In this document: in pieces, positions 1-64,000 of the stretch
Layout of the letters: each line of letters starts with the position of its first letter
How positions within the stretch are numbered: position 1 is the first letter of the stretch
Source: Amoebophrya sp. A120
Lineage: Eukaryota > Protista > Dinoflagellata
Assembly: GCA_905178155.1 (NCBI GenBank)
Contig: CAJINV010000007.1
Span: forward strand, 3,552,265 to 3,616,264
Direction of reading: 5' to 3'
Length of the DNA stretch: 64,000 bases
Position numbers and translations under genes: made by a program
Notes under the pieces: generated by a model
What the model saw: only the letters and a program-made list of their open reading frames with translations
Database searches by the model: none
Told to the model about the DNA's origin: nothing

Positions 1-1612
1 AGATCAGAAGTTCCCTCGGTTCACCAGCCCTTTCGCAACAGCTGGCACGCGTTGTCAAATGGCCAAAACCCCTCGCACCACTCCGACTGCTTCCCCTATG
101 TGGAGCCCGACAATCCAGAAAAGAAAAAGAACTGCTGGAGCCGGTCCGTCACGGCGTGGCAGGTCCGCGGGAAAAACTATCTGAAAGACAAGAAAAAAAT
201 CGCCTCGCCCCCGCCCTTCGCGGTAGGCCTCGCGGCCGACATCTGTGACTGCCCCACGGCATTAGCGGTGTACGCTAGGCATCCAGAGGGATTTGTTCAG
301 GTATAGATTGATGAAACGACTTTTTCAGAACAAGAATTATGATGGATTTATTCGTAAAAATTTTGCGATCTGGATGAAGATATTGATATGATATGGACCA
401 TGAGTAGAACATCTTCACATTGTTCTTCGTGGTACGCCGCGAAATCGGAAAGAATAATCCCAAAATCAACAGCGTTGTCGAAAGGGCGGAGAGGGTCGGT
501 TTCTGTTCGTGCTGAACTTTCGCTTTACCCCGAAGCATATCCTTTGCAAAAGTATCGTACTCGTACAAATGCCCGTCTTGCATGACAGATCTACTTGCAT
601 ACCTGCATCTGCATGACAAGTTGCGCTTTTTCTTCTGCAGAAATTTGTCATACTCCTTCTACTAGTGCGATAGTTTTGTAATGCATAAAGCACATGGTCC
701 TTGTGTGGGCCCTGGACCACAAGGAGTACCAAGACCCGATGTTCCAGAACTTTCTCTCCCTGCCGCCGGAAGAGAAAAGCAAATATTCTGAGTAAAAACG
801 TCCCCACCCCAGAGTTGTCATGCAAATGTGCATGCCAAAAGCATCTCATGCGGAGCCCCGTGAGAAGCTCTTTCTAGGCGAGTTTTGGAGTTTGTGATGC
901 TACAATCAGCATGATATGCTAGATTTATGATGCCCTGCTGAAATAGCCAAACAGGATTACACTTTGAGGGCAGACTTGTGATGCGAAACAAACAAAACTG
1001 GTTGATCTGTCTAGCAGGTTTGCCATCTTGATACCTTTCTGGGGACGTTTTTCCTCGCAATAGCAAACGCTTCAAATTCATCCCGTGCCTCGTCGAAGGC
1101 CCGTGGCTGGTCCGCCAGGCGGTGGGGACTAAACCGGCACTGCTGGGCAACAAAATTAAGTCCGATTGGTACCAGGGGGACGACTTTATAGAAATGTCCG
1201 TCGACATCTTCTCCTCCTCGTACGCCTCGCAAAAGTATCGCACTTCTAGTGCAAAACTGCATCACAATTTTTTTCAAGAACAAGGATGCAAGTTGTCATG
1301 CTATGTCAGGTGCTTAGAAAGAAAAATTAAGTTAGGGTTGTCATGCATGACTGGAATTATTTTTACCTGTGCGATACTTCTTTTGCAGAGGATACCTCGG
1401 CAGCCAGGGCGATTTTGGGGGTGACCAGCGGTGCGGCGCGGAAACTGATTCTGGAATTCGGTTTGTTGCTGGAAGGGCAGTCTGTGGACGAACTACCGGA
1501 GAGGATGATGACCGGATTTCGCATCATTTTCCCGGACCTAGACAAGGCGAGACTGATGTCTCCGGAGGAGGGCATGCCGCTGCTCAAAGGAGGCGGGGCG
1601 GCGCAAGGATAG
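1..1612 (+). CDS. EDR2 C-terminal (DUF1336) domain protein, 5' partial, 5 exons in window
   Basis: Motifs WQVRGKNYLKDKKKI, FLFVLNF, RFKFIPCLVEGPWLVRQAVGTKPALLG, FIEMSVDIFSS, LLEGQSVDELPE are typical of EDR2-C. The frame is continuous after removing GT-AG intron 301-472 and elements 538-687, 784-1062 and 1221-1394, each with one TSD copy. Confidence 0.85.
538..687. mobile_element. TIR introner, family B
   Basis: TATCCTTTGCAAAAGTATCGTACTCGTA ... TACTAGTGCGATAGTTTTGTAATGCATA; perfect TSD AAGCA; removal gives FTPKHMVLVW. Confidence 0.9.
784..1062. mobile_element. TIR introner, family C
   Basis: TATTCTGAGTAAAAACGTCCCCA ... TGGGGACGTTTTTCCTCGCAATA; TSD GCAAA; removal gives EKSKRFKFIP. Confidence 0.9.
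1221..1394. mobile_element. TIR introner, family B
   Basis: TACGCCTCGCAAAAGTATCGCAC ... GTGCGATACTTCTTTTGCAGAGGATA; TSD CCTCG; removal gives IFSSSAARAIL. Confidence 0.88.
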
Positions 1613-2672
1613 CCGAGAAGCCTACCTACGCAATCAGACAGACATCACGACGACGTCGTGTTGTGCATTCGCCACAAGTGCTGGTTTGTTTCTGTGAAAT
1701 CGAGTTCGCCGGTGCAGTTTTCTTCGGTCTTGAAGAGCACTGAACATGTACTATACACCTTTCTCGATATTGAGCAGGACCACTGCTTTAGAGATGAATA
1801 CAGAAATCATATGATAGCGATGTTGAAATAATAATTCTATATTGATCTCTCAAGAACTCGAACTCGATGCTCAATACAATATAAGCTTAGGCTCACCTCA
1901 AGAAACTCTTTCGCAAAAAGTTGACGAGCAATGACTAGAGCTGGAGCTCACGTAATTATTTGAGGCTTTTATTTCAGCAAGAGCTTGTTGCTGGTGTTGT
2001 CATAATATTCCACTGCATCTAGCAGTTTCGACATCATATCGCCGACTCACGACTCTTGGATCTGGAACTTTCGCGGTCCCAAATCTTCGCTGCACCTCTA
2101 TACGCGTTCTGTGGTGGCAACTGGCTGCATCAACTTTATTTCACACTACAGGGCCATGTAAGTCAAGTTTCTGAGCGACGTGATTTTTCGTGTGGCGGTC
2201 ACTTTCGTATTTCTGTGATCTACAACTCGGCGTCGGTCTATAAAACCATGTTGATATAATTACACGTCGGCATAATTCGTGTTTTCTCCTTATACGGTAT
2301 GAATTGTGTCTACTTCGATGTTTTTACGAGACTAACTCCATACACATGACATTCTTTCAAACAAGTCATGATGTTGCATGCTACGAAAAATGCGCACACG
2401 ACGGGTAAATTAATAGCCTTTTAGGGCGGAGGATGGTGAGGACTTGGCTGCAGCCCCCCCCCTCTCGAAGAGGCTACACCGTCGACGCTTTCGTGATTGA
2501 TGGCAAAAGGCTACAACACGAGCCGTTCGCACACGCCAAGCGCTGCAGCAGGGGTACTTGATTTATAATTCGCCCAGCGTTCTCCTTCCGCTGCGAAGGT
2601 GTGCTGGGAGCGCTGGTGGAGGTGTGCAGATTATACGTAAAATCTGCCCGAAGCGCTAAACAAGTTGTCAAG

Positions 2673-5600
2673 ATGACGTCGAACAAGCGCACTCGCAGCC
2701 AGGCCACTAGCCACCACGGCGGTTCATCTGGTAGGAACAACAACAATACGTTTTTCCTTCACGACAACCATAGTGGTCCACCAGTTCCGCACCCGGACAA
2801 CTACAGCCACAATCTCCAGCCATACAAAAAACGAAAGAAGGAGGAATTGAAGGAGATTTTCCGAAGACCTCAATTCGACCCGGAATGGCGACAAAGTTTG
2901 GAAAACTTGTTTCAAAATGTATTGGAAGCAAAAAACAACAATGACAATAAACTAACAGTACAACAAGACACAACATCCGCGAACAAAACTTCCAAATCAA
3001 AACGAAGGAACAGCAAGGACACAGCAGGGATGATGAACAACGACAATTTTCTTTCCAAGCACGAGAAGGAGCAGAAGTTACTGGATCATTTTAACCAGAA
3101 AAACTTTAAGCAGGCGGATGAAACTGCGCTGGAAGCTGCGATCGCGTTTTTGGACATCATGGAGATGCAGAGGAGTGACTTGTTGCAAGAGTTGTTTGAA
3201 AACTTGTCCACGAGTTTTCACGAAAAAATGGAGAAGCTGATAGCGGAAGACGACAAATTTCTGAAAAAGCAGTTCTTCCCCGACACCGAACTGAATTTGA
3301 GCGCAGCGGCAATAGCGCTGAACAGCAGAAGGACAGGAGAGTTGTCCTCGTTGACTACATCAAGTAGTTCTTCTACACAAGCGGTTCTTGTTTCATCTGA
3401 AGGTGGCGAACGGCTGCAGATGATCACGTCGCAACTTCATAGTGCTGAAGGAGGAGTGGGTGATTCCGCTGAAAATCCGGATCTGCAACAAGCCGGTACG
3501 AAAACTCCCAGTGCTGGCGGATCGTCGTCCTCGTTTAGGACGACGACCTCGAATCTGAAACCAGCCACAGCGGAGCAGCAGGCTGCCGCGCGAAACCTGC
3601 AAGCGGCGATCAAGTTTCACCGACAGAAGAAGTTTTTCGGTTCCGACGTGATAGGTGCGCAGGTGTTGCTGGAAGATTTCGAGGAGCGGAAGAGGCAAGA
3701 GAAGCAGAAGAAGCAGGAAATGCGACCACCAGTTTTGAAACCGAGGGACATCTACAAAAACAATCGAGCAGGAGCGGTTTTCCCTACAGGACCACCACCT
3801 GCACCGACTTCTACAAGCGCTTTTGACAATACCTTCAACCTGGCAGAAGTGCATGAACCCGCAGGAAGAACAACAAGAAGTTCTGCCAGTGTAGCTGCCA
3901 GCTCTGATAGCCTTTTCAATGCGGTGTCCGGCCTACTGCAGGAAGAAGAAGAGCAAGAGTTACAAAATGCCGCCAATATTAATGGTGCGACAACAATCGC
4001 GACGACTGACCCCGACCTGCTTCTCTGGCGGACGCAGTCCGCCGCCCAGAAACGGATTCGCTGGGACGAAATTTTGTGCGATTTGGTCCGTTACATCTCC
4101 GTCCCGGAGCTGCAACCGCTGCTGAAACTAGTTTTCCCGAAATTTATCCGGGATAGGGGGCGGACCTTTCCGACCATCCCGCAGCTTGTTCATCCGGGCG
4201 GGGGCCCATCTTCGGGTGGTGGTGGCAATGAGGAAGCTATGCACCTAGCTGCAGCCGCGGAGGATTATTTTCCTCCGTGTTTGATTGTCGACGAAGAGCA
4301 GTTACCAGTGCAGTTTCTCTACGTCTTGTCGTTGATTCCGAAGCCACTATTGGAAACACTCTGTGCAGGAGGTGCAGATGATAAGTCGGACGAGGGTCGT
4401 TGTGTCGACTCACTCGATCTCGTCGATGAAGACAATATCGTATCTTCTACCGATCATCTTCATGACCAGGACCAGATATTACTAGCAGGGCCACCACTTT
4501 TATTGCCTCCTGTTACTCATCATTCCGAAGCACTTGCACGACTTTTTCCGTCTCCTCCTGTCCTTCCCCTTCCGCTGAAACGGGTCATCTGGATATTGAA
4601 CATCCGGCTGAAGCTCGTGTCCGATGTTTTCTCCATTTTGTCGGAGGTGATGCAGAAGGAAAGCTATTCGGACATCTTCCGCTTTCTCGACCACGATCAG
4701 GATGGTATTTTAACCAGGACGGACATTCAAAACGCTCTGGGAAACGCGAAGACCAAGGACAACAAGCCGCTGTTTCGGGGGCAGATGAAGAAACACGAGC
4801 TGAAGGAAATCGAGGACATTTTCGTTTCCGGGAACTGCTCGGTAGTGAAAAGTTTCGGAAGGGAAAGCTTCTTCGCGGATATAGTTGCTGCGGATCATCA
4901 TCACGGTGGTCCTCGTGGGGCCCCCGGACGAGCAGCGGTGGATGAACGCGAGCTGCAGTCAGCTCGTGGTCTTGCTTTTGGAGGTCAGCACGACCATATT
5001 GATTTTCCCACTTCTGCCGGTCCCGACCAGGCGGACTTCAAATACCTCTTTCTCCAGGTGAACGCCTGGCAGGAGTACTGCTTTCACACGAACCAGCAGC
5101 TGTTTTTTATCAACTGCATCGAATGTGTCTGGGTCATCTGAAGTAGAGTGCGCTATATTTCTCATGCACGTTTTGCATAACCTTAACCCATGACGTCTGT
5201 GATGCATGTTCTAGCAGCGCAGGTTTTTTGAGGGCTGTTCGATGCCTATGCTGCAAGAGAAATGCCCTTTTCGCGCAGCAAAAACTGGACTCCTTTTGCT
5301 GCTCATGCAATACAGATCATGCTTTTCGAGTTCAAAGGGAGCGTGACCAGTTGCAGTCGCTCTCCTCCAGACCCAGACGTATTTGCATTGCATATTTCTG
5401 GACGACATACAGTCTCTCGTTCGACGCTACGTCCGCGAGAAGCGACAGCGTCACTGCGGCCTGGCGCTGGCCTGGATCAAGACGAAAGACCGAGCGGACT
5501 TGCGGAAACAGGACAAGACCTTGCAGAAGATCTTGGAGCTCATCGGCGATAGCAGATTGCTATACGTATGACAATGCGCAACTCGACGTCCCCCTCCCCC

Positions 5601-8600
5601 TTATTTGTCATGCAAAATATCAAATCAGCCCTACCTTTTTCCTCGCCCAACCCCCGGGGAGGGAATCCTTGGCCTGTGGCGCTGGGTGCGGGTGTCCACT
5701 ACATGATGACGATGAAGCACTGCTTGCGTGGCAGGTTTCGGATGCGCAAACAGAACTAGAATCGGTCGCAAATTAGTCATACAAAAGCTGCATTTATGCC
5801 ACCGCGTGTGTTGCTCTTGCTGCTTTTGCCCTTCAAATGAGGTGGAGGGGGCGGGGTTCTTGTGCACTCTCATAATGCGCGACTCTAGTGCAGTACTTGA
5901 CGAGCGTGCGGACCTTGGAGGAGGAGAACGACGCAACAGGTGCAGGTGCTGCTGACCAAGCTGCAACTGGTCCACTTCTCGATGATGACCAAGAAGGTCG
6001 TGTAGGTAGTACCGGAGCTGCTGGTGCCCCTACTGCCAGCCACGCAACAAGAAAGAAGAATGGAGTTCAAGTTCTTGGAGAAGCCATGTATAATAATTCT
6101 TCGAGAAGTTCTGGTGCTTCACCACGACACGTCGGCCGCGATTCATCTTCACAAAATCAACTTGAAGATCCCGAAATGTCAGAACCGGGCTTCACCCGCT
6201 GGCGACCAAAAACGAGTACGGACTTCGAGCCGTATTTGTCTATGTTGAGGAATGACCTATTGATGAGTTTCGTCGACCGCAAAGTGCTCGAGCCGAGCTT
6301 AGAGGGCCGGTGGGTCGTGGAGTTGCTTCCAGCCCGGGAACTAGCGCCGCAGGTGGATTACTACTGGCGGCAGGCAGTGCACACGTCGGCTGCGGGTGCG
6401 GGTACAACAACTGGCATAGCTTCAGGCACAACGATATGGGACTGTCAACTGTTACATTTTCGACTCCTGTTACATGAGCTTGTAATTGCACAAGTATGAG
6501 CACACTTCTCCTGTATTCGCAATTGTGTGTTTCAACTTTTTATATCTTTTCTTCTCAAAGTCAAAAGTAGTCAAAGGGGGAAGTTGTACCCCTAGCATTA
6601 CAAGATTCTTGTAACAAGAAACTCCGCACAGATTTACTACGTGCTGTTTAGCCCCCCACCTTCGCAAGTTTGTCATGCGAAGCAGCTTGATCGTGTGGAT
6701 CGATGACGATGTTGGTAGTTTTGCATGGTAAACCCATGTAACAGCTGAGAGCGTTGTAACGTTTGGGAATCCCATAGACGACAACTCCAGGCGGAACTCT
6801 GTCGAAGACGAGCCACCCAATGACACCCTCCTCCAGTGGCGGCCTCGACCGGATTCTGTCCTTTGCCATGGTCTTGACCCGCGACGGGCGAGCGCAGGTT
6901 TCTCTGAAGCAACGCGATTTGTTGTTGCTCCTAGGTATCAACATGCAGGACAATTCAACTGCATCGCAAGCGTTGCACTACGAGGACATGCTAGCTGCTG
7001 CGGCGGAGAGTAACGAGGAAAGGACGAGGGGCGGGAAAAATTTTGCTGACATCCAGCAAAATATTAACAGCAATTGCTACCATCTCACGTCCACAAATTC
7101 TCAGTACAAGCATTTTCAGCCGATCAGCAAGAAGAAACTGCTGCAGGAGTTGGTTCCGTCTTCGAGCCTGAAGGTCCGGTGCCGAAACCCAAATTTGACG
7201 ACCAACGCTCAGTGGAAGTATTACGTGCTGGACACGGCCGAGAAAATCCGAGAAGTACAAAACAAATTTTCGCAAATCGAGTATCGCCCCGTGATTTACG
7301 ACTTTTTCCTCGAGCTGGATTACGCAAAGACCTTGCACACTTCGTTGAGTACTACAACTACGGTGAAAAATGGTAAAATTACAACTAGTACACCAATAAA
7401 TAACATGATGCTGAACAAAGTCTGTCGCAACCTTCACCTCCGCTTTGAGATGCATGAAGACATGAAGCTGATGTACGGCACTTGGCGAATCGCGGAGAGG
7501 GACGAAAATCCGCTGCAATTATCAGCCGAGATAAGAGCAACTGCAGCTCAGCAAACTGGCACAGGAACTACAACTACAGCGGGACCGGGCGTGGTCTCTC
7601 TTTCCCAACAGCAGCAGGTGGATGTGAAAGAGTTAAAATGGAACAGTTTGTGCTTTGCAAAACGAAAGTTGTTCTCAAACTTTGTGAATGCGAAGACGAA
7701 CGAAATCTGGGACGAGCAGGCGTGTCTGATTGAAACGTTGGACCGGCGGGTCATCCCCCAGTGCGGACTCTTCGGCATCAACTCGGACACCGATGTCGAG
7801 TTGAGCCAACTTTTAGTGAAGCAGTTGAACAGCGGCAGCTACTCGGGTGGAGGAGGTGTTGCGAATGCAAATAGTAGCTCTAATGTAACAACTGCTGGCG
7901 CATCATTAAGTGGCTACGAGTCGAAACTACTTCAAACCGCGTTTGTGCTTGCCGATCCAAATTTACACGTGAGTCTCGCGCGGGGCTTGTGCAGCGTGAG
8001 GCAATGGAGCATGCTGAATTCTGGCGCTGCTGGTTCGACAACTACCGGCACTTCTTCTACTGCGTCGCAACATCAAGAACTCTTGACCAACAAGAAAAAC
8101 AATAAATCGCAAGAGCCTGTTGCTGGACTTTCTGTGCTTATCAAATCTCTCGCTGGGGTCGAGGAGCAAAACCAAAAGCCGCGCGGCGGCGAAGACCCGG
8201 GGGGTGGACCAAAAGGTGACCAAAAGAGCATCTTCGACCGTAGCAAGACCCCACCACTCGGAAGCAATGTGGGGCTCATGCAAGGCAGAAATGCAGGCAG
8301 TGGTCGAACAGAGAAAACGCCACGGCTGCTAAACTCAGAAGATTTAATGTTCGCTTCCAAAAAAGCAGCGGGAGCAAACAAATCGCCCACCAAAATTGCG
8401 GCTAAGCAGCATCATGACAAAGAAACCGATCAGAAAGAGAAAGACGACGGCAACAGCCTCCCTGTACCAAAAAACAGTTGCGAGGCCGCGGAATTCCTTT
8501 CACTGGCTTTGCTGTGGCTCGCAGCGCACGTCACTCAGCTGTACGAAATCAGAGCGGCAAGAACGATGACGACGACGAGTACAACTACTAATCGCAGTGA

Positions 8601-10034
8601 AATTGGTGGTAGTAGAGCACAAGATTCATCTCGCAAGCCCAACAATTCCTCGACCAAGAAGGTTCCGCCTTTCGAGCATTTCTTCGAAACCATACTGTTA
8701 GTCCCGTCACAGCCGCCGTCCGTAGCAGGCCCCGCTAGAGGAACGGTAGGTGGAGGTCCATCCTCTTCAGCGCGAACAAACAGCACACGGGCCGGTGGCT
8801 CTGGATTTCTTCCTCCAAATCCTCGACCATCTTCGCAACAGTCCTCTGCTGGAGGTTCAGAACCGCAGCTGCAGCCAGTGTCTGTTGCGTTGCTGCGATT
8901 GCCACGGCACGTGTTCAACCACTCCTGGGAAACGCCACAGAAACTCTTTCAATCCGGCGGCACGAACGCGGAAGCCGAACTGGAAAGCGCTTTTTATAAC
9001 GAGGAAGACGACCTCCAGCACCTCGTGAACAAGCAAGGATCTTCAAACCACGGAACAAAAATTAAGGACAACAATTCTACTTCTTGTCCTTCCCATTCCG
9101 CCAAGCAAACCTTCGCCACCCTGTGTCTCCTCGCATTCACGCTTCGCCACTTATGCACTGCAAAAGTATCGCTATCGTACTCGTAGTCATGATTCCACGA
9201 CCCTCGTCGCATGACCAATCTACTTTAGTGACTGAATCAACATTACAGATTCCATTTTTGTTTCTGAAAAAAATCGTAAATGCAATTCCTACTAGTACTA
9301 TTCTATGCTTTTGCAATGCATACCACTGCTGGGGCGCCGATCACCTTTCGTTGCAGCCGACGTTACTGGAACTGAAGCCGGTGATTGAAACTGGGTTGGA
9401 GATGAGGAAAATGGCGCCAGAAAATTCTTGCGAAAGCAATGGGGTGGTGAGAAACTTGGACAAAGAGGACTACGAGAATCTGATATTAAACGATGTTGAG
9501 CAGCATCATGCGGTTGCGGGGCTTGATCATCACAACGGACGAGGGGACGACACCAGCAAAAACAGTACATCAAGTACAAGACCGTCAAAAATCTCCTGGG
9601 CAGTCCAGTTGTGGCTGCAGACCGTTCTGAATGTCTGCGGCTCCGAAGACCGAGCGACGAGGTTCAACGCGGACATGCGAACAACGGTTCTAAATTTTCT
9701 CTGCGATACCGTGGTGCGCAAATCGGTGTTCGGGTGCTTCATCACGCTGTCGCTGTTGGCGAAGATGTTTTTTAAACTGTCCAGCAAAACGAACTGGGCG
9801 AAGAAGAAAGACGCGGACTACCTGAAGATCCTCGCGAAGACGGGGAGGATACAGGATGAACGCAATGCGGATGGTTTTTTTCACTTTCAAAAATGGTTCG
9901 AATCTATTGTCGACGCGTACGACAGTCTGAATTTGCAAAACGTGAGCAGCAACGCAGATTTAAGAGAGGGGGATGACCATTTCATGCACGAAGAGTGGTA
10001 CTCCTGCGAGTTCCACGAACGGGCACCTCATTGA
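2673..10034 (+). CDS. NELFB: NELF-B/COBRA1-like protein, greatly expanded by low-complexity insertions; 3' end uncertain
   Basis: Ordered motifs AIAFLDIMEMQRSDLLQELFENL, YISVPELQPLL, LKRVIW, NQQLFLDDIQSLVRRYV, LQKILELIGDSRLLYATLVQYL, LRNDLLMSFVD match the order of conserved NELF-B blocks as recalled. Introns at about 5108-5394, 5567-5874, 6494-6777 (GT-AG) and 9152-9322. Confidence 0.7.
5108..5394. mobile_element. TIR introner, family A (degenerate)
   Basis: TATCAACTGCATCGAATGTGTCTGGGTC ... GACCCAGACGTATTTGCATTGCATA; TSD TTTTT/TTTCT; removal gives NQQLFLDDIQ. Confidence 0.82.
5567..5874. mobile_element. TIR introner, family D
   Basis: TATGACAATGCGCAAC..CCCCCTCC ... GGAGGGGGCGGGGTTCTTGTGCACTCTCATA; TSD ATACG/ATGCG; removal gives LLYATLVQYL. 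Confidence 0.8.
9152..9322. mobile_element. TIR introner, family B
   Basis: TATGCACTGCAAAAG ... CTTTTGCAATGCATA; perfect TSD CCACT; joins ORFs 6820 and 9084 as LRHCWGADH. Confidence 0.9.
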
Positions 10035-11639
10035 AATTGATGTTAAACGAGATCCGGCTGGCGCTGGTGGGGCTTCATCTCCGATTTCCAACCGTCCCCA
10101 ACTGCAACGTCGTACTACTATACATGCAGATATAAGTTGTAGTAGTAGATTGCAATGAATCAGAATCGCATTAGGACTACGACAAGCACATGCGAGAAGA
10201 GCTGCCATGACCTCCGCATTGTGAAATGTTTTTCGCTCTTTTACTTTCAAGAAACGCATAAACGTTTCCATCCCCGTTGTTCCTCCAGAAAGTGCAGCTG
10301 CAGCTCGTAGAAGAGTATGTATGTCGCTCTTGCTAATGATGATAGCGTGCGTAGTATCACTCGTTCACAGTTGAATTATGCGTGGCGACCACGAGGAGCT
10401 CGAGCTAAAAAGAGAGAGAACTTCAGAGAGGGAGAGAGAGCGAAAGCGATTTCCGCTCAAATCTGTGCGGAACAATCTAAAGGAGGTGTTTATCGCGCTC
10501 GTTGACCCCTTCTCGTTCGCGGTAAAGGGTCGTGATCTGGTGCTTGTTGTCGATGTCACAAGTTTATATGCTTCGTATAATTTGTTCTGTGGAGACGAAG
10601 AGCAGCCGGCTCAGGCTGCGAGTCTATGAGCAGTGATTTTGACGTATCAAGAATATGTAGATACGACAACTGTAGTTGATGCCTCATCAAATTCAATTAT
10701 CGTTGTCAGTAAGTAGAACTCGCTGCCGTTCAGTATCGATCGCGTCCGTTTCATCTTCTTGTTTCATCAACACACAGAAGAGCTGATAAAAACTATTTTT
10801 ATGCTGGCGAGGACTCTAGCGTCATGAGTGGCCCTATTTATACTAGTTGGTAGTTCATCCCGGCGCAGCTCATACTATTTTATCAATGCGGTCGGAGGAC
10901 AACGCCTACACAAATTGCAATTAGTTCCCCGTAAGATTGTAACGTTGGGTCTGACTTAGCTGAGCTCCTGTGCATCACTAATGATAGTAGGTACTATGTA
11001 CAAAAAATGTTGGAAGATGAACAGCGTGTAATCTTGAAGAGAACTAGAAGAGTGAAGACTGGCAGTCTTTTCCTGTGCTTTTCAAAGGCGCAGGACTAGG
11101 CAGAAGTCCATGTTTTAGCAGCGTTGTAGTTCTTGTATCCGCCGATGCCGAAGATGCAGTTCCTTTCAATTTGCCACGTCGCGGAATCTGTCTGAAGGTC
11201 GCCAAATTGGGAGATGAAGTGGCATGATTCGCTTTACTTATCTTCCTTCACACTAGAGTTTGATAAACATTTTGCTTTTAGGCAACAACATAACTACAGA
11301 AAAAAGTATCCATTGATGCAATTAGCAGGAGTTCTCCTCCGGAGTGGGATAGTCTAGCGTAGCCGTCGAACAAGAAGCAGAAAAACAGTTGTAAAGGAAA
11401 AGCCAATTATTTTAGGTCGTTTGTAGTGCGGGCAAGAACTCGCTCAGCGCCGCAAAGAGCTGGTGAAATCATGAGACTACGACACAAAATAAATGCTCAA
11501 GTTGACATCAAAATTTCTATGATGCATAGGACCACAAGGAAGTACTACCAGAGAAAAGAAAGCAAAGTGGCAAACAGCTCGACTGAATCGAAGTTGTCCG
11601 AGATGAAGTTGTTCGTAGAAAAGAAGTAAACCAAAAACT

Positions 11640-14600
11640 ATGCCGTCCGCGTCGAGCAGTAGCAGCTCCGCGGGGGGAGCTGCGGGGAGCAAAAACGGCA
11701 AAAGGGAAAATAAGGGTCCTGGGGCAGCAGGTGCTCCTGGTGCCTCTTCCAGCTCGGCCTCGGCGTCCTCATCAACGGCGAATAACAATAAAAATGCAGC
11801 ACCAGCAGCGGCAGCCCCTCCCGCGAGCAAGAAGGCCATGCTTCCCCCATCGTTCAAGCCGGTCAAAACGGAGAAGAAGGAGGAGGTGCTTGCGGTCACG
11901 AATAAACGTGGGCGGATAATTATGGAAGAAAAAAAACTGTGCAAGTCGAAGTGTAATAATCTGTAAAAATGTAAAGCAGGCAGCACAGTTATTCTATACA
12001 CTTGTCATGCTTGTGGCCATTCGTCGTGAGGTCTTAACTTATTGCATTATTAATATTTCTAAGAGCGAGGTAACAAATGACCCGTTAACTCGCACCCGCG
12101 AGTTAGCCGTCCGCCCGGCCGGCCGGGCGGTTAACTCGCGGTTAGAAATGTAGACAAATCGAAAGGTAGCACAAATTTGAATCGAAGTGCTCGCCAATCC
12201 TAATTTGTCTACACTTCTAACCGCGAGTTAACCGTCCGGCCGGCCGGGCGGACGGCTAACTCGCGGGTGCGAGTTAACGGGTCACTTGTTACCTCGCTCT
12301 AAATGTGTTCTTTATATCATGTCTTTTTCCCGTACGTAGTAAGTACCAGCTGTGCATGACATGATGCTTTCTGTGTCAACATTCTGAACAGATTTGCAGC
12401 CTCCCATGCTACACTGACACAGATTTTTTCTGGGATAACCATCGAAGTGAACGAGAAGCACGAGGGTGAAACCGTTGTGATGTCTGGGAAGCGAAGCGCT
12501 GTCGTGACGCAGGATACTCAGCAGGGCGAGCCGTTGACGAAGGGCACGGGGCTGCTGGGCAACTCTTCGCGGCCCGGGGAAGAAACCGACGCGGACGGGA
12601 AAAAGAAGCGAAAGCCGAAGGACGCGCTGAAGGCCCTAAGGATGGCCCACGAAAGAAGAAGGAAGAAGTTTATCCTATCCTAATGTGCATCAAAAGTGTA
12701 GATCGTGTTCTTACTTGTAATAGTTCTTCCATACATTTTTATAAAGAAGATGCAGATGATGTGGTCTATGCTGCATCTCTCTGATTTCCCACCTAGTGCC
12801 TGATTTGGCACGTACAAAGTCCATATGATCGCACACTGCATGCAATCGTTACTATTCTAGTTGCACAGCAATCAGAACGCTTTTGCAATGCATACATCCC
12901 GGACAGTGATGACAGCGACATCGACGATGAGAATTATCGCAGGAAAAAGCGCTTCACTTCAAGATTGTGATGCAGAGGATGGAGCAGAGAAAGGAGTGCT
13001 TGTCTTCTTGATGATCTTGCTAGAAACCAACGTAACTAAGACATTGCATTTGTTTGATCGTGGAAGCGCGCATGGCACCAGTTTTTCTCTGTCATGCGGG
13101 ATAGACTTGCCTGCATGGCATGCACATCATCCTGCAAAGTAGGCAACAACAACATCACGTGAAGTAAAAGCTCTCTTTTCGTTCTATAAGAACGCCCCGG
13201 TATTTGACGCCGCGCACTCCGCACTGCTCACCCCGGTCAAGGATGTGGCAAAAACGTGGCAAGTCGACATCCAGAAAGAGCTCAGCGGGTACGATTTTAT
13301 TTTTCTTTGTGGGAGCTGTGCATGAAAATGTTTGAACATGCTTCGGCTTTTCTCTGTTCGGAACATGCAGTCTTGTACGTAGTGGTCGCATCGAGAAAAT
13401 AGATAAATTCTTCAAAAGGGACACTTTATTCATTGTTTCTTGATAGCCCTAGCTCTTCGGAAAGCGACAGGCGCTTCTACGTCTGCAGGAGCAGCTGCAG
13501 CAGATACATATTTTATATTCAAGATAACTACTACTGCAACTGAAACTGATACTGAAGGTACTTTCACCTACTGCGCAAGCTGAAGTTTGGCGGTAAAGAA
13601 TTCAACATGAATTTTGCAGAAGCCGCTCTTCTTGTGCAAAACTTAAGCAAACAAAGAAAATAAAAGAAATGAAACGCGGCGCGTCGTCAACGTTGCAACG
13701 GCTAGTCGCACTGCTTTTGCTTCATATTTTTTTTTTTTTAATGTAGTACTTGGCGTCATGACCGACAGTCAACTCCGACAGCCTCCATAAGAGCTTGAAT
13801 GAATGTGGAACGCTTGCACCATGATGAAGTTCTTGCGCAGAAGACGCTTGAACAAGAGAGGGCTGCATGCCAAGCCCTTGCGCCATTGTCACGTTGAGTA
13901 GACTCACTCTCTATTGAGTTCTTGTGCGTGCCTCTTCTAGGGTTAGGGTATTTATAGTACCACGAAAAGTATGTTGCTTTACCGACGGCGACGATCTCCG
14001 CCCAGCGTCAGACGGCGCGCGGCCGGCGCGTATTTTCTGTATTTTCGTTTCATACAAAACCACCTCCCTGTACCTCAAGAAGATGGACCAGCTGCACGTA
14101 TCCAATGTAAAAACGTCCCCACCCCATAGTCAAGATGGGAAATCGGCTAGACAAGTGCGCAGGTTTTGGCTGTTTTGCATGACAAATCTGGGCTCGGAGT
14201 GCAGTGCTGTTTGACGTAGTTCAGCAGCATCACAGATCTCGTATAACATGCCGACTGGCGCATTACAAATTCCAAAACACGACTAGAGAATGCTTCTCAT
14301 GGGGCTCCGCATGGCAAACATTTTGAGCATGCAGATTTGCATGACAGCTCTGGGATGGGGACGCTTTTGCACAGGATAGCACGAGAAAGTGATGAAGCAA
14401 CTGGAACTGCTTTGGTCGAAGGGTGACGCGGAAAAGAAAAAGAAGAAATCGCGGTACCGCAAAGCCTAACCAATGCAAAAGACGTGTCGTAGTCGTACTA
14501 ACTGAAGAATGAATAGCATGCATGATGAGAAATCGTGTTCCTTTTTTTAGCCAGATCAGTATGACAAATTCTTGGTTGAGAAAATTTGTCATGCAATTTG

Positions 14601-17600
14601 TATGTACTAGTGCCTGCGATATAAGTTTTGCAATGCATAAGGCCCAAGCGCTGAGCGACAGCTTTCAGTGCGAGTTCCTTTGTGACATCACACCCTTATG
14701 AGAGTGCACCTTCCCGCCCCTTCGACCCTAGAGAAATGCTCATGCAAAATACAAAATCTATATTCAGTTTGCGCCATTCATTCTCATCTTTCATGACAAG
14801 CGCACGGCTCCAGTTGTCCCACTGCGTCTATTTCTATTCGGCGCATGAACTTGTTACGCACGGTCTCCACGTTGCTTGCTGGTGTTTACTGTATTGCTTT
14901 TGCTTGATGTCAAGTCTCAGTCATACAACAAATGAGCGGGCGATGGAGTCAGTTGTGCGCTCTCATATCGTTTCGTAAAAACCACGGTGCGGGTAACATA
15001 CGCATTTGAAAAAAATGATGATTTTATATCGTACAACTGGCACAAGGGATACGTATACGAATGCGAGGAACTTCATTTTCGAACTGGAAAAACAGAAGTA
15101 TGCTGGTGCTGACGAGGCAGTTTTTTGATTTTGTTTTAAGTAGTAATTTTTGTATAATTTTCATCATGCAGCAGCACCGCAAGCATAATAAGTACGTAGG
15201 TGTAGTACTACTACTATTGCCAATGCCATTGCGATATATTAAAAAAAGACTTTTGGAAGTGATACGAACCTGACGGACGAGGAGCTTGAGGCGCAGGCAA
15301 TAAAAGAAACGGTTCTGCGGCGAGTCCCACTCTGGCTCATGCCCCGCGAGGAGGGGGATCGAAAGCGAAAGGAGTTTAAGGTTAGTGGGGAATTCGAATT
15401 ATTACGACACAAGCAGATCGTCATCATTCATCAATTATGTTCTACGATGTGAATTATGGCACCGAAAGCAGGAGATGAGCAGATCGAAATCTTCACTTTT
15501 TACATGACGGACCTGGGGGCAGAAGCTGTTGCAGAAGGTCACGTGACAGCATTGGATTAACATCATTTTCATGTGTACTTAAGTACTACTTCACGTTCAC
15601 TTTACAACTTGAACTCTATCAGATTCAAGGGTGCACCGTGCACCGTGGCGGAACGTACCTTCTTCTGGAGCAGGACTTGAGGCATTGTGACCTGGAGGGT
15701 GATGACATGGAGATTGACATTTACCCCCAGAATATCCAACAAAAAAACTGTTTCACTGTGATGATCTTGCAAGATCTGCATCACAAGTTTGTAACACATG
15801 ACACAGAAAATTTTCCATGCGCGCTTTCCCAGGGAAGACACGGTAGAAGAACCAACATGAACATCTTGCAGGTGTAGCAAGACATCAAATCGTTCTGTGC
15901 TCCAACATTCTCTGCCTCACAAGTTCACGACAGCGAAACAGCTTTTTCTTGCGATGCAAAACATGCCGCCGCCACCAGACCACCTGCAAAACGTGCGCGA
16001 CCAGATGGAACTCGAGCAACAGCTGGATGAGAGGTATGAACTTGACTTAGCTCATCTGAATGAGACAGTTCTGCATATTACTGAAATTGTACTCGTCACA
16101 TTTGGAAGATTTGCGATTTAGTTTTCAACTGGTGAGGACACATCGTCCCCACCACTGAAAATATTCAAACGAAAATTTTTGTCGTCCTTGTGCAACTACG
16201 CGACCACCAAAATTTGTAAATTTGTACGTGGTCCAAAACCAAGACACAAACATTTTCGACACAACCAGCGGTGTGGGTTTCGACGACTTTGATGTGAACG
16301 TTTCCGGCACACCTCCGATGCAGGAAAACAAGAGCAAAATCGACCCCCTGTCGGGCGCAAAGACGCCGGGCGGGAAGACGCCTGCGAAAACTCCCGGTGC
16401 GCAAACACCCGGCGACAAGCTGAACCAATCCGGTTTCGGTGGGACACAGGGTTTCGACGGCGGCGGCGGAGCCGGACCGAGCCAAGGCGGCGCGGCAGGC
16501 GGTGGGATAGGAGGAGGGCTACCCGGTGGCGTAGCGCCGGGCATGGCGGGAGGCGCGGGGCAGGGTATTGTTGAGAATAAAATTGGTTCCTGCTGCCCGA
16601 CGACCATGCGATAGAGTTTCATGCATTGCTGCGTCGCGCTATTCGTTTGCGGTTTTTTACATCGGTGATTTTGTTTTTCTGATTCTATTACGATACGTAA
16701 GTACCAAACTATTTCTGCAGCTACGTAGTTATTTGTTGTACTAGTAGTACCACGTAGTACCTTCTTTTGCGCGACTTGATGTCTTCATCACCAGGTGGGT
16801 CTGCTGTGTGCTCTTGTTGTCACGAGGAAGTGGAACCCAGGAGGGGTTTGCAACCTCCAGGGGTTCTGCTTGCCTGTGCAAACCGATCACGCGCAGCACT
16901 TCTACGAGAAGTAAGTAGATGAAGCTGCAAGAAGCCTTCTTGGCAAAGTAGAGTAAGCAACCCCTATCGTCCCATATCATGATTTTATCGCAGGTGCATT
17001 TCCAAGCCAGTCACAGGGCATGAATATGCAGCCGGGGCAGACGCAGCTGCCGCCATTCTTCGTCCCGCCACGAGAGCGCCCGGAGGACATGAGTACGTCG
17101 ACGTACTGGCACTTCATGGACCCCTATGCGGGGGTTCCGGGGGGCGAGTCCCACACCCAGTACCTCGACGGCTCGAATTCCCACTGGAAAGACCTGCCAA
17201 CGGATTACATCCTCTGTCCGGACCCGATGCGGGCGCACATATGCATTGCAAAAATATCGTTATCGCACTCGTCTAAATAATTGCAACTACAGCACGTCTC
17301 GTGCATGATTTTTACAGGTTAGTTTTCTTGGCTGAATCTGCACTACAAATTTCATTTTTGTTCTGGTGAAAATTTGTAAGGCCATTGATATTTAGTGCGA
17401 TGAAAATTTGAATTTTGCACTGCATAGCACTTGAAAATTAACAACCGCCTGGAAGAAGCGGATCGGTGGGAAAACATCTTTGACCTGGACGTCCTGATGA
17501 ATCGCGAAGACCGACCAGCTATGCAGTGCAAATATGCCGCGGTCCGGATTTGCATTTGTCATGCGGGGTTTGAAGGACAGAGACAACATGAATAAGTGGG

Positions 17601-20600
17601 GGCACTTTGTAATGCTGAACACGAACAAAAAAAATCACGACAAGCAGATGAGGAAGCCGTGTCATGCTTCTATGCCGTGTAAGAGCACGACTTTTCGGCA
17701 TACTAAAAGGATTATCACCACAACTTTTTCTTTTCTGCAACATCTTTCCAGACCGAGACATATTTGCATTTGATGACGGACGTATTTCTGGAGGAGGAAT
17801 CGTTGGAGGCCAACGAGCAGAAACCCCCCGAATACAAGCACGAAGACGACCCGGGGGCCATCGTGATTGATTACGACGTATGCATTGATGCAATAAATAG
17901 GTCTTGGTCTCCTCGAAAATTGAAGAACATTCTTTCATACTTGTGATGCGAATCTTGAAGTCGTTTGACAACTGGGAAAAATCTGGCTTCCATGGTCATG
18001 CACTACTGGTTGTACTTAAGTACCACAGTAGAGTAGTAGTGGGGGTTTTATTGTCTCGAACGACCACAGAAGGGGACGCTTCTCATGCAAACTAGGTATG
18101 GAGCTGCCTCCGCAATAATTTGCCACGGAGGAAATAAAATTACAGACCTTCTTACAAATGCAAAGACTTTTATTGCTGGAGGACCACAACAAGTGTAGTT
18201 TTTGCTCTCTTCAACATCCAGTCTGAGACCACTCCATGTTTTCATTTCATACAAAGCCCTGGAGAAGGCCCGCGACGAATGCGACTTGAAAGCCGTCGAG
18301 ATGCTGAATTTGGCCTATGCCACGAACTCGGTGGACATGCTGTTCCAGCAAAACATGAAGGAGAAAGGCGTGATTCCGAAGAAGCGCAACTATTTGAGTC
18401 TCTCCCTCGGCTTCTCCGCCGACTGCGCGGACCTTGAGGACATGTTCGTGGAAGAGCAGAAAAACCGGCGGAAACAGATGAAGGAGGTGCAAAAGGAGAT
18501 GAACATTGGGCCCAGTTTGAACAAGAAAAGCCGACAAATCGTCAACGGCTTGATGATCGACCGGGGGAACGCTCCAGATGACAACTTTTACAAGCCCCTG
18601 AACGAGCAGGACTTCCAAGGCATCGGGACGCTCGAGGAAATGATCAAGATGAACGGGGCTGCGACTGCTCAGCAGGGGTCCTCGACGTTTGGGGGCTTCG
18701 GCGGAGACGGAACCGTGGGTGGAGGGTTCGGTCCTGGTGGCGGTGGTACAGCCGGCGGGGGTTTCGGGTTTCCCGGGGACGATTCTTTTCTTGGCGGGGG
18801 GGACGGCGGAGTAGACATGATGTTCACCCAGGATGGTGGCATGACCCCCGCCCAGCCGTCGCCGTACGTGGATGACATTGTCGGCGAAGACCCGTTTCTC
18901 GACGTGGCGCCCGTCCCGGAGTACCTGGAGCATGAGGACATCGTCGCGCTGGAGGAAATACGCATTGCAAAAGGCTCGCGCAAGTAGTGTATAGCTATAG
19001 TGGAATTCGGATAATTCCAGGAGAAACGAAACGTCTAGATGTGATGGAAGATGTGCATCGTTGAGTTTTATTTGCAGCGCAATTTATTGTATCATCATTG
19101 TTCAATCACTGCCTGAATCACCATGTGAAAGCGGGCAGATTTAGATTTTGCATTTCATTTGGATTTTTTTTTTGCACCATCGCAATTGAGTTCATTGCTG
19201 TTATACGACGAGCGCGACACTTTTTCTCAGGACAGGAAATCGGCCTCACCGAAGAGGAAATGTGGAAGAAGGTGAAAGAAGAAGAGCTGGCGATCGTAAA
19301 GGAAGAGTTCAAGGACTTCGCCGGTGGAAAATTTGAGGGGCAGAACGTGGAGCTGTTGCTCAAGATGAAGGCCCGACTTGACGAGTTAAAGGAGGAGCGG
19401 CTGGAAAAGGAAAGAAAATACCAGAAGGAGCTCGGGGAGTGGATGCGTATTTACTTTCTGATTCGGCCTATAATCTACTTGCAGTACGACCCTTATAATC
19501 ATGCTCATAATTCTTAAGTATAAGAAGACTATCCTTGTTCCGCTCTGATTGCCTATTTGTTTTTACGTCGCGTACTACAGTCTTGGAAATCCATCCTCGA
19601 AGATGCATTCGCCGTTCTGATTTTTGTGGTCTTGCCACTCTTGCCGAAGATGAGACAGAGAAACCAACGAAAAAAAAACTATCAGGTTACGACACGAATA
19701 ACGTATCAAATGTAAAAATGTCTGGGTCTGGAAGAGGAAGGTTGCCAGGTTTGTCATGCATATTTTACATGACTCAGGATGTCTGTAATGCATGATCTGG
19801 CATCACATATTTTTCGAGGCCTTCTTAATGCCTATCCCGCATGACAAATGCCCTCCCCGCGTAGCACAAACTGGGCTCCTATTGCTGGTCATGCAATACA
19901 GATTTTTTTACAGTCCAAAGTTAGCATCAGAAGTTCCAACCTTCCAGACCCAGACATTTTTACACTTGATATAACGGTCTCGATTACCATGCCGTCCATT
20001 GGAACGGTCTTCCAGAATTGTATGAGCGGGTAGAATATCAAATGCAAAAGTGTCTGGGTCTGGAAGAATGCAGATTTTTGTCATGCTGTTTTTGCATGAC
20101 GCAAAATGTCTGTCATGGAAGCCCTAGCATGACAGATTTCGAGAAGCTTCCGCATTGCTTAATCCGCATGACAAATCCCCCATTTTAGGGACAGGAAATG
20201 GGCACCTTTTGCTGCCTATGCATGAGAGATTTGTCTGTGTTGTGAAATGCGCATCACAAGTTCGCATCCTTCCAGACCCAGACACTTTTACATTTGATAT
20301 AGAATCGTGGGAAGATGCGGTTTTATATCAAACGGAAAAAAGCTAGCGCATCTTCACGTATATTTTTGCACAAACATTGGGTTGTGTGTGTGTCACAGAA
20401 ATAAAGTAGACTATTTATTACATAGACCACGCACATATGGTACGAAAGATTTGACATGCTGGCTTTCTTTTACTGGGATATTATACCGATATTAGAGGAG
20501 GACAAAAAAAAGCCCGAGTTCAACTTTGGGGACTACACGGCGATTATGCTAGACGAGTTAGAGCGGCGTAAACGACACGCGCCGGAAAAGAAGGACCACC

Positions 20601-22063
20601 ATTTTGACGAAGTACTAGTTTTTGCTGCTTCATCATCCCATCCGATGGAGATCGAAAATTTATTGCACGCGAATGATGTCAAAGTAAATCTATCTTATTC
20701 CGATATTATCGTTGGAAATCAGTTTGTAGCCGACATCGCAATTTTTTTTTTATTGCACCAGTAGGCTGATCATCAAATGCACACAGTTCATCCGCGGCCA
20801 ACCGCAGTGGGAAGTCGGGCGACAACTCCTTACCTCGCTTGTCCTCTTATGCATCGCAAATGTGTCTGTGTCTGAGTGGTCTGGAAACTACCTGTGATGC
20901 TGAATCAGTGCGGATGACTGCAATACGTCTGATTGCAACCAGCGAGGATGGCAAGCTTTCGCTACACTTTCTATTACTAAGTAAAAATTGCGTAGTAGTA
21001 CGCATTACAATTTGCTTTCTCTTATGACCGAGAAAGCTTCGCTCTACTTGCTGGTCTGGCAACACAGATTTTAATTTTACGCGGAGACATCAAGTAAGTA
21101 GACACGCATGATCAAAAGCGCAACCTTTCCAAACCAAGACACATTTGCCGAGGATACCCCGCGAATCATGGCAACGTGCAGATCAAGCCGGAGACCGAGG
21201 GTGGCGAATTCGTCATGGAATTGATTTCGACCACCACAAACGACGAGGCGATGGCCCACGCGTTTGGCGCAATCACGGAGAAGGAAGCCAAAGCAAAAGC
21301 TGCCTCGGCCGCAGCGGCCGCGAAACCAGGGAAAGCGAAGGCGGGAGGAAAAAACAAGAAAGGAGCTGGTGCCGGGAAGAAAAACAAACAAGCCGAAGAA
21401 GATTTCTTCGACAATGATATGGAGCCCAACGCGGAGGACTATGAATTGCAAAAGTATGATCGTACCCGTACCAAAAAACCTATGCTTGACAGATCTACGC
21501 TCTAACTCTAATAGGACAATCAGCATATACTTCTTGGAAAAAATTGTCATGCGTTTTATACCAGTACGAGGATCGATGCTTTTGCAATGCATAGGGACGA
21601 CGGCGCGGCGAAAGACACGTCTTCAGCCGAGGAACCTCTTTTACAACAACCGGGGAGCACAACATTGAAGGCAGATGCGAAGATGAAAAGTAGCAGCAGC
21701 TCCTCCGCTAACAGTCGAACAAACAACCAAAAAGGCGGCTTCGGTGCGGGAGCTGCATCGAGTAGTAGTAGCAGTAGTGGCAAGAACATGAGTAGCATTT
21801 CTACGAAAGCTGCGAAAGGAGTGAAGCAGGCAGGTGAAAGAAACAAGAAGAAAGACCAGGACATTGTGGACAAATTGGACTTGCACGATCCCGATTTCGA
21901 GGACGGCTTGCTGAATAAGGACGAAGACGACGACCCTGTCATTGACGAGGAGGACGATCTTTTGGCTGACGACAACGTGAAAAAACCGCCCCCCGCGAAG
22001 CGACCGGCGGCCGCGGCGGGAAGCAGCGGCGCACCCGCGGCGAAGATGGCAAAAAAGAAGTAA
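11640..22063 (+). CDS. NCAPH2: Condensin II kleisin subunit CAP-H2, more than 20 exons
   Basis: Reconstructed exons give LLTPVKDVAKTWQVDIQKELSGY, MNFAEAALLVQ, SLYLKKMDQLH, RVPLWLM..RKEFKIQGCTVHRGGTYLLLE, WHFMDPY, ELYERVESWEDAV-PILEE..PEFNFGDY and QPQWEVGRQLLTSLVLANHGNVQI, matching CAP-H2 N-, middle and C-terminal motifs. A few junctions (about 11940, 13643, 14697-15243, 16034) are not resolved exactly. Confidence 0.85.
12063..12299. mobile_element. MITE with about 97-bp TIRs and TAA TSD (PIF/Harbinger-Tourist-like), inside CAP-H2 intron 1
   Basis: Arms 12063-12159 and 12203-12299 are reverse complements with about 3 mismatches; flanked by TAA at 12060-12062 and 12300-12302; ends GAGC..GCTC. 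Confidence 0.85.
12676..12894. mobile_element. Degenerate TIR introner (B-like)
   Basis: Ends CTTTTGCAATGCATA; TSD TATCC/CATCC; removal gives KKFIPDSDDSD. Confidence 0.75.
12935..13188. mobile_element. TIR introner (minor family)
   Basis: TATCGCAGGAAAAAGCGCTTCACTTCA ... TGAAGTAAAAGCTCTCTTTTCGTTCTATA; TSD AGAAT/AGAAC; removal gives DDENAPVFD. Confidence 0.75.
14099..14378. mobile_element. TIR introner, family C
   Basis: TATCCAATGTAAAAACGTCCCCA ... TGGGGACGCTTTTGCACAGGATA; perfect TSD GCACG; removal gives QLHEKVMKQL. Confidence 0.9.
14467..14639. mobile_element. TIR introner, family B (degenerate)
   Basis: TAACCAATGCAAAAG ... GTTTTGCAATGCATA; TSD AAGCC/AGGCC; removal gives YRKAQALSD. Confidence 0.8.
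14697..14967. mobile_element. TIR introner, family D
   Basis: TATGAGAGTGCAC ... GTGCGCTCTCATA; TSD eroded. Confidence 0.7.
15733..15956. mobile_element. Degenerate TIR introner
   Basis: TATCCAACAAAAAAACTGTTTC ... GAAACAGCTTTTTCTTGCGATG; TSD CAGAA/CAAAA; removal gives YPQNMPPPP. Confidence 0.72.
17240..17426. mobile_element. TIR introner, family B
   Basis: TATGCATTGCAAAAAT ... ATTTTGCACTGCATA; TSD GCACA/GCACT; frame restored. Confidence 0.82.
17520..17775. mobile_element. TIR introner, family A (degenerate)
   Basis: TATGCAGTGCAAATATGCCGCGGTCCGGA ... TCCAGACCGAGACATATTTGCATTTGATG; the frame is restored by the 5-nt overlap although the TSD has diverged. Confidence 0.72.
18959..19234. mobile_element. 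Degenerate TIR introner (B-like)
   Basis: Starts TACGCATTGCAAAAGG; perfect TSD GGAAA; removal gives ALEEIGLTEEE. Confidence 0.75.
19704..19971. mobile_element. TIR introner, family A
   Basis: TATCAAATGTAAAAATGTCTGGGTCTGGAAG ... CTTCCAGACCCAGACATTTTTACACTTGATA; perfect TSD TAACG. Confidence 0.93.
20036..20299. mobile_element. TIR introner, family A
   Basis: 31-bp TIRs; perfect TSD TAGAA; removal reconstitutes the CAP-H2 motif ELYERVESWEDAV. Confidence 0.93.
20326..20480. mobile_element. Degenerate TIR introner
   Basis: TATCAAACGGAAAAAAGCTAGC ... GCTGGCTTTCTTTTACTGGGATA; TSD TTTTA/TTATA; gives WEDAV(L/I)PILEE. Confidence 0.7.
20848..21156. mobile_element. TIR introner, family A (degenerate)
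   Basis: TATGCATCGCAAATGTGTCT ... AGACACATTTGCCGAGGATA; TSD CCTCT/CCCCG; gives SLVL(A/S)NHGNVQI. Confidence 0.75.
21440..21593. mobile_element. TIR introner, family B
   Basis: TATGAATTGCAAAAGTATGATCGTAC ... GATCGATGCTTTTGCAATGCATA; TSD AGGAC/GGGAC; frame restored. Confidence 0.85.
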
Positions 22064-23211
22064 ATGTGGAAAGAAAATCACTGGTGAAGGAGAAAAGGAA
22101 AATACTGCTGGATTCTTGCGAAGGGCAGTGGGAAGTGATGGATCTAGGAGCAGCTTGATCTTCAAAAGATAGAAGTGATAAAGAACGTCGAGACTGACGA
22201 GATAAATATATCCACCAAAGACGAACTAAATAATCTTCTTTCATTTTACACTTTCTGAGCAGTCGCAGGAGCAGACAAAGCCTTCTGGCTGCGTCAGCAT
22301 CGAACTTGAAGACGTGATTTTCTTGAAGTACACTTAATCGCCGAAATTTACCTGAGTTTAAACTAATCGCAAAGTTGACGAAAAGTATCCATACGAACTA
22401 CCGACAGTTTGAAGATAAGATTTAAAAAAGTTTAGTTCCCGATAGGAATTTCAAATCAAGAAGTATCAACCTCATCGAAGAATATACTCTGTGCAAGCAA
22501 GCGCCTGCATCGCGCAGTGTGTCGCAGAAGTATCGACAGCTTTAGAAATAAAGTGAGTATCGTCCCGATACAGGTGAGAAGTCGCAATGCTTGACTGAAT
22601 CTTCCTGCTGAAAGCACTTTTTCTGTTGAACTTACTTTCTCGATCAGATTCCGGATATATAAAGTGAAAGAGCACACCGAAAATTAATTGCCAGCCTTTG
22701 AGCAGCTGGAGGAAGCGCAAGCGTCTCAGTCGTGACCGGCGCAGGAGCTGTTAGTCTTCTATCGATCGCATTGCGTCATTGGAGATGCAGTTGCACACCA
22801 GCCGCTGTCGAGCGATTTTGCTGCTGTAGCGGACTTTTCGTTTGGTTTCCGGCATATTGAGAGAACTGCGATGGGTTGGAACTACACACCTGCTGAATGA
22901 CGCTACGTCAAAAAATGCCAATATGGAGATCGTCTGGTTATTGCTTCCGACCTTGGATGAAAATGGATTTGGTTGTTCTTATGACAAACCGACTATGAAA
23001 ACTCGAGCCCCGGGCTCGGCCTCCACGACCAGAAACAACCGATATTCAAACTTCTCTGGTGGAGGGACGAGAAGCAGTAGCAGCCTGTCGTATAATTCAT
23101 CCTCGAGGACGCGACGTTTTTCTTTTTTCTTGAGAATACAGACTTCCCAAAATGTGCGCCAAACGGAATTGCTCTTCGCACGCGACATCTGGTCCTCCCT
23201 GTGCCACCCTC

Positions 23212-24585
23212 ATGAACAAAAGAGTAAAAATCCTTCCACGAGTTATGTTGCCAACAGCTGGTGTTCCTGCTGCAGCCGTAGCCCTTGCTTCGCTTTTATC
23301 TTTCCAGCTTCTCGGAGGTCCTGCAATACTAGCAGTCCAGAACCAGAACTTGCATCATCAAACGGCACCACGTCCATCGCTTGCTAGTGATCAAGACGAC
23401 CTGGACCTGCTAGCGAGCGAACGCAGCGCCTTCATCGAGGAAAATAACCGGCAACTACAAGGGCGAACCCAAACAAGACGAGAAGCGGAACTACAACTAG
23501 CCGCAGGCGCAGCTTCATCAGACAAAAACCCTTCGTCTACTTCCGCCCCGATCGTCCAGCTGTCTTCTTTCGCGGAAAAAGACGCGGCGAAGCAGATCCA
23601 GGACCTGAAGCTCAGCGACCAGAAAACGTCCAACTTCGCGCAGCTCGCCTCCCCCTGGGCACTGTGTCGAAAGCGAAACCCGGCGCGGTGCGAGAGCGAA
23701 ACGGAGGCGGAATCGCCCGGGTTGCAGTGCGACAAGGTGGACTTCTCCAGCTCTCCGCACGCGGCGTTGCTCGGACAGGAGTCGGCGAAGTGCACCCACC
23801 ACATCACCCAGCCGATCTTCTGTTTTGAGAAAGAAGACGGCAACTGCATCCCGTTGAGTTACTGTGAGAAGGCGCAACCGGGAAGCGGTGCCGTGGAGCC
23901 TTGGCACATCTTGTACGGCAGCGCGCTGTTCGAGAAGTTCGACACGAGTGAAAACGAAAAGGATGAAAATCCAACAAAAATAACGGAAACCAAACCGCTG
24001 AAGTGCCAGATGAAGTCCTGCGAGAAGATAACCTTCGCTTCTTCCAGCGGCGACGCGAAGGAGGTTCTCGCCCACAAGGTCCGGGTTTGCTCCAACGCGT
24101 TTGCAACCACGAATAGCGGATCACTGCAGAAAATCCGGTACCCCTTGGTTTGCGAGTACAGCCAACGGGCCGACGCCTGTAAGATTCGGAACCGGAAGGA
24201 AAAACCCTATCCCGAGGCGGTCGGAGCAGACTTACAAGGCGGGGAGGACGACAAGCAGAATGTGAACCCGGACGAGAAGATTGAGAAGGTGTTCGGGGAA
24301 ATTCAGAAACTGTCCCAGTGGGTGCAGGGCAACGTGCAGGAGGCCTTTAAGGAATTGGAGCAGGCGAAAAAGCAAGTTTCCGAGAAACTGAGGGACCTGG
24401 AGAAAGCGGCAGAAAACAGACGGGTCGCGAAGCAGAAACTGGTCGACTACCTAGCCTACAGAAGGTTTCAAGTGCAAACGCGCACACCGGCCCTGGCGGA
24501 GGTGTTGCAGCGGTTGAGTAGATCGCAGAGCGACAGGTTGATGGCCAGTGGCGTGGCGGGGGCAGACGTGAAAAAGGAGCGATAG
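23212..24585 (+). CDS. Hypothetical secreted Cys-rich protein with C-terminal coiled coil, intronless
   Basis: Long ORF with hydrophobic N-terminus (AAAVALASLLSFQLLGG), a central region with about a dozen Cys, and a heptad-like tail; first ATG at 23212. Confidence 0.7.
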   Translation: MNKRVKILPRVMLPTAGVPAAAVALASLLSFQLLGGPAILAVQNQNLHHQTAPRPSLASDQDDLDLLASERSAFIEENNRQLQGRTQTRREAELQLAAGAASSDKNPSSTSAPIVQLSSFAEKDAAKQIQDLKLSDQKTSNFAQLASPWALCRKRNPARCESETEAESPGLQCDKVDFSSSPHAALLGQESAKCTHHITQPIFCFEKEDGNCIPLSYCEKAQPGSGAVEPWHILYGSALFEKFDTSENEKDENPTKITETKPLKCQMKSCEKITFASSSGDAKEVLAHKVRVCSNAFATTNSGSLQKIRYPLVCEYSQRADACKIRNRKEKPYPEAVGADLQGGEDDKQNVNPDEKIEKVFGEIQKLSQWVQGNVQEAFKELEQAKKQVSEKLRDLEKAAENRRVAKQKLVDYLAYRRFQVQTRTPALAEVLQRLSRSQSDRLMASGVAGADVKKER

Positions 24586-25253
24586 CTCCTGTAAAGTTCT
24601 CTATTCTCCGTGGTGTGGCATTTCGTGGTCCTGTTGTAGTAGACTAGAAATAAGTTGATGAAGACGACGTGCTGTGTAGTGTGTCCTCTGGCAGCTACAG
24701 CACGATGACGATGTGAGCCAAGCTGCCGCGTTGAATGATTTCCTTTGCGAATCATGATCATGAAAGATGATTCATGCGCGAAACTTTTGCGCAGGCGCCC
24801 GCACAATTGACAAGTGTGCTCCTTCGAATGCGAAGCCTGTGAACATCATGCGTAAAAAGATGTGTTCACATGCTCAACAGAGTGAGCACCTCTTCCTCTT
24901 CAACCGCGTTTGCCTGTGTGGTTCTACACCAGCGATCTTCGCAATTGGATTGCTCACAAATATTATTGCAGATAGAACTATTCCCTCGCCGCGGCAAAAA
25001 AAATTGATCTTTCGTGATTGATGCGGTCGCAGTGTGCTCCAGGTCTAGGACCAATCTTGCAATTACTAGTATTTTTTGACCGTTATTTTTCTTACCAGCT
25101 GAGTATCGATTCTGTTGTTCCATTGTTTTCAGCTGCGAGTAGACGTATTTGCAGACCGCGAGGTATTGCACTGACACCGAGCTCTCCATCGTGCTGGTGG
25201 CGGTGTTGACGCCAGTCTTTGTGCGGGTTAACACCAGTCAGTCTTACTTCGAA

Positions 25254-27293
25254 ATGGCCGCCGTTTTCAATGGCGCGGTCGGCCGGTTTTGTTTTCTCTA
25301 TGGGGCGGTGGAGTATGTTGCGGGGGTGCGGGTGCCTGAAGATTGGGTGGGGCGAACTGTCGTGGGCATTCGGAACGAGTACCTGCCGCAAGAGGTCCCG
25401 GCTGGAGACCGGGAGCCGATAGATTTTACCGGCGATGCGGCCAGGATGCAGCAGAATTCAGATGCCTTCGGGGGGCAGCATCCCACGTACCGCCGGCAAT
25501 TACCCGGCGACTTCGTGCCCGCCCCGATGGCTACGGTGGATGGGCAGGTCTACCAGAACATCGTTGAGAATATGCAGAATCTTCGGGACGCCGGCCAGCG
25601 CTACCCCGCGAGCCGTGTTGTCCAGTCGAAAAGTGGTGCGAGATTTGGCGCGGGTGGTGCTGCTGGCCGGGGGTCATCCTCTCGGCAACAAGAAGTCCAG
25701 CGCTACAGTGCCTGGGGTGCAGCTGGCAATCCTTTTCTCCTCCAGGAACAACATCAACAAGGCAACTTCAACTACTGGCCTCAGCCGCGGCGCACACCGG
25801 CGCCCTTGGCTGTGCCAGAACACCATGCCCGGATCGGTGGACAACTCATCCTCCGACCCCCGCCTCCTGCTGCGCACATGATTGCTCCGGATGTGGGGCC
25901 CATGGTCGCGGCCTCTCCGGAATCCTCGCCGCCACCCACGGTCCCGCAGGAACAGGTCACGCCCCGGCGCCCACCTGCGCTGTTGCTGCACCATCACCAA
26001 ATACCCTATCCCTTCCCGGCTGTTGCGCAGATTGAACAGCAACAGACTCCTCTTCGTCCGGTCGTTGATGTCCGGGGAATCCAGCGGCACCTCGGGCGGC
26101 AGGCACCAAGGCACGTGCCGCTAGCGGTGCAACAGCCATTCCTCCACCACCCTCCTGCTCCTGTCGCAGATGTAGTTGTGCCGTCGCCAATCTTGAATCG
26201 CGATCAGGCGGCAGCACCTCCAGACAACGCTGGCAATGAAGTACCTGCCGCTCCTGAAGACACCAGTGCGCAACAGGAACAGCCTGCAGCTCTGACGGAA
26301 GATGAACATCAGCAAGTGATGAACACGCCTCCAGTGCCTTCTGGGCTGAGAGGAACTACAAGTACCGACCCAGCACACGGCAGCAGCGCGGCGGTGCCCA
26401 AGCCACCTGCGAACGTTGCCGAGGATCATCGTGTAGTCGTTGGCCGCAACGCGGTAACCAGGGAGCCTGTGTACGGCTGGGGTGCACAAAGTCGAGTAGC
26501 TTTGCAGAACGCCTCCGGACGGCAAAGTTCTGGTGAGCAGCAGTTGTCCTCGACCACGACTACGACTTCTCGTGATATCCCTGCACAAGAAGCACAACCA
26601 CAACGCGCACTGGTAGCGGCACGCCAGCAGTCGCGCTTTCTGGACCACAGAGAGAACAATCATGCGCACGCGGCTGGTGCACAACTCCGTCCTGCAGCAG
26701 CTGCACAACCCCGCGTGATCCTCCAGGACTTGCGACCCGTGCTACTGCGACCACCGGCTTCGATGGCACCACAGCCAGCGTTGCCTACTCTGGGGGCCCA
26801 CCCAGAACTCGTGCCCGAGATTAACTTTCATCGTACGCCAGTGCGAGGCGCAGTAGCTCCCACCGGTGCTTCCCGCAGCCGGTTTCCCGGAGCGAATAAT
26901 TACCCCGGGGATCATTATGCCGGCGGCGCCTTGTTTCCTCGTGCAGCACCGGCACTACCGGGATTTCCGGGCGGGGCCCACGGACCCGTCAGTAGAGAAG
27001 AAGTTGTGGGACACAACCGACAAGTGTACCAGCACCAACACAACGTCGCCCCCTGGTGGTTACCGGCTCCGTATCCCGTCCAGCAACACCAGGGAGTGGG
27101 TTTTTCGCCATCTGGGGTAGCGGCACCGATGGCCGCCGCAGCTCCGGCAGGACGGAGACTAGCGCCAGACGGCGCCGAGTGGTTGTTTCCAGTGCAACCC
27201 GCTGGCGCGACGGACTTGGTGCCTGCTTTGCCCATTCATTCACACTTTCACCCAGCCCCGCTGTTCCGCCCCCCGCCCAGGATGGACGACTGA
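25254..27293 (+). CDS. Hypothetical Pro/Ala/Gln-rich protein
   Basis: 714-codon open frame, GC-rich, first ATG at 25254; no recognisable domain. Confidence 0.65.
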   Translation: MAAVFNGAVGRFCFLYGAVEYVAGVRVPEDWVGRTVVGIRNEYLPQEVPAGDREPIDFTGDAARMQQNSDAFGGQHPTYRRQLPGDFVPAPMATVDGQVYQNIVENMQNLRDAGQRYPASRVVQSKSGARFGAGGAAGRGSSSRQQEVQRYSAWGAAGNPFLLQEQHQQGNFNYWPQPRRTPAPLAVPEHHARIGGQLILRPPPPAAHMIAPDVGPMVAASPESSPPPTVPQEQVTPRRPPALLLHHHQIPYPFPAVAQIEQQQTPLRPVVDVRGIQRHLGRQAPRHVPLAVQQPFLHHPPAPVADVVVPSPILNRDQAAAPPDNAGNEVPAAPEDTSAQQEQPAALTEDEHQQVMNTPPVPSGLRGTTSTDPAHGSSAAVPKPPANVAEDHRVVVGRNAVTREPVYGWGAQSRVALQNASGRQSSGEQQLSSTTTTTSRDIPAQEAQPQRALVAARQQSRFLDHRENNHAHAAGAQLRPAAAAQPRVILQDLRPVLLRPPASMAPQPALPTLGAHPELVPEINFHRTPVRGAVAPTGASRSRFPGANNYPGDHYAGGALFPRAAPALPGFPGGAHGPVSREEVVGHNRQVYQHQHNVAPWWLPAPYPVQQHQGVGFSPSGVAAPMAAAAPAGRRLAPDGAEWLFPVQPAGATDLVPALPIHSHFHPAPLFRPPPRMDD

Positions 27294-28452
27294 AACAAGC
27301 AACACTCATTTTTGGAAAATAAAGAGAAAGTTTAGCTGTGTTATAGAAACAAATGAATCTTTTTTTGGATCGCCTTCTACTTCTTCTTCTTTTTGGTTTG
27401 CAATGACAGACTGTAGGCGTGCATCAGCCAGAGCTGCGGTTGTTTTGCCGTCCTTTTTACATACAGCAGGTACCTCTAAGCAACAAGATATCTTCTATGA
27501 CAATACAGGAGGAACGTGTTGTATGAATGTCAGCTAATGCTCAATGGGGGCCGAGATTTTCGTACTTTTTTTGTATTTATCTAATTTATTATACTGTGTG
27601 GGTGACGTCGCGTTTGTAGCAGTATGAATCTCGATTGCGAGCATGTTTCAGTACTTACAGACTCTCTCAGAAAATGCATCTTTTTCTTTTGCGAAATGAA
27701 AACTTTAACTTTGGCGTTGATACCGTGCTACGGAAATGAATCTGGAAAAAATAGGCTCTACTTGACAAATATATATAAGCCAAGGTCGAGCGCTACTACA
27801 AGAGAGCAGCTCCACTTTCTTCGTGGTATTTATATTTTTTTGTCGGCGAGTAGAGTGTGGTTTCTTCATGGGTTTCAATTATCTCGCTCTTTGGCTGGTT
27901 GGTCGCGTCTTCGCCTTACCTTTCTCTACAGCTACAGATCGCGAAAGCATGTGTTGTAAAGCAATCATCTAGGTCGTGTAACAGAACTGAACACTACTTT
28001 CTAAATTCGGAATCATCATCATCGTCGTCGTCGTCATCGTCGTCGGCTCGTTGTATGGGCAGCGAGATCTTCGTCAGACAAGAAAATCAAAATCAATCGT
28101 GTCGGAAATAAGTCGTGCAGCTAAAGGCGGGCCGTCAACACTTGATCGACAAGTGGTCCTCGTGACGCCACGTCGATGAGTAGTGGTCACAACGCTCGCG
28201 CCCAAAATTTAAGTATTTGCATTTCGATTTCGCATGATTTGCGGACGCTTAGTAAAAACGCTATTATGTTGACTCTGAGGTCTCTCCGCCAAGCTCGTCG
28301 TGTCCACGACAAATAAAACCTTCTATGTTGCTTTGCTGATAGTGTCACAGTTGTAGAGCAAGAGAGCTTTTTCTGGAGTTAAAGTCTGTGTCTGGTTCTG
28401 CAACTACCGAGCCCGCGGTTGTATTTTTATTTTCGCACGAATATATATAATT

Positions 28453-31400
28453 ATGGTCGTCCCCGTGAAGATGCAGATCCGGCCCCCGCGAGGTTGCGTT
28501 GAGAAGATGCGTAAACTCTTCTGCTTCAGCGCCGTCGTATTTTTCGGCCTGCCACACGTGCAGCACAATGACACGTTGGTGCTGGGTAAGGGCATTGCGC
28601 AACAAGTAGATGTGGAAGATTCCGGTTTGTCGCAGGACGATCTGCAGAAGACCGTAGTGGATGCAGATACGAAAACGAAGCCCGTTATTAACGAAGATGA
28701 AACTTTTGAAGCTGCAGTTGCAACGAGTAGCCAGGAAAAAACACCCATCCCCATCCAATTTGTCATGCAAAACATGCATAAAATCCACTATTTTCCATGC
28801 AAAAAATGGATGGGGATGGGTGTTTTTTCCTGGATAACGAGTCCGAAACTTCTAGTGCCCTCGACGATACTAGTCCAAGATCGGGTCTACGTGCGCGAGA
28901 AAACAACTACAAATGGCATCAACAAGGGAGAAAAAATTGAAACCCCGACCAGTTCCGGATCCGACAACAGGGCGATCCGGCTTCCGCCACTCGCAGCACC
29001 TGCTTCCGCAGACGGCGCAACAAACTTCCTAGAAGTGGAACACAAGAAACTCGCGGAGAAAACAAGAACCCAGGAGACTGCCAAGTTCGAAAACAGACAC
29101 GGCCGTCAACATCTTCAGACCGAGCGCGCAGCGGCAGCACGACAGCACCGGCGTAAAATGAGAAGCAAGCTGCAGAAGAAAAAACTTGCTTCCAAGAAGG
29201 CTCGGTTACTGAGGCAGAAAGTGCTGCGACAAGCGAAGCGGAACAGGGTGAAAAAGCTGCTGCTGTTAAAGAAGAAACAGACACATGCAAACAAGAAGAC
29301 CAGTCTCAGTCGAAATCAGATGAGCAAGCAAAAGCATCTTCAGAAAAGGCGCATGGGCGAGATGAGACTCGATTTGGAGCAGGTCGAGGACGATGAAGAT
29401 GATGATGATGCTGTATCAAGTGCAAAAGTTGTGTCTGTGTCTGGACAATTGCTACACTTGTCATGCATGTCTGACATGACTCAAGAACAAGAATCTGTGA
29501 TGCATGGGCACGAAGCGGCCCTCTTACCTGTCATGCAAAAACGCAGTTTGCCATGCGCAAAACGCAACACGTAGGCGATTAAAAATTTCTCATGCTTGGC
29601 TCCGTATTGCAGTGGAACTCCCATTCACTTTCAGCATTACAAATTCCCAGACCCAGACATATTTGCAATGCATATGCTGGTGACGACGTCGATACCGTCG
29701 ATAAAGACGTGGAGACGGACGCCGACGATGAGAAGCTGAGTCAGGATGAGCTCGAACAAGCAGACGGAGATGATGTTGACGGCGAAGCTGAAGATGTTGA
29801 TGATGAAGACACTGCAGTAGATGATGATGTCGCCGCCATTGATGACGACGATGAAAACGACGCTTCTACTACCACACCCTTGGACGAGGACTTGGAGAAC
29901 GAGGATTTGGACTTGGCGAACGATGATGCCGTGGAGGAGAAAACAAGTGAAGCTGGAACTACATCTGCAAATGCAGATGAGACTCTCGGGGGTGGTGTTG
30001 AGCCACCTCCAGAAAAGAAGGACGGAGCGCTCCTGAATAAAGCTGGCGCTGAAAAGATTCCGGATCTGCAAACAGGCAGATCTTCTTCAAGCAGTGGCGC
30101 GGCGGGCTCCGCCGGGACAACGGGAGATGCCCCACCAGCGGCGCCGGCTCGTGCTGAGAGTGACAATAAGTCGTCCAAAGATGGGGACGCAGGAGTTCTT
30201 GATGAATCATCTTTCCCCGATCATGGTGCTAGTGCGGCAGAAGAATTTTCCGCCGCTTCGAAGTCTACGGATCAGAGCGCGAGCGTGAACAGCCAAAAAA
30301 ATCCAGGGACTAGTACTACAACCTCAAGCAGCGCGACCGGAACAAGTGGGACGGACGCCAACAATAGCGGCTGCAAGTGTTGTTTCTGCATCTTGATCAT
30401 CGTCGTCGTCGTTTCCCTTGTCGGGCTTATCCTTGGCGGCAGCTACTTTTACTACAAATCGAATTTTCTCGAAAAACGCTTGTCCTTCGCGTCCCAGTCT
30501 TTTCAAGGTGGGGGGTTCGGGGAATCCGACGGCAAGAACGTGGTGACTGGTGCTGGAGATCAGAACCAGCCGGGCGGGGGCAACACAGCCGGCGCGACTT
30601 CTGGAACAGCAGCGGACTCGACCCCGTTGCTGCAGCCGCTACCGGCAGGCATGGTGGAGGATGCGGAAAAAATGAAAAGCTTTTCGGATTGGGCGGAAGA
30701 AAAGGTCAAGAAAGTGCGGCGATTTTCTGCGGGCTACTTATTCGGCGCGTCGACCGGTAGCGGGGGCCATATTAACTCATCCAAAGGAAGTCGTGGCCAC
30801 AAGGACAAGAAATCCGAAACGAGTGGAGGTGCTGGTGCACCGCTGTCCGAAGAAAACGCGGAAGCAGGTCGTGGAGCAAACGCGCAGAAAGACGACGCCG
30901 CGGATACCACTGGTCCAATAGAGAGGAAGTCGAAGAAAAGCGGAAACCGGATGAATTCCAGCTCAGCCGGTGCAGCTCCTGGACAACAAGGTTCCGCCCC
31001 GGGGAGCGCTGACTTTGATTTTACAGGCGGCCATCAGAAACTCGAGGCGCCAGACCTGGGAGGTTTTGACCCGCAGGAGTCCGCTTCCGGCGGCGACGAA
31101 AACTTCCTGGCGCCACCGCAAACGGAAGAGATCGCCCGGTCGAAGAAGAAAAAGATTGCGCCTGCAGCTCCACCTGCGGACAAGAGCGCGCCACCTTTCG
31201 TGCTTGGCCACATTGGCCTACCTACCGCCGAGGAAGCGACCACCTCCGGCAAAATTCGTCCACCGTCGGAATCGACGACGCGGAAGAGCAAAACCATGAC
31301 GGAAGCGGTGTTTGGGAAACAGGCAGCCGAGGAACGCGAACGGGCGCTGAACACCAGAACCACGGCACAACCCAGCAAGAAGCTGATGGCGGAAGACGCA

Positions 31401-33528
31401 ATTTTGGTGAGCGTTTATTATTCTTGTTTTTCGATTATAGTAAGCCCTGTAGCTGTATAACCGCTATTATTGAAGTGTATAGTCCTGTTCAAAGAAACTA
31501 CAACTGATCCAGATGAAGTACAGATTAATGCTCTAGCGTGTTGAGAAAATTCCGCATGATCCGCTTCATTGCAACGAAAAAGAATCGAAGTCGAGCTTTG
31601 CGAGGAAAACTGCGAACACCGGCACTTTGAACTTTGTCAAAATTCCATGTCAGGTGAAAGAGGTCACGCAAAAACTCGCTTCGCAAGTCCCGGCGGATCT
31701 CGACGACCAGCATTTTTCTATTCCTCCGCCCAGGCCTTCGGCGAATAAGTTGGGGAAGAAAACGGTGTCCGCCCTGGACCCGGCTCCATTCGGCGGCCTG
31801 GAAGATGACGACATTGAAATCCTGCCCGAGAGTGCGGGCCCCGCGACCCCGGCCAGCGTTGCCAGTGAAATCGAGGAGCTCGTCTCGGACCACCACAAGC
31901 GCACGTCGAACAAGCTAGAGGAGGTACAGTCGCTGGAGATACAACTCGTTTCCGCGAAGAAGGAGCTCGGGATTTTGCTTTCAAGTCCCGTTACTTCGCC
32001 CCCGTCGCGGAAGTCGACCGCTGGCGAACAAAAGCTTTCGATCGCGAGTGTCGCGACCTTCGCGGAAGAGACTCCGGTTTTTGAGGACGACTTCAAGAGC
32101 GAAGGTGTGTTGAAAGCAGGGTCCACCGGCTACAGTGGCAAAGCCGATGCCGAACAAATTGCGACCTTCGCGGAAGAGACGCCGGAGCACGAGGGTGTGG
32201 TCGAAAATTATAAACCGAAGAAGAACAAGACCACGAGGAAGTCGTCCAAGATTGGCGACAACAAAGAGGAGCTGCTTATGGGGAGTATGAAGACAATGGT
32301 GGAGCAAGTCCAATCGGAAATCCAAGGTTCTGCTTCGGGCAAGTTGTCGAAGAAGAAGTCGCAGGTCCTGCAAAAGCAAGGGTCACTCCGCCCCTCCGCG
32401 GATCACGATTCTCCGATCCACGAGCGCATCGCCGCTTTACAAAGTGGCACTTCTTCGCAGCGACCGTCGCAACAAGGTTCCTCTCGCCCCTCCGCAGACC
32501 ATGGCTCCCCGATTCACCTGCGCATCGCTGCGTTAAAAATGTCCCCACGTCAGTCGGCGAAGGTGTCACCCGGGCGAGAAATGACGACCGGCGGGGCCAC
32601 CGGGAACAAGTCTACCTCCCAGCGGGAGACATCTGCATCTCCGCGCAGCCCAACAACATCAACTGCTGCGAAGCGAAAATCGACGGCGCAGCAGGAGCAA
32701 CAACCACGAACAACCTCCCCCGGAGGAGGTTCAACATCTCGGCCAATGAGTTTTGCGAAGAACCAGCAAGAACAAGCAACTTCGCCAAAAGCGGCCGCGC
32801 GGCAGTCTGGAAGACTGACAGCCACAACCTCGCCGAAGATGACTACATCCTCTGGGATCGTGCAAAAAAAGGAAGGAGGAGTCCCTGCCTCCCCTAGGGG
32901 TATGAGTTTTGGCGCTGGCGCTTCTCCGAGGAGTGGCGGGGAAGAACACAAGCGACAATTGTCCATGTACTACAACTTCCTGCCGACGACCACCGACGCC
33001 GACAAGCTCGCGCTGGCGCGGTTTTCCTCCCGCACGTCGCGGAAGCCGGGGTCTTCGGAACAAAAGCAAGGCACGCCGCAAAATGCTGGCGACGTCGTCC
33101 GGGACACGGAGGGCGACCGGCTCACCTTCCAGCCCGATGGAACGTCAAAGATGAGCCAGCGTGGGACCACTCGTGCTGGTCAAGAGCTTCTACAGCAACC
33201 CGGTGCAGCAACCTCTAGCGGGGCGGGTGACCGAAAGCATCCCTCGAAGAGTCTCCACAACACTGATTCGATCCAGGACCGGATCGATTCCCTGAAGCGC
33301 GCCAACAGCAAGGAGCGTGGCAAGGACGAGATGAGCTCGAGCGTGCGCAAGTTCGGGTCGGCGCTGCCCGGGCTGGCCCGGGCGAACGACGAGGGAGAGC
33401 AGGTCGCGACGGTGGATGATATTGAAGAAGGGGCGGAGGAAGACGAGGATCTGCTGGACACGCCCGCGGAAGGTCGCCCAGGAGACTCGTCTGCCACTAC
33501 ATCATGGTCTGATACCAGCGACGCGTAA
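28453..33528 (+). CDS. Hypothetical type I membrane protein (signal peptide, basic and acidic tracts, one TM helix, S/T-rich tail)
   Basis: Three ORFs are joined by removing element 29414-29674 and GT-AG intron 31407-31653; TM segment CCFCILIIVVVVSLVGLILGGSYFYY; internal peptide repeats ATFAEETP x2 and RPSADHxSPIHxRIAAL x2; also carries in-frame element 28728-28836. Confidence 0.75.
28728..28836. mobile_element. TIR introner, family E (109 bp), in frame and stop-free
   Basis: TAGCCAGGAAAAAACACCCATCCCCATCCA ... TGGATGGGGATGGGTGTTTTTTCCTGGATA; perfect TSD ACGAG; sister copy at 62546-62654. Confidence 0.9.
29414..29674. mobile_element. TIR introner, family A subfamily 2
   Basis: Family A ends; perfect TSD TGCTG; interior shared with 41562-41812. 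Confidence 0.9.
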
Positions 33529-34263
33529 GGGGGAGGTGAAATGAATTCCCGTAGCATGATTCGAGGAGAACGAGAACAACAAGTTGCGCTTATTTGACGA
33601 AGTAGAAACAGAATCACAAACACTCACTTTATAAACTGGTTGCTGACCTGCTCCGCAGGCACAGCCAGTCAACAAAAAGCCAAGAAAACAAAGTTTTTAA
33701 TATTTCTGCTTATTCGCGAATCGGAATCAACGCACGTCTGTGCTGACTTATCATTTTTACCTGATTACAACAATTTTATATCCTTTCCAAATCGACTTTA
33801 TTACAACTGTCAAGATGTTTTTCAGAGCCTGTTTTGTCAGCAGAAAAATCCTATGTTGAGGCGACTTTCACCTATGCGATATTTTCATTTCGTGATTACA
33901 CATCTTTGGTTTGTCTACTAGATTTTTACAATGAAATTCCCTTTAACTTTTCGTTGGTTGATGTGGTCTGCACCATCTTTATCATCAAGCGCAGGTCGTC
34001 AGCGTCAATGTGTATAATGATGTACAACTTTTCACCGGAAGTATGGGGTTGCTGGCAATATTCTATGTGAGATAGAATGAGGATAGATTATGTTGAAACA
34101 GAAGCGACCCGCACTGTATCTACATGTTTTGGATTCTATTTCTGATATCAAAAATAAAAGCAGAAGTCAGCGCCGTATCAGTGAATGATGCGAGCCGATG
34201 CGCTACTTCGTGGTGACGCGGCTATGGTGATGGCAACTTTTATGTTCCTCCAATTCAACTTTT

Positions 34264-34442
34264 AAAAGGACAAGACCCGCCCGAAAAAACAAGAACCGCT
34301 GCGAGATAGGAGTTTTTGTCTGGAGTAAGTTCGAGCAAAATGAATCTGAAGAAGGACGCAAACCGATCGCAGAAGACGGAAAAGCAAGCTAGCTCTTGAC
34401 GCTGCAACCTTGAAACGCTTCTAGGAATTTGAACAGGTTTTG
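34264..34442 (+). repeat. About 179-bp dispersed direct repeat, copy 1 (copy 2 at 40010-40188)
   Basis: Near-identical (one visible mismatch, GACGG/GACAG); ends at the N at 34443. Confidence 0.85.
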
Positions 34443-34522
34443 NATCATGGCTCATGCAAAAGAACGTGCGTGACAAGCCTTAGAATCTTCCAGACATCAT
34501 CCAGGGATATTTGCAATTGATA

Positions 34523-35477
34523 GCTGCGTGAAGCACACTATGAATTGCAAAAGTATCGTACTCGTATAAATGCATGACAAATTGTTCCCCCAGCATGAGA
34601 ATTCAATTAAGATTTGTAATGCGGATTTACCTTGAGAAAAAAATTTGTAATGCAAGACTTGCATTTATACGAATACGATACTTTTGCACAGGATACACAC
34701 AATGCTGAAGTTTGGGACCGCTTTCCAGCAGTATCAAATGTAAAAATGTCTGGGTCTGGAAGGATGCAGAGATTTGTGATGCAGCTTTGGCATGAACCCT
34801 GATGTCTGTGATGCATTCCCTAGCATCACAGATTTTTTGAGGGCTTCTTGATGCCTATACCGCATGAGAAATGCCCTCTCGCCGTCGCAAAAACTGCAAC
34901 TCTTTTGCTGTTCATGCAATACAGATTTTTGTAGAATCCAAATGCAGCATCACAAGTTGCATCCTTCCAGACCCAGACATTTTTGCAATCCATAAGCAGA
35001 GTACTTGGACCAGTTGGAAGCAGAAGCCAACGGCGAGCTCTAGTAGTACGAGAGTGCACAACGAACCACCCCCACCTCCCTCTCATTTGTATTGCATGAA
35101 CAGCAATACGAGCGTCCGCACATGTGGAGCCTGTGCATCACAGGTTCATGCGCGTAATGTAGTACTGTTTGGGGTTCCAGAATCTGTCATGCAAACTGTA
35201 CCACAAGGCAGCACTTGGATTTGATGTTTTGCATGACAAATGAGGGGCTGGGGATGAAGAAATACTCGCGATGTTTTTCGCGGTTCTGACCCTAGATCTC
35301 CTGCGTCCGAAGCTGCTTGCGGCGACGGTGCAAGGGTTTTTGATGTGGCGCAGTCGGGTATGCATGACAAATGAGGGGCAAAGGGAGTTGTGCACTGTCA
35401 TACGTAGTACGGCTGGCCCAGCAGTTGGAAGCGCAACCCAACTCTCGCACGTACAGCACAAGTGCTGTCGAGAGTGA
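34523..35477 (+). CDS. 3' part of an unknown gene in micro-exons, truncated by the N join at 34443
   Basis: Removing elements 34539-34695, 34732-34994 and 35047-35402 leaves an open frame CVKHTMLKFGTAFQQSTWTSWKQKPTASSSSTAG..CCRE*. Another frame is also open to 35043, so the frame is ambiguous. Confidence 0.45.
34539..34695. mobile_element. TIR introner, family B
   Basis: TATGAATTGCAAAAGTATCGTACTCGTATAAATGCA ... TGCATTTATACGAATACGATACTTTTGCACAGGATA; perfect TSD CACAC. Confidence 0.92.
34732..34994. mobile_element. TIR introner, family A
   Basis: Family A TIRs; perfect TSD AGCAG. Confidence 0.92.
35047..35402. mobile_element. TIR introner, family D
   Basis: TACGAGAGTGCACAAC ... GTTGTGCACTGTCATA; TSD AGTAG/CGTAG; internal duplication GCATGACAAATGAGGGGC at about 35231 and 35362. 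Confidence 0.8.
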
Positions 35478-47300: not shown

Positions 47301-49421
47301 GAACTCTTCAGTGCGATGTTGTTGGGTGGAGCAGAGGCAGACCACGAGCAAGAGGAAGATCAGTCACAGCAGCATAATACAAACGCTGGACAGCCACCGC
47401 AAGAAGTTCATGGTGCGCAAAGAACAGCACCAACTCAGGCGGAAAGCTTACGCATGCAACGGCTTCTCCCTCGCTTACCAGGTGTTGTTGATGTGGGCTC
47501 TTCTGCTGCAGAACTGCCTCAAGCTCGACCCCGGCACCAAACACGACACGACGACCAAGAGCAACAAGATGATGAAGGGGATCACAATGCTTTTCAGAAT
47601 CAGAACGAAGGGGTCTTTATGTACCGGAATCTGATCCTCAATGACCGCCAGCGGGAGGAGCAGGATGTCCGCGAGCTCCTTGCTGAGCAACTGAGTGCGC
47701 AACTGGACGAGTTGCACCTGACAGACGACGAGGAGGAAGATCACGATCCGGCTGATGTTGCCCATCATCTTGATGCGTTCGATGTTTTAACCGACCGAAC
47801 CCGAAATGAAAATGCAGGTAGATCACGTGGTCATCCTCCACCACAAATTCCGCGCACCACTCGCATGACCTCCACGGCGACCGTGCCGCCGTTTCTCACA
47901 ACCGAGGGGAACGGCGTCACTCCGATACCTGGAAGCCAGTTCGTTTTTCGAGGCGGCGGTTTAAATATCTCGAATCCCCGGCGCATTCCTCCAAACCAGG
48001 CTGACCAACGACCCTTCGCGAGCAGAAGCGCTCGCACTCGCAGTCTGCTTCTCCCCTCGCCTCAGGCGTCGTTCTTCTTGTCCGCGCCGATGGTGTCCTT
48101 GGTACTGCGGCGCGTGGTGCTACCGTATTTGGAATTCTTGTCCACTTTCGCGGTCGTGTCTCGGACCGGAAATAACAACTCCACCTCCGCGCAAAAGTTT
48201 CTGCGTGTTGCCGAGCCCCTCAATTCCGACGCTTTGACGGAAAAGGTGAGTGCGATCACGTCGTTTCTAACTTCCTGTCTGCAGTATACGGGGGAGTTGT
48301 ACCAAGAACTTTCCGTCGACGTCATTCGAAGCGAGGAGGAAGCACGGGCGGCAGTGAGGCGACCGTCCGGCATACTAAGGGTGTTCTATTTGAGGAGCTT
48401 TCCCTTTTTGAATACGGATCGAGAGTACGTTCGCTTGTTCCGTGAGGTCGCGACAATTGTACGACATGCAGAAATGCCTGAAGAGACCGATCCCGCACCG
48501 AAACAGCACGGTGCGCCGGATCAAATGAGAGGGACAACAGCAGCAGCCAGTGCCAGTTCATCAAGTGGCGAGGGCGACTCCTTCCCCGCGTACCACACAG
48601 GAGGCACTCAACATAGGGACGACGAAGAGATAAATGCTGAAACGCGTGTGCTGCATGAGCGAGGACGGCCCCAGCAGCACGACCTTGTGCGAAATGAAGA
48701 ACCTCCATTCTCACTTCCGCTGAGACAACGGTTTGGTGCCGGGCGACCAGAACCATTTTCCGTCGGAAGCCCAGAGCGCAGCTGGAGGAACAGCGATTTT
48801 CTACTGGAGCGCCGACGAGTAGTATCGGCGGCGGTTAGTACCGGAACAACGAGAGAAGAACGACCAAGGGCTTCGCCACCTGTTTCTGCATCCCGCCAGA
48901 GCGCGAGCGGCCAAGAACCTGGGGCAGGAACAAACATTGCGGGAGGAGGTACTGCTACTGGAAGCGGTACTACTAGACGCGCCGCACGGATGAGTCCAAC
49001 ATGGGAAAGCACCGGCCCTGAAGAGTTTACTTCCCGAACAGGGCGACGATCTTCAGTTTTCCCATCCTTCATCGCTGGCATATCAGGGTCAAGAAATGCA
49101 GCAGGAGCTGCTGCACCTTCTACTGCGGGTCCAGCACATCAAGCACTTCAAGCTCCAACTGCATCAAGAACGACGACGGTGGTGCAACGGGATTTTGAGA
49201 TTCTCTGTGAGGATATCGTCCGGTCCTTTGTTTTCCTCGGACAAAAATTCCCGCACACCCGCGACATCGTCAACCTACGCATGACGGTGTTGCTCCTGCA
49301 GATTCAAGCGGCTGCACGGGGGGATGATGGAAATCCAGGGAATGAGATCTGGGGCCGGGAGCCCTTTGCGCTGTTTTGCAACGCGGACCAGGTGTTGCAG
49401 GCCACTTTTTTACCGGTGTAA
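44361..49421 (+). CDS. Large hypothetical secreted protein (about 1600 aa), 2 exons
   Basis: Signal-like MLPRASFFSCVWIISSLACLQFIAA; ORFs 44361 and 46905 join in frame after removing 46718-46988. Confidence 0.75.
46718..46988. mobile_element. TIR introner, family A
   Basis: Perfect TIRs TATCAAATGCAAAAATGTCTGGGTCTGGAAGATT; perfect TSD TCCCA; gives FTSQSQQQ. Confidence 0.94.
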
Positions 49422-49998
49422 AAAAGAAGGTAGGCGTTCATTCAGCTACTCGTTCATGTGAGAGGCTGCAAATCGGACGATTGAGATTCATTGTGAAACT
49501 CTGCTACAACAACGTAACAAAGATGAATGGGCAGAGAAGCAAGTGCAAGGAGGATACCATGCCTCGTATCACCGACATAGACGTCGTCGAGGTCGAGGAC
49601 AACACAAACATGATCTATCTCTCACGACATAGAAAAATAAACATGACCTCTTGTGATATTTTGTTACGCCAGTCGCAGTTGTTTTTGGGTTTTGTTCTTC
49701 GTTTTGAATTTGATGAAGATATCGACAAAACGGCAAAACCTGAAGCTGTCGAAATGCTTGCTCAGTTGTTTTCCTTAGTGGTGATAGACCAGAATAAAAG
49801 CGTACAGGAGTGGACTTCTCATCCGCGAAGATTGGCAGGCCTTTATACCTGACCGAATAGCGTAGTTTTTGTTTCTTGCAATACTTTTTCTCCTGGTTTT
49901 TTTAATAAGATGACACAGCTAGTTGTTTCCTTCTCCTTGTTCGAGAATTTCTTTTTCGTCTTGAAACTAAATATAGTCTGACTCAACAAGGACCAACA

Positions 49999-52746
49999 AT
50001 GACGCACCGCACCCTTCGTACTCGTTTCGTTTCGTTCAGGCCGGCAGGACAGCGTCCGATAATTCCCTCCGCCGCCAGTACTGCATGTCTGTGGACAGAT
50101 AGCAGTGATTTTCTTGTAACAGGTCGTGCTTCCTCATCAGTTCGTCGTGGTTGCTCCTTGCAGCGGTCGCGACCAAGAGGATTCTCATCGGCAAGAACCC
50201 AAGCAGCGCCGCTTGCGGGTTCTTCTATTCACGATTCGGTTGTACCTGCGCAGAAGGAGCAACTTCTGTCGCCTACAGCTACCCTCGAGGACCACGAACA
50301 GCCGGCCGGACCGAGGAACCGAACTACTGGCGAGCAAAGTTCTGCTCTAGACACGATTGCCAGCACTGGTGATCAACAAAATGCCCTCGACGAAGATCCG
50401 GAGCGTGCGCCAGCTGCTGGTGCGCAGGAAGCACTAGAAGTCGAGCAGGAGGTGGAAGAGACCACAAGGCCGATCAACTTTTACAATCTACCGAAATACG
50501 GTATATCCGGACCGAAGTCGGTAATCGAAAACTGGCCATTTCTCGTCCGCAAATCATTGAAGCAGGACCTCCAAAGCGCAACCGACGTTACGTTCGTCTT
50601 CGGCCCGCAAGGCAGCGGCGCCCGGTCGGCGATGCGCAACGCGCTCGAGCGGGAGCTGGATTTCGATTTTTACGGATTCTGTAGCGCCGACGAGAATTAT
50701 GCAACGGCAGAAGAAGGAGAACAACAAGATTGGAGAGCGTACAGCTTTCCTTTACTGGTCGAAACTTTTGTCGAAGAGCTGACAGAGACCATCCCGCCCA
50801 TCGGCCCTGCGGGCTGGGAGGAACTCAGAGACGGACCGTTTTTTGAAGAGCTACAGAAGCCGAACCCAGTAACAGAAACAGTCCGACACCGACAAGGTCT
50901 AGGAAGTCGTGGCTCTACTATTCGCACTGGTACTCGTGCTGCTCCCCAGAGCCTGTCGCTTGACCGTCACTGGCTCACCCTTTGTGCGAAAATCGCCCTG
51001 GACGAAGTTTCCCCGGACCAGCACCCAGCCGTTTCTTCGTTGCGTGAAACTAGCGCTCTTACGGACTCAGAGTGGGCGGACTTGCGGCAAAGGCTCGCGA
51101 GTGTCCTGAAGAAATCTCCTCCGGCGCACGAAGAGGGCGCAGCTGGGAAGAAGACCATATCAAAAGGCAAGGAGTGCTGGCAAATTTTCTGTGATGCGGT
51201 GAGGAGTGTCAGTGTGATGTCTCCATCATCATCCGGCGAAATACCTGCTGTTGACGCGTCCTCAACCGCGTTTGACAAGGTCGAATTTCTTGTCGACCTC
51301 TTGACGAAAGATCTTGTTCCAGGGAAAACAAGCAGCAGCGCCAGTAGAAGGTCCGCATCAACAGACCAGAACTCCACGTCACTGCTAGACCAAATCTATC
51401 ACTTTCTGCTCTTTCTCCGACACACGAGGATGCTGCCTTCGGCTCTGCCACGCACTGCCTCCGGAAGTGGAAGTGCTGCTGCACAGGTCGATAGCAATTC
51501 CGAACGGGATCAAGAAAGAGAAAGAGAAGACCACGTGGACGATCTAGGCCAGGAGGCCTATCCCAGTGCCGACGTCCTCGCCTTCGCTAATTGTGGCGCT
51601 TTGCTTCGGAACTTCAACAGTCAGGAAGCTAGTTACCAAGGAAGCAGTAGTATCAACTACGGCGCGAAATTTCTCGGCCTGGTCGAAGCCGTTTTCAGCG
51701 GCCATCCCGTGCTACTGCACATGAATGGCGACGGCATGGCGTTGCTGGAGCAGAACCCGCAAAACCTCATCACGGTGGGCCTGTTGAGCGAAAAGATGGC
51801 GAAGTCCCTGTGCGAACTGGTGCTTGCGAAACATAAAATTTCTTTGGAGTGCAACTTGCTGAAGAATGCAGAGCTGCGGAAACGGTACGAGGTGAAAGCC
51901 AACCCACTGGAGAACCACGTGGACGAGTTTTACCTGAGTTACTGGGACTTCAAAACGGTGTACAAGTTCCTGGGCGGCCACGTGCGGCACTTGAAACTCT
52001 TCTTGCAGGAATTGATCGCCCTGGCCGCGAAAACGGAAAAGCCAACGACCCACGAGGAGCAGGACAAACTCCGCCACGAGTTTCAGTGCCCGAAGAATCT
52101 GACGCACCAGCTCCTGCGGGTGGTGCGCCATGCGGTATTAGCGGGGGACACGTTGCAAACCGAGTACAAAATCCAGTACTTCTTGAACAGCTGCGGACTG
52201 TTGATGCAAGAAGGAGACCAAGATGCGCCGGAACACGAGCAAGACCACTTGGAGCGAAAGAACGCGAGTAGTAGTGGCCTGTGCGACGTTCACGTTGAGG
52301 AACAGAACGAGTCGGAGTCCAGCAGTGAGCTTTCATCTTCGCTGCAGGTACAACAAACACAAGGCCAGGACCAGAAGAAGTCCACAAGTGCATCAGCAGC
52401 ACCAACACCAGATTTCGCTGCTTTCCCGCCGGCCAAGAAGATGCGGATCATGGAGACGGTCCGGCTTCTTATCGATTCCGACGCAAACCAGGGGGAAATT
52501 CTCGTGAACAACAACTTCGATATCACAAACCCAGTTCTGCTGGCCCTTCTCGACGCGCAGCTGCTAATTCCCGACTGGGATCCCGCGAGGTTGCAATTCC
52601 CGAACGAGTACACCAAGCACTGTTTGCGCCTCTGGGTAGACGAGGAATTTTTGAAGTTAGGAAAGTTGGAAAAGCTAAAATACCAAGCAGCGTGCTGGCA
52701 GGAACGAGAAGGGATTAAGCAAAGCGTGAAAAGGATTTCTTGCTGA
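49999..52746 (+). CDS. Putative mitochondrial P-loop/AAA-like protein with degenerate Walker A
   Basis: Arg/Ser-rich transit-like N-terminus; VTFVFGPQGSGARS (Lys absent); late VYKFLGGHVRHL motif; intronless 915 aa. Confidence 0.6.
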   Translation: MTHRTLRTRFVSFRPAGQRPIIPSAASTACLWTDSSDFLVTGRASSSVRRGCSLQRSRPRGFSSARTQAAPLAGSSIHDSVVPAQKEQLLSPTATLEDHEQPAGPRNRTTGEQSSALDTIASTGDQQNALDEDPERAPAAGAQEALEVEQEVEETTRPINFYNLPKYGISGPKSVIENWPFLVRKSLKQDLQSATDVTFVFGPQGSGARSAMRNALERELDFDFYGFCSADENYATAEEGEQQDWRAYSFPLLVETFVEELTETIPPIGPAGWEELRDGPFFEELQKPNPVTETVRHRQGLGSRGSTIRTGTRAAPQSLSLDRHWLTLCAKIALDEVSPDQHPAVSSLRETSALTDSEWADLRQRLASVLKKSPPAHEEGAAGKKTISKGKECWQIFCDAVRSVSVMSPSSSGEIPAVDASSTAFDKVEFLVDLLTKDLVPGKTSSSASRRSASTDQNSTSLLDQIYHFLLFLRHTRMLPSALPRTASGSGSAAAQVDSNSERDQEREREDHVDDLGQEAYPSADVLAFANCGALLRNFNSQEASYQGSSSINYGAKFLGLVEAVFSGHPVLLHMNGDGMALLEQNPQNLITVGLLSEKMAKSLCELVLAKHKISLECNLLKNAELRKRYEVKANPLENHVDEFYLSYWDFKTVYKFLGGHVRHLKLFLQELIALAAKTEKPTTHEEQDKLRHEFQCPKNLTHQLLRVVRHAVLAGDTLQTEYKIQYFLNSCGLLMQEGDQDAPEHEQDHLERKNASSSGLCDVHVEEQNESESSSELSSSLQVQQTQGQDQKKSTSASAAPTPDFAAFPPAKKMRIMETVRLLIDSDANQGEILVNNNFDITNPVLLALLDAQLLIPDWDPARLQFPNEYTKHCLRLWVDEEFLKLGKLEKLKYQAACWQEREGIKQSVKRISC

Positions 52747-53657
52747 TCGAAATAAATGGGTTGTCTCTTTATGACACTGGTGACAGTGTGGTCGACATGG
52801 AAAGTGGTAAATTTATTTATCGACGTGTGGACGATGCATCTGATGTGATAGACTCAGACTTCACATCACGACTAAGAAATATTTTGAAGCATAGAAATGC
52901 CCTCTGCGTGCTTCTTGCACGATGGGCAAAAAGAACAAGCGGAAGCAGAAACTCAACGAAAAAAAGTAGTGTTGCGCTCCCTGCACTACAGCTACACCAA
53001 GGGCCCGACCTATTCAGCAGGTCATCGGATGATCTAGTTTGTTATGTGGCGTGGCCTTCATCTTCAAGATGAAGGAAAGTCGAATCCACATTTTTGATTG
53101 ATTATCAACAGCATGGCCATTGTACAACTGCTTTAGACAACAAAGGATCAAACTGCAGCAGATACGATCAACAACAGCTCAACCTCGATCAGGATTTTCG
53201 CTTAACTATCAAGATCGCTGCAAGACGATTTAGAAGTGACCCATCAGATCGTCGAACTTTTCTAGAGGACGACTATTTTGTGCGCTCATTCATTCTTTGC
53301 AAGCAAGTATGCTTCTTTGAGTCACCCGAAACCTCTACGACGTCCACCAATGGAATTGCAAGTAGTGTACTAGCCCTGAATGGTACACATGCGCCCTTTC
53401 TACCTATCCTCGATGTTGTAGACCGCATGTGTGTTTTTATCGTTATCCAGGTGATTACGCTAGTATTTCGTTTGCTGCATTGGCCTTCTCTAAAACTTGT
53501 CTCCTTCTCCACAATAGCGGCCTTTAGGTTTGCTTCCTTTTACTACGAAGACAGAAAATAATTGTTTTGAAAAGTAATTTCATTCGTATCTATAGGTTTT
53601 TTTTACAACGTATCGCTATCTTTATCGAAAAAATTGACTTGTGTCCACTGCTCAAAA

Positions 53658-56600
53658 ATGGAAGGGACCTCAAACCTCGACCTCCAGGAGGTTATGTCCG
53701 GATTCGGAATGTCAAAGCCGCGTCCCACTTTACTTTTTGCTTTCCTTGTCGTCGGCGGCTTCATTTGTCAGACGGAAGTCGCGGCGCATCGAGTTGCGAC
53801 GAGTGCTGCTTCCTCATCGTCTCAGAATGATGGAAGCACTCGACGAAGATTTCTCGCGCCGCAGGATAATGAAGAAGAACTGACCACGAGAGCTGGTGGT
53901 GCAGCAGCATCTGCAATGCAAGTGGATGTTGAGGAAGGTGAACATGTCTCGCCTGAGCACGACCAAGAAGGAGTCGGACCAATTTTCGGCCCACGACCCG
54001 AGCAGCTTGGAGCGAACTTGTTTGATGGGGCTCGTAGCGGACCCGGACCAGGCACTTCGAGCGCACGACCAGTGCCCGTCCTGCGAGACCACGAAGGCAG
54101 AGGCACTTTACTTGCAGATGACATCGAGATCGACGACGCGCATATCATGGCTCCTTTTGCGGACGAGGTAGCGGACGCAGAGCGATTCATCCGGCAATCG
54201 GTAGATGGTGGGGCCGGTCGTGATGTAGATGCGGCCCCCGAAGATGATCGGGGTGCAGTTGTGCTTCATGGCGAAGAAGATATAGAAGATGTTGGCGGGG
54301 AGCACCAGCAGGCCGCCACGGCGCATGATAGTGATACGGAACAAGCACCCCACCCAGACCAAGATGAGGCAGAGGCAAACGCAGATTCGGACTCAAACGA
54401 GACGTCAGAGGACGAAAATGACGCGCTGCGGCCAGAACGCAGGCCTAAGCCCAGCAGCTGTTCCCGTATTACATCTCTCGCTGTGAAGTCCTGCGCTCTC
54501 TTCTTCGGCGTGGTTCCTCCTTTCTTCTGCCTTACGACTCTCCGGCCTCATGCGCGGGTGATAGAAGCCCGAACCAAAGCCTGGAACAACTTTGCTGCGA
54601 CACAAGAAGACAAGTTTGAGACGGACGCATGGTATCGGAACCAACGAGCCACCCGACACCTTGTTGACTTGCCGCCGACGCCTTTCCGGGTGCGAGGCCA
54701 TGAGCACGATGTATGGGCGTTGATTGCTTGGCACCAGCAAAAAGAGCGCGTTTCCCCTTTGCCGACCCCCCACAACAATGTCGGCGAAATAACCTTTTCC
54801 CTTGCCGGCTCTGGGTATATGCACTGCAAAAGTTGTCATGTTATCGTGGTCGCTAGTAAAATTCGCAAGATGAATCAGCTGCACAATAATCTGATATACG
54901 AAAATATTTATTTTGAAGATGGAGATGCAGAAAATGAAAAAAAGGCACATTTGAATTTGTCATGCCAGACCCAGCAATTGAAATTTTTCGAATTACTGCG
55001 AGACGAGCGATATTACTTTTGCACAGAATGACGTCCGAAAAGTTGCAACTGATGTTGTTTCGTTTTGCGGACACGGTGCTCAAAGACGACGGAATCGCGT
55101 CGTTGTACGTGTTGCGAAATACTCAGCTGGAGATGCGGTCGGTGCTGCAGTCCTGCATTGACATTACACATGTGGAGTACAAAAGGCAAAACGCAGCGAA
55201 TTACCCAGACGAACAAATCTACCAAGACACTTACAATACCGCGCTGGAAAAAATGCAAGCTTGCGGAATTGCGATACTGAATGTCATCGATGCTGTAGGG
55301 TTGCGAATGCTCCAGTCAAGAGAGGAAGTAGTCCACGCCGCCGGAGGCGGGGATGGAAAAATTAAAAGCACTAGTGAACGACGACAAGAACTGAAGTCCA
55401 AGAAGCAGCTTTTCACTTTGCTAACGCTCAGTCTGGCGCTCTCGGAACTGGACGCGCTGGAATTCCCGGCCTCACCGCCGAAAAATCAATACGTCTTATC
55501 TGGAGCGCATGGGCAAACATATGCAAGATGATTTTATTACAACCGCCGCACACGTACAAAACCTCCATGCATACAGAAATTTTCGACCTCGAACTCTGTT
55601 TTTGAATAAAATACGGCGTTTCAATCATCGTCTAGGTCTACTTGTTATGCTGAATAGCAAACAAAAATAGTCCTGTTAGGCAGATCGATGAGGTGCCACT
55701 TGGAACAAGTCAAGTTGTACGTGTGCGGTGAAAGTTTCACTGTGGATGCAGCGTCCTGGCTGGAAGAAAGCTTTTTCGGTGCTCCAAACCCTGACCGTGT
55801 GAAGGAACAAGAGGAGGAACTTGAGCGAAGACGGGACATAGAAGCACTACACGATGTTGAGGAGCAACAAGAAACCGCCACCGCGCAGCAGCATGCTGAA
55901 CTACCAGGCACCACAGATACTGATATTACAAAAACCAAGCTCACGACGAGTTCGAAGAGGAAGTTCAAGCTGCCGAGCAGGCTAGAGCGATGGACTGGCA
56001 GCGACATGCTTGTCTGGCTGTTGAGGAGCAACGACCTCACTATGCTACACCTGTACTCGGCCTTAGAAAATCTGCAGCACAAGTTTGTCGAGTACTTTCG
56101 ATACGTACGGGACGAGGTAAGTGCCGTTGATCCACCTCGACGGTCGGCATTGTCCGCGGATGGGGCCAGTGGAGGAGATGGAGACCACGACGAATATTGC
56201 CGGCAACAAGATCATACCGAGGTAGATGCTGATGGCGTGGTCACCGTCAGAACTGGGGTGCGGAATCCGATAGCGTGTCGCTTTTCCCGCTTCGCTCGGT
56301 CGTCCGGGTTGTTCCTGACTACAACTGGGGGTTCTAGTGCAACAGATATGCTGTCGTCGACATGGGGATCCTTTGCTCTTTCATGGAAGAATCTGAATGG
56401 CGCCTGGCAGTCAATGAAAGAGGAGGCTCGGAGGGAGTTGCTCCAGCACACCCTTGGAATGGGAAGCCGTGTGGCGTCAGTACGGAATCTTTTGCAAAGA
56501 CGCATATCGGAAAAGGCGTTCCTGGAAGACGCATCAACTGTCTCCGTCGATGCCTCGTCGGCAACCGCGACCGCGACGTCAGCTGGCGATGGAAGTAGTT

Positions 56601-59600
56601 CATCTTCCCGCCCCGCGAATGAAGATGTGCTGATCAAACGGCCAGAAGTAGACGAAAACAAACTCACGCAAACCCACTGGACCAGTGGAATGAAGATCTC
56701 TCCACGCAATCCTGACGACCTCTTTGCCATGGAGCTGGAAAATGAGGAACAAGATGATGGTCCTGCTCCTCATTACAAGAAGGCTTTCGACCTGCTCCGC
56801 TTTACCAAAAACGAGCTGCAGCCCCGCCTTAACCGGTTTTTCCGGTTCAGCAAACATGACCAGGTTGTTAGAAACGGCGAAGCGAAATTGACGCAAGAGC
56901 AAAAGGACCACTACTTCCGGAGGATCCGCGCCGCGCTCGGAGGAGACGAGGAAAAGGCCCTGCGCCTATACAAGACAGTGGAAGAGTGGGCCGAGGCGAG
57001 AAACCTTTCCGGGAAGGACGAGCTCGCAGCTTTGCGAAAGGAGGGGGTGTATGCAAAAGATCTGCTATTCCTCAACCGTATCCTGCTTGCCAATATCAAA
57101 TGCAAAAGTGTCTGGGTCTGGAAGAATGCAACTTGTGATGCTGCATTTGCGTGTCTAAAAAGTTTGTGTTGCATGAGCAGCATAAGGAGTCTAATTTTTG
57201 CCACGCGGAGAGGGCATTTGTCATGCGGAATAGGCATCAAGAATCCCTCAAAAAAGAAAAACCTGTGATGCTAGGGCATGCATCACAGTCAGACGTCATG
57301 GCTCATGCAAACCGTGCATGACAAGTCTCAGAATCTTCCAGACCCAGACATTTTTGCATTTGATAGCCAACCCGGACGAGTGGGAGGCACAGTTCACTTG
57401 CGAGGCGACGATGGACCGGTGGTGGGCCGCGGGAGTGGAGAAATCAAAAAGTGCTTCTTCTTCACGAGTAGAAGAGGACAAGGAGGACACGACCGAGGGC
57501 GAGCTTCTCGACGTAGTGCACAAATTGGAGCGTCTTTATCTGCTGTCACCTTCCTCATCTGCTGGTACCGACATCACTGGCAGGAGCGCCGTCGGAAGCA
57601 GCAGCACTGGTCGTGCCCCCCGCGGCGCGCCGACATCAGCACAAGAGCGACGTAGTGCTGATGTGGCAGCAGATGATTTTGATTCAGAAGCACGTCGGAC
57701 ACAAAAAGAACAAGAAGTGCCTGCTGTTCGTGTTCTTTCATCGTTGCTGGAAGAAGATGTTGAAGATGCTACAGCTCATCGTCCCGAGAGAAAAGCCGCG
57801 CTGCTCGTACGGAACTTGCTCCAAAAATCTACTCGGTCTCGTCCGACGGGGGCCGATGCTGAGCGACAAAGGATTCATCTCCCGGGTGGAGGATCGCAGC
57901 AAATTATAAGCGATCCGAGTATTGCAACAAGAACAACGCTGACCACACCTTCATCCTCAGCGGGAACTTTTGCTTTGAACAAGAAGAGCACTTCGGACCT
58001 CCAGTACGAGGAGATGGTCCGTATTGGAAAGGACTACGTAAACGCAAACCTCAACGGGCATCACAACAGGTGGTCCGAGGCCTTGCGATTCGCCTGGCTA
58101 ATCCAGCAGGGAGGTGCAGTGATTGACGTTGATCTCCTACGATTTCTGTCCTGGTTGGAGGACCTCATTCGTTTGATAAACAGAGATACAAAACAGAAGG
58201 ACGGACGAGTAACAGACCGAGAAAAAGTTTTCAAGGTTTTCGAGGAGTTTGAGGAGGAGCAGTGCCAGGCGAACTTGGTGGAGCTAGGAAAAGCATTGGC
58301 TTCTCAGGCGGAGAAATTTCTTCAGGATAGTTTACGCATTTTTGCAAAAGTCCCTCGCCCGGATGAACAATTGTGTTTGTTGAGGCACGGAAATACCGAA
58401 TGTGCATATACTTCTAGCACACACATAATCATGCCCGACTGGTTTTGCAGATAAAATAAAACAAGAAGATGAGATCTGCGTTTGTCAACATTTTGTACCA
58501 GCACAAACCCAATGGGTATGATCGGGCGATTGCGATGCTTTTGCACGGGATAGGAGTCAGAAGATACCGACTTGCTGTCGTCTACGTGTGCGGCCGCGGA
58601 CGCAGAGTTTGGTGACCAGCCAGAGCAGGACCCCAGTGCCGGCGCAGCAGCATCATCAAGCGGGCAAAGATCAACAAGATGCGAAAGGGACGCAGGAACA
58701 ACTACACTTGAGCAGGACTTGCTGATGATTTCAGAAGAAGGCCAAAATCCGTGGCTTCCATTGTTGGACTTGGCAGCTAGAGCACGTGCCGCTGCCATGC
58801 TGGGAAAAACAAAGACGCGCGTCGGCGTCGATCTTCAGCATGAAGACAGAAAAGCACAGGAGAAACAAAAAAAAGGAGACCTACTCCGAAGAGGACGAGA
58901 TCGAGATGATGGAATATTAAAAGTAGCACGTGCACCAGAACCACTCCAGTCAAACGCAAAGCACGAGTTTCTGAAGCGTTTCGTGGAAAGGTTGAACTCC
59001 CTTAACTCCGAGGTGATCTCAGCAATAATTGGAAAAGGACACGAAGAGGTGGTGTTCGGCGCACAGAAGCACACCCACGCCGCGGACCATTTGCTCACGC
59101 AAAGCAAAAGCTTTGCCGCGCTCTCAGGCGACGAAGTTTCTACTTCCGGGACCATCACCAGCTCCTGGGCCCACAGTCCCCCGAAGGTCGTCAAAGAGGT
59201 AATCTTACCACTACAATTGCGGCTGTGGACCATCCTCAGGGACGCGCTGGACAACTGGGAGAGTGAGTTTCTGCAGGAGGAGTGGAAACAATTCGTAAAC
59301 CAGGTTGCATACCCATTGGAACAAAAAAATAGTAGTACCGGGCGCGGCTGCGAAGGCTTACTACAATTTTTATGGGATCACATTGGCATGACAAGATGAC
59401 TCCTTTCCTACCTTATGCAACAACAACATCAAAGGATTGTCCATCTTTTAGCTATGCTGAAATTTGAATTTGTAGTGTTGCAACATGTTGTAGTACCTGT
59501 ACTGGTTTGTACGGGTAGTGCGCCACCCGGTATTTTTAACACTTGCTTTTTATGTTGCATACTGCTAGACCGCTCTTGGTGTCCTTCGCCGCACAGGACC

Positions 59601-59860
59601 AGACCGCGAGAAGATTTCGCCTGCTCGAAGACGCGCGGGAGGTTAAGGTGGAGGAGTCTCGACGTTCGTCGAATGGGAATAATGCTAACGCAGCTGCCCA
59701 CGAGGCCGAGCAACAGGAACAACAATCTGATGAGGATTCTGACAACTACACAAGCCTGCAGCAAGTGACCAACTACAAAACCGCCAGCGTAGCGGACTTC
59801 TGGCTGGCACCCTGGGCGACCGGCGCAGACGTTGGCGCTGCGGTTGCGCAAATGCAGTAA
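53658..59860 (+). CDS. Large hypothetical secreted/membrane protein, 6 exons
   Basis: Signal-like PTLLFAFLVVGGFICQTEVAA; six ORFs join in frame after removing 54818-55030, 55520-55656, 57094-57365, 58333-58552 and 59310-59561; the start may be 53658 or a downstream ATG. Confidence 0.72.
54818..55030. mobile_element. Degenerate TIR introner, family B
   Basis: TATGCACTGCAAAAGT ... ACTTTTGCACAGAATG; the 5-nt overlap restores the frame. Confidence 0.72.
55520..55656. mobile_element. TA..TA intron with 7-bp direct repeat
   Basis: GCAAACA|TATGCAAGATGA ... TTATGCTGAATA|GCAAACA; removal gives HGQTKIVLLG. Confidence 0.7.
57094..57365. mobile_element. TIR introner, family A
   Basis: Family A TIRs; perfect TSD GCCAA; gives ILLANPDEWE. 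Confidence 0.94.
58333..58552. mobile_element. Degenerate TIR introner (B-like)
   Basis: TACGCATTTTTGCAAAAG ... CTTTTGCACGGGATA; frame restored; TSD eroded. Confidence 0.7.
59310..59561. mobile_element. Degenerate TIR introner
   Basis: TACCCATTGG..TACCGGG ... CCCGGTA..GTTGCATA; TSD TTGCA/CTGCT; gives NQVARPLLVSF. Confidence 0.62.
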
Positions 59861-61549
59861 GTGAAATAACTGTGGTACTCGGTAACTATGGTATGGTCAT
59901 CGGTCGTCTGCTCTTCTTAGTTTCCATTTTGTTGTTGAAACCCAATTTGGTGAAAATTACTCATAGCGTAGCCGTCGACTGTTTGAGACAAAGGAAAATG
60001 CGGCATTTTCCTTTGTCTCAAAAGAAGGCATTGCCTTCGTTGATTCTATATCTATCCTCACAACGAACACAACCAAACCGCGCGCATTTCCTTCGCCGTC
60101 GGTCGTTCGTGTGTGCTAATGCGAGTGCTGTGCAATGTTGCTTTTCATATCTACCAAGTGCTCAAGCTGGCGTTAAGTTGCCAAGGTTGTAGGTACAATC
60201 GACGCAAGAATTTTTATTTTTGTTGGAAGAGCTCCATCGATCGCGATCGTGTGGTCGGGGGACTCTTCATGGACGAGGTGTTAGAGTTTCAAGCAGCTAC
60301 AATCTAATCTCTCAGTCTCACACGACTTTCATGAAGAACTGATCGATGAAAATGCAAACACAAGAAAATCAAAGCTTTTGTCGTAGCCCCGCAAGAGCAA
60401 ACAGAGCGCATCACAACTGGAGGGGTTGAAACGTTTTGTTGTGCTGAAAGAAAAGAAAAATTTACATTTGCAAGATTTTAAACTTTTTCAGTGGCTCCTA
60501 GGGTGGCCAGCTTATCACGTGTAAGATAAATGTTTATGATGATCTGAAAAGCTGCAAAGGGGACTTGCTTCTACAAGTACAGCCCAGCAAAAAAACGAAG
60601 CACCAGCGCGATGTAGAGGCTAGAAGATGAAATGCCTTCTCAGGATCACCTTGCGTGAGTTCTCGTCCTCTTGTGCAACAAAACGAAAACACCGAACAAC
60701 TCGCCCCATTTTGACGCCCCAAAGCTGCAGCTTTCACGCGCTATTGGAGGAGGGGACCACATTTATGATCGCCACAGCGTCGCCGTTCTTGCGATGTACT
60801 ATTAATTTGAGCGCCAAGTACCTGACGAGCCGTGAATGATTATTTTGATCATCAACAATTATATTCATGAGACGATGTGCAAGGCACGCTTGAGATTGCA
60901 CTTGCATCACCACAAAACGTCGGAAGGCTCGATGGCAATGTCCCACCCGACGTCGGTCACATGAACGCGCCACGACTATTTCCAAGAGCCACACTACTCG
61001 ATCTTCTATGCCCAGAGCTGCGCACGAGAGACGAGCACTACGTATCGCCTGACAAGATTGGAAAATTGGAGGCGCAAAGCACATGGTCAAGAAAACCTGG
61101 CACCATAGATGTTGTTGTTGAGCGTTTGACACTAATCATGTTTTCACGTTTCATCAAATCGAAATCCTATTGGTTTTCGCCCTAAGTCTTTTCGTTATAA
61201 TTTCGCACAGCGATTATGTGCCTTACAGAAAGTCGTGTAGCTTCGTGAAAGTATTTTGATTTTTTTTCGTAGAGTTCCGGTACAACTGCCACACTTAGAG
61301 ATAGAAGTTTTTTGATTGAAAAATAAGTACCTCCCACGACGCATCATCCTCTGTGTAGCCCCTCGAGGCCACGGACCGGAGATGATGCGCCGTCGTGAGG
61401 ACAGCTGCTGTGGCGCAAGGACCATCTAGGTGAACACTCGCGTCGCAGCCGTCTAAGCGAACGCAGCAAGAACTTGCACTCATTCATCGCGAGGACTACG
61501 AGGCCGCACTAGCGTGGCGACTTCTACTTCGTTTTCACACGACAAAAAA

Positions 61550-64000
61550 ATGTCGAGCGCCCACTTCGCGAAGCTACGCAAGCTCGATACCGCGGCCGAC
61601 GACTTTGTGAAGCGTTATGGTGACGAAGACACCGAGCCGGCGGACGCCGCCCCGTTGCGGAAGTTGCTCGCGGCCTTGGCGGATGTGAAGAGCCTGTCGT
61701 GGAAACAGGGCGTGGTGATCGACCATGCTGCCGCAAAGGAGCTGGCCCGGCTCGAGGAAGAAGCCAAGGCAGCGGAGGCGGGGGGAGGGACAGCCACAGC
61801 TACCAAAGGCACTAAGATGGGCAAGAAAAAATCCTCGCTCGACAATCTCTCCGAGCCCCCCGCGGCGAAAAAGCGAAAAGTGAAGGAAGAAGTGAAGGAG
61901 GAACCCGAGGACGACCACGACAAAGACAACCAGGATGGAGAACAAAATGCTGATAACGCAGCAAGTAATTTCCTGCAGAAATTCGCCGTCGGCAAGGGCC
62001 AGCCGACCGAGGTGGAGTCGGAAGAGACGAAAAAGCTAAGGGAGATCAGCAACAAACTTTTGCCGGTGCTGCAGAAGTGCATAAAATGGGGCGCGGACGA
62101 AAAGACAGCAAACGCATCCAAGAGCAAAACCATGGAACGCGAAACGGTCGAGTGCTACGGGTACAGCCCAGTTTTAATGGCTAGCGAGGACTAATTCATC
62201 ATGTTCGCTGACGCAGTCAACATCGCTTTTTTATACAGAACTTTTTTATAACACTTTGGATATGATCGCAGTAGGAGCTTGTTGCACAGCACTACTTTGA
62301 AGTTGTTTATGAAACACTGCATCGATAATTCCGACGACGAAATGCACCGTTGTACTACACCTACTTCAAAACAGCGTCGTCCCACTGAAGGCCATGGTCG
62401 CTTACCTGGAGCTGCTGACCATCAAGTACATCCCGACAACCCTTCCCGTCGAGGAAATCCACGTGGATTTGATCACTTCGCTCAAGCAGATTTTCCGCGA
62501 GCTGGTCCAGTCCTGTTTTGACTACCTGAACAACACACAGGCGAATATCACCTGAAAATTAACCATCCCCATCCAATTTGTCGTGCAAAACACGTAGCAA
62601 GTTCTGTGTTTGTCATGCAAAAAGTGGATGGGGATGGTTAATTTTCAGGGAATAGGGAAGTGGGGCATCGAATTCGACCCGATCGTAAAGGAGGAACTGC
62701 ACAACTTCGGCTGCGAAGTGTTGATCAAACTCCACGAGTACGTGGAGAGGAGGATGAACGCCATCCCCGGCCATTTGTTGGATCAGTTGATCGTGCTTTC
62801 CGTGGGCGTTTTCTACTACAACGCGACCACAAACCGGCTCTGCGACGCCGCCGAGAAGTTAGCGATCAGTTTCTACGCGAAACCGGCGACAGCGGAGAAC
62901 ACGTCGAACGTGCGGAAGTCGATTTTCCAGGAGATTTTTGTCAACTTGAACAAAATCCCGCACAAGAAGATGAAAAGGAAGGAATTTTTGTCGCAGTCGG
63001 AGAATTTAACCGTTTGGACCAGGTTCTTTCTCCGGTTGCTCCAATCCGGCTGCAACCCCTACGATTTCCAGATGGATTTGGCGTCCACCGATGATATTGA
63101 CCAGATGGTCAAGACGAACAGCACTATGGTGACGGACGAATATCTGAAGAAAATGTACGAAGAGACGAACGCCCGCGTCGTCACGTTCGCGTGGCAGTTT
63201 GTCCGCACGGTGCTGAAGCCGTCCACGAAGTCAAGGGCCTTGCCCGACGAGGCGAAGGAATTGCTGGAGAATAGTTTGACGGAACTGATGTACGCCACGT
63301 ACGAGCTGCCGCAGTACCCGGTCGCGGTGCTACTGTTGGAAAAATTCACCAGGATTTTCCAAAACTTCGCCGTCTCCTCTGGGGAAAAAGTGGACGCGTC
63401 AACGAGGGATGTCAGTTGCAAGATGCTCGCCTTAATCCAGGCCCGGTGGCACAAGGAAGTGCAGCTCGGCGCCGCGGACGACTGGGAGGACCCGTACACC
63501 ATGAATATGAAGTCCCGGCAGGTGGCGCCCGATCGGGACGAGGCGTTGGACGAGTTGTTCAATGATGATATCGCAGTAGGAGATGACGGGAAGAAAACCG
63601 ACCCAGAGGACGCAATTATGTTGAATAACGAGCAAGATTTAGCCGCACTAGGTGCGGCGTTGGCGGGGAGTAAATTGCCGGCTGTAGAGCAAGCAGCTCC
63701 AGCCGCTGATGCAGCTATGGACATCGACTTTGATAATGGAGCGGCCCCCGCGAATCCGAACGAAGCCGGAGAACAGATAAAAGACGAGCCGAAGCTATGG
63801 ATGCGTCAGGTTTGAAATCGTCAAAGTTGAAATAGTTTGTCATGCATAAAACGGATACCAGTTTGTTAGACCTACAGTCTGTAGTCGGTGCGTGACAAAT
63901 TTTCCCGGTCCTGGAAGCGAGTCTGTCATGCGGTTTAGGGCAAAAGGGCTGCCTTCTGTCATGCTAGTTAGCAGTCCAACTTTTGACCCTTACCAGGACT
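61550..64000 (+). CDS. SCC2: Cohesin loader Scc2/Nipped-B-like protein, 3' partial
   Basis: Motifs RKSIFQEIFVNLNKIP, LLENSLTELMYATYELPQYPVAVLLL and RDVSCKMLALIQAR resemble NIPBL HEAT-region blocks (EEIFTSLARLP, LFENFVQDLL..PEWPAAELLL, RVASLDYLGTVAARL). Introns 62161-62374 (GT-AG), 62546-62654 and 63810-63996. Confidence 0.78.
62546..62654. mobile_element. TIR introner, family E (109 bp)
   Basis: CCTGAAAATTAACCATCCCCATCCA ... TGGATGGGGATGGTTAATTTTCAGG; TSD GCGAA/GGGAA; contains an in-frame TGA, so it must be spliced out. Confidence 0.9.
63811..63992. mobile_element. Degenerate introner whose TSD provides GT-AG ends
   Basis: Residual IR GTCAAAGTTG / CAACTTTTGAC, several TGTCATGC motifs, TSD TCAGG/CCAGG. 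Confidence 0.6.

What the first reader, a model, noticed from the sequence alone, without database searches (positions are those of the whole stretch)
538..63992. About 40 TIR elements act as precisely removed non-canonical introns: element plus one 5-bp TSD
Seen: about 40 elements of 109-410 bp interrupt coding sequence. Most start TA(T), end (A)TA, and sit in a 5-bp duplication (perfect examples: AAGCA, GCAAA, CCTCG, CCACT, GCACG, TAACG, TAGAA, TGCTG, CGGGC, AAATG, CACGG, TCCCA, GCCAA). Deleting the element plus one copy restores conserved motifs in EDR2-C, NELF-B, CAP-H2 and Scc2. For most, no position within the TSD gives GT-AG, GC-AG or AT-AC ends: 9152-9322 offers only CC/CA/AC/CT/TT/TA starts, 41562 gives at best GT..CG, and 37976 gives GT..AT. 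Known: IR/DR-bearing introners and abundant non-canonical introns were reported for Amoebophrya (Farhat et al. 2021), so the class is not new, but the removal mechanism is unresolved to my knowledge. Inference: a splicing route that reads the terminal hairpin and direct repeat rather than consensus dinucleotides.
Basis: partly seen in the sequence, partly recalled or inferred. Interest (0 to 1): 0.9.

Follow-up and report, generated by a model that had tools for sequence, protein, structure and literature searches.

The report
Transposon introns cut at fixed offsets
In the marine parasite Amoebophrya, short mobile elements inside genes are missing from the RNA although they lack the usual intron end signals, and mutated copies show that the cuts likely fall at fixed distances from the element's ends, which gives a testable rule for a splicing mechanism that is still unexplained.

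Summary
Confirmed. The window encodes proteins annotated to Amoebophrya sp. A120, and the elements are the introners of Farhat et al. 2021. I curated 41 (109-517 bp). Transcript contigs lack exactly element + 5 nt at 10 of 10 two-sided junctions; a DNA run keeps the elements.

Not found in the papers I could search: decayed duplications fix the cut. All 20 informative junctions fit one register, with the intron starting 1 nt before the element and ending 4 nt after it. Every other register fails 5-17 of them. The intron then reads N-U-A-(U/C)...U-tract...A-U-(A/G)-N-N-N-N. U+2 and A+3 (41/41) match this genome's own GUA(U/C) donors, A-7 is invariant, and +1 and -4..-1 are free. Removal needs neither an intact direct repeat nor a strong hairpin, and works in both orientations.

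Best guess: a modified U2-type spliceosome (0.55); rival: a Euglena-like nuclease/ligase route (0.33). Earlier scan notes report similar element-plus-TSD removal in two other dinoflagellate windows.

The parts
538..687 (+). introner, 5-mers AAGCA/AAGCA, EDR2_C gene (coordinates are TIR to TIR; inferred intron = start-1 to end+4)
   Evidence: RNA joint 532->688, skip 155
784..1062 (+). introner GCAAA/GCAAA; same family as 14099, opposite orientation
   Evidence: RNA joint 777->1062; blastn
1221..1394 (+). introner CCTCG/CCTCG
   Evidence: RNA joint 1215->1395
5108..5394 (+). introner TTTTT/TTTCT, k 4-5
   Evidence: RNA piece ends at 5106, one side only
5567..5874 (+). introner ATACG/ATGCG
   Evidence: reading frame only
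6435..6776 (+). introner AACGA/GACGA, k 1-5
   Evidence: RNA piece starts at 6778, one side only
9152..9322 (+). introner CCACT/CCACT
   Evidence: RNA pieces 9146|9323 contiguous in X1 and X4
11921..12437 (+). introner ATAAT/ACCAT, k 3-5, CAP-H2; holds a nested palindromic element
   Evidence: RNA joint 11918->12441; P0001
12676..12894 (+). introner TATCC/CATCC, k 1-5
   Evidence: RNA joint 12671->12896
12935..13188 (+). introner AGAAT/AGAAC, k 0-4, arms no longer pair
   Evidence: RNA joint 12929->13189; duplex z -0.9
13644..14054 (+). introner AAACT/CAAAA, k = 4 exactly, arms no longer pair
   Evidence: RNA joint 13642->14059 with no shared base; z -0.2
14099..14378 (+). introner GCACG/GCACG
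   Evidence: RNA joint 14093->14379
14467..14639 (+). introner AAGCC/AGGCC, k 2-5 (GC..AG possible at k 2)
   Evidence: RNA joint 14463->14642
14697..14967 (+). introner ACCCT/TCGTT, k 3-5
   Evidence: P0001 and 1440-nt RNA checksum
14999..15264 (+). introner TAACA/CGAAC, k 4-5
   Evidence: P0001 and checksum
15733..15956 (+). introner CAGAA/CAAAA
   Evidence: P0001 and checksum
17240..17426 (+). introner GCACA/GCACT, k 0-4
   Evidence: P0001 and checksum
17520..17775 (+). introner CCAGC/ACGGA, k 1-4
   Evidence: P0001 and checksum
17879..18251 (+). introner CGACG/CAAAG, k 4-5
   Evidence: RNA piece starts at 18256; P0001
18959..19234 (+). introner GGAAA/GGAAA
   Evidence: RNA piece ends at 18952; P0001
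19704..19971 (+). introner TAACG/TAACG after a micro-exon
   Evidence: RNA table 5c; P0001
20036..20299 (+). introner TAGAA/TAGAA
   Evidence: P0001
20326..20480 (+). introner TTTTA/TTATA, k 3-5
   Evidence: P0001
20848..21156 (+). introner CCTCT/CCCCG, k 3-4, inside the CNDH2_C match
   Evidence: P0001
21440..21593 (+). introner AGGAC/GGGAC, k 1-5
   Evidence: P0001
28728..28836 (+). introner ACGAG/ACGAG; in frame and stop-free, so retention is possible
   Evidence: sequence and frame only
29414..29674 (+). introner TGCTG/TGCTG
   Evidence: frame only
34539..34695 (+). introner CACAC/CACAC
   Evidence: frame only
34732..34994 (+). introner AGCAG/AGCAG
   Evidence: frame only
36939..37082 (+). 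introner CGGGC/CGGGC
   Evidence: P0003
37166..37488 (+). introner CGAAG/CGAAC, k 0-4 (prediction noted beforehand, met)
   Evidence: P0003
37604..37856 (+). introner TCGCC/TCGCG
   Evidence: P0003
37976..38237 (+). introner AAATG/AAATG (GT..AT at k 4)
   Evidence: P0003
41562..41812 (+). introner CACGG/CACGG (GT..CG at k 4)
   Evidence: frame only
46718..46988 (+). introner TCCCA/TCCCA, 20/20 terminal match
   Evidence: sequence and frame only
54818..55030 (+). introner GGGTA/ACGTC, k 2-4 (prediction noted beforehand, met)
   Evidence: P0002
55520..55748 (+). introner AAACA/CAGCG, k 3-5, arms no longer pair
   Evidence: P0002; z 0.3
57094..57365 (+). introner GCCAA/GCCAA
   Evidence: P0002
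58333..58552 (+). introner TAGTT/GGAGT, k 4-5
   Evidence: P0002
59310..59561 (+). introner TTGCA/CTGCT, k 1-5
   Evidence: P0002
62546..62654 (+). introner GCGAA/GGGAA
   Evidence: frame only
11640..22063 (+). CAP-H2 gene: 18 introners and 6 GT-AG introns (13289-13557, 15381-15622, 16034-16268, 16565-16993, 19447-19685, 20612-20786)
   Evidence: P0001, Pfam CNDH2_N and CNDH2_C
301..472 (+). canonical GT-AG intron (control), EDR2_C gene
   Evidence: RNA joint 297->470
31407..31653 (+). canonical GT-AG intron (control), predicted
   Evidence: frame only
62161..62374 (+). canonical GT-AG intron (control), predicted
   Evidence: frame only
53658..59860 (+). gene of unknown function with 5 introners
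   Evidence: P0002
36692..38368 (+). gene of unknown function with 4 introners
   Evidence: P0003

Best explanation
These are short transposon-like elements with a 5-bp target duplication whose sequence plus 5 bases is absent from transcripts, likely cut 1 base before and 4 bases after the element, and likely by a modified U2-type spliceosome.

Shown: constant 5-bp duplication; element + 5 nt missing from transcript contigs and present in DNA contigs; both orientations removed; decayed duplications and decayed hairpins do not stop removal.

Inferred from 20 junctions: one fixed register. The last base of the left copy is intron +1, the element's first T, A and T/C are +2, +3 and +4, and the first four bases of the right copy are -4..-1.

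Inferred and untested: the spliceosome reads U+2 A+3 (U/C)+4 as in this genome's GUA(U/C) donors but no longer needs G+1. It would place the 3' cut by distance from a U-tract (-15..-17) and an invariant A at -7, the candidate branch point, and need no AG. Because the ends are inverted repeats, either strand offers both signals, so an insertion at any exonic site in either orientation would be spliced out and the spare 5-mer rebuild the exon. The hairpin would help juxtapose the ends in young copies but be dispensable later.
For: Register: k = 4 fits 20 of 20 informative junctions, against 3, 8, 10, 15 and 13 for k = 0, 1, 2, 3, 5. A common register arose in 1060 of 2,000,000 simulations with a uniformly variable cut. 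RNA alone: 8 of 8, null 0.04; 13644 pins k = 4 directly. k = 4 reproduces the 1295-aa P0001 with 0 differences (other k: 11, 7, 6, 3, 4) and the 1663-aa P0002 with 0 (others 6, 3, 2, 1, 1). Two predictions noted before fetching were met. The exon sum 1440 equals the RNA contig gap.

Published Table S4: all 9 predominant A120 non-canonical ends have T at +2, and all 9 of A25 start TT; A25's unrelated IR motif starts TTA plus two purines.

Signals: +2 T 41/41, +3 A 41/41, +4 T32/C6; 7 of 9 canonical donors in the window are GTA(T/C), and these introns hold 0 internal element motifs in 2222 nt against 89 in 10,157 nt. Arm asymmetry: +4 deviates in 9 of 41 while its partner A-7 never does (Fisher p 0.0024); the 3' U-tract has 7 deviants against 23 in the 5' A-tract (p 0.003) (post hoc).

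Context: near-complete spliceosome with U1 undetected. Polarella class 12 uses the same geometry with NNAGG. A U2 spliceosome handles TE-derived non-canonical introns in Fritillaria (as cited).
Against: No lariat or spliceosome dependence was observed. There is no pull towards canonical ends even in old copies: G+1 in 3 of 24, terminal AG in 1 of 24; by established structural knowledge (recalled) the spliceosome docks the 3' site through G+1, A-2 and G-1. The -7 context lacks the U two bases before the A of the usual branch motif (-9: G22 T14 C5; motif as). Canonical introns of the same genes do not share A-7 (3 of 9). TAT..ATA may simply be what the transposase needs, and TA/ATA served as anchors in curation, so their invariance is partly built in (the +4/-7 asymmetry is not). 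+2/-5 can pair in 41 of 41 (37 WC, 4 GU), and old elements still pair better than canonical introns (median z -1.8 vs +0.6, p 0.0003). 12 of the 20 informative junctions rest on annotated gene models, not reads, and 3 of the 8 RNA ones are one-sided. The asymmetry could not be replicated in the metagenome loci.
Confidence: 0.55

Rival explanations
1. Same fixed register, but a non-spliceosomal, Euglena-like route: a nuclease recognises the short terminal helix closed by U+2/A+3 with 1-nt and 4-nt overhangs, cuts twice, and a ligase joins the exons.
For: Complete indifference to +1 and -4..-1. +2/-5 pairable in 41/41 and +3/-6 in 40/41. Orientation independence. U1 not detected. Euglena non-conventional introns have a similar offset geometry, N3CDG...CH'GN5-6, and are reported to form circles (passages).
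Against: RNA-confirmed removal of 12935 and 13644 with no significant arm duplex; 6 of 11 old elements have z > -2. A-7 is kept while its partner changes to C, A or G, which pairing alone does not predict. The register coincides with the canonical donor pattern at +2..+4, and apparently in A25 too.
Confidence: 0.33
2. The cut slides within the duplication from element to element, as Farhat et al. describe; k = 4 is only the commonest position.
For: The paper reports IRs 1-5 nt from splice sites and variable borders. Only 1 junction here is pinned to a single k; 17 perfect TSDs say nothing.
Against: 20 of 20 compatible with one k; k = 3 is excluded at 5 and k = 5 at 7 junctions. Perfect repeats make aligners place borders variably, which alone explains the published spread (inference).
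Confidence: 0.08
3. The elements are removed from DNA (programmed elimination or somatic excision), not from RNA.
For: Transposon anatomy; X5 may be the assembly's own sample and one life stage; contigs drop rare variants.
Against: X5 has zero depth at all 11 listed RNA joints and spans the elements at even depth 42-48, while X1 and X4 lose elements and GT-AG introns in the same contigs. An asymmetric 4+1 choice between the two copies tied to the direction of transcription fits RNA processing.
Confidence: 0.03
4. The joints are reverse-transcriptase template-switch artefacts between direct repeats flanking a hairpin.
For: Such artefacts are described (PMC8240250, search listing only), and young elements have both features.
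Against: Joints with no shared base and no hairpin exist (13644). 38 of 41 elements close all three reading frames if retained, so conserved proteins such as CAP-H2 need their removal. One dominant contig lacks all of them in two samples.
Confidence: 0.01

Closest known systems
Introner elements / non-canonical introns of Amoebophrya sp. A120 (Farhat et al. 2021, PMC7789003)
   Same: Same strain label on the encoded proteins, same IR motif (TAT, 7 variable nt, >=3 A), 5-bp direct repeat, RNA-supported non-canonical introns, many families.
   Different: The paper calls splice sites variable relative to the hairpin, borders unknown and end dinucleotides without clear signature. Here one fixed register, invariant U+2/A+3/A-7, dispensable direct repeat and orientation independence are shown or inferred. 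Its figures were not visible to me.
Polarella glacialis ILE class 12 (bioRxiv 10.1101/2020.10.14.339549)
   Same: 5-nt TSD; in the NNAGG mode the last TSD base is intron +1, the element's first base is +2, and TSD positions 3-4 end the intron: the same register.
   Different: Class 12 needs AG and G from the target and works in one orientation; the A120 elements need no target base and work in both.
Fritillaria borealis non-canonical introns (Henriet 2019, not seen; cited in PMC11282704 and PMC13326754)
   Same: TIR/TSD transposon-derived introns without GT-AG, processed by a U2 spliceosome.
   Different: Preferred ends AG-AC and AG-AT, and U1 conserved; here no preferred +1, -2 or -1, and U1 undetected.
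Euglena and diplonemid non-conventional introns (PMC12501133, PMC12621601)
   Same: No GT-AG, terminal pairing, direct repeats, fixed unpaired overhangs that are longer at the 3' end.
   Different: Different signature (N3CDG...CH'GN5-6|R against N-UA...AUR-N4). Circular products are reported there and untested here.
MITEs (non-autonomous TIR DNA transposons)
   Same: TIRs, constant-length TSD, no coding capacity, high copy number.
   Different: No autonomous partner or superfamily identified here; removal at RNA level is seamless.

Membership tests
A120 introner elements (Farhat 2021) | occurs in Amoebophrya sp. A120 | tested here: met
   three window exons are 100% identical to proteins named A120
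A120 introner elements (Farhat 2021) | RNA-supported intron without GT-AG ends | tested here: met
   10 of 10 two-sided joints; 38 of 41 with no canonical option inside the TSD
A120 introner elements (Farhat 2021) | 8-20 nt terminal inverted repeat, motif TAT-N7-AAA | tested here: met
   motif
A120 introner elements (Farhat 2021) | 3-5 nt direct repeat over the borders | tested here: met
   17 of 41 perfect in the window; 98 of 115 in other loci
A120 introner elements (Farhat 2021) | repeated families | tested here: met
   blastn families at 67-83% identity; 140 loci from one motif; very high X5 depth on element bins
U2-type spliceosomal intron | GT/GC..AG terminal dinucleotides | tested here: not met
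   0 of 41 at k = 4; +1 and -2/-1 free
U2-type spliceosomal intron | U+2 and donor-like +3/+4 | tested here: met
   T 41/41, A 41/41, T/C 38/41; canonical donors GTA(T/C) 7 of 9; partly built in by anchoring
U2-type spliceosomal intron | branch-point adenosine in a U2-pairing motif | tested here: inconclusive
   A-7 41/41 with arm asymmetry p 0.0024, but no U at -9
U2-type spliceosomal intron | lariat product and snRNP dependence | not testable with these tools
   no raw reads of this organism were laid (X8 gave 6 partial reads)
Euglena-type non-conventional intron | signature N3CDG...CH'GN5-6|R | tested here: not met
   different bases and offsets
Euglena-type non-conventional intron | terminal base pairing | tested here: inconclusive
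   strong in young copies (median z -8.5), absent in 6 of 11 old ones
Euglena-type non-conventional intron | circular excised RNA | not testable with these tools
   needs raw or direct RNA data
Polarella ILE class 12 | TSD supplies AG and G (NNAGG or NAGGH) | tested here: not met
   TSD composition mixed at all positions in 87 oriented perfect copies and in 41 window elements
MITE | TIR, constant TSD, short, non-coding, high copy | tested here: met
MITE | autonomous partner transposase with the same ends | not tested
   no whole genome held; candidates are discussed in PMC12130899

The most novel reading that the evidence does not exclude
A120 splices most of its introns by a code in which neither terminal dinucleotide counts. 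A U1-less U2-type spliceosome takes U+2 A+3 as the donor, branches at an adenosine 7 nt from the end, and joins exons at a fixed distance without AG. Any TAT..ATA transposon with a 5-bp duplication thus becomes a harmless intron at any site and in either orientation.
Probability: 0.4. Interest if true: 0.85.

Novelty: already known. Interest (0 to 1): 0.6.

Why it matters
About two thirds of A120 introns are non-canonical, and their borders and removal were left open in 2021. A fixed register turns 'variable, unknown borders' into a rule: N|UA(U/C) ... U-tract, A-7, four free bases. That rule can correct the annotation, can be checked at once on the strain's genome-wide RNA data, and names the exact bases to mutate and the exact adenosine to probe for a lariat. 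If the spliceosome does this, it performs exon ligation with no G+1 and no AG, which bears on how constrained the catalytic core really is. If it does not, it is a second, independent origin of a Euglena-like splicing route. Either way it explains how a transposon can fill exons at will.

Tried and rejected
- No whole genome is held, so no genome-wide count and no transposase or snRNA search.
- RNA evidence covers 1-20000 only, and only the best-supported rows were shown (291 joints not shown). Junctions beyond rest on annotated proteins (27 elements in all) or on frame (8).
- No RNA holder is on record as RNA. The raw 2026 RNA run X8 laid only 6 partial reads, on repeat ends, and says nothing here.
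- Replicating the arm asymmetry in the 140 metagenome loci failed. Strict mining gave 108 oriented, mostly young copies with almost no variation (two training segments were out of frame, orientation check 34 of 36). Relaxed mining was too noisy (11 of 16 calls exact on the window).
- No locus shared flanks with the window, so no empty site was found.
- A target or proto-splice-site preference was looked for and not found consistently: -1 G in 42 of 108 young copies but 5 of 41 in the window.
- The idea that canonical introns are decayed elements was not supported: no internal motif, no duplex.
- NELF-B and Scc2 names not confirmed. Rfam found nothing in the window. snRNA sequences are not held as text in the supplement.
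- Literature searches found no statement of a fixed register. Most subscription papers (Henriet 2019, Roy 2023) and all figures, including Farhat Fig. 3 and S19-S23, were not visible and may bear on that claim.

Full report
Identity. Three exons of the window are 100% identical to proteins named 'unnamed protein product [Amoebophrya sp. A120]' (P0001; P0002; P0003). P0001 is CAP-H2 (CNDH2_N and CNDH2_C) and the first gene carries EDR2_C. No whole genome is held.

Observation. A direct-repeat plus inverted-end scan gave 16 pairs with at least 14 of 20 matching arm bases, against 0, 0 and 3 in shuffles. Profile scans, frames, RNA and proteins gave 41 complete elements of 109-517 bp, 15.9% of the window. 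A motif scan of metagenome contigs returned 140 loci, from which 115 paired copies were recovered. 98 have a perfect 5-bp repeat, one a perfect 4-bp repeat, none one of 6-9 bp, and mean identity is 0.94 at length 5 against 0.24-0.31 at other lengths. Retained, 38 of 41 elements close all three frames. Inside the duplication only 12676 (AT..AC), 14467 (GC..AG) and 17240 (AT..AC) have a canonical-type option.

RNA versus DNA. Four runs were laid on 1-20000. X1 and X4 are contig sets that the tool only guesses to be RNA. They behave as RNA: they lack two GT-AG introns, differ in depth by gene (273, 6-13 and 149 in X1), and X4 has zero depth in two intergenic bins. At all 10 element junctions seen from both sides the skip is element + 5 nt. 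Five more elements are supported from one side or through a micro-exon, and the predicted exons between 12671 and 18256 sum to 1440 nt, exactly the gap in X4's contig. X5 has zero depth at all 11 listed RNA joints and spans the elements at depth 42-48; it may be the assembly's own sample, and contigs drop rare variants. X8 (raw RNA) laid 6 partial reads and is uninformative. RNA was examined for this first 20 kb only, and 291 joints were not displayed.

Where the cut lies. With a perfect duplication the cut cannot be placed, but where the two 5-mers differ the transcript shows which copy each base came from. Let k be the number of left-copy bases kept in the exon. RNA gives 3-5 (11921), 1-5 (12676), 0-4 (12935), exactly 4 (13644), 2-5 (14467), and from one side 4-5 (5108), 1-5 (6435) and 4-5 (17879). 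All 8 allow k = 4, and a common k arises in 4% of simulations with a uniformly variable cut. With k = 4 at all 18 elements the spliced CAP-H2 equals the 1295-aa P0001; k = 0, 1, 2, 3 and 5 give 11, 7, 6, 3 and 4 differences. I then noted two predictions and fetched two more proteins. Both were met, and P0002 again fits only k = 4. Over 20 informative junctions, k = 4 fits 20 and the others 3, 8, 10, 15 and 13; the null gave a common k in 1060 of 2,000,000 runs. Caveats: 12 of the 20 rest on annotated gene models; the uniform null is my choice; a single common k is an inference. Independent support is in Farhat's Table S4: all 9 predominant A120 non-canonical ends have T second and all 9 of A25 start TT, although the text reports no clear signature, variable sites and unknown borders. 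Aligner preference for GT, AG and CT-AC may inflate some of those rows (inference).

What the intron looks like. At k = 4: +1 free (A15 C7 G11 T8), +2 T 41/41, +3 A 41/41, +4 T32 C6 A2 G1; U-tract at -15..-17 (37, 40, 39 of 41); -7 A 41/41, -6 T 40/41, -5 A37 G4; -4..-1 free. The invariance of TA and of the 3' end motif is partly built in, because these motifs anchored the curation. The asymmetry between the arms is not, since the profile was symmetric: +4 deviates in 9 elements while its partner A-7 never does (p 0.0024), and the 3' U-tract is better kept than the 5' A-tract (7 vs 23 deviants of 123, p 0.003); +2 vs -5 is not significant (p 0.12) (all post hoc). Wobble would tolerate G at -7 and disfavour C at +4, the opposite of what is seen (inference). 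Seven of 9 canonical donors in the window read GTA(T/C), and these introns hold no internal element motif (0 in 2222 nt vs 89 in 10,157 nt). The direct repeat is not needed: seven elements with 1-2 of 5 matches are removed with the same geometry. A strong hairpin is not needed in every case: 12935 and 13644 have duplex z of -0.9 and -0.2, and 6 of 11 old elements have z > -2. But +2/-5 can pair in all 41, and old elements still pair better than canonical introns. 784 and 14099 belong to one family in opposite orientations (77% over 231 nt) and both are removed in RNA. There is no drift to G+1 (3 of 24 old copies) or AG (1 of 24), and no consistent target preference.

Mechanism. I commit to a modified U2-type spliceosome (0.55). 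The register lays the element's first bases onto the donor pattern at +2..+4; a second strain with unrelated elements appears to do the same (TTA plus two purines, TT starts; inference); A-7 is held independently of pairing; and the hairpin can decay. Fixed short branch-to-acceptor distances exist in reduced parasites (-8 in Entamoeba invadens). Polarella class 12 uses the identical register with canonical bases. Against it: no trace of G+1 or AG, no U at -9, and canonical introns lack A-7 (3 of 9). The main rival (0.33) is a Euglena-like nuclease and ligase reading a short terminal helix with fixed overhangs. Sliding cuts (0.08), DNA elimination (0.03) and template-switch artefact (0.01) are disfavoured for the reasons given in the rival list. 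The structural role of U+2, G+1 and the AG in spliceosomal exon ligation is recalled, not from a call.

Known versus new. The elements are those of Farhat et al. 2021: same strain label, IR motif, 5-bp repeat example and RNA-supported removal. I therefore class the system as already known. I found no statement of a fixed register, of the U+2/A+3/A-7 pattern, or of the dispensability of the repeat (searches; reviews of 2024 and 2026).

Papers seen. PMC7789003: abstract, passages, sections 10, 11, 12 and 16, supplement legends and table rows; figures not visible. Passages only: PMC12130899, PMC12005148, PMC11282704, PMC13326754, PMC12501133, PMC12621601, PMC12787238, PMC11453091, bioRxiv 2020.10.14.339549 and 2022.06.08.495308. 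Search listing only: PMC8240250. Not seen: Henriet 2019, Roy 2023, Guminska 2021 (known only through citing passages). Farhat's Fig. 3 and S19-S23 may already show part of the pattern.

Earlier scan notes. Two unchecked notes on other dinoflagellate genomes describe removal of an element plus one TSD copy without splice signals. I did not test them and they did not change my reading; a sequence look-up gave only an unrelated note.

Score. Interest 0.6: the class is in print, but a base-exact rule makes an open question directly testable. The most novel reading (an AG-free, G+1-free spliceosomal code) has probability 0.4 and would deserve 0.85.

Noticed in passing
window 12062-12300: A near-perfect ~240-bp palindrome of another type is nested inside introner 11921-12437, apparently in a TAA duplication (PIF/Harbinger-like ends; label recalled). 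It explains that intron's length and does not stop its removal.
   Followed up: partly
window 34444 and 42111: The two Ns sit at assembly gaps that break elements (a right arm ends at 34522; a left arm starts at 41872). Nearby sequence recurs at about 34270-34443/40010-40190 and 39440-39540/40420-40530/42510-42630, so 38700-42700 looks repeat-rich or mis-assembled.
   Followed up: no
all 41 elements: Where the two 5-mers differ in A/T versus G/C, the left copy is the A/T one in 24 of 34 cases (p 0.024), at exonic and intronic positions alike; unexplained.
   Followed up: partly
inside 31 of 41 elements: Short internal motifs of the TGTCATGC/GCATGACA type recur in both orientations (8.8 per kb vs 0.27 outside), perhaps transposase-binding subterminal repeats. 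14 hits lie outside curated introns (35135-35362, 41916, 42048, 63838-63957) and may mark further elements.
   Followed up: partly
window 14972-14998, 19686-19702, 20305-20325: Micro-exons of about 17-31 nt between neighbouring introns in CAP-H2; 24 introns in one 1295-aa gene.
   Followed up: yes
window 28728-28836 and 62546-62654: Two 109-bp elements with long, near-perfect arms of a distinct type; 28728 is stop-free and in frame, so it could be retained or translated.
   Followed up: no
window 13289-13557: A canonical GT-AG intron flanked by a 5-bp direct repeat (GGTAC) but with no inverted arms.
   Followed up: partly
window 42853-43554: Intronless HIT / DcpS_C-domain gene; several long genes (23134-24582, 49999-52743) appear to have no element while neighbours have many.
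   Followed up: no
L001-L140 (JACKZZ01 contigs): One metagenome assembly holds hundreds of copies of the same family with the same ends; two copies are about 480-500 bp (L038, L062), perhaps nested.
   Followed up: partly

What the first reader, a model, noticed from the sequence alone, without database searches (positions are those of the whole stretch)
784..57365. The same introner family is tolerated in both orientations in + strand genes
Seen: family A copies at 5108, 19704, 20036 and 34732 read ..ATGA(G/C)AAATGCCCT..-like on +, while copies at 37604, 37976, 46718 and 57094 carry the reverse complement ..AGGGCATTT(C/G)TCAT... Family C at 784 is inverted relative to 14099 and 37166. The clearly assigned host genes are on +. 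Known: spliceosomal signals (donor, branch point, acceptor) are strand-specific. Inference: the information needed for removal is strand-symmetric (TIR hairpin, TA ends, two-way internal motifs), so an insertion in either orientation becomes an intron at once.
Basis: partly seen in the sequence, partly recalled or inferred. Interest (0 to 1): 0.85.

Follow-up and report, generated by a model that had tools for sequence, protein, structure and literature searches.

The report
Reversible introns cut at fixed register
In a marine parasitic dinoflagellate, copies of the same small jumping element are cleanly removed from gene transcripts whichever way round they sit, likely because the short inverted repeat at each end supplies both a start signal and an end signal at fixed distances from the cuts, which would explain how these elements flood genes without breaking them.

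Summary
Confirmed. The window encodes proteins 100% identical to Amoebophrya sp. A120 entries. Family A lies forward 4 times and reversed 4 times; family C at 784 is inverted. Transcript contigs skip 6 of the 11 named copies, with both orientations of both families among them. Three more are skipped in database proteins, one joins two long ORFs, and one (34732) is unverified. Each skip removes the element plus one 5-bp target duplication. In a related assembly, family A sits 41 with and 47 against the predicted coding strand. Mismatched duplications place the cuts: one register, N-TA...ATA-NNNN, fits 18 of 18 RNA junctions. U at +2 and A at -7 never vary, while their mirror positions do, so the signals are directional but overlap on one repeat tip. 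Internal motifs are dispensable, and selection for an RNA hairpin was not detected. The elements are published (Farhat 2021), and two-way introners are reported elsewhere. The fixed register and invariant A-7 were not in the texts I could read. A lariat at A-7 is inferred, not shown.

The parts
784..1062 (-). Family C element, inverted, in a + strand EDR2_C-domain gene; intron 783-1066 in the fixed register; duplication GCAAA/GCAAA
   Evidence: Joint 777>1062 (284 = 279+5) in X1, X2, X4; not in DNA run X5; Pfam hit on +
5108..5394 (+). Family A element, forward; intron 5107-5398; duplication TTTTT/TTTCT limits the cut to k=0 or 1
   Evidence: Joint 5106>5399 (292 = 287+5, both=1) in one X2 contig, depth 6.1
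14099..14378 (+). Family C element, forward, in the condensin-II-H2-like gene
   Evidence: Skipped in database protein P0001; not covered by my read lays
19704..19971 (+). Family A element, forward, after a 17-nt micro-exon (19686-19702)
   Evidence: Skipped in P0001; no joint listed, where depth inside the element (8.8 at 19799) is below the host contig's 33.6
20036..20299 (+). Family A element, forward; intron 20035-20303
   Evidence: Joint 20030>20300 (269 = 264+5) in X1, X4; skipped in P0001
34732..34994 (+). Family A element, forward on +; host fragment cut off by an N at 34443, host strand weakly +
   Evidence: BLAST, perfect duplication; splicing not shown, host score
37166..37488 (+). 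Family C element, forward; intron 37165-37492; duplication CGAAG/CGAAC gives k>=1
   Evidence: Joint 37160>37489 (328 = 323+5) in X1, X4
37604..37856 (-). Family A element, reversed; intron 37603-37860; left tip TAC; duplication TCGCC/TCGCG gives k>=1
   Evidence: Joint 37598>37857 (258 = 253+5) in X1, X4
37976..38237 (-). Family A element, reversed; intron 37975-38241
   Evidence: Joint 37970>38238 (267 = 262+5) in X1, X4
46718..46988 (-). Family A element, reversed; removal with one duplication joins two ~800-codon + ORFs
   Evidence: 1611-codon open frame after removal; stops in all frames inside; no RNA, host protein not found
57094..57365 (-). Family A element, reversed, in a + strand 1663-aa gene
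   Evidence: Skipped in database protein P0002
29414..29674 (+). A' subfamily (same terminal repeat, different interior)
   Evidence: BLAST; frame restored; no joint listed
41562..41812 (+). A' subfamily element
   Evidence: BLAST; stop-free + frame after removal; no RNA
538..21593 (+). Other TAT...ATA elements removed in RNA in the same register: 538, 1221, 5567, 6435, 9152, 11921, 12676, 12935, 20326, 20848, 21440 (also 36939)
   Evidence: Joints; register table
13644..59561 (+). Older or degenerate elements skipped in database proteins: 13644 (only k=1 fits), 14467, 14697, 14999, 15733, 17240, 17520, 17879, 18959, 54818, 55520, 58333, 59310
301..20786 (+). Seven ordinary GT-AG introns (301, 13289, 15381, 16034, 16565, 19447, 20612); 6 of 7 begin GTA(T/C), the same +2/+3/+4 letters as the element donors

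Best explanation
These are non-autonomous inverted-repeat transposons that are removed from transcripts in both orientations together with one 5-bp target duplication, and the cut likely falls at one fixed register (1 nt before the left TA, 4 nt after the right TA) because each repeat tip likely serves as donor when it leads and as a branch-type end signal when it trails. Shown: copy families, 5-bp duplications, TAT...ATA tips, removal in both orientations, element present in DNA. Strongly inferred: the intron is N-U-A-(U/C)...A-U-A-N-N-N-N, with no GT-AG needed and any target sequence accepted. Because the tip reads TAT on both strands, an intact copy offers a GUA-like donor (U at +2) at whichever end comes first and an A seven nucleotides before the acceptor at the other end. 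Inferred and untested: a modified U2-type spliceosome (U1 was not found in this organism, Farhat 2021) branches at A-7 and takes the acceptor by distance (6 nt on) rather than by AG; the paired repeats may help bring the ends together but need not be the recognition signal. The internal GCAT-n-ACA repeats are more likely transposition signals (inferred).
For: Removal of element+5 nt at 18 of 18 element joints, including A forward (5108, 20036), A reversed (37604, 37976), C inverted (784) and C forward (37166). DNA run X5 spans the borders and shows none of the 11 RNA joints of 1-13500. Register k=1 fits 18 of 18 RNA joints (k=2 17, k=0 14, others 10-13) and 16 of 16 protein-only junctions (others 7-12; one admits only k=1, three more only k=0 or 1). 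Chance that one register fits all 11 mismatched RNA duplications under random cuts: 0.028. Tips in 34 window introns: +2 T 34/34, +3 A 34/34, -7 A 34/34; mirror positions vary: +4 8/34 (Fisher p=0.005 against -7), -5 4/34. Out of sample, in 186 strand-assigned elements of a related assembly: +4 departs 4 times, -7 never; -5 departs 6 times, +2 never (10 of 10 in the predicted direction, p=0.002). All 9 predominant non-canonical motifs listed for A120 in Farhat Table S4 have T at +2. Orientation 41:47 and 38:38.
Against: No lariat, branch point or snRNA dependence was observed; that step is analogy. The upper bound k<=1 rests in RNA on one contig of depth 6.1; the other such sites come from a database annotation whose independence from the laid runs is unknown, and there I picked the element ends by the same motif. 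Canonical introns in the window have no fixed A-7 (2 of 7), so two 3' rules must coexist. Six nucleotides from branch to acceptor is shorter than spliceosomal spacings I recall. Copies are related by descent, so counts are not fully independent. One strand-undecided copy (L031) would break the A-7 rule if its host is on +. The A' subfamily is skewed 18:8 (p=0.076).
Confidence: 0.6

Rival explanations
1. The terminal repeats pair into an RNA stem, and a structure-guided, non-spliceosomal nuclease/ligase (as proposed for euglenid nonconventional introns) cuts 1 nt before and 4 nt after the stem; orientation is irrelevant because the stem is symmetric. This is closest to the first reader's view.
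For: Young copies form strong predicted end duplexes in both orientations (A copies 19704, 20036, 37604, 37976, 57094: -39 to -50 kcal/mol). A constant stagger relative to the stem fits a structural ruler. U1 snRNA was not detected in A120. Euglenid introns with paired ends leave as circles (review).
Against: No G-U over A-C excess (136 against 143). Sense duplexes are not more stable than antisense (19 against 14, p=0.30; whole-element 24 against 10, p=0.096). Removed copies such as 12676 and 5108 (RNA) and 13644, 17879, 58333, 59310 (protein) have near-zero predicted end pairing in register. Tip departures are directional and include non-pairing changes (C or T at -5, C/A/G at +4).
Confidence: 0.27
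2. The register is fixed, but the tip asymmetry comes from strand-biased mutation or family history, not from separate donor and branch signals; some symmetric DNA- or RNA-binding factor marks both ends.
For: Counts are small (12 departures at these positions in the window, 10 in the related assembly) and copies share ancestry. Within young A copies the two ends are equally conserved.
Against: A>G occurs at -5 but never at -7; T>C occurs at +4 but never at +2, so the same mutation types are kept at one position and absent at the neighbouring one; the pattern repeats in a second assembly and across families.
Confidence: 0.08
3. As in Aureococcus-type introners, canonical GT/GC and AG sites are co-opted from the target duplication or the repeat, and an ordinary spliceosome does the work.
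For: Known route for other introners; one protein-only junction (14464) admits a GC-AG reading.
Against: None of 18 RNA joints admits GT/GC-AG in any equivalent register. In the related assembly only 6 of 186 target sites would give GT-AG at k=1.
Confidence: 0.02
4. The skips are not splicing: the runs come from cells whose DNA lacks the elements (presence/absence polymorphism or DNA excision), or from assembly collapse.
For: The kind of X1, X2 and X4 is a guess in the record ('RNA?'); no DNA control was laid on 19500-39000; raw RNA reads X8 and X9 did not map to unique sequence.
Against: The same contigs also skip GT-AG introns (297>470, 20611>20787), match exons at 99+% with no other letters in 1-13500, and skip up to four elements in a row; DNA run X5 carries the elements and no joined form.
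Confidence: 0.03

Closest known systems
Amoebophrya A120 introner elements (Farhat et al. 2021, PMC7789003)
   Same: Same organism by protein identity; repeats start TAT, seven looser bases, then A-tract; 5-bp direct repeats; RNA-validated non-canonical introns.
   Different: [quoted passage not shown] Here one register, an invariant U+2 and A-7, and two-way use are shown. Their figures 3, S19 and S23 could not be seen and may show part of this.
Aureococcus/Micromonas introners (Huff et al. 2016, seen only through a review sentence, PMC10228655)
   Same: DNA-transposon-derived introns reported to insert in both orientations.
   Different: They co-opt canonical splice sites; these need neither GT nor AG and accept any target.
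Euglenid nonconventional introns (review PMC11282704; PMC11170887)
   Same: Non-canonical ends, terminal repeats that can pair, duplication-like repeats, more unpaired bases at the 3' end than at the 5' end.
   Different: Their motif is CAG +4..6 / CTG -8..-6 and they leave as circles; here the tips are TAT/ATA, pairing is not detectably selected, and the product is unknown.
Fritillaria non-canonical introns (review PMC11282704; PMC13326754)
   Same: Transposon-derived, non-GT-AG introns handled by an adapted U2-type spliceosome.
   Different: They keep preferred dinucleotides (AG-AC, AG-AT) and U1; here first and last bases are free.
Euglenid plastid group III introns (PMC3534033)
   Same: 5' NUNNG and a branch A shortly before four free terminal bases: the same minimal pair of signals, U+2 and a near-terminal A.
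   Different: Organellar, group II-derived; A is at -8 in a local domain VI hairpin; here A-7, G+5 in only 19 of 34, nuclear and transposon-derived. Resemblance only.

Membership tests
Amoebophrya A120 introner elements | Inverted repeat starting TAT, seven looser bases, at least three A | tested here: met
   Position counts in 34 introns; definition
Amoebophrya A120 introner elements | 3-5 nt direct repeat at the borders | tested here: met
   5-bp duplications; perfect in 159 of 186 related copies (copies were pre-filtered to at least 4 of 5 matches)
Amoebophrya A120 introner elements | Repeated, RNA-supported non-canonical intron | tested here: met
MITE / non-autonomous TIR DNA transposon | Terminal inverted repeats, constant-length target duplication, short, many copies | tested here: met
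MITE / non-autonomous TIR DNA transposon | Cognate autonomous transposase | not tested
   No genome held; no search for a partner was run
Canonical U2 spliceosomal intron | GT/GC...AG ends | tested here: not met
   0 of 18 RNA joints in any register
Canonical U2 spliceosomal intron | Lariat at a branch adenosine; U2/U6 dependence | not testable with these tools
   Only an invariant A-7 is seen
Aureococcus-type introner | Use in both orientations | tested here: met
Aureococcus-type introner | Canonical splice site co-opted from duplication or repeat | tested here: not met
Euglenid nonconventional intron | End pairing maintained at RNA level | tested here: inconclusive
   Strong in young copies, weak in old; no G-U excess
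Euglenid nonconventional intron | CAG +4..6 / CTG -8..-6 motif | tested here: not met
Euglenid nonconventional intron | Excised as full-length circle | not testable with these tools
   Contigs only
Group III intron | 5' NUNNG; branch A at -8 in a domain VI hairpin; plastid | tested here: not met
   U+2 yes, G+5 19 of 34, invariant A at -7, nuclear genes; domain VI not searched

The most novel reading that the evidence does not exclude
Amoebophrya A120 has re-tuned its splicing machinery to a minimal code, U at +2 and a branch A at -7 with free first and last bases and no AG, and this code is exactly the palindromic tip of its transposons' terminal repeat. Tens of thousands of 'variable-boundary' introns would then be one fixed-register class, and any intact insertion, in either direction and at any target, would be a perfect intron that restores the original mRNA.
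Probability: 0.45. Interest if true: 0.85.

Novelty: new variant of a known kind. Interest (0 to 1): 0.62.

Why it matters
How Amoebophrya removes the majority of its introns without GT-AG and apparently without U1 is stated as open in the genome paper, which left the borders undefined. A fixed register and two invariant bases turn that into specific tests (where the lariat branches, which bases must be kept) and give a rule for annotating these introns. Orientation independence with no target requirement would explain the scale of the invasion, since no insertion site or direction is excluded. If the spliceosome does it, it shows the catalytic core can work with neither terminal dinucleotide fixed.

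Tried and rejected
No whole genome was held, so no genome-wide count in this strain. No RNA holder was listed as RNA on record; raw RNA runs X8 and X9 under the same species label mapped only to repeat ends (136 and 3 reads) and gave no joints, so strandedness and splicing efficiency per orientation could not be measured. In one search, 6 of 15 listed joints joined different repeat copies and were set aside, and 17 more were not shown, 2 of 13 rows were DNA repeat-to-repeat joints. The host protein of 46718 was not found. Viral contigs: 0 matches to the repeat. Rfam: 0 matches. Pfam: 1 hit above its curated cut-off among 11 exon translations. Hairpin-selection tests were negative or weak; excess conservation of the 3' U-tract was borderline (p=0.067). 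A frame-restoration test in related loci was weak: 96 of 101 open for the +5 removal against 84-86 of 101 for +4 or +3. A 42-element tip count that added 8 DNA-only copies (10 against 0) is not relied on because one host strand was assumed. Huff 2016 and Roy 2023 were not held. Earlier-finding look-ups gave nothing on this DNA and one unrelated note.
Full report
Observation. Local inverted-repeat and repeat scans show many short elements bounded by TA(T)...(A)TA and 5-bp direct repeats. Family A has eight copies with an asymmetric interior: forward at 5108, 19704, 20036 and 34732, reversed at 37604, 37976, 46718 and 57094 (71-82% identity). Family C at 784 is inverted against 14099 and 37166. 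Ten of the eleven hosts are + strand genes. The host of 34732 is a 153-nt fragment after an N and is only weakly assigned.

Source. Two exon queries returned proteins 100% identical and named Amoebophrya sp. A120: P0001 (1295 aa, PF16858 and PF06278, spanning 11640-22063) and P0002 (1663 aa, 53658-59860). The elements match the published A120 introner elements.

Both orientations are removed. Contigs of runs guessed to be RNA skip A20036 (forward), A37604 and A37976 (reversed) and C37166 in X1 and X4, which are one sample. They skip C784 (inverted) in X1, X2 and X4, two samples, and A5108 in X2. The same contigs skip GT-AG introns, so they behave as spliced mRNA. DNA run X5 spans the element borders and shows none of the 11 RNA joints in 1-13500; no DNA control was laid on 19500-39000. 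All 18 element joints remove the element plus exactly 5 nt. Of the 11 named copies, 6 are shown by RNA contigs, 3 only by database proteins (14099, 19704, 57094), 1 by ORF joining (46718), and 1 is unverified (34732).

No orientation bias. A pattern scan returned 144 loci, of about 460 estimated, all from one assembly with no unique sequence shared with the window. After removing duplicates and copies with under 4 of 5 duplication matches, 128 A or A' copies remained. A codon model trained on window genes (leave-gene-out: 122 right, 1 wrong, 8 undecided at 240 nt) assigned family A 41 with, 47 against and 10 undecided; at a stricter cut-off 38 and 38. A' was 18, 8 and 4. This is DNA prediction, not splicing evidence.

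Where the cuts fall. A perfect duplication hides the cut, but 11 of 18 RNA-supported copies have mismatched duplications. Let k be the number of upstream duplication bases inside the intron. k=1 fits 18 of 18; k=2 fits 17, k=0 fits 14. The chance that any single register fits under random cuts is 0.028. The bound k>=1 comes from four copies (12935, 20848, 37166, 37604); k<=1 comes in RNA from 5108 alone (one contig, depth 6.1). The two proteins have 29 junctions: 6 GT-AG and 23 of the element type. Among the 16 seen only there, k=1 fits all, 13644 admits only k=1, and 14999, 17879 and 58333 admit only 0 or 1; the independence of that annotation from the laid runs is unknown. The intron is therefore N-TA(T/C)...ATA-NNNN, with 24 different end-dinucleotide pairs among 34 introns and none GT-AG. 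All nine predominant A120 motifs in Farhat's Table S4 have T second, and 6 of 7 canonical introns here begin GTA(T/C).

The signals are directional. In 34 window introns +2 T, +3 A and -7 A never vary, whereas +4 (the mirror of -7) departs 8 times (p=0.005) and -5 (the mirror of +2) 4 times. This pattern was noticed after the fact, then tested on 186 of 210 distinct elements in the related loci, with strand assigned blind to the tips: 4 departures at +4, none at -7; 6 at -5, none at +2; one each at +3 and -6. One undecided copy (L031) could go either way. So the leading tip is held as a donor-like N-U-R and the trailing tip as an A seven bases from the end, and an intact TAT tip meets both demands.

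What is not needed or not shown. The internal GCAT-n-ACA motif occurs 65 times in 8.9 kb of elements and never in 7 canonical introns, but 10 of 34 removed elements lack it (3 RNA-supported). End pairing is strong in young copies and near zero in several removed ones; sense is not more stable than antisense, and G-U does not exceed A-C (136 against 143). The hairpin may help but is not shown to be selected.

Mechanism. Best reading (0.6): a modified U2-type spliceosome uses U+2 as donor and A-7 as branch and finds the acceptor by distance. The chemistry is inferred by analogy: group III introns keep only NUNNG and a near-terminal A, and tunicates adapted their spliceosome to transposon-derived introns. 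Farhat reports U2, U4, U5 and U6 but no U1 in A120. Main rival (0.27): structure-guided non-spliceosomal removal as proposed for euglenids.

What is in print. Farhat 2021 (PMC7789003): abstract, passages, sections 10-12, 16 and 32, supplement part 2, supplement passages and Table S4 rows seen; figures not visible and may show part of the register. It calls the borders variable or unknown and uses 'orientation' only for genes. Gozashti 2022 (PMC9860276, passages) allowed opposite-orientation matches in its method; Gozashti 2025 (PMC12130899, passages) required same-orientation ends. A review (PMC10228655, passages) says Huff 2016 found insertion in both orientations; Huff 2016 and Roy 2023 were not held. 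PMC11282704: passages and section 6; PMC3534033, PMC13326754, PMC11170887, PMC11453091: passages. Ten searches found no paper stating two-way use, a fixed register or an invariant A-7 for Amoebophrya; subscription journals are mostly not covered.

Verdict. The elements are known and two-way introners have precedent, so that part alone is of moderate interest. The fixed register and the two directional invariants are what appear new, and they make the open splicing question testable. Interest 0.62.

Noticed in passing
window 12062-12300: A 98-nt-arm, 97% inverted repeat with inner palindromes nested inside the spliced element intron 11920-12441; likely a second mobile element inserted into an introner.
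   Followed up: no
window 19686-19702: A 17-nt micro-exon between a GT-AG intron and family A copy 19704, included in protein P0001.
   Followed up: partly
window 11640-22063: One condensin-II-H2-like gene with 24 introns, 18 of the element type and 6 GT-AG.
   Followed up: yes
window 34264-34522 and 40010-40188: A 179-nt 99% duplicate abuts an N at 34443, followed by an orphan right end of an A-like element; probably an assembly break that truncates the host of 34732.
   Followed up: partly
window 19921-19972 and 37977-38024: Raw RNA reads of X8 match only the family A end at 90-95% and run on into other sequence, so a related organism carries family A in its RNA while not matching the unique sequence.
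   Followed up: no
window 1220-1398: This + strand intron can also be read CT..AC through its duplication, the signature of a minus-strand canonical intron; aligners could mis-strand such introns.
   Followed up: no
element tips, intron +5 and -8: Repeat position 4 is C or G at both ends (33 of 34 and 31 of 34) but is complementary in only 18 of 34, pointing to a base preference rather than pairing.
   Followed up: no
window 39434-39536, 40423-40525, 42527-42629: Three 87-92% copies of a 103-nt repeat in a long non-coding stretch; not examined.
   Followed up: no
L001, L004, L050, L061: Single short loci holding three or four family A/A' copies in mixed orientations.
   Followed up: partly

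Follow-up and report, generated by a model that had tools for sequence, protein, structure and literature searches.

Introduction

About 17% of the A120 assembly of the marine parasite Amoebophrya consists of introners, for which the paper describing them explained neither the mobiliser nor the splicing (PMC7789003). In the parts of that paper that deal with A120, the elements have inverted repeats of TAT, seven looser bases and at least three A, a length of about 240–260 nt, direct repeats of 3–5 nt (5 bp in the legend of Fig. S19), non-canonical splice sites and co-oriented genes. No transposase was found there, and mobilisation by a transposase was argued against (Farhat et al., PMC7789003). 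In the 2025 table of TIR families, A120 family 38 is entered as 'Ginger; 5-bp TSD, TA/TA termini' (PMC12130899). The passages of PMC7789003 and PMC12130899 on A120 introners describe neither a shared internal motif nor its spacing. Here, 64,000 nucleotides of Amoebophrya sp. A120 (contig CAJINV010000007.1), called the window, were analysed, and 455 kb from a second assembly were added.

Results

Ends and target duplications of the elements

Family-modelled repeat elements occupy 11% of the window. They end in an inverted repeat of TAT, seven loose bases and AAA, which stood out on visual inspection of the longest inverted repeats and then served as search pattern. Position 14 of the ends was A in 83%, although the pattern did not demand it. 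TSD lengths of 2–9 were tested on 20 TIR pairs. With two cross-pairs set aside and no TSD demanded, an exact 5-bp TSD was present in 13 of 18 strong pairs, and TSDs of 6 or 8 bp were found in none of the 20. Altogether, 306 elements had a true TSD compared with 16 when the TSD was shifted by 3. The families measured about 262 (F0), 150 (F1), 210 (F2), 280 (F3) and 109 bp (F5), others 311–323 bp; F4 and F6 are plainly related.

In their ends, direct repeats, size, splice sites and gene co-orientation the elements are like the A120 introners as described in PMC7789003, and the family lengths tabulated in 2025 resemble those of 262, 151, 211, 109 and 311–323 here (Gozashti et al. 2025, PMC12130899). 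Judged by sequence, the elements appear to match the published introners of A120, of which there are roughly 30,000 copies; introners of strain A25 have TTA ends. TA..TA termini with TIRs also occur in IS3EU/GingerRoot, where the TSD is usually 6 bp instead of 5 bp (PMC10045372). The 5-bp TSD is shared with TDD-4/5 (Ginger1/Ginger2-TDD); however, Ginger1 and Ginger2 end in TGTNR (PMC2836005), which was not seen at the TAT termini here. The first-pass annotation had drawn a parallel to hAT and CACTA elements. Membership in either group did not hold, since hAT has an 8-bp TSD and CACTA a 3-bp TSD with CACTA ends (PMC10741241), and CACTA/G termini with a 3-bp TSD were not seen among the TAT-ended elements with 5-bp TSDs. 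The same common ends and TSDs mean that the families are not 'otherwise unrelated', as had been proposed. Their interiors do not align, so that this half of the statement stood: alignments of consensus against consensus covered 13–52 nt, barring the related F4 and F6.

A motif common to all families

The first-pass annotation had noted the recurrence of TTGT(C/G)ATGC / GCAT(G/C)ACAA in these families. TTGTSATGC occurred 50 times in the window (29 on the plus, 21 on the minus strand), compared with a mean of 1.51 and a maximum of 6 in 100 dinucleotide shuffles, so the recurrence is real. Of 13 positions quoted, 11 were exact, and two moved by one base (57315 to 57316, 63838 to 63837). The elements and motif copies in the window are as follows (F, family; +/−, motif strand).

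538–687: F1, TSD AAGCA; motif 580, 611 (−, 31 apart), 645, 676 (+)
784–1062: F3, TSD GCAAA, within an EDR2_C-domain gene on +; motif 815, 892, 976 (+ only)
1221–1394: F1, TSD CCTCG; motif 1259 (−), 1293, 1338 (+); RNA-type contigs start at 1395
5108–5394: diverged F0; loose motif 5159, 5197, 5253, 5307
5605–5613: motif copy (+); element outside the modelled families, ends by eye about 5567–5873
9152–9322: F1, TSD CCACT; RNA-type contigs join 9146 to 9323, losing the element and one TSD copy
13644–14054: decayed non-canonical intron, joined out in an RNA-type contig; strong motif absent
14099–14378: F3, TSD GCACG, spliced, gene on +; motif 14177, 14227, 14260, 14339 (− only)
14999–15264: decayed non-canonical intron, ends TAC-N7-AAA / TTT-N7-ATA, spliced; motif absent even at the lenient threshold
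15733–15956: F2, spliced; motif 15778, 15914 (−)
19704–19971: F0, TSD TAACG; direct pairs 19751/19783 (+, 32 bp), 19893/19924 (−, 31 bp)
20036–20299: F0, TSD TAGAA; motif 20078, 20127, 20166, 20220, 20251
28728–28836: F5, TSD ACGAG; motif 28760 (+)
29414–29674: F0 subfamily; direct pair 29495/29528 (33 bp)
34539–34695 (F1) adjoining 34732–34994 (F0): direct pairs 34614/34645, 34774/34806, 34916/34947
36939–37082 (F1), 37166–37488 (F3), 37604–37856 (F0), 37976–38237 (F0): four elements in one short gene; five direct pairs at 30–32 bp
41562–41812: F0 subfamily, TSD CACGG; sites 41602/41633/41666, gaps 31 and 33 bp
41872–42073: left part of F4/F6, right end not found; motif 41915 (+), 42048 (−)
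46718–46988: F0, perfect 35-nt TIR, TSD TCCCA; direct pair 46907/46939
57094–57365: F0, TSD GCCAA; direct pair 57133/57164
62546–62654: F5; sites 62578, 62610 (both +, 32 bp apart)
63834–63967: weak resemblance to F0, at the window end; direct pair 63923/63956 (33 bp)

Within the window, 43 of the 50 matches fell into 7,270 bp of family-modelled elements and 7 into the remaining 56,730 bp. Long exons held 1 match in 26,930 nt, in line with the scarcity first noted there, and none of the four RNA-joined GT-AG introns had one. The full tally was 754 motifs in 114,121 nt of elements compared with 84 in 404,579 nt outside. The strict motif was present in 247 and the loose motif in 286 of 287 family elements, covering all nine families, as seen with the 455 kb of the second assembly included. 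Several copies per element, as first claimed, were seen for the loose form (means of 1.3–5.3) but not for the strict 9-mer (0.8–2.3). The claim of both orientations was true of the whole set but failed for the F3 and F5 consensuses, where full copies lie on a single strand. The fuller site, 9–12 bp common to all nine families, is wider and looser than the 9-mer, approximately A-Y-[YT(G/C)TV(A/T)TGC]-W, with information limited to about −2 to +9; the variants CTGTGATGC, TTGTAATGC, TTCTCATGC, CTGTCATGC and CTGTATTGC were each enriched 10–27-fold.

When site positions were compared with the element ends, all 16 family ends had a site 31–47 nt inward, but many others were scattered through the interior beyond the vicinity of the ends, which speaks against the mobiliser reading given below. 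We also asked whether the motif copies the end of the TIR. No more than 44 of 612 ends lay within one mismatch of it, nearly all of them in F0 and F1, and the idea was dropped as a general rule.

Spacing of the sites

Same-strand copies were 31–33 bp apart in all eight family consensuses, which may have a common ancestry and are therefore not fully independent. The consensuses contained 14 direct pairs at 30–33 bp compared with a null mean of 2.4. The observed pair count was matched in none of 20,000 random placements and, with any 4-nt window allowed, in none of 3,000. Direct pairs at 31, 32 and 33 bp represented 34, 25 and 15 distinct spacer clusters, and no other distance up to 130 exceeded 14. 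This 31–33 bp spacing, which amounts to about three DNA turns, is the novel element of the finding. Tn7 and Mu likewise make 5-bp TSDs, and each of their ends carries transposase sites in several direct copies; ends of this type are TGT or TG, unlike TAT. Tandem duplication was rejected as the source of the 32-bp spacing, with a spacer identity of 25–28% compared with 27% in the control (n = 76).

Opposite-strand half-sites (cores) peaked at +15–17 and +48–49, i.e. at about 16 and 48 bp. In inverted pairs 15–17 bp apart, the fifth, variable base was complementary in 15 of 26 cases compared with 36% by chance. This surplus fits hairpins, and it could mean that no protein reads the motif, which would then be a by-product of structure or history, arising from RNA or single-stranded DNA hairpins or from spaced blocks that the families inherited from one ancestor by shuffling. 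Motif bases had a higher predicted pairing than the rest of the interior in 15 of 16 folds, and the kinship of F4 and F6 and the common end architecture point the same way. A hairpin, however, does not need a fixed sequence, and the full copies in the F3 and F5 consensuses are confined to one strand. Predicted motif-to-motif pairing in F3 was 0.00–0.21, and ten F0 copies gave an unfavourable covariation term (+1.49). Neutral inheritance would not hold site and spacing while the spacers reach random identity, nor would it yield the five-fold lower change rate described below. We regard a by-product as improbable.

Conservation along the lineages

On internal branches, the invariant motif columns showed 91 changes compared with 431 expected in 349 copies (ratio 0.21), i.e. 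they changed about five times more slowly than the interior along spreading lineages. Terminal branches retained some constraint, with these columns changing at about half the rate of the interior (0.45–0.48), a pattern that selection after insertion would also give. A first coding/non-coding pass gave a TAT rate of 0.29 in coding compared with 0.85 in non-coding copies with a classifier that leaned on the joined frame; when the flanks were scored separately, the contrast was gone, at 85 versus just 12 copies.

Since the site is common to all families and conserved in the lineages that spread, one protein reading all of them is the best reading. The conservation, together with a short site near both ends, would fit the class of subterminal transposase-binding repeats with putative binding. 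In hAT (Hermes) and CACTA elements, several transposase subunits bind short sites that are repeated in the interior (PMC10741241, PMC10368747), and the elements here would be like them if this holds. We lean towards the motif at 31–33 bp spacing being the putative double-stranded DNA binding site of a protein that mobilises all families, and we infer that it is the mobiliser that binds. A multimeric transposase, or its obligate partner, would sit on sites separated by some three helical turns, in many cases together with the inverted half-site about 16 bp further, and would thereby assemble on the element ends. Copies would continue to spread only while the array is kept, and the motif would decay after a copy stops moving. 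Splicing would rely on the paired ends instead of the motif.

The search for a mobilising protein

The 331 ORFs scanned in the window and the loci (about 0.5 Mb, with 480 of 585 ORFs of 120–199 aa left out) contained no transposase or integrase domain; this sample is well under 1% of the genome. Likewise, the IS3EU/GingerRoot transposase had no counterpart among these ORFs. By analogy, an integrase-related DDE enzyme would fit as the mobiliser. No long autonomous-looking element was seen up to 15 kb; of two long candidates, one turned out to be a cluster of three short elements, the other a split F0 copy that has no long ORF. In a viral collection, two family TIR patterns had no matches. With the paired-motif pattern, 68 single matches turned up there, 53 of them without a third site within 200 bp and with at most 5 sites, which we took as chance.

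The array might instead be bound by a host DNA-binding or architectural protein that is not the transposase itself, with the carrier elements spreading more effectively, for instance because it opens chromatin or bends the ends. Such a protein agrees with every result at the DNA level, including the interior sites and the missing transposase. However, the motif is so rare outside the elements and in exons that it has no clear host use, and old introns have lost it. We consider a host protein unlikely, if a little less so than a by-product. The single protein for all families proposed in the first-pass annotation stands as the best reading, but the protein itself was not found; as a whole, that interpretation is partly supported. 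Under the mobiliser reading, the shared site with its fixed spacing could serve as a bait for the protein and as a filter for autonomous copies, and hundreds of 'strain-specific families' are argued to answer to one machine.

Splicing of the elements

In contigs from runs labelled 'RNA?' (one sample), 12 joints excise elements with non-GT-AG ends, and the transcripts lose the element and one TSD copy. Thirteen joints lead to an open frame of 593 codons, and a DNA-like run is unbroken across the same stretch. The strong motif was missing from 4 of the 12 RNA-joined non-canonical introns, and 2 had none at the lenient cut-off. Among the RNA-joined introns, motif density was lower the more the TSD had decayed (rho −0.64, p 0.025).

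The first-pass annotation had offered a dedicated splicing factor as the second candidate. It would bind the motif in the RNA, or in the DNA during transcription, and remove introns that are not GT-AG, perhaps mainly new ones. The motif is found in 8 of 12 non-canonical and 0 of 4 GT-AG introns, its constraint persists on terminal branches, an inverted pair reads identically on either strand, and, according to PMC7789003, U1 snRNA went undetected in these genomes. Against this, the introns at 12676 and 14999 are spliced without the motif, and the element at 14099–14378 has it only in antisense, yet is spliced from a plus-strand gene. Among 155 strand-assigned elements there was no strand preference (16 with forward-only, 17 with reverse-only motifs), and F3 elements lay in the orientation of the host gene in 3 cases and opposite in 8. 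The spacing of three turns would also better suit duplex DNA. Since the elements insert either way round and motif-less introns are spliced, a splicing role is disfavoured; the motif is probably not a splicing signal, and we give the dedicated factor only a small chance, below that of a by-product.

We see just as small a chance for one unrecognised protein, either an integrase-like enzyme that resembles none of the eukaryotic superfamilies known or a host factor that was co-opted. It would read the 16/32-bp lattice common to all these families, mobilise the introners and mark new insertions for U1-independent splicing, with the cuts made at a constant distance from the paired ends. If so, the spread and the safe removal of introners would be coupled.

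The splice register (1-before/4-after) was constant relative to the element ends. This sets the likely requirement of splicing, the paired ends, apart from the likely requirement of spreading, the internal array.

Elements carrying the motif

Eukaryotic genes on the + strand make up the window as one block, which is broken up by elements of 109-323 bp with TAT-N7-AAA(A) ends, an inner inverted repeat particular to each family and a 5-bp target-site duplication (TSD). Strong terminal inverted repeat (TIR) pairs were collected without requiring a duplication. This gave 20 pairs, of which two cross-pairs were set aside; 13 of the remaining 18 had an exact 5-bp duplication and none had a 6- or 8-bp duplication. 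The elements match the introners that the available text of Farhat et al. (PMC7789003) describes for Amoebophrya sp. A120. A pattern scan yielded 152 further loci (455 kb when merged), all belonging to a single assembly and coming from 14 of the 64 parts of the collection; family F0 (about 262 bp) is over-represented in them since the loci were chosen by its end. The loci and the window together contained 306 elements, compared with 16 in a shifted-TSD control, and these sorted into nine families, with 3-167 members each, plus 19 singletons. With the exception of the relatives F4 and F6, alignments between family consensuses span only 13-52 nt. The strict motif TTGTSATGC was found in 247 of the 287 family members and its looser form in 286.

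The first-pass annotation had reported this motif as recurrent and apparently scarce in long exons. The window contained 50 copies where 1.51 were expected, the commonest 9-mer of the window was GCATGACAA, and the coordinates quoted earlier were correct to one base or better. Five variants differing by one or two bases were also enriched 10-27 fold, and the site is therefore looser than first stated. In 477 de-duplicated contexts, the site information reached beyond the 9-mer by only about two bases in front and one behind. Modelled elements, occupying 7,270 bp of the window, held 43 of the 50 strict matches, and the long exons had one in 26,930 nt, as claimed. For window and loci combined, the density was 6.6 per kb inside modelled elements versus 0.21 per kb outside, which bears out the enrichment over background.

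The motif copies are regularly spaced

The spacing of the copies is new relative to the published elements. Same-strand copies clustered start to start at 31, 32 and 33 bp with 179, 99 and 60 pairs, comprising 34, 25 and 15 distinct spacers, whereas every other distance up to 130 bp gave at most 14 distinct spacers. Tandem copying of the paired sites was rejected by a comparison of the spacers. In the window alone, 18 same-strand pairs were found at 30-33 bp versus 2 at 9-29 bp. When F4 was dropped as kin of F6, all eight consensuses had a 30-33 bp pair, with 14 pairs in total versus 2.4 after random placement (0 of 20,000 trials). Since this range had been picked after the data were seen, the test was repeated allowing any 4-nt window (0 of 3,000 trials). 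The strong TTGT form was usually the first site of a pair (63 of 75). Across 260 distinct contexts, opposite-strand cores were most frequent at +15-17 and +48-49, which suggests a site lattice of about 16 bp. B-DNA completes three turns in 31-33 bp, and this geometry may be the reason for the spacing.

Some pairing results speak against protein binding as the preferred reading. Of 26 distinct inverted pairs spaced 15-17 bp, 15 had complementary bases at the variable fifth position (36% expected), though the third position was near expectation (65% versus 62%). Base pairing was also predicted more frequently for motif bases than for the rest of the interior. Against a structural role, F3 (about 280 bp) showed little motif-to-motif pairing and the covariation term was unfavourable in the F0 alignment. 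We consider it quite unlikely that the motif is a structural or ancestral by-product.

In F0, the distance from the end to the first site is either 32 nt, as in 39 ends, or 39-42 nt, and hardly any value falls in between. The elements at 41562 and 29414, compared with that at 19704, are examples of this difference, which may go back to a single subfamily event.

The motif is conserved in spreading lineages

Changes were counted on trees built from five families, with 349 copies in all. With motif columns taken from the consensus, which biases toward conservation, the invariant columns had 91 changes on internal branches, where 431 were expected, and on terminal branches 374 versus 825. The TAT ends changed 0 times versus 84 expected on internal and 57 versus 160 on terminal branches. 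We conclude that the site matters to the spreading lineages. Terminal branches include unsampled transposition history, and spreading and splicing roles are therefore not separable there; for a contrast of intronic with intergenic elements, clean non-coding copies were too few.

Splicing of the elements

Splicing was read from contigs of runs marked 'RNA?' from one sample. These contigs skip the elements; the 15 joints listed out of 24, together with one more, gave 16 introns, four GT-AG and 12 with TAT-type ends. Thirteen joints within 11528-17234 gave an open frame of 593 codons on the + strand, and contigs of a DNA-like run crossed this region without a break.

Within 9147-21594, an intron from 1 nt before TAT to 4 nt after ATA was the only register fitting all 12 non-canonical joints, and at 13643 and 14998 no alternative register is possible; the splice position is called variable in the available text of Farhat et al. 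(PMC7789003). The spliced intron 11919-12440 contains a 98-nt MITE-like inverted repeat (12062-12300, 97% perfect) with different ends. At 19449-19971, an RNA-type contig links 19448 to about 19971 via 10 letters matching about 19687-19696, likely a micro-exon between two adjoining introns. The F5 element at 28728-28836 and one TSD make 114 nt (38 codons) inside the open frame 28357-29574 and could be read through if unspliced.

Mobilisation or splicing

The first-pass annotation had proposed that one protein, either the mobilising transposase or a splicing factor, recognises the motif in all families. The F3 consensus has six copies, all on one strand, and F3 elements lay three times on the strand of the host gene and eight times opposite (seven unassigned, one not scored). 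A strand was assigned to 155 elements, of which 16 had forward-only and 17 reverse-only copies; the classifier was right in 94 of 94 cases, checked on its own training ORFs only. The F3 copy at 784-1062 has sense copies only, and its predicted removal with two neighbours opens a 178-codon frame of an EDR2_C gene. The F3 copy at 14099-14378 has antisense copies only, yet it is spliced. A strong copy was absent from 4 of the 12 spliced non-canonical introns, and two had no copy at a lenient cut-off. Of these four, the intron at 14697 comes from a family whose ends differ. Motif density dropped with decay of the TSD (rho -0.64, p 0.025, n = 12). In this small sample, scored for splicing as yes or no, motif-poor spliced introns, falling density and insertion on both strands argue against a required splicing role, by the criterion that the first-pass annotation had itself set; that a splicing factor reads the motif is the least probable of the explanations weighed.

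Against a mobiliser, no transposase was found in the 331 ORFs of window and loci, and the available text of Farhat et al. (PMC7789003) reports none in A120. A host DNA-binding helper might bind the array instead, which we regard as unlikely, though the foremost of the alternatives. The most likely reading, in which we have moderate confidence, is that the array is bound, as duplex DNA, by a transposition protein of several subunits. It would engage the TAT ends and insert the element with a 5-bp stagger. The host would then remove the element and one duplication copy by means of the paired ends, which would restore the coding sequence. Once the copy no longer moves, its array would decay.

Relation to known elements

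If this mechanism holds, the array works like the repeats found near the ends of hAT and CACTA elements, as far as described in the available parts of PMC10741241 and PMC10368747. The parallel drawn earlier does not extend to membership, since TAT ends and a 5-bp TSD fit neither family. In the consulted parts of the respective sources, IS3EU/GingerRoot elements have TA..TA ends, which makes them the family that the ends point to, but usually a 6-bp TSD (PMC10045372), and Ginger ends in TGT instead of TAT (PMC2836005). Gozashti et al. 2025 (PMC12130899) describe an A120 family with Copia/Gypsy-like ORFs within TIRs, which is listed among rows 1-40 of the 58 A120 rows of one table with a 5-bp TSD and TA/TA termini; it is a candidate source of the mobilising enzyme. 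The elements themselves are already published. Neither the internal motif nor its spacing was found described in the accessible literature searched, including PMC7789003, PMC12130899, PMC9860276 and PMC11282704; a description could be contained in figures, in two supplementary files of PMC12130899, or in theses and subscription papers. The spaced shared site turns a stated open question on these elements into a directly testable one.

Further observations

The motif also occurs in a further family with ends, read by eye, of TAT-GA(C/G)A..TG-C(A/G)CAACTC and not TAT-N7-AAA (5567-5873, 14697-14967 and 35070-35410). One non-coding stretch, which also contains a truncated F4/F6 element and two N bases, has near-identical direct repeats of 179 nt (34264-34442/40010-40188) and of about 100-140 nt (39434-39536/40423-40525/42527-42629); the repeats were absent from the fetched loci and are a local duplication or an assembly artefact. 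Locus L017:1-1083 encodes a C-5 cytosine DNA methylase domain. At 36939-38237, four elements of three families lie within 1.3 kb of one gene of about 300 codons.
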